Assembly (NCBI GenBank): GCA_001938485.1
Contig: MQRK01234068.1
Span: forward strand, 17,059-81,058
Length of the DNA stretch: 64,000 bases
Direction of reading: 5' to 3'
From: Girardia tigrina
Taxonomy: Eukaryota
The notes under the pieces were generated by a model that was not told the origin of the DNA, searched no databases, and saw only the letters and a program-made list of their open reading frames with translations. The translations under genes were made by a program, and so were the position numbers. How positions within the stretch are numbered: position 1 is the first letter of the stretch; every line of letters starts with the position of its first letter. This document shows positions 1-64,000 of this stretch, piece by piece.

Positions 1-1395
1 TACGTGTTAATATATGTAAAATTTTAAATTGTAATAAATGTTATTTTTCTGTTGTATATTCATTTTTTGAACTTTATGTCATTTTGTTCTCAAATAGCTG
101 CCGCACCCTGTATTGTTTGGAACCATAAAAATAAATTTAAATTCTATTTGACCAAGCGCAACAAATAGAGATGTTCTCTATCAAGATTTTATTCAATCAA
201 TTCTTATGATTGTTGGAAATTTAAATAAATATTATCGAGCGTTTTTCGAAAGAATTTCAGTTATCCTAAATAGAAGATAAATCTTATTGTAATTTTGCTA
301 ATATATTTTTGTGTTATATTTCCCATTTTTTACATATTATTATTTTTCTAAGAAAGTTGTTTAATTTTGAAAGTCAAATATTTACAAATGTTTTGGTAAC
401 AATATCATTTTTTTGAGATCCTACGTTCCTAGTAATAGATTTCCTTCTCTCGTGATTACCCTCATGATTTTCATTACATTGTAATTAGATTACTTTAATG
501 TGCTCGATCACTTTTGTGCTAAAATAAATATTTAAAATCAAATTAATTTCTGACATATAGAACTACATCAATTATATTTGAAAAAAATAAAACATTTTAA
601 GCTAATTTGTATTAAAAGTTTATTGCATTAATAAAATAATGATCGTTGGGAACAAAATAATTATTATTGGGAACATAGTATATATTTCTGGGAACCTCTG
701 TATTAGAATTATTTATTAAGAAAAGAGCAACTTGAAGATGAAGAATAACTAAATTATTTTTGTAGAGGTATTTGTAACATCAATTTCCGAAATCATATTT
801 ACTCAATTTGTACATTTATTATAATCAATTTTCATACAAAATTTTTAACTATTTTCTTAATTAATAATTAATCAGCCGATCTCTACCTTCCAATAATTTT
901 TCCATTTATTTAATTGCAATCAAATCAAAATAATATTTAATTTTTAAAATTTTAATAAAAATATTTATGAAAATTATTATTTACGTATTTTAATTTTTTT
1001 AAATATTTTATTTTTAAATTTGTTTTTTATTTTAAGACTTATAATGTTTTTTTTATAATTTTGCTTTTCAAACGAAATATTATATGCTGTTTTAAATTGG
1101 AGTTTTTTTAAAAAAACATTTTTTTAATATTTTTAAATAAACGTTATATTTACTATTCAATTTTTATATTTTAGATATTTAATTTTTTTATCATATCCTT
1201 AAATTAATTTAAAATTGGAAAAATAAATTTTTACAAATATTAATAAAATTTTTTAATAGAATTCAAATTATTTTTAAAAATACTGTTTTATCTTAAATTC
1301 TGTTTTGATCAACTCATCTTTCTACTAAATTAATATTTTAATTCAAATAAATTTATCAAAAATATTTTTAAATTCAAATTTAAAATATTTAGTAT

Positions 1396-1867
1396 TGTGA
1401 GGAATATGTGTGTGTAATTGTTTTTTTGTAGTGTTTGCATGTTTAAATCTTGTGTGTTGATTTGGGATTGTGCCTCTCCTAATCAGATGGATGATCAATA
1501 TTTTAATTCTTATAATCTGAAACTAATTTATTTAAATTTAGATTTAATATTCAAATTTTTAATTTTTATTATTGCAACTTTTAAATAATTTTATTGATTT
1601 TATTTTTGTAAATTTTTGTAAATAATTAAAATCAAATTAATGTTTAAAAATGATATTAAAATGATATAAATATTTTTTTTAGCCAATAAAATTTAAATTA
1701 AATATTTTTAAATAAAATAATTTTCTCAAGTATAGTTTAGATTTTAATGAGAGATATTGAAAACTGAGTGATGGATTTAAGTGAAAGCAATACTATTGAT
1801 CATCATAAAGATGATCAGAAATTTAAATGTAATAAATGTTCTGTCAAATGTGTGAGTTCTCTTAACA
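1396..1867 (+). mobile_element. Old solo-LTR-like element related to the copies at 30140 and 56059, without the nested HINE
   Basis: Starts TGTGAGGAATAT like the 56059 copy, has a similar CTC..C.CAGATGGA segment, ends CTTAACA (TG..CA); flanks AGTAT/AGATT are only an imperfect TSD. Confidence 0.5.
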
Positions 1868-2169
1868 AGATTCTCTGATTTCAATTCCAAATAATCTGTT
1901 TTAAAATTTGAATTTTGATCAGCGAACTAAAATTAACGACCTCCTCGTAATTTTAATAATTTTAACAAAAAACAACCGCATTGTTCAGTAATCTTAAAAA
2001 ATGAAATTTTCGTTTCTGAGGGCAACGATAAGAAAATCACAAATGTAATAGTAACACCTATGAAGTACAGAAATGAAACTATAAAGTGGGCTCATGAAAT
2101 ACTTCACGGTAAGTCATCTAGGAAAAGAAGAAACGTATGGTACCACACACTCTACTTTAGTTATTGATT

Positions 2170-2460
2170 GACAACGTGCATATTTACTCCGCGCAACTTT
2201 CGCTAGAAGCAATCACCAAATGTGGTTTCGTGAGCCTGGCACACCTGCCCTACAGTTCCCAACGACTTCTACTTATTCAACTGGCTAAAGTAACACTTAA
2301 GAGGGCGTTCCTTTTCGTTTGGAGTTGATCTCAAGGAATACGTTTCAAATTTTTTATCATCACAGAATCAACAGTTTATTCCTACTGTCTTTGATGATTT
2401 GTTGCACATATGAAATAAACTTGTTGCTAATCAAGGAGAATAAATTCAGAAATAATGTAT
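2170..2460 (+). mobile_element. Mariner transposase C-terminal remnant
   Basis: Degenerate HLPYS..NDFYLFNWLK*HLRGR motif (YSPDLAPSDFYLF family). Confidence 0.6.
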
Positions 2461-2823
2461 AATATTTGTTCATACTAGTTATAGTGTTCACTAAATCGCA
2501 TCAGCAGTAGCAACCAATTAAGAGTTTTTTTAAGTGATATGTAATTTAATTTTTTGATTTTTAATTTTGAAAAAATTTCTTAATTGGATTTGCGACCCCT
2601 GAAATTTTTTAAACTAAAAAATTCAGATGCGCATTAAAAAAATTTTAAAACAAAAAAAATTTTTGAATGATCAAAAAAAACATTACCGGAAACATTGGCT
2701 TTTCGTTTCCCAATAATTTCTAATGTATAAAAAAACAATTAACAGTAATTTGTAAATTTATAAATTTGTTTTATTAAATCAATGAAGTTAATAAATATTA
2801 TGAAATTTTAATTTTCAATTCTA

Positions 2824-3533
2824 ATGGGTGAAAATTATTCGACTAATGATAAATCGAACGCGAATATCCGTCAAAATAACGGAAATTCGTTGATCAATTT
2901 CTCTCCGGAAAGTTCGCAAGTCAATAGCGGTGCATATACGAGCGTTTTTCATCCCTCATCGATCGCCGCTGTCAACAGATCGAATCAAAACGATTTGACC
3001 GGCGGTTTAAATGGCGCATTTGCGTGGGGATTGAATACGAATCCCGGATCATTCACGATGGCTAAAAATCAGCGACCAAGAGAGAAAGATTTACCGATTT
3101 TGAATAATGAGGAACTCATGAATTATCGGTATAGTACTGAAGGGAATCCCTGCCAGGCGGCACGGAACATATCCATGTCTCCTAACTGTTTTTTTCGAGT
3201 CAGTTCAAACACCCGAAATATTCACACGGACGCGCACATGGTCCCTGACACGCGGCACATGGATTACTCATGAAACCACCTCTCCAACAGCAGCAAGCAC
3301 AACAACCCGTTGCCGTTTTGTCACAAATGACCGAACCAAGATCTTCCATCGTCTGGATCACGGTGCGTGCGGGTGTGGTTGCGACCCTTCGAAAGTACGA
3401 ACTCCACAAAAATATGGTAAGCCTTATCGATCGGCGAGTGAATTGTCCCGTGTCGCATTTTAGTGCGCGACCAAGATTCTCGGGCAAGACAAATATGAAC
3501 AACAACACAAGTAATAAATGTTGTTCAAAATAG
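2824..3533 (+). other. GC-elevated coding-like segment of unknown identity (N/S-rich, then H/Q-rich), interrupted by frameshift/stop
   Basis: 149-aa ATG ORF overlapping an 87-aa Q-rich ORF in a much more AT-rich background; no recognisable domain. Confidence 0.35.
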
Positions 3534-4009
3534 AAGTTGATAGAACATTGTGAAATTTTCCTTTTATACCGAGTCTTAGAGGTTATCGGTCGACATACGT
3601 ATCTTCTTATCAATCAAACGTAAATTAAAGAATTAATTATTTAAGAATCCAAAAACACAAGGTCAACCTTGTTGAAAAAAGAACATTATAAAACAAATCC
3701 ACAACCGATTGACAACCCCCACAAGAATAAATATCTAAATCTATCATAATCAAATAATAAGAGAAAATATTCTGCAACAGAAAAACGCAGAAGAATTTTG
3801 ATTAAAGTTTAATTAGTCAGGCTTCTTACAGGTGAGAAGTAAACTCCAGCCATATTTTTATAACAAATATAAAATTAAATTAAATTAACAGAAATAAAAT
3901 ATATTTTAATTAAATAAAATTTTATTAAAAATATAATTTTAAATAAATAATTATTTAACCAAACATCAATTAATGATAATTAAAGTTAACATAATCGATA
4001 AGATCTTAC

Positions 4010-4210
4010 AGAAACGCTTAGGGAATTGAGGGAGTCATACATTTCCTTCAGCATACGTAAGCACGTCTGCATTAGCACAGGGTCGTTTATCGATTCGCTA
4101 ACATTAGCATTGAAGAAACTGTCAAGAACCATTTGACGTACCTCGATAATGGTGGGCTCCCTGTCGAACATAGCTAAATACTGTACCAGTTCCGGGGACG
4201 ATAGTAAATT
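4010..4210 (-). CDS. VPS35L: VPS35L (C16orf62, Retriever subunit) internal exon, 67 codons, phase 0/0
   Basis: ttattag|NLLSSPELVQYLAMFDREPTIIEVRQMVLDSF..DPVLMQTCLRMLKEMYDSLNSLSVS|gtaag matches the recalled [30 protein letters not shown] segment; joins in frame to ..KQCDFQ. Confidence 0.88.
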
Positions 4211-4812
4211 CTAATAATTAAAATTGAAAATGGTATAATTAACACAAAGTTTTAAAAATCGAATTAAAAATAAATACAAAATAATAATAATAAAAAAGGA
4301 AAAGAAATTTTAATTAATAAGAAGTCTTTTATGTATGGATTTGAAAATTTGAATTCTAATCGTTTTTTAGTGATTTAAAATATAATAAAACATTTTGCGA
4401 AACGATTTTGTTTTAATTGCATGCGATTATATTTTGATAATCGTTAATATTAATGTTGATATTTCTGTTGATACATGAGTAAATAAAAAGGAATTTCCTA
4501 TTCTTTCTCTGTGTCACAATCTTCTATTCGTTTTGTAAATTTCTCAATTTTGCTTCTAAATATTATATATCTTGTGTTTCTAGGACCGTCTAACAGTTTA
4601 TCAAACTTAAATATCCATTATTACCACTCTATTATTTATGTAAGGTAAAAAGATATAGAAAATTTAATTTGAATGTGATTTACATTAACTAATTTGAATA
4701 GTTTTCAACATTTATTATCCAATCAAATTTCAAATAATTATTTTTATTAATTTCCACTTTACCATTTTAAGAATAGTTAACATTATCTACCGTGTTTTGA
4801 TTTAAAGCGAAA

Positions 4813-5930
4813 ATGGTTCGAAGAAATATGACATTTAAAACTGCTATTTTGAGAAATAATAACAACTTTATTAAACGACAAACTTCAACGATTACAAAAC
4901 CTCAGATAGTTCCTCTGATAAATGATAATACGGATTGGTATATGGACAGTGTCATTCAAGAAATGATGATCAAGTCTTTTAAAGAATAGGTTTCGATTAT
5001 CAATAGAACGTCGTCAAGTAAACTAGTAAATAATAATAATAATGATTGGTACATGGACGAATCGATTCAAACTCTGTTGATGAATTCCGTTCAAGAAAAC
5101 ACTTCGATTATTGAAGCAAGCAAGCCTATTCCGCTCACTAATAATAATAATTGTTATATGAATAGTGCGATTCAAGCAATGTTAATTCCGTTTCTAGATT
5201 TATCAGATTATCTGAAATCACAACTGACTAGTAAAAAGATAATCGTACCTGAAAAATCTTGTCATGCTTTATCATTGATGAAACATTTTACATTGTCCTT
5301 TGAAAAGCAACAAGAATTTTCTATTTACAAATTTCTTAAAGAAAATTGTGAATTGAAATATTTTGGAAGTGAATTAACTTGGAACAAACAAGAAGACGCA
5401 CAAGAATTTCTTAACAATTTTCTCAATAAACTTGAAGAAGAAGTAAAACCNNNNNNNNNNNNNNNNNNNNNNNNNNNNNNNNNNNNNNNNNNNNNNNNNN
5501 TGAGATGGACGAAATGATCGTAAATTGCATTAGAAATAAAGTCGAAGGATATAAATGTCCGAGTTGTAATTCGATAAATGGGAGAGGCAGAAATTGCGAA
5601 ATATTTTCAAATAGTCCTAAATATTTGATCGTGTGTATAAAAAGATTTGTTAGAAATCCGATCTCATTAGCAATTAATAAGCTTAATGAAGAAATGAAAA
5701 TAGACGACAAATTTGAGTTATTATATGGAAATGATGATAATGTGAATATTTCCGGTTATGAATTGATCGGAGTTGTAAATCATGTCGGAGGAACTATTTC
5801 ACTGTTTGTTAAATACAAAGATCAATGGTATAAGACCAATGATCAAAGAATAACTACAGTGAGTTTTGAAGATATGAAAAAAGAGGTTAAATCCTCAAAT
5901 TATATAAATGTGTATAAAAAGATTTATTAG
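4813..5930 (+). pseudogene. Intronless ubiquitin-specific protease (peptidase C19), copy 1, probably inactive
   Basis: Cys box [42 protein letters not shown]; in-frame TAG at 4987-4989; net 15-nt deletion removes GHY; N gap 5451-5500; antisense inside the VPS35L intron. Confidence 0.85.
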
Positions 5931-6424
5931 AATTGTTTATTTTTTTATTTTTGTTTGTCGCTTGATTCTTTAGTACTTTAAAGTGATATCGGAATGTTTT
6001 TTAGCTTTATTTTTCGATGGTCATTTTTTTCTTTATAAAATATTTTTAATTGTAAAAAAATTTTAAAAGAAGACCAAACTAACTTGGTTTTTACTAATTA
6101 AACTTTTTTCTATTTAATTTAATTATATTGTTTACTTTATAATGATGTATTATTATTATTTTAGTCAAATTCTTTTTATATTTGTATATTTGCTTAATTA
6201 ATATTTGGCATGTACGTTTTTGTATTTTTACTTTATTTTTTTATTATTTTTGTTTTATTAAAATTATAAAATTTTGTAATAAACTTATGCAATATAATAA
6301 AAAAATAATAAATAATATAATTAAATCTGTTATTTTTAATTACTGAATGGTTTGAATATGAAAATGCTTTTAAAAATTAAACTTTACAGAGAAGCAATTG
6401 TTCAGAATTCAATTTTTACAAAGT

Positions 6425-6525
6425 TTATTATGATCAAAATATGAATACAGTGAGTTGTGAAGAAATAAAAAGAGGTTAAATCATCAAATTATATAAATGT
6501 GTATAAAAAATTTATTAGAATTGTT
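6425..6525 (+). repeat. Degenerate duplicate of the last ~100 nt of the USP ORF
   Basis: ACAGTGAGTT..AGAGGTTAAATCATCAAATTATATAAATGTGTATAAAAAATTTATTAGAATTGTTTA repeats 5855-5940. Confidence 0.8.
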
Positions 6526-6849
6526 TAGTTTTTTTTATTTTTTTAATTGAAAGAAAAAAATTTAATTAAATATTAAAAATTATGAAAAAAGAAAAATATT
6601 AAGTTACAAATTCGGAGTGAAACTCAAAATTACTTTGAAATAAAAAAATCAAAAAGGATGGATGGACGTAGGATCACTGAAGATTATTCTTTTTGAAAAA
6701 TTGTCGTCCTCTTGTTGTCTTGTCCTAATCAAATAGGAGAAAATTTCACTGTGTTGCATAATTTGCTGGTTTCAGTTCTCTTATCAACTAATTTTTGTGG
6801 GAATTCATGTGAAGATATTTCTTCAGTGTTTGATGTTCCGAAGATTTTG

Positions 6850-7130
6850 ATATACCCAGCTGTTGTGAATGACGGCTAAGTGACTTAACGGGACTCACTT
6901 TTACACTAACTGGCACTACAGTAATGTTTTGTTGCGTTTGAACATTATGCTTTCGACCTGGCGATTTACTGGTTACGAATAACCCAGATTCTTAGAATTT
7001 CTATACCAACCTCGAAATTGTTGCTGTGTTCAAAGGCATTGTAACGTTCAAAGATCACGCTAGTTTTACAATCTCTGTGTAGCAATCCAATTTTGTAATG
7101 AATTTTCGCATTTCGAATGTTTACTATGGT
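6850..7130 (-). mobile_element. Tc1/mariner-superfamily N-terminal (HTH) remnant
   Basis: Degenerate TISRLV*KF*ESG..SPGRK..SP.KSLSR. Confidence 0.45.
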
Positions 7131-7139
7131 GATTCAAAT

Positions 7140-8402
7140 TTTTTTTCGTTTTCCCACTCATATTTACAAGATAACAAAGCATGTAAACAGAACACATTTA
7201 TTCTTCGAAATACAGACCTTTATTTTCGAAAGTCTTCAACCATCTTTCAGCCAATTCCTCGTTTCCACTAATATACCACTCTGTCGTTTTGGAAGCAAAG
7301 AAATTGCGGCACCCTTGCCCAACCTCTTCTACTGACTAGAACTACCACTCTTTGAGAAAATGCGCCAGCATTTTTAGAAAAAATTATCTAAGAGGTTGTA
7401 GTAACTGGGAGCAAGGTCATGGCTGTAGACAGCGTGTGGCAAAACTTCGATCCCCTACAGCTCTTGCACTTTACTACAAGTCAAACGTAGTGTGTACCGG
7501 AACATAGTCTTGTAAAATAACTTGACTGTGATTGACCAATGCCGGGTAACACTCACAGAGAATGGCGTAGACTCTGTCCTGCTGCTGAGCGTAGAGGTTG
7601 ACATGCACAGTACGCCCCTCTGGAACCAGCTCGAAGTGAATCCAACCCTCGAAATCCCCATTTACACGGAGCATAACTTTGCAATCGAAGCGTCCTTGAT
7701 TAACATCGGGTTGAGCGGGCATACCAGGGTAAAGCTACTGATTCTCCTTGTTGGGATTACGGAAAAAAAATCCACTTTTCATCCTCCGTCACGATCCTTC
7801 TGAAGAAGCTCATGTCATGGGAGTGAGCAAGCAATTCTTCGCAGATATCAAGTCGCTGTCAGTTCGTGAGGAATTTTTCGACACCGTCTATTGACAAGGT
7901 CAATCTGATGAAGATGAGGTTTAATAGTGAGTTGTGAAGGACCAAGCTCTGTTGATAATCTCCGCATGTTAATGCAGGGCTGCTCGTCCACAGCTTGACG
8001 TAGAGTGTCATTATCAACAACAGATGGTCGCCCAGAGCGAGGTTGGTCTTCGAAATTGACATCACCACTTGAGAAACGCTTGAACCACAACTGTGACATA
8101 CGAACACTGATCGTACCTTCGAATTCTTCTTCACATATTTCCCGGGCTGCAGCATCTGCGTTGAAGCCTTTTTCCAGTTATGTCGCAGAAGGACTCGAAT
8201 TCCGTATTTTTCGCTCTCCATAATCTGATAAGAATAAATAAACAAACGCTTCATAAATAAACCAGCATTATACAAGGAGATTCGTCATGCAATACGATAA
8301 TAAATAATATAAAAAACAATAATGCCAAAATAGAATATCCATAGAAAAGAACTTTCACAATCTAAGGCATAGAAAAACGAAAAAAACTTTTGAATCACCC
8401 TA
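7140..8402 (-). mobile_element. Decayed mariner element
   Basis: WFKRFSSGDVNFEDQPRSGRP, IPHELT, C-terminal LAERWLKTFENKGLYFEE*, TIR-like end near 8402. Confidence 0.9.
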
Positions 8403-8692
8403 GTATCTTGTTACTGAACCGCTTCATAAATACAACATATAAAAATAATAAATGGTTTTCTAATCGTAGTGATAATAGATAAATAAAATGATAGGAAAAT
8501 TGCTGAAAATCTTCAAGCAAAAAATCCCACAAAATCAGAAAGCTGCATACTTCATGAAAGAATCTTTACATCATTATTTTTATCATAACTTATACAACAA
8601 TAAACCTGTATAAAAATATTTTAAAATTTATTAAAATGCAATTTTTTATATTTTTTAAACTTTTTTCACTAAATAATCATACAAATAATTAC

Positions 8693-10190
8693 CTGAAAAT
8701 CACACTGTTTACTGAGAATCTTATTCAAAATTGACATCAACTGATTCGAGAACTCCTGGCATGCATTTTCCCTCATCACTTCTTTAACTAAATATGCCAA
8801 AAACCGATTGATATGAATAATATCAAAGTTCTTCGCGAGAAACTCGGCCCACGCATCACAACATTCAATAAAACACCGCAAATCATTAAATTTCGTTAAC
8901 GATTTCCATACGAGTTTAAATAGTGACATCGCTTGTTCTTGACCAAGTGTGAATGAAAGTGAAACACAAGCACCGAGCTGTTTCCACATGAGATAGCGTG
9001 GATAACCGCTGTCCGGAAGAGTCTGAATCATCTCTGCAAAAAATAATGGTTTCGTTTTTATTAATTCCACGGGAATTGAATTCAGGAGCGAATGAACGAG
9101 CAATGCATTTTGACTCTTTTCCACCTGCTTTATAACCCGATCAATATCATTTGATGTTGTGCTCAAACCGACACACAGACACTGCAGAATCCAGTCGACT
9201 GCCGGTACAAACAACCGCAAATATGAAATCATTTTGTCATAAGAATCAATCACTATTCCCTCGGAATCCAAACTCGCTCCACTAATAAACGATAGTCGAT
9301 TCAGAGACTCTAAAGTGTCTTCAAATGCCAATTTCAAATACTCCTTTCGACCGAAATCCATCGATATTCCTATTCGAGCAACATAAGAACGCGCGTAAGT
9401 TGCCAATAACGGATTCCCTATTCCGCGAGCCATTTTCATCAATCGGATCAATGATTCTGGTATTGATTTAGAATCGAAAAACCGGTAACACGATAGGAGA
9501 CCTGTTTCAATATATAATCGCGCCACGAGTTCTCTAATCGATGCAACTTTATACAACCAATTTCTTGCAGTTTCTTTAGCAACCTCCGGTATTTGGTTCT
9601 CGTGGAAATTGTCTGGTAAAGCAATTGGAACTCGTGAACCACGCTGAATAATGGCAGACTTTGCTTTTAATCTTTCGAAAACCAACGAACCGAAATTATC
9701 GACAAGATCGGTGATTAGAACGAATTTGCTGGGGAAAAATTGGGCAACGTTTGCCTCTGATAGAAGTTTTGTTGATTGAATTATGATTTGAAGTGATTTA
9801 ACACGTTGACCATCCCGCCATGACGTTTTTAGAGCTGACTGAAGTTCGTTTATCTTATCTGTGAACTGTTGAACGGAGAGATTTGATGTTTCGTGAACTT
9901 CTTCGTCAAATTGGTCTAGTTGTTCAAGTTTACTTTTGACTTTATCGAGAATCGATGAGGTTTTACTAATTAATCGACTATCTTCATCTGGTTTTTTCAT
10001 TAGAAAACTACTGATGATTGTCAATTTCTCGGATGTTGTATATGTAGTGAGAATAGACATTCGCTTAGATGACCATGGTTCCATATTAAGCACAGGAGAG
10101 TGGACTGAATCGGTTCTGTCTGTCGATGCCAAAGGATCTCTAAGAAGATCTAATGGAGAATTTTGCGATAGTGGATCCCAATTCGATGAT
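8693..10190 (-). CDS. VPS35L: VPS35L large exon (5' boundary uncertain)
   Basis: ~499 codons with DPLS motifs, EPWSSKRMSIL, QRVKSLQIIIQ, FPSKFVLITD, AKETARNWLYKVASIREL, RGIGNPL; donor CAG|GTAATT at 8692; candidate acceptor at 10191, first in-frame ATG at 10084. Confidence 0.93.
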
Positions 10191-10699
10191 CTATTTTTTA
10201 TTATTCAGGTCAAATTTGAACTCTTCTGAGAGTTATTTTTCCCTATTATCCTCCAAAAAAATAATAATTTTCAAATTTCTTTCTCATCATTCTAATAATG
10301 ATTTGTAAGATTTTTTTAATGATTTCAAAAAAACTTTTATTTTACATATAAAAACAGGCATTTCTCGTATTAATAAAAAATAACTACTGGTATTATTAAC
10401 GGAAATAATATTATTAATTTTTCTTATTTTGTATTTCAAGATTGGAATTTCTTTTAATTTTATTCTATAATATACAAGGGTCATTCAAAAGTTCGTGAAA
10501 AAAGTCAAATCATTGTGACTATATGTTTATGTTACAATTACCTGCTCCCTTGTTTGTGTGATCTTGTAGATGTCAGCCAATTAGAAAATAGAAAAGACGT
10601 GATTGGCTGACTACTCATTTTCCTATATTTCAGAATAAATGAAAGGTGCAGTGCATGCACAATACGGAATCGTTCATTTTCTGTGGAAAGGAAAGATAA

Positions 10700-11060
10700 A
10701 AGATTTTCTGGATAAGTTTAATTGTAGAAATCAAAAGTACAAAAAAGTTAGCGTGGATATATTTATAAAAGCTACGGAAAAAAATATAGTGACATGACAA
10801 CTTTGATTTGTGACCATTTGAAGTCCTTAAAAGTGAGAATTAATGATTTTTTTCCAGAAATATTAATCAATTCATATGAATGGATAAGAAATGCATTTAT
10901 TGAATCCCACAATAATATTTATTTAAGTCTCAAAATTGAAAACTTAATAGATATTCGTAATGCCCGGGCATTGAGATTAAAATATTCAGAAATCCAATAA
11001 ACTCTTTTTGGAAACTTATTAGAAAAGAATACTTAAATAAAGAAGAAAATGCACATAAAA
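10700..11060 (+). mobile_element. hAT (Buster/Charlie-like) transposase C-terminal remnant
   Basis: DHLKSLKVRINDFFPE..WIRNAF..LIDI..FWKLIRKEY. Confidence 0.55.
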
Positions 11061-11473
11061 TTTCCCACATCCTATTTGTGTTTTTTTAACAATTTAAATA
11101 TAACCGAATGTTAGACATTCGTTTTTGTAAATTATCTTCATTTTAGTTGTTCAAGTATCTATATCGTCTCGGTTTTATAAGAGATTTGTTTATAATATCT
11201 AATTTTAATAATTTTTAAAATATTTATTAAATTATTTTAATTTATTTCTAAAAATATTCTTTTTCTAAATATCAATTTTTCTAAACTTTCAAAATCTACT
11301 CAATGGAAAATCAATGAATTCAATAATGGAAAATTTATTTTCGTTTTTTGAAAAATATAGTTTAAATTATCAAACATAAACTAATAATAAAAAAAGAATT
11401 AAAAATCAAAAAATGGATTTTTTTAAAATTAAATTAAAATAACTTTTTGAAAAAATTTCAAATTATCATATAA

Positions 11474-12053
11474 CAGCGGCGTAGCCAGGATTGCAGAGGG
11501 GGGTGGAAAAAAATTCCTGAAAGATCTAGCAATCTTAAATATAAACTTGGTGGCAAAAATAACAAGAATGAAATAATATTTATTTATTTTTATTTCTTTA
11601 TAATTACATGTCCAGCCGACGCTTTCCTTTGCGGAACTCGTGAATAAAATCTTCAAACAATACTTCTATGTCACGATGAATGCTCAAAAACATTAATCAA
11701 TTGAGTCTTTCCTCTCCTGACGTATTTCTGTCATCGGTTTTGAGTTGTTTCATTTTACTGAATGATCGTTCGATATCAGCAGTCGTTACAGGAATCACAT
11801 TGTAAATTTTCAGTAATGTAAAAACATTAGGGAACAATTGTTGTGGGCAATTTTTAAGGTGGTCTGTTGCTGTTTTTGGCTTCTAGGCTAAATTTTTCAA
11901 TCTTTTCTGCCACATTTCAACTTCTGCTAAGAACATCTGAAGTGTTCCGTTTAAATCGTCTGCATAGAAATAAAAAAGATGATCGAGACTAAGTGGGGCA
12001 TTTTATCAGGGGGGGAGGAAATCCACCCAATCACCCCCCTGGCTACGCGCCTT
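11474..12053 (-). mobile_element. Internally deleted hAT element
   Basis: TIRs CAGCGGCGTAGCCAGG / CCTGGCTACGCGCCTT, near-perfect 8-bp TSD TCATATAA/TCATAAAA, hAT dimerisation motif FPNVFTLLKIYNVIPVTTADIERSFSKMK. Confidence 0.85.
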
Positions 12054-14879
12054 TCATAAAATAACTGAAAAAAATTTTAAACTAAAAAAAGATTTTTTTA
12101 CAATTAAAATTAAATAATTTAGTAAATACTTTAAAAATTATTTTAAAAATTACCAAAAACTAATTTATTAAAAATCCAAAACAATAAAGTCACTTAAACA
12201 ACATTAATAAAGATAATGTGCAAAAACGAATTTTCAACCTGTAGTTGAATTGTTTCCATTGATTTATACTCTTAAACCGGTGGGCGCCCATAACTTAATA
12301 CTGCCCCAACATTTGGTTTTTGGCAAAAATAGTTTTTAAAAATTTGCGAAAAGAAATTTTTTCGAAATGATTTTTCGACAAAAAGTAATAATAAGTTATT
12401 TATTAAATATAATACTTAGAAAAGCCATTGTTATTCAATACTTAATGTTTTAATACTTTTACTAGAATTCATAAAAGAATAAGAAAGGGACCTAGAACGA
12501 TAAAGCATATCTTTGATCATATACCTTTTACATCTTGACTCACAAAACATTCTTGTGATTCGTGTAAACCAGTATCAGTTTTCTTGTGACATTTATTTTC
12601 AAATGATTATACTTCCTATGAATTTGTAAATAAAGCTTGATTTTAAATAATTTCATAATTCAGTGCAAGCATTTTAAATTTTTTGCGAGATATTGTTATG
12701 TGAAATATTGTTCATAAGTCACACCCCCGAAAAGTTTGATTTATGATCTTAATTACATAAGAATAAGTTTTAAATGTGAACTATCCAAAATAATTAATAT
12801 TTTGAAAATTGAAAAATCCCGCAACGAAAAAATTTAATTCTAATTACTAATTACATTCAATTATTTTAACTGAATATTTTAGACACTATGGTGAAGAATC
12901 CCAGATAACTAATGCTTCCATAATGGATCTATAAATGTAAGTTTTTTTTTATTTCTAATAAAAGTTTTTTATTGTGGTATTTCGATGGTAATATAAATTT
13001 CAATATTTTAATAATAAATAATTTTAATTTTTCTAAATTTAAAAATCAAAATAACATATTGATTATGCAATATTATATCCCCTGAAATATTTGTTTGTGT
13101 ACGCGCCTGCCACAAATCAATGTTCAAACGGCACATACAACCAATTTGTTAAGAGTTTTCGATTTCTTTTATCTAACAGATTACACATTCCACATATATA
13201 AGCATTAAAAAGCTTAGTGAAATGATCTGAAGATGAGAGTTAAACCATCAAAACATATTATCACTACTTATTTTAAAATGATGTTCTTATTATTTTATCA
13301 AAAAATACCATTATTTTTAAATTTTAACCTTAAATATTTTATTATTATTCAGATTGAATGTCTTGTAAATCTATGTTATTTTTTAAATTATTCGAATCTC
13401 GATTAACGAAATTAAAATTAGCTAACTACATTGCGTGAAAAATACTGCTTTAAACTTTGCAGAATTAGGTCATCTATGATAATCATTTTTTAAAAGAAAC
13501 TATGTCTGAGACGATTACAAATGATAATATTTGGTTTTCAAGTATGAAAATTGTAGGTAATTGATTTCAAGTAATTAAAATATTTATAATTTGGCAATGA
13601 TTTAACATTTTGTTGCTGAATTATTTTTGTTTGATTGCTACATATCTTAGCTATTGAAAACTGTTGGGGTTCCTTTTGGTAAACTTTAAATTTTTGATAT
13701 TTTTAAATTTTTGATACTTTTAAAAAAATAATATTTATATTTTAAATAAATTAAAAATAATGTTCGATTAATTAAAATGAAATAATTCTTTAAAATAAAA
13801 ATCTTTTAAATTCTCAAAAAAGAACAGACTCATTCTTGAAATTTTTGGAAATAATTAATTGTTATAAATAATCTCTAAAATAAAAAAAATATTTAAAATC
13901 AAAAGTTTTAATCAGTTATTAGTAAAAAAATATCTTAATTAATTTTAAAAAGTTAATTTCATAAATAATTGAATTTTAATTGTTTTGCATTTATTTTAAG
14001 TGTTATTCGGAAGAATTTTTCGTTGAAATTTTTGTTGTCAGAGATGTAATAAAAAAAGATAATTTAAAGTTAAAAGGCAGTTGGAAATTCTGCAAATTAA
14101 AATTCGATAAATAATTGATTATATATTTATATATATTAAAAATTTTATAATTAATGAATCTCTATTAAATAATCGTAAATTTAAATATTGCTAAATATTT
14201 TTGTATTTTAAGTTCGTAAATTATTTTTGAAATTTTTATTAAAAACAAATAAAAGGTTTTTATTAAAAAGAAATAATTTATAATCGAATGGTTTAATATC
14301 AAAGAAAGATATTTAGGAATTGAATTTTTAAAATATTTTTAAAGATCTAAATTTATACAAAATTGAATAAAATAACATATTTATATATTTATAGATATTA
14401 TTATTTATATTTAGAATTTTGAGATCTGGATTATGTAATTGAAATATTGTTTCTCATACATTTGTTTCAATAATGAAAATTGTAGTAGAAATAAAGTTTA
14501 CAAAATTATGACTTCCAATTTTAATCACGAACCTAATAAACACATCAATAAAATTAATTAAAATTATTGATAACGTTCTTTATTAATCACTATTTTAAAC
14601 AACTGGAAAGAAAAATTCAAACTAATATGAAGTACGAGTTCCTACGTTGAATCTCAGCCTCAGAAACCATGCGAAGCATCAATAGTGTACTCATATACAA
14701 TGCTACTACGCAGCACAAAGTCTCAAATTGGTTTAGGAAATTCATGAAAGATAATTTTAACTTAAATAATGAATCTCGATGTCGCCCAGGAACACATGTA
14801 GATAATGGCAAACTGAAGGTAATCGTGGAGTCGGATACATCATAAAGTTCTCATGATTTATCATTATCGTTTACTGTTA

Positions 14880-15135
14880 CAAAGAAAACAATATTGAATC
14901 ACTTGGTTTAAGGAAAAAGTTTGATAAGTTGATTTCACTAAAGGCGAATGAAAAGTAGACAAAAAAGCGTTTGGATGCTGGCTTGAGTATACTTTCAAGT
15001 TATTAATGTATTCTTTTTTTAATCGAATCGTCACTTGTGATGAAAAAGTATCCAATATGATAATCACAAACATTCAGCAAGCTGGGTGGACACGAATAAA
15101 AAACCAAAACGCAGTCCAAAGCACAACATTCAGTT
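14880..15135 (+). mobile_element. Mariner remnant
   Basis: FLNRIVTCDEK motif. Confidence 0.65.
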
Positions 15136-15478
15136 CCCAGACAAATGCTCTAAAATAAATTTAATAAATGTTTTTGAAAATATGTTGATTTGTTATTATT
15201 AATTCGTTAATACTAAAAATATTTTTGAAATATAAATTAATTGATTTAGACAAATGCGTTAAAATAGATTTAATAAAATTTAGTGCAATTAACATTTTTG
15301 TATATAATTTTACGTTTTCGTCGTTTCGCTGTCGTTTCAGACTCATTCTTAGAATTTTCTGGAACATGCATGTGATCAGTAATATTTAGTACTGTCTCAT
15401 TAGTTTCTTTCCTCTGTCTTCAGAACACTCTCGTTTGACACATCTCCATGATGATGATCCATCTTGTTTTCGATTGTC

Positions 15479-15524
<46 letters not shown>

Positions 15525-16039
15525 TAATTTGTTTGTGTGTAGTTATTAAAAAATAATTTTTATATTTATAAATTTACATTTTATAATTTTACATTGCAGG
15601 ACATAAAAGACATTGTAAAGGAGATATAAATTCACAAAACTTTAAAATTCTGTGAACTCAATTTAAAAATTATTGGGAGAGAGTGACATGTGAAGCGCTA
15701 TATATAAGATCTTTGGATCCTAAAATGAACGTTCAAGCTGCATTCTCTACAACTTTGTTGGGAGTTATTAAATGATGTACTGATGACATACTGATTACAT
15801 AATCATTAACTGCACTATATAAGTAAATTTCGTTTGACAAATCATTTGATCTGACGATGACTGTTAAACTGTCGAAATTAATAAATTTTGATTGGCATGG
15901 AAATTTTTTATTCGACAGTTTGTTAATTGTATTCAAATTTATACATTTATTAAATATATATTTCAAAAATAGTTTTAGTAATAACGAATTATTAAGAAAA
16001 TTCAACATATTTTCAAAAATATTTATTAAATTTATTTTC

Positions 16040-16560
16040 GCGCATTTGTCGGTGCGCTGATGGCGGAATGTTTGGTGGCCTGTCGCAGGTGTTATTCATT
16101 ATGACTTCATTAAACCTGGATCGTCGATCAAATCAGATGTCTACTGCAACCCAATTGAAAGATATGATGCGGAAACTCAAAGAAAAACAGCCTGTGGTTT
16201 TACATTGTTATGTAGCAAGAGGGGAGTCGACCTCTTCACAATACACGACTCCCCTCTTGCTACATGACAATGTAAAACCACATACTGCTCTTAAGACCGT
16301 GAAAAAGCTACATGAATTTGAGTTGGAAATTCTGTTTCATCATCCATACTCACAAGATCTAACCACAACGGACAACCATTTCTTCCTCAATTTGAAGAAC
16401 TTTTTGATAAGAAAAAAATTCAATTCCAGATTCTGTAAAAACGGCCTTCAGGAATTTATAGATTCTCGCCCAACAAATTTTTATTCAAATGGTCTCAATA
16501 AGCTTTCGCTCAAATGGCGATAATATCTGTACATTCTTTAATGAATGGCATAAATATTTG
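16040..16560 (+). mobile_element. Mariner transposase C-terminal remnant
   Basis: LLHDNVKPH, HHPYSQDLTTTDNHFF. Confidence 0.85.
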
Positions 16561-19119
16561 TATTGGTAAATTATCAATAAACTTTGACTTCAAATTTCAA
16601 ACTTGACGACCGAATATTTGCAGATGAAAAATATGAATAAATCATTTAAATAAAGAAAATTCATTTTCTCGATGAGAAAGAAATTGAAGAATCGGAAATT
16701 CATTGAAAAAATAATTGAAAAAGATGAAATTAGCGCAAATTTATTGGAGGAATTATTGGGAAAATATCCGTTAAAATAATTCAACTACTTCATCGATAAC
16801 GGTTGAGTTGCACTCGGTGCTTTCATTGTCGAACTTTTAACAATCATTTGTTTTAATAACGGATGTTTTTCTACACTTTCAAAGTTGTAAGGCTTTTCGA
16901 ATTTGTAAATCCGTTCTTTAAAACCAATTATCATGATGATATTTTGGTCTGATAATTATGATTACGGAATGAAATTTAATCAATTATCGAAAAATACCAA
17001 TTTCAAATTATAATTCCGTTTATTAAAAAAAATGATATATTTAAACAAACGAATTTCGAATTTTATTAAAAACATAAAAGTTATTAATTAATTTCTCATA
17101 TTTCAAATTATTTAATTATCCTCGTTAGTGAAATTAATTATAACTGAATTAATTTATTAATTTATAAATATGAATATTTAAAAATATATTTGTATTAATT
17201 GGAAAAAACTTCTGAAAATGAATTAGTTTCAATAATATAGGGTCACAGAGTTTTTAATTAATAAATATTTTTCTTACTGTCGTTGATTAAGTTTTAATGT
17301 CGGAAAGTGCTTACATTGCAACGACGCCACATTTTATAAAAGATTTCACCCCACAGATATTTGAAAGACGAAAAAGTATTGAAGAATTCATTCTGGATTA
17401 CCAACGATTTTTTGTGTTGCAAATAATTGGTCAGTTCAAACGTTCATGGTGAAAGCTTTTATCAGGAAAGATTAACTGGCAGCATATGAAGCAGTAGATC
17501 CAGAGATATTCAGTTTCGACAATATATAGCGGAAGATGTTTATGAAACCATGAATTATTTTTCTTCAATTAATTATTCCACGATAATTGGCAGGTTAATT
17601 AAATGAATTATCGATCACAAATACTTAAAGTCAATTTCCAATTTAATTTTTTTAATAAATAAATAAAAAATTCATCCAATTATAAAAATCAAAATTATTC
17701 CTTTTTTCAAAAAAATAAATATCGCACCACAAACTATATATATAATTATATACGTATTTTGTATATAAATAAATATGTAAACGAGGTTACGACAAGAATA
17801 TTTACATAAAGAATAAAAACATTAAACATTAATTTGTAAATAGAGCAATTAAAAATGTTAAAAGAAATATAAAAAGGAAAGAAAATGATAAGAAAAATAC
17901 AAAAAAAATAATTAAAAGTTAATAAAAAATTAATTAGTTTTACACTTTGATCCAGCTGATTTATTTTGTGTAACTACTCTTTGATAATTCCGATCTAAAC
18001 TTTGAATAGTTCGTGCAAATCAAATTAATATGAATTGATTGTATCATTCAACCGAAAGTTGAGAAAAATAGAATTAATCGCAGAATATGACCAGCTGAAT
18101 TGAAAGTACGAAATCATTGAAGGATTCAAAACTTTTTTTAAACATTTTTAATAGCAGAAGGTCGTGATGATATATTATCCCACCTCCTACGGTAAAATTG
18201 AATAAGTTTTAAGATATTATTCTATTTTGTAACGGTTATACAAGATGAATATATTTTATTTTTAATAACTTCTTTCGACTTCTTAATTCATATGTATATA
18301 TATAATTGTAAGATATCTACCAAATACCCCAACAGAAGTGTACAGATACAATTCCGGCATTTTTAGCAAAATGAATGAAAGAGTGGGAAAATTATTAAAT
18401 GTCAAGTGGAAAAGGCAGGAGTTGGTGTCATATTTTTGTTGAGTTTATAAAATAAAATTATTTTAAAAGTAAAATTTGTTTTAATTAATAGATAAAATAA
18501 GAGTTATTTATCTATCTACCATAATAAATATAAAATATATATATAAAGAATAAAACCCAGAAAAATTTAAATAAATAGAATAAAAGTAAAAAAACTATGT
18601 AAAGAAAGTAAACAGGAAGATTTAAAAATAAATAAGATTAATTTAAATTTAAAGAGGGGTATAAAAAGAGCAAGAAATTAGAAGAAAGATACCCCAAAAG
18701 AATTACCTTAATTATATTATATTATATTTTATATAATTTGAAAAAAAGAGAAATTCTAAATTATTTTTAACCTTAAAGGTTAAGAATTTCGTCCTTAGAG
18801 CTTATAAAACCACCCATGATGATTTTAAGTAACCCACCAAGTGAATCGCTTATCAATCAGACAGAAATACCTCAAGAGGTGGGTGGTTGATTATGCATAT
18901 AAAAAGATATTACGAGCGAGAGATTTTCATTCTGACCATTTTGAATTGATCACTGATCAATGAACTGAAAAACTGAAATTATTAACGGATCAAATTGTGA
19001 ATGAAAGTGCGAAATTATCTCATTTATATATTTAACTTAATTATGTTTTTATATAATTTAAAATTATTTTAGAGTACGTTGATTCTACTTCTCTAACTAT
19101 TCAATGTTTAAATTCTCGA

Positions 19120-19830
19120 AAATTGAGCAGGTTCGTGTAGTATGCGCTGTTGATGATGACCCCCTTTGGCAGGTAATCAATGAAAATTATCCCATAACAG
19201 TCCCAAAAGACTGTAACCATTACCTTCCCGGCTGAAGGGACGATCTTTGCCTTTAAAGGGGGTCTGTCACCTGAGCGGAACCATTGACGGACTGCTCCTT
19301 GGTTTCAGGAAGAAAAAACGGGAGCCACGTTTAGTCCACTGTCACAATCCGTGACTAGACGCCTCACCGAGATCATGAACCAGTTGCAGCAGTTCTTGAC
19401 AAGCAGACTTTCGATTAGCCTTCTGGTCGTTGTTGAGGAGGTACGGCACCAACCTGGCAGTCAGCTTCCTCATATGCAGCTCCTCTGATATGATGCGGTG
19501 CACCTGACTTTTAGAAACGCGTGTAATAGCTGCTATCTCACGGATAGTGAGACATCTGTCACCAAGAATGACTTCCTCGATAACTTTCACATTTTCTTGA
19601 CATCCGGATGTTGTTGGTCGCCCACTGCGTTCATCATCCTCCAATGATTGACACCCTGCCTGGAATCGTTGCACCCACTTAAAGACAGCCGTTCTTCCAA
19701 TAGCGGCATCACCAAAGACGGCGCATATAAACGGTGCACAATATCTGCAGTGGGGGTGTCTTCCTTCCAGAGGAAATAGATGATTGCTCCTTGAGATTTC
19801 ACTGCCTCTTTCATACTAACTACAAGAGAG
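19120..19830 (-). mobile_element. Mariner transposase N-terminal remnant
   Basis: SLEDDERSGRP, DRCLTIREIA, ARLVPYLL, GKVMVTVFWD. Confidence 0.88.
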
Positions 19831-20262
19831 AAAAATGACAAATTTTTCGTTTTATTCCCATTTTGGGACTTTAAAAAATTTTTTTCGATCAATTTTTTGC
19901 ATAATCATTTATTGTCATCGAGAATGAGTAAGTGTGCAAAGTTTGAAAGAAAATGGATTATATATGTATTATTAATACAGTAATAACAATTGATATATTT
20001 TAATAAAATTTATGAAATAAGTTTAAATAAATTTTAAAATAAATAATTAACGGATTAATATTTTAAGAAATAATTTTTTAATAAAAGTGCTTATTGTAAA
20101 TTTAAATTAATTAGTTTTTATGATAAAATTTTCGAAAAAATGTAAAATAATTTAAGGTTTAAATTTCGTAAAATTTAATCGAAAAAATTTAATGAATTAA
20201 TTTTGGGCGAAATAATTGAATTAACAATAAATTTGTTTAAATATGTGAATTGCTGATATTAA

Positions 20263-20495
20263 ACCTTTACTGACTATTGATGCCATATGGAATCATAATA
20301 TATATCAGACTTGTATAGCCATCTATGAATGAATAGGGATAACATTTTTTATTTAGATCGATAAGAAAGATCGATAAGAAGATATATTTGTTGTCAATAA
20401 AATTTTTACTCTAATTACTTTACTGCTTTCGCATATATTTTACTACATACTTTTGGTGTGTTTGAATTGATATTCTTAATTCAGCCAGGAAAGGG
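20263..20495. mobile_element. piggyBac-type MITE (233 bp)
   Basis: TTAA on both sides, imperfect TIR ACCTTTACTGACT / AGCCAGGAAAGGG. Confidence 0.65.
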
Positions 20496-20824
20496 TTAAT
20501 AAATTTTGTGGTGTTAAATTATGATTTCGGAATTCGATGATACTGAAAGTCGCATAAACGCTACTTACAAAAACAATAAGGCGTTTCAGGAAAAAGTGTT
20601 CTTCAGACGATATTCTTTAAACAGAATCGCCCTCTTCATCTGTTAATCAAAACAGTAATAATATTTGATCTTCACGAAAAGCGTCAATCTGACAATATTC
20701 CCTCAAGTCATAATTATCAATTTATACTATATTAAGTAAACATTTATTAAAAATATAATCTCAAAATTACAAATCAAAGACGAATAAATAAATTTGATTT
20801 AGAAAAAATAAAAAAAACAAAAAT

Positions 20825-21064
20825 TCATTTTATTGTCGATATTGGTAAAATAATAAATTCCTTTTGCTGATTCAAACAAACAATCCATTTCTCGGCTGCA
20901 ACGTGGACTTCACTGATCTTAATGGATTTGCAGCCCAAAATCTGAATAGATCTCTCGTATTTGTTTAATTGGACATTATATAAGCGCAGATATCCTTTGT
21001 TAGAGAATATTAGACAATTATTGATGAGAGATATTGGACCGGGGTATAAGACGGATAAGGGTTC
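20825..21064 (-). CDS. SCAP: SCAP terminal exon
   Basis: gtcatag|[53 protein letters not shown]; phase 0; resembles the last WD repeat of SCAP. Confidence 0.8.
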   Translation of the reverse strand, partial: EPLSVLYPGPISLINNCLIFSNKGYLRLYNVQLNKYERSIQILGCKSIKISEVHVAAEKWIVCLNQQKEFIILPISTIK

Positions 21065-24000
21065 CTATGACAAAGAGCACATTATATCTTTATACATTCT
21101 CTTATTTTAAAGATAAGTTTATATTAATACTTTTTGTTACTGACAAAAAACGTTATGTAATATTACGAATTAATTTTTTCTTTTATCAATTTGTAATGAA
21201 AATAAACTTTAAAAAATGTAAAATAAAATACTGGTGTAACCCCGATAATTCAACCTCCATATAATTCAATTTTTTCAATCTATTAGGTGTATAACTTAGT
21301 TTTTTGGATTTTCTAAGAGATGGTGTAATCTTTGTAATAAGCATTATTTTACAGTCGTACGTACAGATTTTTAAAGTGCTGAAATCGAGGCATTAAAATN
21401 NNNNNNNNNNNNNNNNNNNNNNNNNNNNNNNNNNNNNNNNNNNNNNNNNNNNNNNNNNNNNNNNNNNNNNNNNNNNNNNNNNNNNNNNNNNNNNNNNNNN
21501 NNNNNNNNNNNNNNNNNNNNNNNNNNNNNNNNNNNNNNNNNNNNNNNNNNNNNNNNNNNNNNNNNNNNNNNNNNNNNNNNNNNNNNNNNNNNNNNNNNNN
21601 NNNNNNNNNNNNNNNNNNNNNNNNNNNNNNNNNNNNNNNNNNNNNNNNNNNNNNNNNNNNNNNNNNNNNNNNNNNNNNNNNNNNNNNNNNNNNNNNNNNN
21701 NNNNNNNNNNNNNNNNNNNNNNNNNNNNNNNNNNNNNNNNNNNNNNNNNNNNNNNNNNNNNNNNNNNNNNNNNNNNNNNNNNNNNNNNNNNNNNNNNNNN
21801 NNNNNNNNNNNNNNNNNNNNNNNNNNNNNNNNNNNNNNNNNNNNNNNNNNNNNNNNNNNNNNNNNNNNNNNNNNNNNNNNNNNNNNNNNNNNNNNNNNNN
21901 NNNNNNNNNNNNNNNNNNNNNNNNNNNNNNNNNNNNNNNNNNNNNNNNNNNNNNNNNNNNNNNNNNNNNNNNNNNNNNNNNNNNNNNNNNNNNNNNNNNN
22001 NNNNNNNNNNNNNNNNNNNNNNNNNNNNNNNNTGCTGAATTCGAATGAAACTGTTAATGCAGAACGTTACCAACAACAGTTAATGAAATTGAACGATGCA
22101 TTGAAGGAAAAACGTCCTATTCCAGCAAACAAACAGCGCACAGTGATTTTGATCCATGACAATGCTCGGTCACATGTCGCAAAACAAGTAAAAAACACGT
22201 TGGAAGCACTTAAATGGGAAATTCTACCGCATGCTGCCTATTCACCAGATTGTGCCCCATCAGATTATCATCTGTTCCGATCAATGCAAAGCGCTCTTCG
22301 GGACCAGCACTTCAGAAACCAGGAACATATAAAAAAATGGCTGGAACAATGGATCGCATCAAAAGACCAAAACTTTTTTCGATGGAATTCATAATTTGCC
22401 TGAAATATGGTCGAAAGTCATAATTAACGATGGAAAATATTTTGATTAGAATAAAACTTATTATTTCATATTAATAAACTTGTCTGTTCTGCAAAAAAAT
22501 CCAAAAAACTAAGTTATACACCTAATATTAAAAATCCAATATATATTTATATTTGATAAAAATTTAGTTAAATCCTTTTAAAGAAATTGATTATTGAACA
22601 AGTTTCGGAATTTAGTATTCCATCATCAGCAATTATAATCTAGGGTGGTGCCCGGACCGGCCGGACGTTCTTATCGGGTGACGCCATTCATTTACGGGAC
22701 ACGGGCAACAAATCAACGGGCTACGGGCCATTTCATAATTTTCTCGAATAACAGTATATGAATGCTCAAGGAACACTATGATTAAAATTTTTATGAAAAT
22801 ACTCATTTATTTGATAAATGACGATTTCTATCACTTATTTACTAATTATATTGCTAAAAATCAATTTAGGTTAAATTTGCAAAATGTCGTTATCATCTGA
22901 TTCACGGTTTGTCGGTCAAGCTCAAATTTTACTATGATCATAATAATAAAATGAGAAATAGTGGAGGAATAGTGAGTGAATCCGCGTAAAGTTGAGGTAA
23001 TCTGCATAGTCCGTATCGAGACGGTTCTGTCTGTATAGCGCCTTCACAGAAAGGCGCCGGGAGCCGATTTAACTGAATGACTGTTAAATCAATACAGAAT
23101 TCGAAACAATAATTAATAAATCATAATAATTACGATTTAAAAATTAAAGCAGAAACTTTCAAAGACGAAAACTCAGCTCACCCGTCATACATGACGGTTT
23201 TTTCCTAGTTTAAAATATTTGGTAAAAAATCATTTGAGATGTTTAATATATTTTATATATATTTATTCAATAATATGTATTTTCATATATATTTTTAATA
23301 TATTTAGTTTAATATATTTGGAAATATAAGTTTTTTAAATAAATAAAGTATTCAAATTATATAGAATATTCAAATTGCTGACGACGATGTATGACAAAAG
23401 GAAACATGTTCAATAATTACTAAAAACAAGCTTTAATCAATTGATATTTTCACTATTTATACATATAACCCTAACCTTCTACCCCCTTTCCCATTCACTT
23501 AAGTATATGTTTATAAGTCTAAGTATGTTTATATATAAATAGAAGTATATATACTGGTCAGTTATGTATATACTAGAGTGAACCCGTTTCGCCAAGTCTT
23601 GCGAATTTTAAACGAATCACTTTAATCATCAGGAACTTCACACATACAGAAATCATAATTCTATTATAGTATTAATTAGTTAAATATATTAAGACTTCCG
23701 ATCTGCCTCTACACAAATTTAAATTAAAATTTAATTATTAAAAAAATTTTAAGCTATTTTTTTATTTATTATTATTAAAAAAATTATTTTGAAAAATTTA
23801 AATAAATCAAAAACATTTTTTAATTTTAAATAATCGTACGAAAATTCAATTTTAAAAAATATTATAATTATAAAAAAATATTTTTCTTATTTTTTCTTTT
23901 TTTTTCCAAAATATTCAAATAAAAATTTATATTAATTATTAAAAAAATAGAAACTTTTTTTTCGAAATGATCTTTTACTGTTGCTAATTTTTTAAATTAT

Positions 24001-27000
24001 ATTTTAAATAATATTAAAAAAAATATTAATTATAAAACATGGAAAAAACATTTAGTAAATTTTTAATGCAAAAATATACAAAAATTTTGAAAGTTGTTTT
24101 TTCTAATTATTTTTTTAAAAAATTAAAATAAATCAATAAAAATTTTTAATTTTACATAATCGTACACAAAAATTTAATTTTAGAAAAATATTCAAATAAA
24201 ATTTTTATTAATAAATAAAAAATAGAAAATTTTTTTTCAAAATGATATTTTATTGTAATTAATTTCTTAAATTATTTTTTTTAATAATATTAAAAATAAA
24301 AATAAATAATGGCACAAAAAAATTAAATAAAAATAAAATTAATTATAAAAAATGTAAAAAACTTTTAAAAAATCACTTTAATCATCGGGAACTTCACACA
24401 TACAGAAATTAAATTTCTATTATAGTATTAATTAGTTAAATATATTAAGCATATCTGGAAAAAAGGAAAGACTTCCGATCTGCCCCCACACAAATTTATA
24501 ATTCATAATTAATTGCATGAATAAATTATTAATAAATTAACTAAATAAATAAATTATTTTTATATTGATGTCAAAAGTCTTAGAAAAATTTAAGCTATTG
24601 ATTTTCTTCTTAATTTTTGTGGGGGGCAGATAGGAAGTCTTTCCGACAAAAATCATAATTCTATTATAACGATAAATATGTAATTCATTCATCGATTTAT
24701 TTATTAAATGAATTAATACTTTTATTACCGAATTCACCAACTTCTACTTCTCTAATCGGCGGCGGAGCAAGATTTTCTGACTCCTCTCGTCGAGTAGGTC
24801 AATCGATTTTTCATCCAAATTCATCATATTTCCTTCTTTGGGTATCGTATTGTTGACATTGATTTTTTTTGTATTTATGTTGACCCTTTTCATCGTTGAT
24901 TCATCGACTTCTCGTCGGATCGGCGGTGGAGGCACATCGACCCTAACCCTAACCCTAACCTCAATACTATTTAAAGGATGGGAGGCCCACTAAATTTGCA
25001 AATGATCGTCTTTTCATAGAAACTTTAATTGCAAAATATTAATGAGTAGGTGTTTTAGAATAAATACTTATAATTATAGAGATATCGTTATATTGTTCAC
25101 AAATAAGCCCTGGGACATATTTGAGAACAAATTAAAATAAACTTCAATGTTTTTTTTGAAAACACACTGAAGTATATTTTATATTTTCTTGAACTACGAA
25201 ATGATGAAAATCGATAATATAAATAGATGATAAAAAAATATCTATGAAAAAATAATAACAGTTACTATTAAAATCTGGCGCATTGGTCGCTTTCTGCCCG
25301 CCAGCCAAGTACAAATAGCTCCATTAACATCAAAAGTCACAACAATCGTCTTTGAAAACCGTCCCTTAGCTGGACAACATTTAATCCAGTGGATTAATGC
25401 TGGCCAATTCCAGTTTACCGTTTTAAAATTGGATGTATCAACCAAACTGATCTCAGCTGATCCGCTTGAAACAGCTAAGAAATGCTTTAAAAAAATGCTA
25501 TCAAAGAAAATGTTCCGAAATTCGCTTACGTCAATAAAATGTGAAGCGATTATGGGTTCTGAAATCATACTTAGAGATTCGATTTGGTTAAAATTAGTTA
25601 GCTGATAAATCTAAAATGAAAATAACAAAAATATCTTATTTTATAAGTTAAGGATAACTGATTATTGAAGCATTTTTTTAAAAAATCTACGTTAGACATG
25701 TTTTGTTAGACACAATCTTTGATCATATTTAGCAACTTTATTCATGTTGTAATTTTTTTGGTTTATTATTATTTGTTTTTTTTTTGAAATTAATGAAGTT
25801 CTATCTTTGCAGTGATCAAGAACCTTACTCGATCTACTCGACTGTGAGTGTTTACGAATCCGTGTTTTGAGATGACGATTTGTTTCTCCAATGTGGACCT
25901 CCCACCTATTTCAAATGGTATTGAGCCTTTAAGTTCTTTAGAAGGTCCAACCAAACTAAAGAGTCACTAACAGTCCCCGATAGGCCACCTACGGGGTCAC
26001 ATAGTTTCTGTCTACGAGATCTTTTCGATTCCCCTGTAAGAAACGACCAACCATAGGTTGTATAGTAAGGGTAAAATGTAAATTCACCAAAATCACCTTA
26101 ACAACCAATGAAATTACCTTAACCCTTTCCAGCCCAAATTATTATTTTTGGAGCATTGAATATCCGTTACAATGTTGATTTAAATTGCTAAGAAACAAGT
26201 GAGAATCGCGCTTTTTTGCATTCTAATATATATGTAGTGTCATCTATTAGACTTTTTAGAAACTATTACTGTGTAAAATTTAAATTGGGTAAAAGAGATA
26301 ACTGTAATTTAATTTTTCAAATATGTTGCCATAAGTCAACAATGGGCTGGAAAGGGTTAAAAATCATCAAAATTACCTTATCAACCATCGAAAACACCCT
26401 AGAAATATATAATTTATATTCTATATGTAATAAAAGTTGTTGTTTACTAGGATTTGAATGAATACATGTATAACATGATTATTTTTAACAAACATTTATT
26501 TACATTACAAATATAACATATGTACAATGTATACAAGTTGATAATTCACAACAAATAATGTCCATGTGGTAGTGTTCGTATTCCAACTGTCATAATATGT
26601 CGCTTGTCATCAAACCAGTCAAGAATCTTCCTCCGCATCATTACTGAGGAGACTTGATGTTCTCTTGTTCTAATTCTTCTCATTTCTGATATTATGCTGC
26701 TCTTTTCCATTAGAATCCGATGTAATTGACTAATGTTGCCCGTTGAACGCCTTTGGCCCTCTTTTTGATCTTGCCGCTCACGTAAATGGCATACATCTTA
26801 GACCGTAGTGCCACGAATCTTGATATAATCTGTCCATTGACCTCATCTTTAAACTTCCCAAGTATCTTTTTATTTGATGCTGAGTAATTTGGATGGTCTT
26901 TTGGATAGTCTGATGTATCAATATGCTGTGCAATTTCATTCAAATCCGCAAATAGATCTTTTGTATAGATCTGATAGATATCAGTATCCATGTACATTAG

Positions 27001-30000
27001 TTGTAAATTCTGATTGAATTTTGGGACCATGATGTCGTAATGAAAGTCATAGATCAAGGTCTTGGACAGATCCAGGATTGACATCCCCACATATATTGAC
27101 TTATTAAACTCCAGGGATGTCTTCAGCATGTGTATACTCAGCAGGTTTTCGGTGTATATGATGCTGCTGTGGAAGTTTGATTTTGCAATGAGCTTCTTTG
27201 CTTGCTTCCAATCACATACAAGCTCAATGTTGATTCTATTGTAGATATTCTCCATCGTTTTACCAAAAACGCGGTTGTTATAGAGCTTGAATTGACCTTC
27301 CTCAAAGTCGTTTTTGGCATTGGTCCTCAGATTGGTGTTAAAATCGATATATAACTGAAGCCATTTTGACTGACTAAACTAAAGAGCCCGATGGATTTTT
27401 GTGACTTTTAGACCATTCCTTATAGTTTGTTGGAGATTGATGTAGTGAACTACATATCTCTGTCGATTTTCCAAGTGACAGAGCAGCTTCTTATGTTTTC
27501 CATTAGGTGGACATTTGCTCTCAGGCAGAAAAAAGCAGCTGCTCATGTTTTGTATTGACGGATTTTGGATAATCAAAATCCACTTCCAATATGTAGCCCA
27601 CATCTCCATTAGGATCCAGTTTTTCTATTGTGATGCCTTGTGGTTGATCCACCCATTTAAAATTATCAAAAGGCAATGGAGCACTAATTGCCCATCCATA
27701 TAAATTTTTGGCATCCATGTATGTTATATATGAGGATGTCTTGGATGGATCATAATTTTCCATATACTTGTTGTTCCCCTCACTGAACCGATGACAAATT
27801 CCACCTCGAATTCCTTTTTCAAGCATAATGATCATATCATAATCCTTGAGGATTTGGAGCCTTATGTCTGTATATTTTAACATTGCTGTCCAACTCATAC
27901 CTGGTGATATAAAGAAATGAGCTGGATCCAACTTGTGGCTTTTAAGTGTCACATCTCGAAAGCTCTCAAAGACATCCGTAAGAAGCAGCACATCTGTTAT
28001 AAGATATACATCACTATATTCCCCAAGTATTTGGCATTTGAAAGCTTGCCAGACATTTTGAGCATGTTGATAATAAGCATCACTATTGTCGGTTTCATTA
28101 AGCTTATTATAAAATACCTCTTTTGCTGGCAATGTTGTTTCATCCAGTGATCTCCATGATGTTATATAATCATAGGGGAATACTCCTTTCCTTTTAACCA
28201 AGTCAAATGTATTTGGAAAGTATTTTTCAGTTTCCTTCAGTTCATCTGCTGAAAGATTCTTGACTAGGCTGTCAAGCGATGATGACATGAACCGGAAACT
28301 ATCGATGAATCGGAATTTAATTCTTCATGCATGTTTGGTAAATGTGATGTATTTCTCCTCACTGTTTGGAATAATATCTATGTTCCCCTTGATCTTTCCA
28401 AGTTCTATTACGATAAAGTAAGAGTCATATCCACTAAGATTGTGGTATACGACGGGAACATTTGTAGATGTTTTACATTGCAAATTACAATTATTGCATG
28501 CTGCTCCTCGATATCTTCCTGTAAAATTACAATGGTCTTTAACTTTGTGATGTAACTTAACACATGTAACATTGTGTTGCTTTGCTCCATTCACACTTTT
28601 CTTGACATGTCATTATCATGATCCCTTTATTTCGGCAAAAACTCTTTGTAGCATCTTTCTACTGAAGATTGGTGAAAATTCTCTCTCGTTGATCAGCTTC
28701 GGCACAGTTTTTCTTGTCCCACTGAGTCTTCCTGATTGAATTAAGCAGTTTATGTATGTTTCCCTGGATACAGTAGGGTTTCCGTGAATGATCCAGTTCG
28801 GGTAATCGACTTTTTTTCACGAATAACAGATTACTATAAAAACCATCCAAAGTTTGGATGTTAGGACACTATCTTAACATTATTGATATTTTTATAAATG
28901 TTATTCTTAAATCTTCTGAAACCATCTGAATAAGGCATTTTTATAATTTTACCGCGTTCACCTTCATCCTCTTTTTTGGTTTTGTTAGCGTGGAAAAAGA
29001 AAAAAATATTAAATTGATGCTAGACAGAATCCACGCAAAACTTTTTTTCAAAATTGCGACTTGAATGAGGATAATTTTGTTGGTTTTATTGAGGTTTTTC
29101 CGTTACACCGAAACTTGAGACGATAAATTGAATTGCCAATAATTTCAAATCTCGTTGATTATTTATGTTACTTTGTTTCAAAATAGTTCTTAAATTTTGG
29201 TCGATCGAATAAATTTATCTCTTATTTCCAACGACAAATGAATAACGATGAAACTGAATTTATAAATCCGAAGAATAAATAGAAATTTTAAGTGGAAGTT
29301 TGATACAAAAATTCTAATAAACTCAAACGACAAACTCAAATTAAATTTGTAAATTTAGTCATCTTCACGAGTCTGTCACGAATCGACTCAAACATTACAA
29401 TTAGCAAATTGACTATATTTGAATTTGAATGATGAGAAAGAGAGTGACTCGATTAGAATAAGTTCCTTATCGATAAACGAGAGAGATTTTCGAGCTGTAT
29501 ATTATCACCGATTTTCGAACGAGGACAATCTCTAACTAGTCATCGATTTCATCACGAATGATTTAAGGGAGCCGTACTCGATCTACACGTACTAGAATCT
29601 TATCTGTAGCTGACTGCGACTCTGAATTATGGCATTCACGAATAAAGACGACAACTGCGAGCGGTGTATAGCAGTGTACCGCCGGAGACTAATCGGGTCT
29701 CCCTTGGTTGAGTTACGATCGATACGCAAGGTCGTTCTCGATACCAAGATTACGACGGATCCGGATCGCGGAGGTGCACCACTATAGGTGCAATTTATCG
29801 ATCCCCATTCCAGTCATCCTATTCAGTCATTTTAGTATGATAAAAACTATATCTAGTTTTCTTTTAAAATGACTAAAGAAGAATATTTGAAAATTATGAA
29901 TAATAACTTCAAGTCTGGGATTTACTCCAACTACTCAAATGCAGACAATATCATGATCCAGCAGGATTAAAATCTGTTCTACACTTCGAACTTTATCTAG

Positions 30001-33000
30001 AACTGGCTTCAGAAAATACATAAAACTTGTGGTCCAAACCAATGTGACCAGCCAGTTCTATGGATTTGAATTCTCTGGATTATTCAATATGGACATATGT
30101 TGAAGCCAGTACATGAGCTCATCCTTATGCCAACGACATTATTAAGAACATTTAGACAAGTCTCATTTGAATTTTTATTGCAATTACATTTAGAGTCATT
30201 ACAACTCTCAGAATGTCTTTCATCGTTTGCTATCGTTCTAATTAGTTTTCTTATTTCTGTTTTTAATCATGATTATTCGAATATTTTTTCTAAGTTATTT
30301 TTTAAAATATTTAACCTCTAAAAATATTAAATAAAAAATAATAATTTTTACCATTTTTTTGTGTACAAGCTTTTATAATTTGTCATATGTTTGCGGTTCT
30401 GTATCTATTTCACCCACTTCCCACATTTTTGACTGAATTATCAAAACCTACTAGGCCAAAACCCGCTTTCTATTTGCATTTAGATGTAGCAAATTTCAAA
30501 GCCTACTACTGAGGAAAACATGAGAACGACACTTTAATTACTTTTGCGACCAAACTAAAGGCGGTAGATGAGCAGTGACAGTGAAAAAGTGTATTGTCAC
30601 CTAGAATACATCAGTTCTGAAAGTTTCTTGTCGCTAGGTGAACGGGAAGTGGATGAATTTTCGATCGCAAGATTTGATGCATCCAGGCAGACAAACAAAC
30701 AAATGAAACTTAATTAAAGATTGTAATAATAATTTTTACCATTTCTCAATAAATCCCAAAATAATAAAAATGTCATCAAATTATTAAAAATACATTTAAT
30801 TTAAATTTTACTAAAAAATATTACACTTAATTTTAATTGTGAAATTAAAAATATGAACTTATCAAATGATTATTTTAATTATGTTCGAATAGTCAATCAC
30901 TTTAAACTTAATAAAAAATACCAATTTCCATCTGGGTGGGAGAATCACCATTCTAAATTCAACATACTTAAATCAACATACAGCATCCATACATTTACAC
31001 ATTCAAACAATTTAAAATATTCCTCACAGACATCTTGAACAAGTCCATCATTAATGAGTATATCAACATGTCAAGAGTACATTCGGGCAACCTTGTTAAA
31101 ATTTTAACATCGTCTTGAGACTGTGATTGCTGCTGAAGAAGAAAAATTTGAATATTTGTATTTTATTAATATATTCATGCAAAATTACTTATATCATTAT
31201 TTTTTGTTTTTTTACTCCTTATTGTTCTGGCTCCGGTTCCAGATTTTGCTGGTCTCTTAGAGAGTTTTGTAATCAAACCCTGTATATTTTTTTTATTTTT
31301 TATATTTAATTTATTATTGAAAAAATTTAAAAATAAGAAATCGCTTGAACTTTAATATAAAGCTTAATGTATCAGAATATTTAGAAGATGTAAGACAGCA
31401 ATGTCAAACCTTTTACAATAAATTGGCGAAAAAATATTTGATAGGAAGTTCCTCGAGGAGAAATACTGAGAAAAGTTTTAACTAACTACATAATATGGTA
31501 TATGCAATGCACAGTTTGCATATAAACCTTTAATAAACATTCATTTAAGACTTCCTTCGTTTCCATAATTTCAGCTTGTCATTTTTCAGACAATTAAAAA
31601 TATTGTTAAGTATTGTATTGAATTGAATAGTGTGTTTAAATAGACTTAGATGATTTCTGAATTTTTTAATTTTATATTCTATTAATTAATCAACTTTAAA
31701 TAAAAAGGTTACGAAAAACGTTACCTTAATGGATTTACTTGAACAAACCGCCATTTGATTATTGCTTGAAACATGAAAATCTTTCACAGCTTCAATAAAA
31801 ACTCTTATAGATTTTAAAACCTGGACTTTATTGTTGTTAATTGTTAAAACTAGTATCCAGCCTTCAATTGTAGCAGCAAAGACATAATGTCTGTCAAAAG
31901 AAATTGGGGTTTTACAGTAGGTTTAAAAAAATAATATTTATATAAAATAGAATAGAATTATGATTAAAATAGATCAATCAATAAATAATAATTATGACGG
32001 TTAAACAAAATATAAATCCTTTTCTTGCATGACTTAAGAATTAAGCAGTGAAGACAAACCGATAACAAAATACTCACCTCAGTCGATATTTCCAATGTTT
32101 CTAAACCCTTTTACCTTGCAATCCACAAAAATGGTGTTTGTTGCGCTTTTATCGTTTTCGTAATTCGAATTAGAATTTATCAAATATTTTATTAGCACAA
32201 ATTAATAATTTTGAATGCAAACAAATTTTCACTTCCTTTTAATAATCAATCTTTATTTTAATTCTCAAATTCTGATTAAATTTTTAAGTCTCAAATTTTA
32301 AAATAATATTTAATTCGATTTTAATTTAATCTTATTTTTTATTAAATAACATTCATTTTTTAAATTAAAAAAATATTTTTTTACAAAATAATTAAAACAA
32401 TTTTAATTTTAAATCAATTAAAATTTATTCTTAATTAATGTTCCTATTTAAAATTTTAGAAAATATTTTATTCTACCATATTAAAAATTAGTTATAGCTC
32501 ATATTTGTTATTTTCAAAAATTATATACTTTAAAATATTTTTTATTTCAATTATATTAGGATACTTGGTTTAAAATTTAATTTAAAATATTTTTAAAATT
32601 ATGTTTCAAAATTTTAATCATTTTAAAATTATTAAAATTTGTGGCGTATCCTCATAACAGCGAATTACAAAACAGCGAATTACAAAACAGCGAATTACAA
32701 AACAGCGAGTTACATAACAGCGAATCCCAAAACAACGAATTACATAACAGCGAATCCCAAAACAACGAATTACATAACAGCGAATCATCAAAACAGCGAA
32801 TTACAAAACAGCGAATCTTAAAACAGCGAATCCCATAACAGCGAATCTCAAAACAGCGAATCATCAAAACAGCGAATCATCAAAACAGCGAATTACATAA
32901 AGCGATTTACTATCCAAATAGAAAAAAAAGTCAATTAGATATAAAATTTTATTTTAAGAAAATACCAACTTTAAATACTTTGTCAAAATGCAATTGGTGT

Positions 33001-36000
33001 GCTTAAACTGAAAGAAATTCCACGAATAAACTCCTGCACACCGATTTCACCATCATAAAAACGCTGTTGCAATTTTGGAATACGTTCACTTATTGAATTA
33101 TACTTTTTATTTTTTTTTGTTAATAACTTGCCCAGCATTAATTTGTGCCATCAATATTTCTGTAAATCCTTGTTCCTTTCTTATACATGATATTAAATCA
33201 TAAATATTGGGGTGATGCTTAGCAACTAAATTATTTAAGCGGTTGTGCCACCCCTCAACATCATTGTTAGTCCGCCGTCTGATGCCATACATATTCCACA
33301 TTTCTTTTTTAATATTTTGAAACCATTGCTGGTGGAAGTACTGGAATAGAGGTCTAATATTTACCGATGCCTCGTCCCTGAGATTGTCGAAAGTTTGTTG
33401 AACAATTTGTTCAGGAACAAACGCCAAAGCCATAAGCATACGTATTTTCGTTCTAAGTTCCTGATTACTACCATAATCGACACTAAAACCTAATTTCTGA
33501 ACTTGTCTAAATATCGCTTGGCAGAAATGAAATAACAACCACGTAGACGACTTTGCGGAAACTCTTGTTGTAACGCAACTATTAAACCTTTCTCGAAATC
33601 GAATGTGATTAAATTTGGTGAGAGTATCAAATTATGCTCCAGACATAAATCCAGAATTTTACGAAAAACTGATGTGTATGTTTCAGCATTTTTATCTATC
33701 AGAATACAACAAATTAATGGAAGTACTTTATTTTGGAGAAGAGCATGGATTGTAAATATTTGTTTATAAAAGGGAAGTGCTACCCGAAATGTACCGTCCA
33801 TGAACCAATGGTTATTGCTGGATAACATTTGTAAATTACTTATTGTTCCAAGTAATATAATTGATTTGTCCACACTGATAAACAATAGGAATAATTGGCC
33901 TGAAATAGTTTGTGTCAATTGATCAGGTATGTTGACGTCATTTAAACTTTGAGGCAAAACCGGTAATTTCTCATGACGTGCTCGATACAANNNNNNNNNN
34001 NNNNNNNNNNNNNNNNNNNNNNNNNNNNNNNNNNNNNNNNNNNCAGAAATTTCAGCTGCCGCATCAGAATGTATAATCGGAATACTGCGCGTTTCTGTTT
34101 TTGCCTGTTGCTTCATCTTACAAATAGTAGACTTTACGATACCAATTTCTGGTGCTGGTGGATAAGAATGCCCTTGTTTTTCAATCGGATGACAGTTGTC
34201 AATATCTGACCAAAGTCATCCTTTGCAACCGATTGTACGACATCGCCAAATTTTTCTAATTGCGGTGACTGTATCTACACGGTAGGAATATCCTCCATAA
34301 TTGCATGCTTCAGAACCTTTAAGAGTTGTTAATATTTCCATTGAGTTTTTCACAAACAAAATTTAAAAATAATGTTATGGAAAAATCGAAAATTAAAACA
34401 AGCTTTAAATTATATTATTAATAATATTATATCTTAAAAATATCTTATTAATATAAATATTCTCCAATTTAAATAACAAAANNNNNNNNNNNNNNNNNNN
34501 NNNNNNNNNNNNNNNNNNNNNNNNNNNNNNNTATTATATCTTAAAAATATCTTATTAATATAAATATTCTCCAATTTAAATAACAAAAATCTCATTTTAA
34601 AATAAAAAATATCTTAATATAAAAAATCTTATACATATATCTTAAAATATTTTATTAATATAAATATTCTCCAATTTAAATAACAAAAATTTCATTTTAA
34701 AATAAAAAATATCTTAATATAAAAAATCTTATACATATATCTTAAAATATCTTATTAATATAAATATTCTCCAATTTAAATAACAAAAATCTCATTTTAA
34801 AATAAAAAATATTTTAATATAAAAAATCTTATAAATATATCTTAAAATATCTTATTAATATAAATATTCTCCAATTTAAATAACAAAAATCTCATTTTAA
34901 AATGAAAAATTTCATTCGCTATTTTGCGGAATTCGCTGTTTTGATGATTCGCTGTTCTGATGAATCACTGTTTTGATGATTCGCTGTTTTGATGATTCGC
35001 TGTTTTGATGAATCGCTGTTTTGGAATTCGCTGTTTTGTAATTCGGTGTTTTGATGATTCACTGTTTTGACATTCGCTGTTTTGGGATTCGCTGTTATGT
35101 AATTCGCTGTTTTGTAACTCGCTGTTTTCGGGTATAACCAAATTTGTCAGCAAAAGGAAAATTAACTAAATCCTCATTAGGGACATAAAAAAATCATGTA
35201 ACATAATTTGAAGACGCACAAATTTATCAAGAAATAAACATAAGGTTGACGATTAGAATTTTAAGTCACTTAAATTTATTGTACAATTCAGTATATCTTA
35301 ACCCTACAATGCGCATTTTTTTTAATATATGCAACACATGCGGCCAGTATTACAAACTGAACTGTCATTTTTGTTGACAAAATATATTGCATCTATGACT
35401 TTATGGGCAGTTATCATTCCATAGACAATGTTTTTGGTTCACAGTATGTAAACACTCAAAGAATATCACGTGATTAAAAGATATTGAGGTAAAATATGGT
35501 TGATTCAAATATGAATCACGGCGCATTGTAGGGTTAAGTACAGGTTATATATGATCTAGATCGCTTTACTAAAAAATTCCTTTCAATTTCTGAGTCTCTA
35601 CAAAAAGTTCTGTTCTTAATGAAAATTGAGAACTTTTATTTTACAAATAGTTTTTTAAGTCTAATTTACCGTCCATTTATGTGTCAATTGTTCAAGTCTT
35701 TTGGAATTATGAGATTCGAATCATGTTTGACATTTAAACATTTGACTACCATTGGGACAACACGTCCCAAGCAATTTCAAAAAATTCCAGAGAGATAAGT
35801 TAGTATGCGAAATCGGTTATTTGCATCCCAGTTGTATATAGTGAATGTACTCTTGCGCGCCATCTACACACACACAACCTGAAAACTTGCCAGTACTTGT
35901 CAGTTGCGAGTTTGCTTTTGCGCTAGGACCATCTCATTTTTATTTAATATGAGTAAAAAAATGGTTCGGTAGTCAAAGTGTTCAGGAAGTACTGCGAAAA

Positions 36001-39000
36001 TCTAATTTAATTGTACAATGTATAGAAAATTGAGGATAAAGTAAGTGAACCCAGTAAAAATCCATAACTTTCTGAAAGTAAATCTTGACACACTAAGTTT
36101 AACGGTGTCTTTATGAAGAATGACTCATTTTCTGTTAACAAGAATGAGGTAATTTTCAATCAGAACTTGGAGTAGAAAGTAAAGTTGTTGACTACAGATA
36201 TTCAGAGAGATGATAATATTCTGTATTACGGGATCAAAGTAAAAAATGTAACTCATATTCCTTGAAATGCATAACAAAGATATTTTAGGAAATAGAAGCT
36301 ATTTCTCATCTTCAGTAAAAATTCTTTAAAGAAAAGGATCACTTCTGATTCTGGAAATCAAAGAATTTTATAGTAGGTTTTCCAATTTAAGGACTGAGTT
36401 TGAAAAATATTACTAACTTTAAAATCCTCTATCTTCAAAACCATATTTTTGATTGAAAAATTACCGACTATTTAAAAAAAATGTATTTAATTTAAAATAA
36501 TTTTAGTAAGCTAAGAAAGATTATTTATTTTTTTAATAAATTCTACGAGCTTTTCCAGAATGCCTGTCATTAGACTTGCAATTGTAGTTTCTGTCACGTT
36601 TTTGGCTGCATTATTCCATTTGTTCCGAAAATCTGCAATTGTTTGTTCCCTCTTGTTTGTCGTCTTTAATTGCCTTTTTACCAGGGCCCAATATCTTTCG
36701 ATTGGGCAAAGCTCTGGACAATTTAGTGCGTTTGCCTCTCTTTGCACCAAATCGATGTTATTTTCTTCGTACCACTTCTTGGCTGCCTTACCATATGGCA
36801 TGATGCCGAATTCTGCCAAAAGAAAGTAAGACCTCAGTGCTGACTTATGAATGGTGATAAACGCCTTTGCAAGCACTCCTTCACAAAGACTTCTCTGTTT
36901 TTTTGTGCCAGATGTGACTCATTTTCCCGTATAGGCTGCTCCATTTTCACATATAAGCTGCTCCATTTTCACATATAGGCTGCCAAACAAGAAATGTTTT
37001 GGAAAACCTAGATTTTTTCTTGTTTCTAAATTTTTTCTTTAACTCCTCCTCTATTATTTGCAGAGTAAAATTCTTGTCCGGATAGCTGAGAAAACTCGCA
37101 GAGCACATAAGTCTCATCACCCATAATGCAACATTTTTTCTTCGTAAGAAGACGAGATTTCAACTTTCTGACTCGCTTCTGCGCCTTTACGTTCTTCTTA
37201 GCGTTCCAGTCTGGTAATGTTTGAACTTAATACGTTTTTAAACCCACAGACTGTTTAATTTTCCGAACTGTTTGCTCGCTACAATTTGCCTTTACAGTCA
37301 GTTTTCGATTTGATAGACGAGGATTTCTCTCTTACAGAGCCTTTACTTTCTTCACATTCTGTGTACACGAACAACCCTTTCATCTTCCCGAACCAATTTT
37401 TCTCAAAACTTTCAAGTTCTCATTGAAGTTTTTAATGACGTTAGAAACTATTTTCTGACAAACCTATGCTTTCTGACAATTGTTTTCTGACTTGATTGTG
37501 AATTTTCTTCAAATAAATGAATAATTAATTCGCGACTTCCTGTTTCGGACGACATATTCCTAAAAAGTGAATACTAAAATGAATTTTATTTTGAGTTATT
37601 CAAACAACAGCCTACTTGATTAGTTTTTTTGTAATTTGTGAATTTATGTTAGAGTTATAGAGATTTAAATTTAGTGAGCCTTCCATCTCTTTCGAATGGT
37701 ATTGAGCCGTAGGCTCTTTAAAGGGTCCACCCAACTAAAGAATCTAGCAGCCCCCCAATAGGCCTCCTACGGTTCTCTTCTTCGCTTATGAGTTCTCTTC
37801 GGTCCCCCAGTGAGAAACAACCAACCATGTTCTGATCCTCCATGGTTTAACATTCCTTTGGCCGATCCCATGGACTTAGAGCAGCCAGCGAAATGACATC
37901 TGAAGTTTCCTTTTGCTGTTTGGTCTGTTAGACGGAAACTCAGTACTTCTGAGGAGATCGCTTCTTGGGGAACAGTTGATGTGCTCGCACCGATGGTTGG
38001 TAGCTGAAATGTGCTGGTACTTGTTGGTAAGTCTTCATTTTCTCTGATGTTGCTTTCTTTCTGTGGTTTGCGACGTTTCTGTTGAGTCTTGGTAGCTGTT
38101 TCTTCTGGAATGTTTGCTGATGAATAATTATTTTGATAATGCCTTATTAACCACCCCTGAGTGGAGTAGCTTTTTGAGCAATATTAGCACTGATATGCTT
38201 TCTTTTCTGCGTCCGGTCTAATTAGCTATTGATCGTCACGAATATGGCGATTCAGTCCTTTTTGCTATGCAAATCCTTTGTTACAGTTCTCGAGATGGCA
38301 ACGAACTGTATTCATCTTTGGATTGATTAGCTTTAGCAAGTCTGTGGCCTTCTTTCCTGCTGTGTTCGCATTGTGAATTAGATAATCAAGCCTGTCTCGC
38401 ATTCGGAGTTGAGCAGCACTCTGCAGCAGAGTAATAACACTGTCGAGACTGGTGGTTTCTCCGAACAGCCATTTCCCATCGATTCGCAGGCATTCCAATA
38501 GTTTTTGCTTTTTCCGTCCTCCGATCTTTGAATCGCTCTCTATTGTACCTGAGAATATTCTTTGTACGCATTGCTGATCTTCTCCGGTTGCCAGAGGAAC
38601 GTGTAACAAGAGTTGTCTTCTGGAAACGATGTCCATTGGGTGACTAATTACAATACTAATTGTCTCCATCCTGACTTTCTCTATTTTGTCGATGTCTAGT
38701 GCTGTTCTCTTACACATATTGTGTAATGCTTCTAATTTCTTTAACAGAGCTTCGTTAGTTCGCCAGTTTTCTGAACCATAGTACACCATGGGAAAGATGA
38801 AGCTTTGAATGATAGCTTTCTGGCTTCGGATTGGTAGTAGATTACTCTTGACTGCCGGAGCGATTTCTCTGAGTCTTGCTCACCCTTTCTTAATCCTTTC
38901 CCTTACGTCTAATTCACATATACCTTCTGTTGAGAACTAGAATCCAAGGTAGTTAAATTCAGATACCCAGTCGATTTTCATATCGTCTTCCTTTGCCGCA

Positions 39001-42000
39001 GATCTCACCTTTGGTCCATTGAGATTCATTATCTTCGTTTTTGCGACATTGATCTTTAGCCCCATTGAATTTAACACTTTGTTCAAAATATCCAAATTAG
39101 CCAATAGGCTATTGTAGTCCTGATCCAACAGGCATAAATCGTCCGCCTATGCTAGATGGTTAAGTTGAATCGTTCCCGTGCCGTGTTTCACATCAACTCC
39201 CCCATTCATTCCTTTTTCTGAAGCAATTTTCAGAGCCCGATTGAATACTATGTTGAATAAAATGGGACCGACTACACAGCCCTATCTGGCACCCTTCTTC
39301 ATTATGAACTTGTCCTCTCCAATAGAACCTTCGAAGTTGTCATGGAATAGTCTAATGATTTGTAGAATTCTTTCGCCGATTCCGATCTTCTCTAGTGCAG
39401 CCCATAAGATCTTCCTTGACACACTATCAAAGGCCTTCTCTAAATCTATGAATATATCTTTATCGCCATACCTTGCATCTTCTTGTAGTTTTCTCAGGAT
39501 GCTGATCGCATGACTTGTACCTCTGTTACTGCGGAATCCAAATTGCCAATCACTTATACAATTTTCTAGTATTGGAAGAATTCTATTTACGATAACTCTT
39601 GCTAGGATCTTTCCACCCACCTCTAGTAGATAGATTCCTCGATAATTGTTCAGCTCTTGTCTGGATCCTTTACCTTTGTACAGAATTAGGACTCTTACTT
39701 CGCTCCATGTTACAGGAAATACTTCGGAGCCTGTCCATATATTACTAAAACAATCACAAACTTGCCTACATAATTCTGTACCACGTCATTTATACAATTC
39801 TGGAATAATTACATTAGTACCCGCTGCTGTACCATTGTTGAGTTGATCAATGGCTTTTCCAATTTCCTCTATATTTGGCGGAACATTCAAGTGATCCAGT
39901 GTATTCATGCCACTTCCGATTAGTTTTATGCCTTCTGAACTGTCCCAGTTATTGTCATTGAATAGCACGGAGAAATGTTCCGACAGTGCCTCAACCGTTA
40001 CTTCTTTCTTGTATTATATAATGTGTACTTCTTTGTATCTGTATTGCAGAGCAACCGAAGTTCATGGAACATCTCATTTAAGCGTCCATTTCGTTCATTT
40101 GTCAATATCTCTGATACTTCGATACTGATAGTATCCACCCTGTTGCGTTTCCATGTCCTTATGCTTCGAAGTAACTTCTTTTAAAGTTAGTAATATTTTT
40201 TCGCACTCAGTCCTTATGGAGCTATTTTTGAATAAAAGGATAAATCAATGATCTTTTTAAAACAATAGGAAAATTACCTCTATTTTTGTGGTTAAAATTA
40301 TTTTTAATCAAAGATCTTTTAAGAAATAAACATATTTTATAAAGAAGCTTCGCATTTTATGAGAAAAAACGATTATAAAACAACATTTTTATAAAGTTCT
40401 ATTAAATCAACTTACTCATTAATCCAGAACCATAGTTTCAATATTCCTCCTCTATTCAAATTTAATGCATCAACTTCACAAACGTTTGTTGAGTCTGTAG
40501 TTCTACGCCATAATTCAATAATACCAGAATCAAATCCTAGCATTATCCAATAATTTTCAATGAATACAATATCCCAAACGCCTTTCTTAGATTTTTCTTC
40601 AATTAACTGTCCTGTTTCGATGTTCCACAATTTGATTTTAAAATCAACATTAGTCGGATCATTTATTTCTATACCACTAGCCATAAGAATTGGTCCACAA
40701 GAAATACAATGAGCTCCTGGTGGAACTGAGAATGAGCTATCTATTTTCAGTGGCAATATTCTTAAAACCGGTTCACGATTATCCCCTGAAATGCTTTGTA
40801 GTGCTTGAAAGAGTGTCATGATTAGTGCTGTCGACATAAGAACAATTCCCATCCCAACAATACTAGCCAAAACCATTTTAAATGTTAGACCCAGATCAGC
40901 CCATCCTCGTAAACTACTCGGTATTTGCATGAATAACTCATTTGTGCCAGATATAATCGGATTTCGCAACCAGTGATTATTTTGATCTTTAGAAAAATTA
41001 TCTTTATTAACCATACTTTCATAAGATATTTTTATATTGTTCAACAATTTCCAAGACGGTAAAACAAATAACTTGCGATTAGTTATGTTAATTGAATAAA
41101 TTTGAGCAAGTTGTGGCCAGTGGTGCATCGCTAAAAGCTTCCAGTCATCAGAAAGATCTATTTCAACATCTGACTGTAGTGGTAGAGATATTATATTGTT
41201 AAGGAACATGGAATGGAAAAGATTTGTGGAATATAATATGATAAATAGAATCCAAATTGCTGCAACTATCTATTAATTAAATACTACATAAAAGAAATAT
41301 AAACACGTTTTAAAATATTTATTGTAACAAAATAATTTAATTATTTAACAAGTACAATTATTTTTTTTAAATTTTAAAAGAAAAGTGAATAACTAAATAA
41401 ATGAAATATGCGAAATGAATATACATTTTTAAAAAATATTTTATTAATTTAAAATTATAAAAAAAAGATAATATACCATCACTAATCTCTGAAAAATTCT
41501 ATTTTTTGCCCAAAAATAAAGAAACATCAATCTTCTTGGAATATAAACGGGAACCCTTCCATCAGATTGAATAAATGCAGCAGTATTAATGTCTAAAAAT
41601 AATTACTGAAATATAAATTGAAAATGAGTATTAAAAATCACTTAAAAATATATGCCTTATTAAAAATTTATACGATTTTTATTTAAAAGAAAATGCTTCA
41701 AATATGATTTAAAAAGTTATAATAAGTATAATCATACCAAAAAATATTTTGGTGTACAAGCTTTTATAATTTGTCATATGTTTGCGGTTCTGTATCTATT
41801 TCACCAACTTCCCACATTTTTGACTGAATTATCAAAGCCTACTGGGCGAAAACCCACTTTCTATTTGCATTTAGATGTAGCAAATTTCAAAGCCTACTAC
41901 TGAGGAAAACATGAGAACGACACTTTAATTACTTTTGCGGCCAAATTAAAGGCGGTAGATGAGCAATGACAGTGAAAAAGTGTATTGTCACCTAGAATAC

Positions 42001-42529
42001 AACTGTCATGAAAGTTTCATGTCGCTAGGTGAACGGGAAGTGAGTGAATTTTCGATCGTAAGATTTGATGCATCCAGACAGACAAACAAATGAAACATAA
42101 TAAAAGCTTGTAATAAAAAGCTCATATAATCTTGGTTAATTTACTGTATAGTTTCAAAAATATTTTAACCATGCTTAAATTAGCTCATTTCATATATAGA
42201 TGTACAGGGGATAAAAAGGGGACGACACGTTTCGAAATAATAATCCCATCATCAGGTCACAAAATGCATTCAACTCACACATTATACGAGAAAAAAATAA
42301 TAATTAAAAACCATTTTACCAATAAATCATTGGATAAAAATGAATTTATTTCATTTCTTTAAAAATTAAGCAAAAAAACATCAAACGCGTTCAATTATAT
42401 TCTCGCAAACTAACCATTGGAAGCTATCAATTGCAATTTGAGAAAACAGTATGTTTACTCTATCGTTCCGTACTTTACAAGGTAAATTATTTAATATGGT
42501 AAAGATAACAATTGAAAGCCAACCAAAAG

Positions 42530-42572
<43 letters not shown>

Positions 42573-45500
42573 AAATGTATTTAATAAATCTATAAAACAA
42601 ACCTGATGCTTTACGCTTATGACCTTTCGTAAGTTTAGAGTTTTCTGAAGCAACATTTGAAATATAATTATTCGACAAATACATTATTTGATCTTTCATC
42701 CATCTAAATAAATGAATAATCAAATTATCTCTACTATATTTTCCAAGATGAGAATCAATATTTGAGTCTTCATTTATTGAATTCAGCAACTGATTTTGAT
42801 AACAATCACGAATATCACTCAACTATAACATTTATAATCATATATAATATTAAAAGAAAAATATTTACTTCCATTCTTCGCATATCAATGGACAAAACGG
42901 TAACAAAAAAAGTAATTTGTAAAAAGAAATCAGTTGAAAGACCAATGAGCGCCAAAAGAAAAAATTCTTGAATAGCGGGATTAAATGTGAAAATACCTAA
43001 ACTTAATATTAAAATTTCTGACAACAAATTTTTGGTAATTGCCCATCCTTCCTTTTCCAGTCCTTGTGAAATAAAACATTAATAGATTAGTCGTATAACA
43101 GTAAAAAAAATAAGAGCCGTATAAGAATTAAGACTGATTACAAAATATATAATAAATAACAGTATTCAAGCTTCCTACTAAGACATGTTTCAATCTATAT
43201 CGATCAACATCAGTGTTCGGAATTTAAATTCAAATTATTATATTGGTATTATTGTTATTTATATTTGGATCTCCATCATCTCCTCTCAAGAGAAATTCAA
43301 ATCGACATTATTACTATAATCAATAATGATAATCTCGAATGACAATCCCTGACCTTTTTATTGCTTTATGTTTGTCTATATATTTGTCATGTGAGATTAT
43401 AAATAATTAATATAATTAAAAAGAATTTAATTAAATAAAATAATTAAACAATATCTAAAATGGAAAGAGAGTTGAAACTCGGTTTTTCAATTTTAAAAAT
43501 GATAAATCTAGTCTTATATATTGAAGAGATATTTATAAAGATCTATAAAATTATTAAATATTTGTAGAAATTCTTTTAAAAGATGACGTTACAAAAGTTA
43601 CCATCGGTTAACAATCAATAAAATTTGTTGTGATAACTTATTTAATGTTAATATTGGTGCGAAGATTCTATGTGTATATTTGAACTTTGCGAAGATATAA
43701 AGTTCAAAAAATAAACATAAACGAAGCTATCTATACATAGAAAATTGTTTGGTAACGATAAAACAAAAAAACAAATAATTGCACTTTAAATTGAAATACT
43801 ATAATAACAATGGTCTACAAAAATATTTTTGTCTATTGAAAGATGACGTTACAAAAGTTATGAAATGGAGATTCCATTTAAGAGATATTATGATGAAATC
43901 TCTCGCCGTGTTCGTCACTCACAGCTGCAAGATTTGGATAGAAATCCAAGTGAGACTGCGTGAAGTGAACTTTAAGACTCGTATAGCATTTCTTCGCGAC
44001 CATTTCTACGACTCGACTATGTTCTCAGAAATGTATTTTTAATTGGGTGCCCTGGTATTAAGAACACCGACATGATTTTCTACACATTTTTTTATAACAA
44101 TTTGACTTGTCTTTGGGACAATTCTCAGTAAAGCTTTAGTAATTTAACACATAGCTAAATTGATAAAATTTTTGATAATGAATTGTTTTAAACGATTATT
44201 AGAACAAATTCTAATTTTATACATTTAAAATATTTGCACATTTTATTTTTAAATTTTACCTTAATAATTTCTACAATAAATATTTAAATTATATTCATCA
44301 AACAGAAGTTACTATCGGGCACTTTTTTAAGTCATCTAAATACTGAATGTGTCCCTCCAAAGCCAACCATTATGTATAGTGAAGCCGTTTGTACATATCA
44401 TATGTTGTGTACAGGATTTTCAAGACCGACAAATTTACAAATAATAAAGGTAGGCCTTCATAACTGTTGAAGTAATATTATACCTATTTATTTTCGATGT
44501 TTAATGTGAGGACTTTTTGGCAATATCATAAATTTTTAGAATTTTTAAAATTTGAAACTGTAAAATATTTAGACATAATGTATAAAAATTTTATAATAAT
44601 TTTTAACAATTCAGGAAGTTATCAATATTTAAAATTCAAATTTAATCACATAAAAAACGAATTATATTTAAAACTATTTTACAATTGAATATAAAAAGTA
44701 AAATTAATCAAATATAAAAAAATACTAAGTACAATTAAAAGATTTTAGGAATTAATGTGAAATAAAATTATGTGGAAAATAAATATTATTTTAAAGTATA
44801 AAATTAAAATTAAAATAGTTGGAATCAGAATATGTTCGATATAAAAACTTATTCTGATTCCAATAGATATGGAATAAGTTTAAAGTTTAATAAATTCAAA
44901 GGTAATTAATTCAAGTTTAAGAATTAGATCAAAATGAAAAAAATCAGGAAGTTTAAATTAATTAAAAACATTTTACAAAAATAGATTGGTATAATTATCA
45001 CGATAATTATATTTTAAAATTGGAATTCATTTGTGATACTGGGAATTATTAATTTATAGTAAACTAATATAGATTTAAACATTATACAGTAATTATTTGT
45101 TGTTAAGTTATGTAGATATAAAATTTTATTGAAATGTAATTCTGTAAAATTATTGTAATTAAAAAAAATTATAAATTCAATTCGTAAAAAAACCATTTTA
45201 ATAAATAACATATCAGTATTTATAATTCAGTATTTTTACGTATAATCCATCTGGTCGAAAAAAAAAGACTTTTTCCTCAAAAATTGTTTGAATAATTGTT
45301 AATTGTAATATAAATAAAGTTTGCGTTCTTATGACTTCAATTATTGATAACGAACCCAACATTTACTATTTACGCAGCAGAAATTATAGGAATTTATGTA
45401 TATTATTTTCCTGAGTAACATGAATATGTCATATTACCATTAAACTAAATTAATTTCAATTAATTTCCAAATATAATTTGAATTCAAATTTTTTAAAGTG

Positions 45501-48500
45501 CAAAGAAAACACATGTAATTAAAATGTATTGATTAATTAATGTAAATTATTGCTAAATGAAAAATGCAAATATTTAAAAACCTCTAGGTGATAGAAACAA
45601 ACGGGAAACATATTTGGAACCTGCGTATGAAAGTTGATTTAAGTAATAAAATTTATGTAGACCAACGTTATTTATAAAAATATTATAAATATTTGACAAA
45701 TGTTTTCTCTTGCATATCATGACTAAGATTTGATTCTCGTTTGAAAATGAGTATAATAATAATAATATAAGCGAGATTAATTGTGTAATAAAATGGCTAA
45801 CCACGTTTAACATATTAAGATTACTTCCTAATATTAAAAACAAAAATTTAGTTCTTAAAAATTAAAATATTTAATGTTTTTCTTATTTAATTATTTAAAA
45901 ATTTTATAATTATAAAATAACAGATAAAATAAAGTTAATTCATCTGAGTAAATACCAGACGATTTAGAGAATATTAATCAGATTTTATTCTTTTACAGCT
46001 CAGACAAAATAAAACTAGAAACCTTGAGCAATTCTATGCTTGACTGGCAAATCTATAGGAGTTGCTACCACTGATTTTGTAACCACTAAAGTATTTTCAA
46101 GACCAATTATAACAACAAGATACGGAAATATTTCACTTGATTATAATGATAAAATAATATGATTTAAATTCATATTTATATATAACCTGCCTGGCAATGT
46201 AGGAACGATAATTCCAATATAAATACAAATCCCGAGAGACATATAAAGAGAAGCAGCCACCGTGAAACATGCGCTAAACGCTAGTCCGATTTTGCTTTTG
46301 ACCAGTTCAATCTTTCCTTAATATAATATTATAAATGTAAAAAAACTTCATCACAAATTATAATAATAAATTAAATTCGACCATATTAGATATTAGGTTG
46401 TTGCAAAAGCAATGCAGGTTTTTGAACCTCAACTTTAGACCATAGGTTCCCAAAGTGGTCTATATCGACCCTCAGGGGTCGATAAAGATTTCAAAGGGGT
46501 CTACGTGAGCGAAAAAGAAATTGGAGCTCTGTTGTTTTTCTTAGCAGGGGGTCTATCCAAAACCGAATATCATGGCAAGGGGTCTACGAGTGACAAAAGT
46601 TTGGGAACCTTTGCTTTAGACAAATGTAACTCAGCACAGAATAAACTTTATTAATCGAAATAAAAACCAGCAGAATCAATACTTTTTTGCCAACGAGAAA
46701 CAAGTTTATTGATGCCCTAGTGTAGAACTCCTCAGTTCAGGATGCGATGAAAGCGTTAAAGGCGTCTTTGGCGTCAAGTTGGTTTTTGAAGCATTTTTCC
46801 TGGAGAGTTGTACAGATACTTGAAAAAATAGTAGTTAGTGGGCTAGAGATCCAGTGAGTTTGAATGAATGAGACAGAGTTTCGTAGCTTAATTCGTTTAG
46901 CTTTTGTAGGGTCGGTTTTGCGATATGTGGCCGGGCGTTGTCGTGGAGGAGAATTGTCCCCTTCATATTGACCAATCTCAGGCACATACATCGAAGCTCG
47001 TGATGTATTTTGTCAATTTGTTGGCAGTACTTCTCTCCGATGATCGTTTTTACCGTATTCAGAAAGTTGTGATGGATGAGATCAGCTGCAGACCAGCAAA
47101 CAGTCACCATAACCTTCTTTTGATGGAGTTTCGGTTTCAGAAAGTGGTGAGGAGCCTCATCGCGGTCCAACTATTGTACCGAACGTCACCGATTGTCGTC
47201 TTCCACTACTTCTCATCCACTTCTCATCACACATCACAATTCAATCGATAAGCGGGTCGTTCTTGTTGAGCAGAAGAAGCGCGGAAGACACCTCAAAACG
47301 ACAAAAGATTTTTAGATGGGCAAAGCGGAACAACTCTGAAGGAATTTCATTCTGAAGTATTTTATTCGCATATTTCTTTCTAAAATTTCTTTTAAGGTTA
47401 AGGTCGGTGATATACTTTTGTCATCAATATAAAATATTAAGACTACGAGTATTTTAAGCTAAGTTTAAGAAAATTTATGTATTTATGAAATATATAAATA
47501 AATTACTTACCTTAATTTTCTATGGTAAGTAGCAGATTTGTGATATTTATGTTTAATTAGCTTGCTAGCACGCAGTACGAACACGAAGTGTATCATCTGA
47601 GAGACAAATACAATGTTACTGGGTAGTAAAGGCAATATGTTAGTCGTCGTAGCTTGTGGGATTCTTAGAACGCGAAACAATGATTTTCATAAATATAAAA
47701 TTGAACTTAATTCTTAATCCTTAAAAGCATGATGATGTATATGTACATCAGTGTTTTCTTCCTTACATAATTTCTAAACGGTAATTCAAACACAGTATTT
47801 ATTACTTTTAGTAGGTGCTAAAAATATCTATCTTAGTTTTTGAACGCAAACTTTCATGATATGGCAGCTGACTTTTTTAACTGTCAAAATTTGACAACTT
47901 GGCGCAACACTTTCAAATACACACTTCGTATTTAAATCATTAAAAATCATGCATTTAGGGGTTAAAGTTGGGACTTTTGAAAAACATAGCAGGGCGCAGG
48001 ACAAAATGTTAAAAAGCGGGACGTCTGGTCATCTTAGCCATACACCCAGAAATTACGAAATAACAGCCAAATGATTAGTGTAAGCCGTATTAGGTAGTAC
48101 AACAACCTTAACGATGTGACAAAAATCCCAGATAACATTATAGCAACACAAATTACTGAACCGAAATACAAAACAAAATATCAAAACAAATGAAATTTAT
48201 ACTGAAATTCCATTATTACGCCTAAACAACACGATAAAAATTCACAACATCAACAAAATTCATTTTCCTCAGTTATCAAATTTAGTTTTTTCAAAATTAA
48301 CTTTCTTTATTTTACACTAATTTCTTTAACACAAATCAAAATTGGAAGGAGGATTTAAATTTATAAAGATTTTCTAACATTTATTACAATTTACTTATAC
48401 TTAACAAATTACATAATAATTTGAAACTGTCACAAATTTTCTGAATATTAAAACACATGAAATTTTATTAAAGAATAATTTGGATCAATTATTATATTAT

Positions 48501-51500
48501 AATTATAAATAGAAATATGTTATTATAATACTAATTATTCTCACACAACTATTTATTTTTTTTAATTCAGATTAAATATTTTTAATGTTTTATTTTTTTA
48601 TTTATTTATTTTTTATATTTATTTTTTTAATTATTAATTATATATATGTATCAAAACACTAATGATAAAAATTAACAGAAATTGTCATTCAAAGAGTTTA
48701 TATTACTCTTCGAGATGAAAGAGAGATGGAGAAAGAGGAGTCAGATTGCTATAAATAATGATAACGACAACATATAATAATAAAAACAATTTGAATCCCA
48801 AACAATAATTCTAATAAATCTTTTTATACATATTTATATAATTATGTACTTTTTTTCATTTTTTCAAAGTTCAAATCAATTTAAATCTTGCTTTAAGATT
48901 AACTACCAGTACCATCATTATAATAATTAATAATATTTTTTTTATTTTAGGACCAAATCAATCAATTTACCATGAATGTATTTAGATGAGAGAAGATGAT
49001 TTACGAAATCTAAGAATTCTAACATGTTAATTTTTTTTAACTTTCAAATCTATAGTCATTTTTAAAATATTTTTATATTATTTTATAATTTAAACTAATA
49101 CAAAAATAATGAAAAAAATAAATTTCAAATACAAAAATCAACATGCCAAATATTAAATAAATAAATATAAATTATCACAATAAAATCAAATTATGATTTA
49201 AATCAAACTAAAAAATTATAACTGGTCTCAAAACTTAAAAAAGATTTTAATATAATTTTAAAGCAAACAATATAATTAAATTAAATAGATTAAAATTAAA
49301 TTACTTAAAAAAGAGTTAGTTAGGTTTTATATACAATTAAAAATAGTTTATATATTAAAAAATAACATCAAAAGACTAAGCTAAAAAACTTTCCGATATC
49401 ACTTTAAAGTACTAAAGAATCAAGCGATAAACAAAAATAAAAAATAAACAATTCTAATAAATCTTTTTATACACATTTATATAATTTGATGATTTAACCT
49501 CTTTCTTCATTTCTTCAAAACTCACTGTAGTTATTCTTTGATCATTGGTCTTATACCATTGATCTTTGTATTTAACAAAGCTGTAATAATGTCCACGTGA
49601 AATAGTTCCTCCGACATGATTTACAACTCCGATCAATTCATAACCGGAAATATTCACACTATCATCATTTCCATATAATAACTCAAATTTGTCGTCTATT
49701 TTCATTTCTTCATTAAGCTTATTAATNGCTAATGAGATCGGATTTCTAACAAATCTTTTTATACACACGATCAAATATTTAGGACTATTTGAAAATATTT
49801 CGCAATTTCTGCCTCTCCCATTTATCGAATTACAACTCGGACATTTATATCCTTCGACTTTATTTCTAATGCAATTTACGATCATTTCGTCCATCTCACT
49901 ATTTCCATCAATGTTTATGAATAGCATATTTTCATTTACGATATTCGGTTGAGATGCTTTTGTATGTTGACAATTGTCACAAAACAATCTTACATCACGA
50001 TTAATTTGAAATGGTAAAGCTTCGTTTCCAATAAACGGTTTTACTTCTTCTTCAAGTTTATTGAGAAAATTGTTAAGAAATTCNNNNNNNNNNNNNTGTT
50101 TGTTCCAAGTTAATTCACTTCCAAAATATTTCAATTCACAATTTTCTTTAAGAAAATTGTAAATAGAAAATTCTTGTTGCTTTTCAAAGGACAATGTAAA
50201 ATGTTTCATCAATGATAAAGCATGACAAGATTTTTCAGGTATGATTATCTTTTTTTTGTGAATCTAAAAAATTGAAAAATAATTACACTTTTTTCACCAA
50301 TTACAATCAAAAACAAAATTTAAATATTAAATAGTACTTTAATTGTTTTATATTAGAAAGAAATCCCTTAGGATGGGGAACATAATAAAGTAAAAAAAAT
50401 TTCTTGACAAAATAAATAAGGGGTTTGATATTCCAAGTTTCTGAGAAACTTTGAGGATAATTTAAAAATTAAAAGACTCTTAAAAACATCTTTAAAAACA
50501 AGTAGTCAATGCCGCCGGATCTCGTCCGATCTCTGAAGTTAAGCAACTAACGGCCGCGTTAGTACTTTTTTGGGTGACCGATAAGGAAATCGCAGGACTT
50601 TTGACTACAAGTAAGGTCAGGCAAGCTGTCTGCTACAGGTACCATATAAACCTGTGGAGCGGAGAATTGCCAATTTTGACCGAACATTTATTTTTGCCAC
50701 TATTAGTGAATATAAATAAAATATATAACTAAATTAACAAATTAAATAAATTGCTTTAATTAAATAAAATGAATAAATTAAATAAATAATTAAAAATAAA
50801 AGAAAATTAATCAAATAACAAGAAAAATGAAAATGAATCGGTTCGTCAAGAAATAAATAAATCGTTAGAATAAAACTCGCAAAATTTCATGAAATTAAAC
50901 TCCACGAAACGACAGCTCTTTTATTTGAACTGGAACAACAGTCATTTGATTAATTATCAAATTTTTAATTCGTTCTGAATAATGTATGGTGAGCCTCATT
51001 TTTATTTTCTCTTTCAATGTAATAAATGGAATATGTGTGATTGTGTAAGTTTCTTTATTGCATGTATGTGTGTTGGTGTGAATGTCTGAGTGCGTGTGTA
51101 TGAATGTATTGTGAATAATATGTTAATTTGATTGGAGAATTGTGAGTGTGTGTATTGAGTGGCTAGCTTTTGTATTTCGTCACCAATTATCATCAATTAC
51201 AAAAAAAAGTAAAAGTGTTCAATTTAAAAAAAAGGTTTGTCAGTTTGAAAAGGGATAATAAAAGGTCTTTGTGTCAATCTCAATTGTTTTTCAATCACAA
51301 TTCTTTTTTAAAATACAAAAGAAATAATTTAATTGAACGAACAAAAAGAATAAATTGATGAAATGGCTGATAGAGAGGTGAAAGTGCATAGAGCTAAATT
51401 AGTTGATGGAGTGGTTAATGCGATGAGAGATGTCGTTAAAATGACCGGCGAATTGAACATGGATGAGCGTGACTTATTATCGGTAGCATATAAAAACGTA

Positions 51501-54500
51501 ATCGGAAGTCGGAGAGCGTCATGGAGGATGATGAGTAGCATTGAACAAAAAGATCCTTCTCGACTTCCATTGATTAAAACCTACCGAAGTCAAATTAAAA
51601 AAGAATTGAAAGTCTGCATTGATATAATAGCCTTACCCGATGAGTTCTTGTTGGTGACTTCAAATGGCGGTGAAGCTAAAGTGTTCTTAAAAATGAAAGG
51701 CGATTATTACCGTCTTCTGTCCAAAATATCGTGGAGACACGGAATCCTGTCCAACCTGTATTATCTGTCCCATGGTCGAATGGTTGGCGACTAAACCAGT
51801 TCCCTCATCCAAAACAACCTGGGTGTAGAGGTGTGTTGACACCTAACAGGATGAAAAACAAAACCTAGAAAAGGGTGGATGAGCTCCTTGGAGCCAACAG
51901 CCATCCATAGCTGGAGAGGAGATAGGCGCCACTAGTTTCCTTGCCTACTAAGACACTCAAAATATGCAAAACCAGGCCATAATGCTTGTGCATAATTGAC
52001 TGCACCCACGACCCAAAGGCTACGGTACCAAAAACACATCGTTAATTAAGCATATAATAGGGAGCTTAAAATGGATAATTGAAATAAATTTCCAATTAGA
52101 ATATACAATTCTAGACAAGTCTAAATTATTCTTTTCTTTGTGTTTATCTTGTCAAGCTTTGTTATATAGCTCAGAATGGTTAAGATAATTTAATACGTTT
52201 TGGAAAAATTTCTTGGTTGATATTTTGTCATTTGAACACCTTGTAAACTGCCAATATTTTAATAAAATTAATTAATAAACTAAAAGAAACAATATTTAAT
52301 AATTGTAAAATATTTAATTTAAATACTTCGAATACTCCAATAATTATGACCCAATCTTTACAAGATCAGAATAATAATAAATTTCCTATTTTATACAGAC
52401 AAGTTTAAGAAAAGATAACGTTTGTAATTGAAAATGTACGTCTTTTTCCTAAATAATAACTTACGTTTAAATTAGGTGTAAGTGGCTGAAAGATCAATGA
52501 TTCTGTTTTTCATATCTTAAATAAACTCTACAAATAAACTCTTAAATACTACAATGATAAATTAGGTTGTCCAAACCAAACGTAGCGGTTTTAAAACTAA
52601 ATGTAACCATTATCAATGTGTATTACCCGATTTCAAAGTTCAGATAGCTTTTGCACACTACCCATACATTAGTTCATTCACAGCTGCCACATTAAAATCA
52701 TCCCATGTTTCGTAACTAGTACTTCTTACGTTTCTTTTTAATTGTCCAGAACAATTAAAATCTCATGTACTAATCTCTGGTGAATATAGTGAATGACTCT
52801 AAGTTTCAATATGCTTTGATTCAAGAAAATCTTTAATTATTCGCGATTTATGAAGCCAAGCATTTTGATAGAAAAGAATAGGACTCTTATAAGGCTTTCC
52901 CTGCAGACAAGATTTTTTTACACGTCAGCATTGCCTGTTGTTCTCTCGTGTAAAAGTTATCAGAAATAGATTTCATAAAAATTCAATGCTATAAATAAAG
53001 TTACGTTTGTTCCCGTGTATGTCTTCTCGAGGCTCAGAAGAGCATGGCTCGGCAGAGAACAACCAAACTCGTTGATGTGACTTATATGCTACCAGATACA
53101 CCCAGTTCTCATCAATATTAAGAGTCTGCTTTAGGAGTGAATTATCACGATCATAATTTGCTATACAAGTCAAAACACGATGTTCTTTTTGTGCTTCTGT
53201 TATTTCATGTGGGATCCATTTACCCAGCTTTTTTTCATTTGTAAATCAACAAACAATTCATTGTACCGTATATTTTGGGATGTCTAACTTTAGCGAAATG
53301 GCACGGAGAATTAGCTTGGAGAATCTGCAGATCAGGATCAATGTTGGAGACCGTTTCATAGATAATATCATCACTGTAGACGGGATAACATTGTATCTTT
53401 ATGTCCCATAATCTAAAAGATAGTCGTAAGAATAGAAACTGTCAGGAGAAAGCAGCTCACTGAAAATGCGGTCCTCAAATTGATACCGAAAGGCTCTCGT
53501 GCTGACGGTGTTTTGGGACTCCAATGGAATTATTCTGACTGACTTTGCTGAAAAAAGCCTTCAAAAATCTCGTTATTCGTTGGGAAAATTGTGTCAGTGC
53601 ACAAGGAAATTATTTTGAAAAATAACGCCTATTTACCATGCTTGTTCTAAATACAAAATGTTGTGGTGATATCTTAAGTATTTCTATATTAGTCTCACGA
53701 CTTATTGAGCGCACCATGTAATTTGGGAATGTACATGTTGTTTATGCATAGTTTCGTTTGAACAAGCAGCATGAACAAGCAAAATCGAGTAAACCAACAA
53801 CACAAATGCTAGCGATGGATGAGGACGGATTGTCAATTCCATGGCAACAAAATATTAAAGAAATCTGTGAAATAATTAAACAAATAGAAGAAGGAAAAGA
53901 GACAAAATTTAAGCAAAGCGATAGATGTATAGAAACTTTTGATAACAGTATTTAGATTCCGAAGGAAACAAGGAACGATTGTATTTTATTTTTCCATAAA
54001 TTTATGTGTCATGCGGGAGTAAATAAAACGTACACATTCACGAGAGAAGAATATGAAATGGAGGAGTTTATTAAAGACGTTGAAAGAATAGTGCGAGCAT
54101 GTGTAGTGTGTCAAACATCTAAAACTTGTACGGGAACAACAAAAGAAAACACAGTGAACTTGATTTCAAAACGACCATTTGACGATATTTACATGGATTA
54201 TTGTGGACCTATGCCAATCATAAATGGAAAAAAATATTTTGGGTATAATAGACAGATTTAGTAGGTATGTTAGTCTCACAGCAGTAAATAACAGCAGACC
54301 ATACCACGTCAATGGATATTTAGGTTTGGAGCTCCAGCATGTATCCACGTGGACCATGGAAAGTATTCGAATCGCTGGCATTTATGGAATTTGTAAATCT
54401 CGATTGATTAAAATAAACTTCTCAAGTCCATACTATCATAGTTCGAATGGAATAATAGAGACAATTTTGAACACTTCGAGATTCATTAAATGCGACTTTA

Positions 54501-55060
54501 AGAGAGGAAGTAAAAATTGGGTAGAGTTACTTCCAGAGATAGAATTTAGTATGAATGCAAAAAGACAAAGCACTATTGGATATAGTCCTGCAGAAATAAT
54601 TCTGGGAAAACTGTTAACCCTTGACGGCTCACGACATTATGAATTGGAAAACAAGAAGATAATTGACGAAGTTAAAATGTCAGAGATGAGCAAACCTAAT
54701 GTAATGATAACAAAACGGTATTTCCGGGTCGGTGACTGGGTACTAGTGAAAATAAATAATACGCAGAAAGGATCAAACCGTTATAAGGGACCGTATGAAA
54801 TTATTCGTAAAGACCATGATCGTTGCGTTGAAATGCGGAATAAAACAGGTCGAATAATTCATAGCAATATAGAATGGCTTAAGCCTTTTAAAGAAGGGGG
54901 AGTTTAAGGATAAATAACTATATATCTATATTATTTTTACTATACTAAGATAACATTTCCAATATTATAATAATGGATCCAAAATATTCTGAATTAAGAC
55001 TTTTGATGCTTTTTGTGAACTCAACTAGTACACTATACGAAACCATAAATATTTAAAAGC

Positions 55061-55136
<76 letters not shown>

Positions 55137-55186
55137 NNNNNNNNNNNNNNNNNNNNNNNNNNNNNNNNNNNNNNNNNNNNNNNNNN

Positions 55187-55226
<40 letters not shown>

Positions 55227-55814
55227 AGCAAAACTTTATATTTTATCAAATTATTTATGTTTGATTTTTAAGCATATACATTTTTATACATGAAATATAT
55301 TAGTAAAAATATTGATTTTATAATACCGCATTTTTATTAAAGAAGTAAAATTTTAGCAAAATCGAATTTTTGGTATTTTTATAAAATGTTTTAAAATAAA
55401 AATATTATTTAAGTAAAATTTTGGTTTGTAAAATGAGTTTTATTTATCTTAAGTTATTTTAATTCATATTCAAGTATTAGGAAAAAAGTTACACAAAAAG
55501 GAAAATAAAAATTAGAAAAGCTAAAAATAATAAAATATTCCGGATAATAAGGAAAAATGAAAACAAGAAAATTGAATAATTTAATTATTAGTAAAATTCA
55601 ATTAAATTTACAAAATTTAAAACAGTTCAAATTAATTTACTTACTGACGGAAAAATAAACGTAGAGCATCAAAATGAGATATGCGAAAAGCAGAGGTAGG
55701 TGTGAAGAAAAATACGTTTCGTCTTTATACAGAATTTCTTCTCCCGAGTCCATTGGTTCGTGGATGCTAATATTATACTTTGATTTCAATTTAAGAAATA
55801 GATTTTCGAGGAAT
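20825..55814 (-). CDS. SCAP: SREBP cleavage-activating protein; span of ten mapped exons (5' exons not found)
   Basis: All nine introns are GT-AG and phase-compatible; sterol-sensing domain motifs [36 protein letters not shown]; WD40-like C-terminus. Confidence 0.93.
21283..22525 (+). mobile_element. Full-length-sized mariner (middle is an N gap)
   Basis: TIRs TTAGGTGTATAACTTAGTTTTTTGGATTT at both ends, [21 protein letters not shown] (DD34D). Confidence 0.95.
23570..24670. repeat. Local direct and inverted duplications, possibly Helitron-like ends
   Basis: 23615-23725 repeated at 24370-24500; GACTTCCGATCTGCCCCCACA inverted at 24617-24642. Confidence 0.55.
24941..24960 (-). repeat. Short interstitial (TTAGGG)3 telomere-type repeat
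   Basis: CCCTAACCCTAACCCTAACC. Confidence 0.7.
25266..25610 (-). CDS. SCAP: SCAP exon (WD40 region)
   Basis: ttttag|[39 protein letters not shown]|gtaact; 345 nt, phase 0/0. Confidence 0.8.
25800..25895 (-). mobile_element. Penelope-like GIY-YIG endonuclease remnant
   Basis: [22 protein letters not shown]. Confidence 0.75.
25896..26055 (-). mobile_element. Diverged 3'-end fragment of the LINE family at 37680-40180
   Basis: AATGGTATTGAGCC, GGTCCA..CCAACTAAAGA, ATAGGCC.CCTACGG and AGAAAC.ACCAACCAT are shared with 37680-37830. Confidence 0.8.
26123..26356. mobile_element. piggyBac-type MITE (234 bp)
   Basis: TTAA TSD, perfect TIR CCCTTTCCAGCCCA. Confidence 0.9.
26540..29150 (-). mobile_element. 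Decayed Polinton/Maverick-type protein-primed DNA polymerase B with endonuclease VII-like insert
   Basis: [68 protein letters not shown] across several frameshifted ORFs. Confidence 0.93.
29810..31284 (+). mobile_element. Tc1-like remnant split by the solo LTR
   Basis: [19 protein letters not shown] before 30139; [14 protein letters not shown] and a CCCTGTA end after 31029. Confidence 0.7.
30140..31028 (-). mobile_element. Solo-LTR-like element, copy A (889 bp), with nested HINE at ~30349-30727
   Basis: 5-bp TSD GACAT; inverted homolog of 56059-56942. Confidence 0.85.
31725..31890 (-). CDS. SCAP: SCAP exon (WD40 region)
   Basis: ttgacag|(E)[25 protein letters not shown]|gtaacg; 166 nt, phase 2/0. 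Confidence 0.82.
32643..35139 (-). mobile_element. Foldback/Phantom-like Mutator element with frameshifted FLYWCH-MULE transposase (~33050-34341)
   Basis: Long TIRs built of 15-bp AAAACAGCGAATYAY units, 8-bp [45 protein letters not shown]. Confidence 0.95.
34425..34905. repeat. 100-bp AT-rich tandem repeat inside the Mutator element
   Basis: TAAATATTCTCCAATTTAAATAAC recurs at 34561, 34661, 34761 and 34861. Confidence 0.9.
35302..35533. mobile_element. piggyBac-type MITE (232 bp)
   Basis: TTAA TSD, perfect TIR CCCTACAATGCGC. Confidence 0.9.
36400..37670 (-). mobile_element. Decayed Tc1-like element
   Basis: CIMGDETYV and [20 protein letters not shown]; ATG near 37555. Confidence 0.85.
37680..40180 (-). 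mobile_element. 5'-truncated decayed non-LTR retrotransposon (RTE-like RT) with three C-terminal C2H2 fingers
   Basis: [52 protein letters not shown]; CHLENC, C*YC and CHFAGC fingers. Confidence 0.92.
40416..41269 (-). CDS. SCAP: SCAP exon (TM7, loop 7, TM8, start of WD40)
   Basis: aatag|[42 protein letters not shown]|gtaagt; 854 nt, phase 0/2. Confidence 0.92.
41477..41592 (-). CDS. SCAP: SCAP exon
   Basis: [22 protein letters not shown] matches recalled LPKRLRVVYFLARTRLAQRLIM; phase 1/0. Confidence 0.92.
41733..42114 (-). mobile_element. Helentron-associated (HINE/DINE-1-like) non-autonomous element
   Basis: Sub-terminal IRs TACAAGCTTTTAT/ATAAAAGCTTGTA, CAGA/CAAA microsatellite, terminal hairpin ACCAAAAAATATTTTGGT; further copies at ~30349 and ~56363. 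Confidence 0.75.
42218..42260 (-). ncRNA. Minimal type I hammerhead ribozyme motif (Penelope pLTR type)
   Basis: GUGAC-CUGAUGA-U-GGGAU-uauu-AUUUC-GAAAC-GU-GUC-GUCCC: all core nucleotides present, stem II 5 bp, short stem I. Confidence 0.75.
42603..42822 (-). CDS. SCAP: SCAP exon (loop 6)
   Basis: ttatag|LSDIRDC..HKRKAS|gtttgt; 220 nt, phase 0/1. Confidence 0.88.
42869..43062 (-). CDS. SCAP: SCAP exon (SSD TM5-6)
   Basis: [47 protein letters not shown]. Confidence 0.95.
46023..46135 (-). CDS. SCAP: SCAP exon (SSD TM4)
   Basis: [37 protein letters not shown]. Confidence 0.95.
46187..46316 (-). CDS. SCAP: SCAP exon (SSD TM3)
   Basis: [44 protein letters not shown]. Confidence 0.95.
46393..47300 (-). 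mobile_element. Decayed mariner
   Basis: [27 protein letters not shown]-like TTAGGTTGTTGCAAAAG end. Confidence 0.9.
46441..46613. mobile_element. hAT/Charlie-type MITE nested in the mariner
   Basis: TIR CATAGGTTCCCAAA / TTTGGGAACCTTTG, perfect 8-bp TSD CTTTAGAC. Confidence 0.92.
47718..47961. mobile_element. piggyBac-type MITE (244 bp)
   Basis: TTAA on both sides, imperfect TIR TCCTTAAAAGCATGA / TCATGCATTTAGGGG. Confidence 0.7.
49454..50263 (-). CDS. USP (peptidase C19) copy 2: C-terminal portion with His box, no Cys box; either an exon or a 5'-truncated copy
   Basis: Nearly identical to 5230-5930; CDNC/CPSC zinc ligands, [23 protein letters not shown]; preceded by tttttcaattttttag. Confidence 0.8.
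   Translation of the reverse strand: MHKKKIIIPEKSCHALSLMKHFTLSFEKQQEFSIYNFLKENCELKYFGSELTWNKXXXXXEFLNNFLNKLEEEVKPFIGNEALPFQINRDVRLFCDNCQHTKASQPNIVNENMLFINIDGNSEMDEMIVNCIRNKVEGYKCPSCNSINGRGRNCEIFSNSPKYLIVCIKRFVRNPISLXINKLNEEMKIDDKFELLYGNDDSVNISGYELIGVVNHVGGTISRGHYYSFVKYKDQWYKTNDQRITTVSFEEMKKEVKSSNYINVYKKIY
50505..50606 (+). pseudogene. 5S rRNA-derived pseudogene or SINE3 head
   Basis: GATCTCGTCCGATCTCTGAAGTTAAGC, GTTAGTACT, TGGGTGACCG; GTCAA/TTGAC termini; 5' internal deletion and an internal T6 run. Confidence 0.85.
51363..51730 (+). pseudogene. Truncated intronless 14-3-3 copy (probable retrocopy)
   Basis: [21 protein letters not shown] and KMKGDYYR; conserved blocks (AEQAERY) deleted; C-terminal half absent. 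Confidence 0.9.
51731..52035 (+). mobile_element. GC-elevated structured element (retroelement 5' UTR or SINE-like) truncating the 14-3-3 copy
   Basis: Abrupt end of 14-3-3 homology, HDV-like GGTCG..CGACTAA motif, several stems. Confidence 0.5.
52561..53330 (-). mobile_element. Decayed mariner
   Basis: [20 protein letters not shown]-like TTAGGTTGTCCAAAC end. Confidence 0.8.
53340..53716 (+). mobile_element. Internally deleted mariner remnant
   Basis: [15 protein letters not shown] fused to [18 protein letters not shown]. Confidence 0.75.
53720..54907 (+). mobile_element. Gypsy-like integrase remnant with polypurine tract
   Basis: H..CHAG..CVVC zinc motif, [35 protein letters not shown]; PPT AAAGAAGGGGGAG at the ORF end. 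Confidence 0.88.
55066..55220. repeat. (TA)n(TG)n microsatellite with gap; other (TA)n at 15482-15520 and 42532-42569
   Basis: Direct reading. Confidence 0.95.
55645..55814 (-). CDS. SCAP: SCAP exon (end of loop 1 and TM2)
   Basis: tttcag|[28 protein letters not shown](R)|gtaagt; 170 nt, phase 2/1. Confidence 0.92.
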
Positions 55815-56058
55815 CTGAAACAAGATTGTTGGATAAAAGAAATTTTAATTAATTGTATTTAAAATAATCTATTCATTAAATAATTAATTAATTATAAATA
55901 AAATAAAATGTAAATAATGTTAATTAATATCGATAAATAATTTATATCAATATTTATAAATTAATCCTTTTAATATTACGCATTAACTCATTAATAAACT
56001 TTCAATGTGTCCAGGACTCTCCATAAGTACCCCTTTGAAGATAACATTTAACTGATAA

Positions 56059-56942
56059 TGTGAGGAATATTTTAAATTGTTTGAATGTGTTTGAATGATG
56101 CTGTATGTTGATTTAAGTATGGTGAATTTAGAATGGTGATTCTCCCACCCAGATGGAAATTGGTATTTTTTTTATTTAAATTTAAAGTGATTTACTATTC
56201 AAACATAATTAAAATAATCATTTTATAAGTTCATATTTTTTAATTTAACAATTAAAATTAATATTTTTTAATATTTTTAGTAAAATTTAAATTAAATGCA
56301 TTTTTAATAATTTGATGACATTTTTATTCTTTTAAGATTTATTGAGAAATGGTAAAAATTATTATTACAAGCTTTTATTACGTTTCATTTGTTTGTTTGT
56401 CTGCCTGGATACATCAAATCTTGCGATCGAAAATTCACCCACTTCCCGTTCATCTAGCGACAAGAAACTTTCATGACTGATGTATTCTAGGTGACACACT
56501 TTTTCACTGTCTCCGCCTATAATTTGGCCGCAAAAGTAATTAAAGTATCGTTCTCATGTTTTCCTCGGTAGTAGGCTTTGAAATTTGCTACATCTAAATG
56601 CAAATAGAAAGCGGGTTTTCGCCTAGTAGGCTTTGATAATTCAGTCAAAAAAATGTGGGAAGTGGGTGAAATAGATACAGAACCGCAAACATATGACAAA
56701 TTATAAAAGCTTGTACACCAAAAAATTTTTTGGTATGATATTATTTTTAATTAATAATTTGTAGAAGTTAAATATTTTAAAAAATGACTTAGGAAAATTG
56801 TTCGAATAATCATGATTAAAAATAGAAATAAGAAAACCAATTAGAATGATGACAAACGATGAAAGACTTTCTGAGAGTCATAATGACTCTAAATGTGATT
56901 GTAATAAAAATTCAAACGAGACTTGTCTAAGTGTTCTTAATA
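56059..56942 (+). mobile_element. Solo-LTR-like element, copy B (884 bp), with nested HINE at ~56363-56738
   Basis: 5-bp TSD GATAA; starts TGTGAGGAATA, ends TTCTTAATA. Confidence 0.85.
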
Positions 56943-57481
56943 GATAACAAATTAATTAGAGTTAAGAGAATTGTTTAATATTTTCAATAAGCGATTCTGG
57001 CATAGGAATAATTAATAAATAACAATAATAATTATTAATACAAAATACCTATTCTTTATGCGGACAGAACTCTACTTGGCCAATAAAATTTTTTGTTACC
57101 TTTTGAAGAAAGTAAAATTACTATAACATTTTTTTAAAAATGTATTATGTTATTATTAACTAATTAAACCTTTTGTAGAAGGGAAAATTTCATACAAAAG
57201 ATTTCTACAACTCCATTTTCCAAATAAATAGTTACTAATAACATAATAAATTTATTATAAAGCATGGAAGAAAAATAACCAAAGCATTTAAATTTAATAC
57301 AGTTAAAACATGTGTGGATAATCTTAAAATGTTTTTTACAAATATTTTTTTTGATTTACTAGTTTGATCAAATATTTATATAATGATTTATTGTCATCGA
57401 AAATGAGTAAGTGTGCGAATATTGGAGAAAATTGATTCAGTAAAAAGCCTTAAAAATATATTTCTAAATTCCATGGATATT

Positions 57482-58214
57482 TTATGCCAAATTCGTGAAT
57501 TCGGCAACAGTTTGCTGAAACAGTGTAATTGCCGAATTTATAAATTAGTCAATTTTTGCCAAATTAACTAAATGAAAAATTAATATTTAATATGAAAAAT
57601 ATCAATTAAAAATGAAAAAAAATCAATTTAATGTAAAATTCTGTATTTAATATGAAAAATTGTATTTATTATCAAAAAAATATCAATTTAATATTAAAAA
57701 AATCAATTTAATATGAAAAATTCAGCATTTATAATTAAGAAACATGTTATTATTATGAAAAATTATCAATTTAATATGACAAAATAAATTAAATATGAAA
57801 AAAATCTTAATTTGTTATGCGAAATATACTCCAAATGTAAAATTTTTATTCGTAGTTATTTAATTTTCTTCCTTGGTGGCCAGCTGAATAACAAACCTTT
57901 GTATTTTAAAAGCATTTTTTCATATTAAATTGATTTTTCACATTAAATTAATATTTCTCATATTAAATTGATCTTTTTCGTATTAAATACATAATTTTCT
58001 CATTAAATCGTTATCTTTTATATTAAATCGATATTTTTTCAAATTAAATTATTTTTTTCATATTGAATCGTTATTTTGAAAAATTAAATTGATTTATTTT
58101 CATATTAAATACATATTTTTTCAAATTAAATGTTAACATCAATTTTATAATAGAATTAAATTTTTTTAAAAAGGCCGAGTTCGTGAATTCAGCCATTACA
58201 CAAATTTGGCATAA
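57482..58214. mobile_element. Non-coding foldback element
   Basis: TIR TTATGCCAAATT; arms of ~20-nt AATCAATTTAATATGAAAAA units mirrored in reverse complement. Confidence 0.7.
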
Positions 58215-59429
58215 CAGATACATAGAAAGCTAATATAAAGCATGGAAAACATAAGTATATGTTCTAAAGACAGCTCTATTTTTCTAATGTATGACGAGCG
58301 CGTCATCTATCTGCCAAGTTCCAACTGTAGAACAAATCTGTGCAACACGTATATGAAAAGAAGAATTTAAAATACAATAAAAAAATATTGTTAACGTCTT
58401 TGACATATTACAACATTTTATAATCAACTTTCATTCAAAAATCTTTTAAAATGCTTGAACGTTATTGTCACTTATTGGTAAAATATTTTAAAGAGTTCAT
58501 GGATCAATATTCCCATTTAATATATTACGATAATCTCACAATAAAATATTTTAAAAATATTAGTTTATTCTAATTATTTTAATAATTAGAAAGGATACTG
58601 ATAAATTTGTGAGTAGTATTACAAAATAAATTTATAAAACCTATTACTAAAGACATTTGTTATGGATATTCTCAGTCAGCATAATGAAATAATAAATTAG
58701 AACGCATTGGCAAAAAAGAATCGTTATTTAAAATACAGAAGGTTGATATCAGAATATATCAATGTAAGTAATAAATTATTTTCGCAAAACATGACGTAAT
58801 GCACCTATGTTGCTAGGCAGCATTTATATTGAGGATCATAGCCACGATGGGTGTTTAGATGAGAACATGTTTCTCGATATTACACTCGGGAAGGTCTGAG
58901 AAAAGCGGTTTGTGATCGAAATGATTGATTCTTCTAAAAGAATATGCACTACAATAACGTGTATCATATAATGCGAATCGGAGATTATTGATTCAATATG
59001 AGGTGAAGCATGTATTGGTACTTTGAAATGTGCATCGATAGCGTGTAGAGTGAAATTGTGGCGGAAACGAGAGTTTCTTACTCAATTCAGACTATACTGA
59101 TCCTCAAATCATTTTTTACTTTATCTACCTTACCCCTATGAATAGGAATGAGTCGTCATCGAAAATCGTTCTCGACCGCAACAAGACTTATCACGCTCGT
59201 CTCAAATCAATGAACCAACAATCAGTTTAAAATGAAAAAATCTCAATTTAAAATGAAAACGTTATATCGAACCCTCAAGGAAGTTATGTGAATTTTGAAT
59301 TAAAAAACTGTCGTCGTTGGAATTTTGTAAGATTTAGAAATGATTTTTCCTGAATAAGGAACGATTAGAGTATTAAGTTTTTTATCTTGTGCAATAAATC
59401 TAAATTTCTAAATCTTACAAAATTCAAAG

Positions 59430-60050
59430 TATCTTCTGCAATAAATCTCATACTCCTTTGAATTTATGTTCCACTCTGGTTTATCAATTTTCGTGTAATG
59501 AGTGTAACGCCACATACATTGGAGAGAAGTCTCATCATCTTTGTGAACGGATTCAGAAGCATGGACGATTGGGTAATGGTAGTAATATTACTACCGTGTT
59601 AACCCTAATAGTTTGCGCGCTCAAACTAACCAAATTTTAAAAAATAATTAATTATCTAAAAGCTTTATAAAATTATTCGAATAATTTGCGCACCGTTTAG
59701 TTTGCGCGGGCATATTATTTCAATTCAAAAAAACAAAATAAAAAGGTTTGTAAAAATGTTTTTAGGGTGGAATCAACCGTAAAAAGATATTAATAAAAAA
59801 ATAATTTGATTAACTTTGTTTTAATTTTTTTCTATTTTATTTTCTATGTATGAGAAAATTAAAAATGATTTTCAATTTTTTCAATTTTATTTCTATATGA
59901 AAAAATTAAGAATTTATGTAAAAACAGCCGAATAATTTGCGCACGCAAACTATTTGGGATAACACAGTAGACATATTAATGCTTGTAGATCGGAGGTGAA
60001 AACAACTAATTTTAAAATATTGTGCTGTAATTTTAAAAATTATTATTAAT
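59430..60050 (+). mobile_element. Penelope-like GIY-YIG remnant interrupted by a MITE
   Basis: LVYQFSCNECNATYIGEKSHHLCERIQKH, resuming RHINAC..NFKIL after 59969. Confidence 0.85.
59594..59967. mobile_element. TA-flanked pogo-like MITE
   Basis: TIR CCGTGTTAACCCTAATAGTTTGCG / CGCAAACTATTTGGGATAACACAG, TA TSD. Confidence 0.85.
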
Positions 60051-60689
60051 CAATGCCCAATTGATCAGTATATAAAATAACCAGATGATAACGAAATTTT
60101 GCAAATTTAACCTTAATTGCTTTTCAGCAAAATAATTAGTAAATAAGTGATAAAAATCGTCATTTATGAAATAAATTAGTATTTTCATAAAAACTTACAC
60201 GAAATTTCTTGTAAGAATCATCAAAATCGTCATTATTCGAAATCAATGTTCATTTAACCATTTAACGATTTTCAAATTGGTGAAGAACATAAAAGAGACA
60301 GACCATTAAAAGCAACAAAAGCATTATTATTTGATATTGAGCGAACTATAAATCATTTCTATAACTATATAGATTTAGGAAAAAATTAAATATAGTTTTG
60401 TTTTACTTTTATGTAATATTCTTCCATTAATAAATGAAAATTCAATATAAAAATTCAATTATTTCTTTTACTTTTCTAATTTAACCGGTTCTTTTTCAAT
60501 TAAATACTGACCAATAAAAATTATATACTGGTCATTTTTTTTATTAATTACTGATCAAAAATAAATAATACTAATCAAATAATTTACAAAATACTGATCA
60601 TTTAATATATAGTGTTAATATTCATTTTTATAATTTAAAGAATAAAAATCCATATATTTTTTTGAAAAACATTTCGTTAATCAAGACAC

Positions 60690-61629
60690 AAAAGACTATT
60701 CAGTGAGGTTTGACGTCGTCGACTTAAGGCAGATTTCGACAGAGTGGCTTCTAAATGTACGACTGAAGTGTTTCCGGATATTCCGTGTTCATTGTAATAC
60801 TGACGGATCACAGAGACCAGCAATTGCTTCAGATAATGATACTGCTTCTGATAGGAGAGACTCATTTGTTTTATCTTCTCCTTCGTCATTCTCACTTTCA
60901 AACTTGTTTAAGAATCTCTTCATTAGTAAGAATTCTTTCCGTCGCAATATCTTCATCAATGTTAACAAATTCTTCCATAGATGATGTTCAACTGAACGTG
61001 GAACCAAACTCTTGCCTTATAACTTCCTAAATGAGCTGTATTACAACCAAATTTTCCCGTGGTTCAGTAATTTCTGCAGGAACAATGATTATTTCTTGTT
61101 GAAATCCGCCTTTCGAAAACAATTAGCGACAATGACTGTACTGACGCTTTCCCATGCTTTTTCTGCCAGATAAATAACATCCAAAATACTGACTCGGAAG
61201 TCTGCCAATAACTTTTTTAATTGAATATGAAGAAGAAGGCGCTTCTATAGAGTATCTTAAAAGCTGCAATAATTCCTTGATCGCAGGGCTGACTACGTAA
61301 CGTAGTATTAGGTGGAAAGAAAACCAGGTGGAAGGCGGCGCAGAATGTCTTGAGACATTTTCGACAATTAAAAAATCTTGCGAATTTTTCGTATCGTTTG
61401 CTGGTAGAATTTAGTCAGCCACTCGTTCCAAAGAGATCGATTCATCCAAGTTTTGTTACTACTAGCATATTTTACTTGAAGTCTCGCAGCATCGATAAAA
61501 TAAAAAAGAGAACAGGTGTATCATAGGTTAATTTTCTTTAAAGCTTTGATTTTGTAAAATGTGAAGGAAACGTTCTTTAAGTCGAGGTTTTCGTTAATAC
61601 GGGGTTCGTTAAATCGGGTTCGACTGTAT
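60690..61629 (-). mobile_element. Decayed Tigger/pogo (DDE_1) element
   Basis: TACAGTCGAACCCGATTTAACGAA end; KTWMNRSLWNEWL, FFPPNTT..QPCDQGIIAAFK. Confidence 0.8.
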
Positions 61630-63219
61630 AAGACAGTAAAATTGTTGTTAATCCAGTTTGAAGATAGTGGAAAATCCACCGAAATATATTGCAATAAAAT
61701 TTGATTTTTTTAATGGCATTCTTGATTGTAATTGATAAATAGTTATAATTATGACACACTAAAAGTTAATCATGGAAAATTTCGCAAAAATACGGAAAGA
61801 CAACGCGATGAAGTTTAGCAACTGCTCAGTGTTATTGTTGATTTACTAAAATAAAGGTCGGAATGGGATAGTTTTATATAATCTGTAATTAACTAAATAT
61901 GGTTAATAAACAATTTAAAAATCACATATTTGCGGAATAAAATAATTACAGAGGATTTCATTAGATAATATAGTGATTTCATAGATAAATCCGAAGGGAT
62001 TATAAAATATGCACATATTAAAAATAACAAAAGAAATACTGAATAAAAATATTAATAAATTTTAAAATTTAAAGAAATTATGAATAATAACACTGAATTA
62101 CAGTGTTTTTATTTCTTTGAAACGAAGTAGTGATTCTAAGTCAGTTTTTCACGCTGATTTCGAATCTGCAAACCAAATTGCTATATCACATCAGGTTCTT
62201 AAGAAATAGCAAAGGTATGTTTTTAGAGAGCAACTCTTGTTTACTTACTAATAAATAGTAATTAACCGTTACAATAATAAATAAACAGTTATAATTATAA
62301 ATATTATAATTAATTATAATGTATGTAAACCTTCTGCTTATGTTAAAGATACGTAATTAATTCAATTGCATCTTTAGAGGATGCGTCTTACTACGTCATT
62401 TAAATTATTTCAGTGTTTGTATACCAATCAAATAAACGTTAGAATTATTTTAGTTATATACGTGTGTAAGTAAACACATACATTGCAATTGAAGTATAAT
62501 AATAGTATTTTGCTTTTTTATTTCCTTTTTGTAAAAGAGCTAATTGGACCAATTAAAATTCAATGAGCTCTTTTAACATGAATAAATAAAAATATAATTT
62601 TTTTTTAAATTAACGGTAAATACAATTAACAAATAGAAATTCTTTTGATATGGTGATGAGAGGAAAGAGTTTCGATAAATAATTTGATGGACAATAATTT
62701 GCTGGAAAATTTCAGGAATGATAATTGGGAATAAATGTCTTCTAGAAAACATTGGATCGGATACACATAATTCCAGAACTCTTGAATATCAGCTTTGTAT
62801 TTGATTGAACAAATATACTATACTATAAAATCATTGATATTGTATTGATTTTTTTTCGATTCGAATTTTATATATCTAATTTATATACACTATTTATTAT
62901 ATATAATTTATATATCTGTTAGTGACTGGGTCATTACACTTGTTATAGATTTGATTAGATATGGCATCGCGTGGTTGTATTACTTCTAAGGATAAAATTT
63001 GTTATGTTTGTGGACTTTTCACAGACAAGAGTCCCCAGAAGAGTATAACTCCACTGTTACACCGACAAAAGCGCCCACTTTTTTAAATTTATGTTTAAAT
63101 TCTTAACTTAACTAATTCTTAAATGAATTAATTTTGAGAGTCAAAAAATCTTTTTAACAAGAAAAATATTTTAATTAGAAACATTATAAAATTAGATAAA
63201 ACGACATTTTGTGAACACT

Positions 63220-63853
63220 TAAAAAATGTGGCACACAATACAATATAAAAAAATTACAAAGTGAAGCTACAACATGGCACAAAAAATGGACAATTTGTTC
63301 TCCATCAAGAAATTTTAAATCCACTTTAATAGTTCTTGAATATTGTGACTATTTCCCTAATTATTTGGAAGAATGAGACGCAACCGTATAGTGTACAAAA
63401 ATTTATTTTAAAACAAGAGTTTTTTCTCTGCCCAGGCGGGACGTGAACTGATTTAGTTGGCCTGATTTTTCTTCAGCTTCATCGCTCGCCATTTCGTTGA
63501 TGCTGGAAGCTGTCCGCGACAGCTACTTCATTGATTTCATCGTCTGTGTCTTCGAAAATTTGGCCTTCAGTCGCAGGAGCTCTGGGATTGTGTACTGGAT
63601 CTTCACGGAATTTAGCCAGGTTGGAGGAGTCTCTTCCGTCCTTGAATGCGATCCACTGACGCGCATTCCATCGGATATTGCTTCGGATGGTGGCGTGCGC
63701 AATGGCTTTCTCTCTGTGGGGGATGAAGATCGCATTGAGAGCTTTGATGTTGTCCGGGATCCAGGTGCCTAAAGCTCCTACAATGAATGTAAACAATGAC
63801 ACTTTATGATCGCTGAATTTTTCCTGAATGGATTCTTTTTTAACAGTTTCCAT
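63220..63853 (-). mobile_element. 3' fragment of a restriction-like-endonuclease non-LTR retrotransposon (NeSL/R5/Utopia-like)
   Basis: FIVGALGTW motif followed by a GC-rich tail. Confidence 0.65.
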
Positions 63854-64000
63854 TAAACATTTGGAATATGTTTGGTAGAGTTAATAGTGATTTTCCGCGT
63901 ACAAATAATTCAATTGAAGGTTGGCATAGAGCCTTTCAACAAACCGTGGAGTGCAACTATCCATCAATTTTTAAAAAGCGGAACATTTTAAAAAAGAACA

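Follow-up and report, generated by a model that had tools for sequence, protein, structure and literature searches.

The window, a stretch of 64,000 nucleotides of the Girardia tigrina contig MQRK01234068.1, contains two near-identical segments of a ubiquitin-specific protease (USP; Pfam UCH), which lie 43.5 kb apart in opposite orientation and in introns of two unrelated genes: copy A is antisense in VPS35L and copy B is in sense in SCAP. An earlier note, made from the letters alone, had described this arrangement correctly, together with the N gaps that are present in both copies, but it implied an intact cassette, whereas both copies turned out to be broken, A by a stop codon and the absence of its His box, and B by the absence of its Cys box. 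The features are the following (window coordinates):

4211..8692, minus strand: VPS35L host intron (phase 0), between exons 10204-8693 and 4210-about 4013
4690..5970, plus strand: high-depth core in runs X1 and X2, which takes in the ORF, ~100-130 nt before it and 40-60 nt after it (approximate limits)
4813..5930, plus strand: copy A, an intronless USP ORF of full length but broken; alignment with the intact form of 402 aa starts at 4828
4921..5216, plus strand: three Cys-box repeats of 80 nt, with spacings of 111 and 105
5931..6280, plus strand: 3′ flank of copy A, common to copy B, with 14% substitutions plus indels and an AATAAA cluster at its end
6430..6542, plus strand: echo A, a partial duplicate of the last ~110 nt of the ORF, ~590 nt downstream
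46317..55644, minus strand: SCAP host intron (phase 1), inside the sterol-sensing region
48804..48868, minus strand: echo B, a partial duplicate of the ORF end, 643 nt downstream
49075..49453, minus strand: 3′ flank of copy B, homologous to that of copy A
49454..50254, minus strand: copy B, a 5′-truncated USP ORF (codons 137-402), His box present, no Cys box
50492..50605, plus strand: degenerate 5S rRNA copy, 238 nt past the 5′ junction of copy B

The intron that harbours copy A is a GT-AG intron of 4,482 nt (8692-4211), in a VPS35L that is here at most ~42% identical to animal proteins. The ORF of copy A is interrupted by a premature in-frame stop at 4987-4989, has lost its His box through a net in-frame loss of 15 nt at ~5802-5804, and carries 50 N at 5451-5500 in place of 138 nt. 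Two degenerate copies of the Cys-box segment precede the true Cys box, and the N-terminal residues 1-95 are of low confidence in the predicted structure. Copy B is found in a GT-AG intron of 9,328 nt (55644-46317). Its homology begins at 50254, i.e. at codon 137 of 402, so that the first 136 codons are missing, a 5′ junction that is read from this assembly only; downstream of it the frame is open except at the N gaps (50084-50096 and 49727). The 200 nt upstream of copy B resemble the corresponding DNA of copy A no better than chance (56 of 200 shuffles scored as well). A decayed 14-3-3 fragment lies near copy B. The possibility of a spliced SCAP-copy B fusion was set aside, since splicing from the phase-1 donor of SCAP to the acceptor-like AG ahead of copy B would not keep the frame.

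The intact form, its abundance and its relatives

An intact form of 402 amino acids is present in public data and in all four sequencing runs examined; in each of the four, a sense codon occupies the position of the stop of copy A and the 15 nt are present. Run X4, guessed to be an RNA run and seen as contigs, has it on a single contig of 2,024 nt with A-type flanks on both sides and no excess depth. It thus seems that locus A is an established site, where another sample has the intact form and this assembly a decayed one. In X1 and X2, probably DNA runs (the type was guessed), depth is 1833-2728 and 453-697 for the contigs of the ORF versus 62.2 and 41.7 for an intron contig, i.e. ratios of 29.5-43.9 and 10.9-16.7, although contig depth is not a copy number and can serve as a hint only. 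There are at least three flank variants on the 5′ side, and at least three on the 3′ side, in X1. The high-copy family proposed in the earlier note is thus kept as a hint (depth of 30-44x and 11-17x in two runs, flank variants in one), namely of a family of tens of copies varying between samples. The two copies of the window are solitary. A-type 5′ flank contigs have a low depth in X1 and X2, and there is no A-type 3′ flank contig among the matches listed for these two runs, which is a hole in the data rather than evidence of absence.

The same note had named two circumstances that would undo its view, that only these two copies exist or that one is a misassembled duplicate; depth, flank variants and exon order speak against them. 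The VPS35L and SCAP exons keep their order across the gaps. In run X1 the 3′ flank of copy B, with its junction to the echo, forms a contig of its own, in which all 10 listed diagnostic letters are those of B. Misassembly was discarded because of this exon order and because flanks of both the A and the B type recur in independent runs.

The intact form scores 114 bits with Pfam PF00443 (cut-off 23.9), and its best Foldseek matches are USPs, with E about 1e-19. A Cys box and a His box in one frame are found in this form and in neither copy of the window. As Cys110, His358 and Asp374 are kept, intact members would be active deubiquitinases. Nine proteins among 1.84 billion were retrieved at E<=1e-30. 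Seven are USP-only proteins of 348-426 aa, and the other two are long multi-stretch proteins with 26% identity. The only named one among the seven is USP8 (ubp8) of Schmidtea mediterranea, 38% identical over 304 aa. The catalytic and zinc-finger residues are invariant in all seven, divergent as these members are. A score gap sets the ubp8-type family apart from other USPs in the searches, and in a tree of 49 rows its eight members all fall on one side of a branch with an SH-aLRT of 99. Kinship with USP17/36/42 is less clear-cut: USP36 is the best PDB profile match (99 versus 88 bits) but comes fifth by fold, the two groups are separate in the free tree, and the AU test of joining them gave p=0.09. 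In metagenomic data, none of the 81 pattern matches from JGI was confirmed and the degenerate motif gave no match; with the intact protein, none of the 13 IMG/VR matches to exact patterns was confirmed.

In S. mediterranea, ubp8 marks the larger oocytes (PMC8994625), and six of the eight USP-annotated rows seen in the ovary sheet of that study are 103- to 56,807-fold ovary-enriched; those other than ubp8, listed without sequence, are putative kin at most. Expression in oocytes is likely for the family described here, by analogy with a relative of 38% identity.

Shared flanks, echoes and the ORF-flank contrast

The similarity between A and B extends past the ORF, but less far than supposed at first. 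The earlier note spoke of several hundred base pairs of homologous downstream DNA. About 350 nt are indeed alignable (score of 249 versus a maximum of 92 in 200 shuffles), a flank that in copy A may represent a 3′ UTR (5931..6280), but the next 150-170 nt, up to the echo, are at chance level (141 of 200 shuffles as good). The echo of the 3′ end of the ORF is real downstream of both copies, with 89.7% identity at 6430-6542 and 82% at 48804-48868, and scores of 131 (A) and 73 (B), where 300 shuffles of each reached no more than 41 and 35. Over a core of 73 nt, the echoes have 3 and 5 mismatches to the ORF and 8 between them. It had been proposed that the echo is a trace of the copying mechanism; to us it looks like a single old partial duplication inherited by both copies, and not a scar of each copying event. 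We also considered the echo as a long target-site duplication (TSD) or as the terminus of an element and found no support for either, nothing being common to A and B beyond it (153 of 200 shuffles as good).

The ORFs differ at 2 of 110.8 silent sites (1.8%) over 206 codons, while the shared 3′ flank differs at 47 of 333 positions (14%), a contrast that is significant (Fisher P=9e-5) but may be inflated if the A/T-rich flanks mutate faster than silent sites. Identity drops stepwise away from the ORF, and near-identity ends within ~60 nt of the stop codon. Because silent sites differ by 1.8% and the flank by 14%, we suggest that gene conversion limited to the ORF keeps the coding parts alike.

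Origin of the copies

Our preferred explanation, to which we attach a probability of about 0.6, is that A and B derive, as broken copies, from a USP gene that is intronless, consists of the catalytic domain only and is related to ubp8. They would be dispersed members, likely, of an amplified oocyte family of a freshwater flatworm, probably duplicated at the DNA level, with coding parts likely held near-identical by gene conversion. It builds on what was observed of the lesions, of the introns that house the copies, of the intact form, of the kinship with ubp8 and of the ORF-flank contrast, and on a copy number that is hinted at. An old duplication would have brought the ORF, the 3′ flank and the echo to the SCAP intron. 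Later, conversion from many intact ORFs would have replaced the coding sequence and possibly that of the echoes as well, leaving the flanks to drift. Intact members may provide late oocytes with large amounts of the enzyme. No positive signature was found for the dispersal step itself.

Several other explanations deserve consideration. Transposons are known to carry ubiquitin-like proteases, Ulp1 in Mutator-like elements and OTU in Helitrons, and these resemble our case in that a protease of the ubiquitin system occurs in many dispersed copies, but the protease family is another one and neither element ends nor a mobilising gene are present here. We nevertheless weighed the idea that a non-autonomous DNA transposon of the Helitron or Pack type carried and amplified the USP, with A and B as decayed insertions, and hold it to be unlikely. 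High depth and multi-copy flank variants would fit, as would the decayed 14-3-3 fragment and 5S copy near B and one X3 contig that runs upstream of 4672 into an X-box-like palindrome. However, the X-box is not in excess in the window (three matches, with as many in 23 of 100 shuffles), the flanks match nothing else in the window, and A-type 5′ flanks are not abundant in X1 and X2. The inverted repeats around the copies consist of A/T-rich arms only, although the same scan did find the 25-nt terminal inverted repeat (TIR) pair of a neighbouring element. By the criteria of this analysis, used without a positive control, neither intron has a hairpin-plus-CTRR end, and the best TSD candidates, 7 nt for B and an A/T-only word of 11 nt for A (no control run), are not convincing. 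Overall, no TIR, TSD, poly(A), Helitron end or linked transposase came to light. Old ends could have decayed, but transposon cargo is unsupported, and the description of the family as mobile or selfish in the earlier note also sits badly with its conservation, with intact catalytic residues in seven of seven members, and with its inclusion of a Schmidtea oocyte gene. Retrocopying of an abundant oocyte mRNA, with a 5′-truncated B, or overwriting of the ORFs by cDNA, appears rather unlikely as well. Copy B is truncated at an A-run, LINE reverse transcriptase remnants exist in the window, and the alignable flank stops at an AATAAA cluster ~350 nt past the stop of A, close to the ~400 nt that the ubp8 sequence, with its 1,720 nt, would leave for the 3′ part. 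But there is neither poly(A) nor TSD at B, both copies carry the echo past the AATAAA cluster, and no intron-bearing parent is known. Moreover, cDNA should bring the UTR along (a test taken from bioRxiv 10.1101/282418), yet near-identity fades so soon after the stop.

Another possibility, in our view improbable, is a low-copy gene, with gaps filled from collapsed reads as the source of the ORF identity and with transcripts or the summing of look-alikes behind the excess in depth. The N gaps do fall within the ORF, identity is highest beside the gap of A, the run types are guesses and X4 has one contig. Copy A, however, keeps private changes in 8 codons at 9 listed places between 4847 and 5331 (1 stop, 5 missense, 2 silent). 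In separate runs, near-identical ORF contigs continue into diverged flanks, and the flank variants of X1 exceed the limit for a diploid locus, unless the sample was pooled. A USP acquired from a giant virus or a Polinton and spread as an endogenous viral element is the least probable of the origins considered. Nucleocytoviricota USP clusters make up the top three Atlas feature matches (0.94-0.95), the window has Polinton-type pPolB remnants at 26710-28324, and a tree that groups the family with four viral USPs is not rejected by the AU test (p=0.33). On the other side, relatives in IMG/VR (13 loci) reach 23-33% identity while the closest kin is an animal gene at 38%, the seven viral rows lie outside the family in the tree, and no viral gene is next to either copy. 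Finally, the USP could be a selfish oocyte family, dispersed and variable in copy number, which spreads by non-allelic conversion at repeats (e.g. 5S rDNA) and biases its own inheritance via the egg, through female drive or a maternal-effect poison and antidote, as an animal counterpart of the wtf drivers. We regard this as very improbable. The wtf genes of fission yeast form a multicopy germline family, scattered in the genome and including pseudogenes, which has spread through non-allelic recombination at repeats, 5S rDNA among them (PMC9562144), and copy B is 238 nt from a 5S copy. The wtf genes, however, encode an unrelated protein and are proven meiotic drivers; in our case a 5S copy neighbours B but not A, and nothing indicates drive.

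A dispersed oocyte family homogenised by conversion, as we prefer, has several partial counterparts. Schmidtea ubp8 (UZP64864.1 / OL957302; PMC8994625) is likewise a USP-only protein of ~400 aa, of the same clade and with the catalytic residues kept, but its N-terminus is unrelated, and the copies of the window are broken and intron-nested; in the literature searched, neither its copy number nor its introns nor its function is described. The KRTAP1 genes are paralogues of one exon each, in which, as here, the coding regions are homogenised while the flanks have diverged, a pattern ascribed to gene conversion (bioRxiv 10.1101/282418), but they are tandem and functional, whereas the copies of the window are dispersed and dead, and the pattern fades over ~60 nt past the stop. 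Mammalian USP17/DUB3 in the RS447 macrosatellite, with mouse Usp17l, is a short USP present in tens of copies, with a copy number that varies (20-103; PMC5687341), a lineage-specific expansion (PMC2874809) and a role in the early embryo (PMC12316976). RS447 is a tandem unit of 4.7 kb, and our two copies are solitary, intronic and diverged in their flanks. The best reading is a family that would work like USP17/DUB3, of which it is a possible member at most. The literature searched, which covered few subscription papers, contained no amplified planarian USP family and no USP cargo in transposons.

The two copies of the window are themselves pseudogenes. If the family is confirmed, flatworms would have separately evolved a trait like that of mammalian USP17/Usp17l, a stripped-down deubiquitinase amplified to tens of copies and linked to the egg or early embryo, and deubiquitinase dosage would emerge as a theme that recurs in the biology of oocytes and early embryos. 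The family would moreover provide a clear example of conversion that is confined to the ORF and reaches dispersed copies, dead ones included, so that old duplicates look young.

Broken copies in two introns

The earlier note described two near-identical USP sequences in opposite orientation, both with N gaps; both points were borne out, the gaps lying within the ORFs. A point that it missed is that both copies are broken.

4813–5930 (+): copy A, intronless USP ORF
50254–49454 (−): copy B, 5′-truncated USP segment
8692–4211: VPS35L intron, phase 0, with copy A antisense
55644–46317: SCAP intron, phase 1, with copy B sense

Copy A carries a premature stop (4987–4989) and a net 15-nt loss that takes out the His box; homology in copy B starts at codon 137 of 402, within an A-run, and the Cys box is absent. 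The exons flanking the first intron match animal VPS35L residues 77–564 and 567–630, in order. The VPS35L exon at 8693–10204 (−) is a single exon of ∼500 codons, and identity of this VPS35L to any animal homologue is at most ∼42% among the matches listed. Three exons downstream of the other intron match the sterol-sensing domain, and the best PDB match of the single one searched is SCAP; the upstream exon, without match in a Pfam search, we take to be SCAP from its frame and a SCAP motif. Other features of the region are as follows:

7122–8405: element of 1.28 kb whose terminal inverted repeats span 25 nt (88%) and whose transposase is broken, in the VPS35L intron on the downstream side of copy A
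26710–28324 (−): Polinton-type remnant with a protein-primed DNA polymerase B, broken
30140–31028, 41731–42119 and 56059–56942: repeat of up to 0.9 kb, three copies at 90–93%
32653–32910 and 34914–35128: inverted minisatellite arrays (15–16-nt unit) flanking a MULE transposase remnant (33490–34215)
50492–50605 (+): degenerate 5S rRNA copy, 45.8 bits (cut-off 38), 238 nt past the 5′ junction of copy B
51354–51794 (+): 14-3-3 fragment, intronless, with an internal deletion, Pfam 107 bits, same SCAP intron as copy B
58830–59106 (+): nuclear RNase P RNA gene, 77 bits, antisense in the SCAP gene region

The 5S copy is a pseudogene or a 5S-derived repeat; the 14-3-3 fragment is a further stray host-gene piece. 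The minisatellite arrays resemble Mutator or Foldback element ends. The transposase of the 1.28-kb element is presumably mariner-like, by its motifs, and a Pfam search of one of its frames gave no match.

Copy number and divergence of ORF and flanks

Region 4340–6200 was compared with the assembled contigs of four (X1–X4) of the 18 public sequencing runs with matches. In X1, guessed to be DNA, the intron-side contig (4340–4719) has a depth of 62.2 versus 1833–2728 for four ORF contigs, a ratio of 29.5–43.9; in X2, also guessed to be DNA, the depths are 41.7 and 453–697 (five ORF contigs, ratio 10.9–16.7). The high-depth core extends from ∼4690 to ∼5970. In X1, at least three contigs lie just 5′ of the start (depths 402, 611 and ∼457, the last by subtraction) and at least three just 3′ of the stop (244, 99 and 32). 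The ORF contigs of X3 are ∼9 deep, with 4466–4654 uncovered, and X4, guessed to be RNA, has a single 2,024-nt contig (depth 12.5) with A-type flank at either end. All four runs have a sense codon at the position of copy A's stop and contain the missing 15 nt, and the N gap of copy A is spanned in X3 and X4 by 138 nt, the length seen in copy B. An 823-nt contig of X1, in which the echo joint is visible, equals copy B at 10 of the 10 diagnostic letters listed and at 14 gap positions; at 31.6, it is half as deep as the intron contig. These data hint at tens of copies, differing in number by sample, at copy A being an established locus, and at copy B being perhaps on one chromosome only in X1. For the high-copy family proposed earlier, the depth ratios and the flank variants in X1 are a strong hint but not a count, because contig depth is not copy number (as the tool itself states), run types are guessed, rare variants are lost in contigs, differences were taken from 40 of 93 rows and 32 of 288 pieces, and a pooled sample could add variants. 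A misassembled duplicate, which the earlier note had considered, is ruled out by the presence of the flanks of both copies in other runs, outside this assembly, and by the order of the host exons. The X4 contig differs from copy A by 34 letters in 4340–5450 and by only 2 in 5501–6099, and therefore the N gap may have different haplotypes to its left and right.

Across 206 comparable codons (110.8 silent sites), the two copies show 2 silent and 4 replacement differences, versus 47 in 333 aligned positions (Fisher P = 9×10−5) in the first 350 nt past the stop, where 63 gap columns come on top, although A/T-rich flanks could mutate faster than silent sites. The differences climb stepwise, from 1 in 300 nt beside copy A's gap to 3 in the final 126 coding nt and then to 10–20% in the flank. 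Since purifying selection alone would not keep silent sites alike, some homogenising process is needed; a like coding-only pattern in KRTAP1 is attributed to short-tract conversion (bioRxiv 10.1101/282418). Compared with the majority form, copy A has private changes in 8 codons among the 9 places listed, of which 1 is a stop, 5 are missense and 2 silent, and is thus decaying, not an assembly consensus.

The echoes of the ORF 3′ end (6430–6542 and 48804–48868) are genuine, scoring 131 and 73 against shuffle maxima of 41 and 35 (300 shuffles each). The homologous downstream DNA said to accompany them is alignable over ∼350 nt, but the pre-echo and post-echo stretches align no better than shuffles (141/200 and 153/200). 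Over a 73-nt core, mismatches to the ORF number 3 for one echo and 5 for the other, whereas the two echoes differ from each other at 8 positions; this fits a single, old partial duplication that both copies inherited, perhaps refreshed by conversion.

Kinship with planarian ubp8

An intact 402-aa form (P0002) is encoded on one 2,062-nt JGI contig, with 94–95% identity to the window pieces, gaps and Ns counted. Nine proteins among 1.84 billion representatives matched at E ≤ 1×10−30 (the following match, 5×10−23): seven are USP-only, of 348–426 aa, and two are long multi-stretch proteins (26%). The sole named protein among the seven is Schmidtea mediterranea ubiquitin specific protease 8 (P0128; 38% over 304 aa). 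This kinship points to a freshwater triclad as the probable host; for VPS35L, the matches included no close named relative. Cys110, His358 and Asp374, which by established USP motifs and the alignments would be catalytic, are invariant in 7/7 family members, as are four zinc-finger cysteines. The predicted structure of P0002 shows a USP fold; its N-terminus (residues 1–95), modelled with low confidence, carries two degenerate repeats of the Cys-box segment. In Schmidtea, ubp8 marks larger, later oocytes (PMC8994625), and the 1,720-nt probe sequence encodes the start of P0128 (supplement 3). Six of the eight USP-annotated rows among those listed show 103- to 56,807-fold enrichment in the ovary, with values close to zero in testes; the remaining two are enriched 2.7- and 3.8-fold (supplement 2). 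These counts cover 12 of 21 places in the sheet, whose rows, given without sequence, are candidate relatives of the family. Our literature search turned up no account of a USP family amplified in planarians.

Origin and possible role

Transposon cargo, suggested by the earlier note, heads the alternatives but appears unlikely. Around the copies no TIR pair was found by a scan that recovered the 25-nt pair at 7122–7146/8381–8405, nor any convincing TSD or, in a search run without positive control, Helitron-type 3′ end; their flanks have no match elsewhere within the window, and transposase remnants in both introns stand apart from them. In its favour, a single contig, from X3, runs upstream (before 4672) into an X-box-like palindrome; the motif is not in excess in the window. 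Retrocopies, next in order, are improbable, with no convincing TSD or poly(A) at the copies. A low-copy gene made to look abundant by artefact comes third and is very improbable.

Viral origin comes last and seems hardly credible. The top three matches of an Atlas feature search are giant-virus clusters, and an AU test did not reject joining the family to four viral rows (p = 0.33). A quick tree of 49 rows was built without near-duplicates; its other rows were the 22 best-scoring only, and remaining USP subfamilies are therefore thinly sampled. There, a branch with an SH-aLRT of 99 sets 8/8 family members apart from the 7 viral USPs and from 3 rows of USP17-like proteins. USP36 is the top profile match (99 versus 88 bits), yet ranks fifth by fold, and joining the family to a USP17/36/42-like group (15 rows, chosen after the tree was viewed) was not rejected by an AU test (p = 0.09).

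We favour, with a probability of about 0.6, an amplified ubp8-type USP with DNA-level duplication, ORF conversion and an oocyte role. It would work like USP17/DUB3, for which 20–103 copies in RS447 (PMC5687341), separate expansions across mammalian lineages (PMC2874809) and a role in the 2-cell programme (PMC12316976) are described; neither membership of that lineage nor a tandem unit is claimed for the flatworm family. A selfish family resembling wtf (cf. PMC9562144) would be a long shot, pointed to solely by the variation in copy number, by kin in the germline and by a single 5S copy nearby. In the favoured history, the family would have spread by duplication at the DNA level, abundant intact ORFs may donate to other copies by gene conversion, and intact members, as their sequence suggests, would be active as an enzyme in oocytes.

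Follow-up and report, generated by a model that had tools for sequence, protein, structure and literature searches.

Putatively inactivated copies of an intronless ubiquitin-specific protease gene carrying duplicated, degenerate Cys-box units in Girardia tigrina

Among ubiquitin-specific proteases (USPs; peptidase C19, PF00443), the mammalian USP17/DUB3-like members are multicopy and intronless, and USP39/Sad1 and PAN2/USP52 are USP-fold proteins lacking catalytic activity. Devices for autoinhibition are also known in USPs: a switching loop together with the C-terminal tail in USP7, blocking loops in USP14, and an inserted Ubl in USP4, the last of which calls for caution, because the paper on it is marked as retracted. 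We describe here a locus in a stretch of 64,000 nt of Girardia tigrina (assembly GCA_001938485.1, contig MQRK01234068.1, positions 17,059 to 81,058 of the forward strand; hereafter the window, whose numbering is used throughout), in which one USP-derived copy, copy A, has two degenerate Cys-box units ahead of the genuine Cys box, and a second copy, copy B, is truncated and inverted.

On the plus strand, reading from the ATG at 4813, the first ATG past an in-frame stop, gives three homologous units in one frame, each with a Cys-box-like motif; the unit peptides quoted in a preliminary description of this DNA were found exactly in this translation. The start codon and first 28 codons of copy A (4813-4896), which precede the units, are collinear with positions 314-397 of L001, a 2-kb metagenome contig encoding the relative P0001. 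Unit 1 (4897-5007, 37 codons) and unit 2 (5008-5112, 35 codons, with an (AAT)5 run ahead of it) are degenerate Cys boxes, with the Trp codon TGG at the nucleophile position (4936-4938 and 5047-5049, respectively). Unit 3 (5113-5220), with the nucleophile codon TGT at 5152-5154, is the genuine Cys box, NNNNCYMNSAIQ, and at this unit the USP catalytic domain starts and the Pfam UCH match begins. The series TGG, TGG and TGT had been pointed out previously and is confirmed here, and the Cys-box signature is present in unit 3 and absent from units 1 and 2 with their Trp. The two degenerate units have both Trp and Asp in common, and the hydrophobic pattern (W/C)YM..xIQxx(L/M)(M/L) is present in each. 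The start-to-start spacings of the units, 111 and 105 nt, are both divisible by three, and indeed every length change between the units is a multiple of three.

The homology of the three units exceeds chance. A repeat search gave a single family of three 80-nt copies at 4921-5000, 5032-5111 (70% identity) and 5137-5216 (61%), and tblastn matched the unit-1 piece to the unit-3 region (E=1e-4). Tandem Repeats Finder reported the (AAT)5 run only, because the units are too diverged for it; nucleotide identity is 68% between units 1 and 2, and 58% and 53% between these and unit 3. A pattern of 21 specified bases common to units 1 and 2 had two matches in the window and none in 100 shuffles. With a Cys-box HMM built from eight relatives and used in a leave-one-out manner, unit 1 scored about 21 bits and unit 2 about 9-10 bits, and no score as high was obtained in 500 shuffles. 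A scan of the window in six frames found no Cys-box motif elsewhere.

Copy A extends well beyond these units on both sides. Upstream, a conserved flank of about 108 nt with a CCAAT-like motif (4705-4812, plus strand) marks the limit of homology to L001; the identity per window of 30 nt is 27-30 from position 4719 of copy A onward and 10-20 further upstream. Downstream on the same strand, the first part of the catalytic domain (5221-5450; PF00443, E=1.4e-9) contains a QEDAQEFL motif, and the second part (5502-5930; PF00443, E=2.2e-11), which ends at the stop TAG 5928-5930, holds the second CxxC of the zinc ribbon and the catalytic Asp/Asn region (KTND). The assignment to peptidase C19 made earlier is thus borne out by Pfam on both pieces, which were searched apart. 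Between the two parts, a sequence scan shows a run of 50 N (5451-5500), an assembly gap or mask, within which the first CxxC of the zinc ribbon falls. The corresponding interval is, by a comparison of lengths, 138 nt in both copy B and L001, a multiple of three, and the apparent frame change across the run is no evidence of a frameshift.

Two lesions are found in copy A. An in-frame TAG at 4987-4989, within unit 1, corresponds to CAG (Gln) in L001, and owing to this TAG the ORF list contains two separate ORFs, 4813-4989 and 5053-5517. In addition, alignment with copy B and L001 shows a net in-frame deletion of 15 nt after 5802, by which the GHY of the His box has been lost; the box reads GHYYSFVKY in copy B and L001. 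The preliminary description had regarded the single TAG at 4987 as what breaks the frame, and the TAG itself is real, but it is not the sole defect, since the catalytic His has been lost as well. The His box and the catalytic Asp/Asn occur together in copy B and P0001 and do not in copy A, and among 71 USPs no variation is seen at His358, Cys110 and Asp374. On the basis of the TAG in unit 1 and the deletion of the catalytic His, copy A is, as judged from its sequence, a putative USP-derived pseudogene and no active member. Both copies show marks of pseudogenes relative to the intact relative, namely a premature stop and loss of the His box in copy A, and truncation with an upstream in-frame TAG in copy B. 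The lesions of copy A rest on this one assembly, which is of draft quality and has seven N runs. Two other accounts of the TAG were considered and rejected. A ciliate-type code with TAG as Gln came into question because the TAG aligns with CAG, and it is countered both by the termination of all copies and relatives at the same TAG and by relatives of 350-426 codons with no in-frame TAA or TAG; a short intron excising the TAG does not fit L001, which is collinear and continuously open.

The relative P0001 on L001 is 96% identical to copy A and is a single continuous intronless ORF with the W, W and C units, CAG at the site of the TAG, and an intact His box. Because this intact gene has the same units, the three-unit architecture is genuine and no accident of the present locus. 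The relationship of L001 to copy A may be paralogous, allelic or orthologous. Pfam UCH matches residues 103-398 of P0001 (E=1.1e-32), i.e., from unit 3 onward only, in agreement with the earlier proposal that unit 3 alone is a real Cys box. Copy A and L001 give an overall dN/dS of 0.25 (p=0.004) and a value of 0.15 for the catalytic part alone, and on the basis of these values we consider that the lineage was under purifying selection until recently and that the lesions of copy A are young.

Because P0001 is naturally intact, it was the protein used for folding. Its AF2 model has a mean pLDDT of 82.9, with residues 100-402 mostly above 90 and unit 3 forming helix alpha-1 also above 90, and Foldseek with this model found USP35, USP12, USP30, USP36, USP46 and USP2 at E values of about 1e-21 to 1e-23. 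The USP fold with its zinc ribbon was recognized on P0001, the protein examined for it, and the four Cys of the ribbon are invariant in the family. At the N-terminus, residues 1-35 are below 40, a helix at 36-64 has values of 45-66, and a helix at 79-88 is at about 50; both extra units are therefore predicted to be helical, at low confidence. According to this model, the extra units are predicted to sit outside the catalytic fold, and only unit 3 belongs to it. The idea, put forward earlier, that the units are decoy helices serving for autoinhibition finds no support here, with pLDDT of about 45-66 for the unit helices against more than 90 for the domain in which unit 3 is already in place.

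Copy B (49454-50254, minus strand) is an inverted, 5'-truncated partial duplicate with 91-95% amino-acid identity by tblastn and a Pfam UCH match at E=1.4e-21. It keeps the His box (GHY) and lacks all three units, its first approximately 143 codons being missing; three codons ahead of the start of homology there is an in-frame TAG, and N are present at 50084-50096 and 49727. By blastn, positions 5233-6272 of copy A align with 50254-49080 of copy B at 85% identity over 833 columns, 3' flank included, and because the 3' flank (5931-6272 in copy A; 49080-49453, minus strand, in copy B) is common to both, the two copies are attributable to one recent inverted segmental duplication. The dS between them is 0.018, and the dN/dS of 0.44 is derived from only four nonsynonymous and two synonymous differences. 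Two relics of USP 3' ends are also found. One, at 6430-6542 (plus strand), was picked up by the repeat search, derives from a further USP copy and is decayed and out of frame (90% by blastn to 49545-49433); the other, a short piece at 48814-48846 (minus strand) on the downstream side of copy B, is identified by tblastn as the counterpart of 6481-6513. The neighbourhood of copy A can be called a graveyard, containing the truncated copy B, the two 3' relics, a truncated 14-3-3 fragment ORF with matches at 71-75% identity, and transposon remnants. The preliminary description had missed the His-box deletion, the N run at 5451-5500, copy B and both relics. Just past the breakpoint at which copy B loses homology to the 5' part of the gene, there is a 5S rRNA-like element (50492-50605, plus strand; Rfam RF00001, 45.8 bits against a gathering threshold of 38), and RNase P RNA was also detected in the window with Rfam.

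The gene belongs to a small family of intronless USPs of 348-426 aa from metagenome and SRA assemblies, whose members show 36-50% identity throughout the catalytic domain and have the invariant residues and the domain length in common. The sole named member is "ubiquitin specific protease 8 [Schmidtea mediterranea]" (UZP64864.1; P0007 in our set), with 38% identity. The N-terminal extension before the Cys box is poorly conserved, with a length of 55-119 aa, and cannot be aligned from one member to another. Clear extra units occur in P0001 and the window gene alone. A single copy, weak and degenerate, is present in each of P0002 and P0009, and the Cys-box HMM found no extra unit in the other six of the nine family clusters. 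The repeat architecture is accordingly not conserved across the family, and absence of the repeats from other members, which had been named beforehand as grounds for giving up a functional reading, is largely what we found. The manner of degeneracy also differs, with W for C in P0001, an insertion of 7 aa in P0002 and an inserted Glu in P0009. The DNA of the two Cys-box copies in P0002 matches at 26 of 33 nt, a likeness suggestive of recurrent duplication or retention; the P0002 contig is far more AT-rich, with flanks of 10.6% GC. A second-iteration HMM that included the extra units of P0001 revealed no more decayed units in other family members.

Searches outside the family had the following outcomes. 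None of 141 other USP representatives has a second nearby Cys box, and the literature, searched for duplication of the Cys box and for expansion of USPs in planarians, returned nothing relevant; to this extent the supposition that the architecture had not been described before holds good. Word-index searches with copy B and with residues 1-140 of P0001 gave P0001 alone as a further three-unit gene. A related-locus search gave nothing in either viral or metagenome contigs; a viral origin was rejected, there being no relative among the viral contigs, and 13 metagenome loci obtained by a scan with the 21-base DNA pattern were dismissed as GC-rich chance matches with no tblastn support.

Evidence concerning selection on the extra units is as follows. 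For the N-terminal region, copy A and the P0001 gene differ at seven nonsynonymous and four synonymous positions, giving a dN/dS of 0.41 (p=0.15 against neutrality). Amino-acid identity between units is marginally above that in neutral simulations (p=0.04-0.32, i.e., 4-32% of the runs reach the observed value). For unit 1 against unit 2, omega is about 1.1 and the simulation p is 0.32, and in its 18-codon core unit 1 has 10 of 18 residues in common with unit 3 (p=0.04), although synonymous sites look saturated (pS 0.79). When neutral divergence from unit 3 was simulated, 15% and 13% of the sequences stayed stop-free for the respective units, and about 2% jointly. The unit-1 core, the stop-free fractions and the length changes in multiples of three hint at some constraint. 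An open frame in the units would nevertheless be expected in any case, since the downstream enzyme would be lost with any stop or frameshift arising in them. The selection on the units that had been proposed earlier is not established by these values.

We consider, with a probability of about 0.7, that the window contains two dead USP copies and that the extra units are remnants which in-frame duplications left behind and which are tolerated, rather than a device with an established regulatory role. The course of events may have been as follows. A 5' segment of approximately 105-111 nt encoding the Cys box (loop plus helix alpha-1) would have been duplicated in frame twice: in the first extra copy, TGT would have become TGG, with loss of the nucleophile, and YMNS would have become YMD(S/E), and this Trp-bearing copy would then have been duplicated again, giving units 1 and 2. 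We infer this order from the closest similarity being that between units 1 and 2, and from the W and D common to both. The two non-catalytic units would lie inside a variable, largely unstructured or loosely helical N-terminal extension, and would persist mainly because an open frame is needed for the downstream enzyme, with presumably no specific function of their own. Copy A would then have been disabled by the CAG-to-TAG change in unit 1 and the in-frame deletion of the catalytic His, and copy B would be a recent inverted partial duplicate devoid of the Cys box.

A different reading, which we regard as unlikely, is that in the extra units the intact enzyme has a functional module for its regulation, made up of pseudo-active-site helices and kept by selection, and that the window copies have merely decayed. 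Such helices would bind in cis, as an autoinhibitory segment or pro-region, or in trans, for dimerisation or for the binding of a partner. The ORF kept through both units against a joint neutral expectation of about 2%, with all indels in frame, speaks for such a module, but selection on the downstream catalytic domain alone explains the retention of frame. The hydrophobic pattern is likewise kept, the unit-1 core is better conserved than in neutral simulation (p=0.04), and both units are predicted to be helical; against this, the N-terminal dN/dS is indistinguishable from 1 (p=0.15), unit 1 against unit 2 looks neutral, and the unit helices are of low confidence in AF2 whereas unit 3 is confidently within the fold. 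The recurrence of degenerate extra Cys boxes in P0002 and P0009, and the absence of the arrangement in the 141 other USP representatives, which argues that it is no common neutral accident, would also fit a module; on the other side, six of the nine clusters have no extra unit and in the three clusters that have any the copies are degenerate in differing ways. We know of no precedent for swapping helix alpha-1 out of the USP core. It appears quite unlikely that the Trp-bearing helices of the P0001 type are specifically a selected module regulating the deubiquitinase by cleft occupation or self-association; if they were, the recurrent Cys-box duplication in P0001, P0002 and P0009 would be adaptive and not accidental.

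That copy A still works, either because its lesions are artefacts of assembly or strain or because a start at ATG 5053 yields a His-less ubiquitin-binding pseudoenzyme, we judge to be very unlikely. The ORF from this ATG, which lies inside unit 2, does retain unit 3 and the remaining domain, the His-box deletion is in frame, the dN/dS of 0.25 against L001 points to constraint during most of the history, N runs attest the draft quality of the assembly, and catalytically inactive USP-fold proteins such as USP39/Sad1 and PAN2 exist. However, one copy has two independent disabling lesions, its surroundings are the graveyard described above, and a 15-nt deletion with adjacent substitutions is improbable as a sequencing error. 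An explanation of the units as mutually exclusive exons, or as an artefact of the assembly, under which the mature protein would have one Cys box, is hardly credible: homologous units of similar length in multiples of three do resemble such exon clusters, but they abut and leave no space for introns, the independent contig L001 has all three in one continuous ORF, and differences of 30-47% between units make collapsed or expanded reads impossible.

If units 1 and 2 are tolerated leftovers, as we prefer, the locus illustrates that a USP gene which evolves fast, is multicopy and has no introns can carry short in-frame 5' duplications along as ballast at the N-terminus of its product, and that such genes decay quickly, since a single window contains a copy with a nonsense change and a deletion, a truncated copy and two relics. 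For annotation purposes, neither copy in the window should be called an active deubiquitinase. If the extra units should prove functional, they would be an unusual regulatory element, in which the catalytic helix of the enzyme itself has been copied and then disarmed.

Comparison with known systems places the locus as follows. The intact relative resembles USPs in general in having the Cys box, QEDAxEF, the four-Cys zinc ribbon, GHY and the catalytic Asp, and its AF2 model superposes on the solved structures of USP2, USP12/46, USP35, USP30 and USP36 with target-normalised TM of 0.7-0.8. It differs from these in an identity of only 17-21%, in a catalytic domain of minimal extent that has none of the known accessory domains beside it, and in an N-terminal extension composed of two degenerate copies of its own Cys box; the window copies are, moreover, inactivated. 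With USP17/DUB3, to which identity is 26% and thus not close, it shares the lack of introns and the occurrence of several recently duplicated copies, pseudogenes included. In those systems, however, the repeat comprises an entire gene or domain, and more than 300 residues separate one Cys box from the next, as in P0003, P0012, P0015, P0016, P0019 and P0045, which we take to be arrays of the USP17/DUB3 type, whereas here a Cys-box segment of about 36 residues is repeated within one ORF. The inactive and the autoinhibited USPs provide a precedent for loss of catalytic residues and for regulation of the active site by flanking or inserted segments, but none of USP7, USP14, USP4, USP39 and PAN2 employs a duplicated Cys-box helix, and it is in this duplication that the present gene differs from them.

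The stretch is eukaryotic and AT-rich (~28% GC, seven N runs), and copy A, a ubiquitin-specific protease (USP, peptidase C19) gene at 4813-5930 on the forward strand, translates from the ATG at 4813 exactly into the peptides quoted in the preliminary description. After an N-terminal stretch, three homologous Cys-box units follow in frame (4897-5007, 5008-5112 and 5113-5220), whose codons at the nucleophile position are TGG (4936-4938), TGG (5047-5049) and TGT (5152-5154), and the in-frame TAG at 4987-4989 is likewise present. Repeat detection grouped the units as one family with three 80-nt forward-strand copies, at 4921-5000, 5032-5111 (70% identity) and 5137-5216 (61%), and the spacings of 111 and 105 nt mean that the reading frame is kept. 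A 21-base pattern common to units 1 and 2 was found at two sites in the window but in none of 100 shuffles, and a Cys-box profile made from eight relatives only scored unit 1 at ~21 bits and unit 2 at ~9-10 bits, the best of 500 shuffles reaching 2.8; the similarity of the three units is not explained by chance. No other Cys-box-like motif was found in any frame of the window. An (AAT)n microsatellite (5029-5043, and equivalently placed in each unit) codes for a run of Asn directly 5' of the Trp or Cys codon in units 2 and 3, and the length of this run varies between gene copies, being four Asn in copy A and five in L001, the metagenome contig described below.

We favor, at a probability of about 70%, the reading that a lineage-specific, intronless, multicopy USP gene had its Cys-box segment duplicated in frame twice, and that the extra copies, disarmed by Trp in place of Cys, have persisted within a variable N-terminal extension. 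In the window this gene would then be represented by a full-length pseudogene that carries a nonsense codon and a deletion in the His box, by an inverted duplicate truncated at its 5' end, and by relic fragments.

The assignment of copy A to the USPs is upheld by two matches to Pfam PF00443 (UCH), at 4990-5448 (E=1.4e-9, beginning at unit 3) and 5502-5927 (E=2.2e-11); the state of its His box had been missed in the preliminary description. The two Pfam pieces are separated by a 50-N run (5451-5500) with an apparent frame shift across it; in the two other copies the interval between the corresponding flanks measures 138 nt and is divisible by three, so the run merely stands in for sequence of another length, as a placeholder, and the change of frame does not indicate a lesion. 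Alignment with the other copies places a net 15-nt gap after 5802, which has cost the His box of copy A its GHY and with it the catalytic His; neither the nine-member family alignment nor a 71-sequence USP alignment shows any other residue at that position. Copy A, as read in one assembly, is thus predicted to be a dead USP copy, disabled twice over, by the nonsense codon and by the missing catalytic His.

A second copy (copy B) was found by tblastn of pieces of copy A against the window, at 49457-50254 on the reverse strand with 91-95% amino-acid identity. In blastn, 5233-6272 of copy A aligns with 50254-49080, and the inverted duplicate therefore begins just past unit 3 and takes in ~340 nt of 3' flank. 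Copy B keeps an intact His box, lacks a Cys box, and has an in-frame TAG three codons above the start of homology. Exactly where its USP 5' homology is lost, a 5S rRNA match (50492-50605, forward; Rfam RF00001, 45.8 bits against a gathering score of 38) may represent a 5S gene or pseudogene, or else a SINE derived from 5S that marks the duplication breakpoint. Short decayed relics of a USP 3' end (from the last ~35 codons and stop) lie ~500-600 nt downstream of both copies, at 6430-6542 (forward) and 48814-48846 (reverse), and point to a tandem duplication older than the inverted one.

Other features of the neighborhood include remnants of transposons, namely a Tc1/mariner-type HTH fragment with weak Pfam matches (7848-8275, reverse) and a MULE transposase domain (33493-33990, reverse; E=3e-12) that adjoins N runs at 33991-34043 and 34482-34531. 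A 14-3-3 ORF (51354-51794, forward; Pfam E=9e-31), whose best database matches are metagenome proteins at 71-75% identity, covers no more than residues 3-140 of the nearest relative and has an internal deletion; no downstream remainder was found, and it is probably a truncated pseudogene. A full-length match to nuclear RNase P RNA lies at 58830-59106 (forward; RF00009, 77 bits, E=3.8e-20). The longest ORF of the window (8672-10132, reverse, 487 aa) had no Pfam match and matches residues 112-564 of VPS35L, a retriever subunit, in PDB (E=3e-91); this is an authentic exon of a host gene, with no intron in its 1.4 kb.

Word-index search with copy B returned one protein, P0001 (402 aa, 96% identical), from L001, a 2062-bp JGI metagenome contig. 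Its ORF is uninterrupted for 407 codons from the first ATG, has three units with Trp, Trp and Cys, carries CAG (Gln) at the TAG site of copy A, and keeps the His box. The flanks common to copy A and L001 reach only ~108 nt 5' of the ORF and a few tens of nucleotides 3' of it, indicating different loci or different genomes. By Nei-Gojobori counts, copy A and L001 differ with dS 0.055 and dN/dS 0.25 over the whole gene (p=0.004 against neutrality), dN/dS 0.15 in the catalytic part, and dN/dS 0.41 in the first 128 codons (7 nonsynonymous and 4 synonymous changes, p=0.15); copy B against L001 gave dN/dS 0.16, and the dS of 0.018 between copies A and B marks a younger duplication. The intact ORF together with these ratios shows that the three-unit architecture is real and belongs to a gene formerly under purifying selection, of which copies A and B appear, from the substitution counts, to be recent casualties.

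Eight further clusters proved close to P0001 in an exhaustive phmmer search (P0002 and P0004-P0010; 36-50% identity, 348-426 aa), and a large gap separates them from generic USPs. The only named member is 'ubiquitin specific protease 8 [Schmidtea mediterranea]' (38% identical), the others coming from SRA or metagenome assemblies or UniParc. No member has lost the Cys, His or Asp or any of the four zinc-ribbon Cys, and every one has an N-terminal extension of 55-119 residues that is unalignable between members. When the extensions of the nine clusters were scanned with leave-one-out Cys-box profiles, P0001 had two strong extra copies, P0009 one modest copy with Glu inserted after Cys (a score reached by 0 of 500 shuffles), and P0002 one copy with Cys kept (by 1 of 500), and no extra Cys box was found in the other six. 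The P0002 copy has a 7-residue insertion between its NINVN loop and CFVNSIQ, and the two loop segments of P0002 are identical at 26 of 33 nt, which suggests a separate or homogenized duplication. The contig of P0002 (L002, 1-1507; protein 50% identical) is extremely rich in AT, with 21.5% GC overall and 10.6% in the flanks. A generic Cys-box profile matched 142 of the best 150 USP representatives; among these 150, unit 1 of P0001 was the top nearby second match, and wherever else several Cys boxes occurred, whole domains were repeated and the boxes stood more than 300 residues apart. Among the more distant matches, six long gene models (P0003, P0012, P0015, P0016, P0019 and P0045) contain 3-10 near-identical whole USP domains with Cys boxes ~320-600 residues apart; these models probably represent tandem USP17-like genes that were fused, one being annotated 'LOW QUALITY PROTEIN' in Thomomys bottae. 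Word search, scans of viral and metagenome contigs, and a DNA pattern scan yielded no further three-unit gene. The earlier impression of novelty is borne out, since the three-unit form is absent from 141 other USP representatives and a literature search found no account of such a duplicated Cys box; the architecture appears to be undescribed.

Over 30 codons, units 1 and 2 are 68% identical in nucleotides, with 58% and 53% identity to unit 3, and Trp and Asp are common to both; most simply, a first duplication was followed by loss of the Cys and by a second duplication. The preliminary description had taken the kept frame and YM.S.IQ pattern as suggesting selection, and had proposed that the Trp-bearing units could act as autoinhibitory decoy helices. 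The frame is indeed kept, but a stop or frameshift in a unit would also keep the enzyme encoded downstream from being translated, and so its retention is no independent evidence of unit function. Units 1 and 3 agree at 10 of 18 core residues while pS is 0.79, synonymous sites being apparently saturated, a weak comparison with only ~9 such sites. In neutral simulations of AT-biased divergence starting from unit 3, the share of runs that attained the observed amino-acid identity was 4% for the unit-1 core, 19% for the unit-2 core and 32% for unit 1 against unit 2, and 13-15% of runs per unit (~2% jointly) stayed free of stops. Taken together, we lean toward weak constraint on the extra units.

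Decoy action has no positive support and is, in our estimation, unlikely. An AlphaFold2 model of P0001, standing in for copy A and built on a 71-sequence alignment, gave residues 1-35 at pLDDT <40, unit 1 as a long helix (36-64, pLDDT 45-66), unit 2 as a short helix (79-88, pLDDT ~50), and, from residue 100 on, a USP domain of high confidence (pLDDT mostly >90) with unit 3 as helix alpha-1; the model gives no sign of a unit helix docking on the domain or replacing alpha-1. In Foldseek the model fell among USP35, USP12/46, USP30, USP36 and USP2 (E ~1e-21 to 1e-23), and in sequence the nearest solved structure was USP2.
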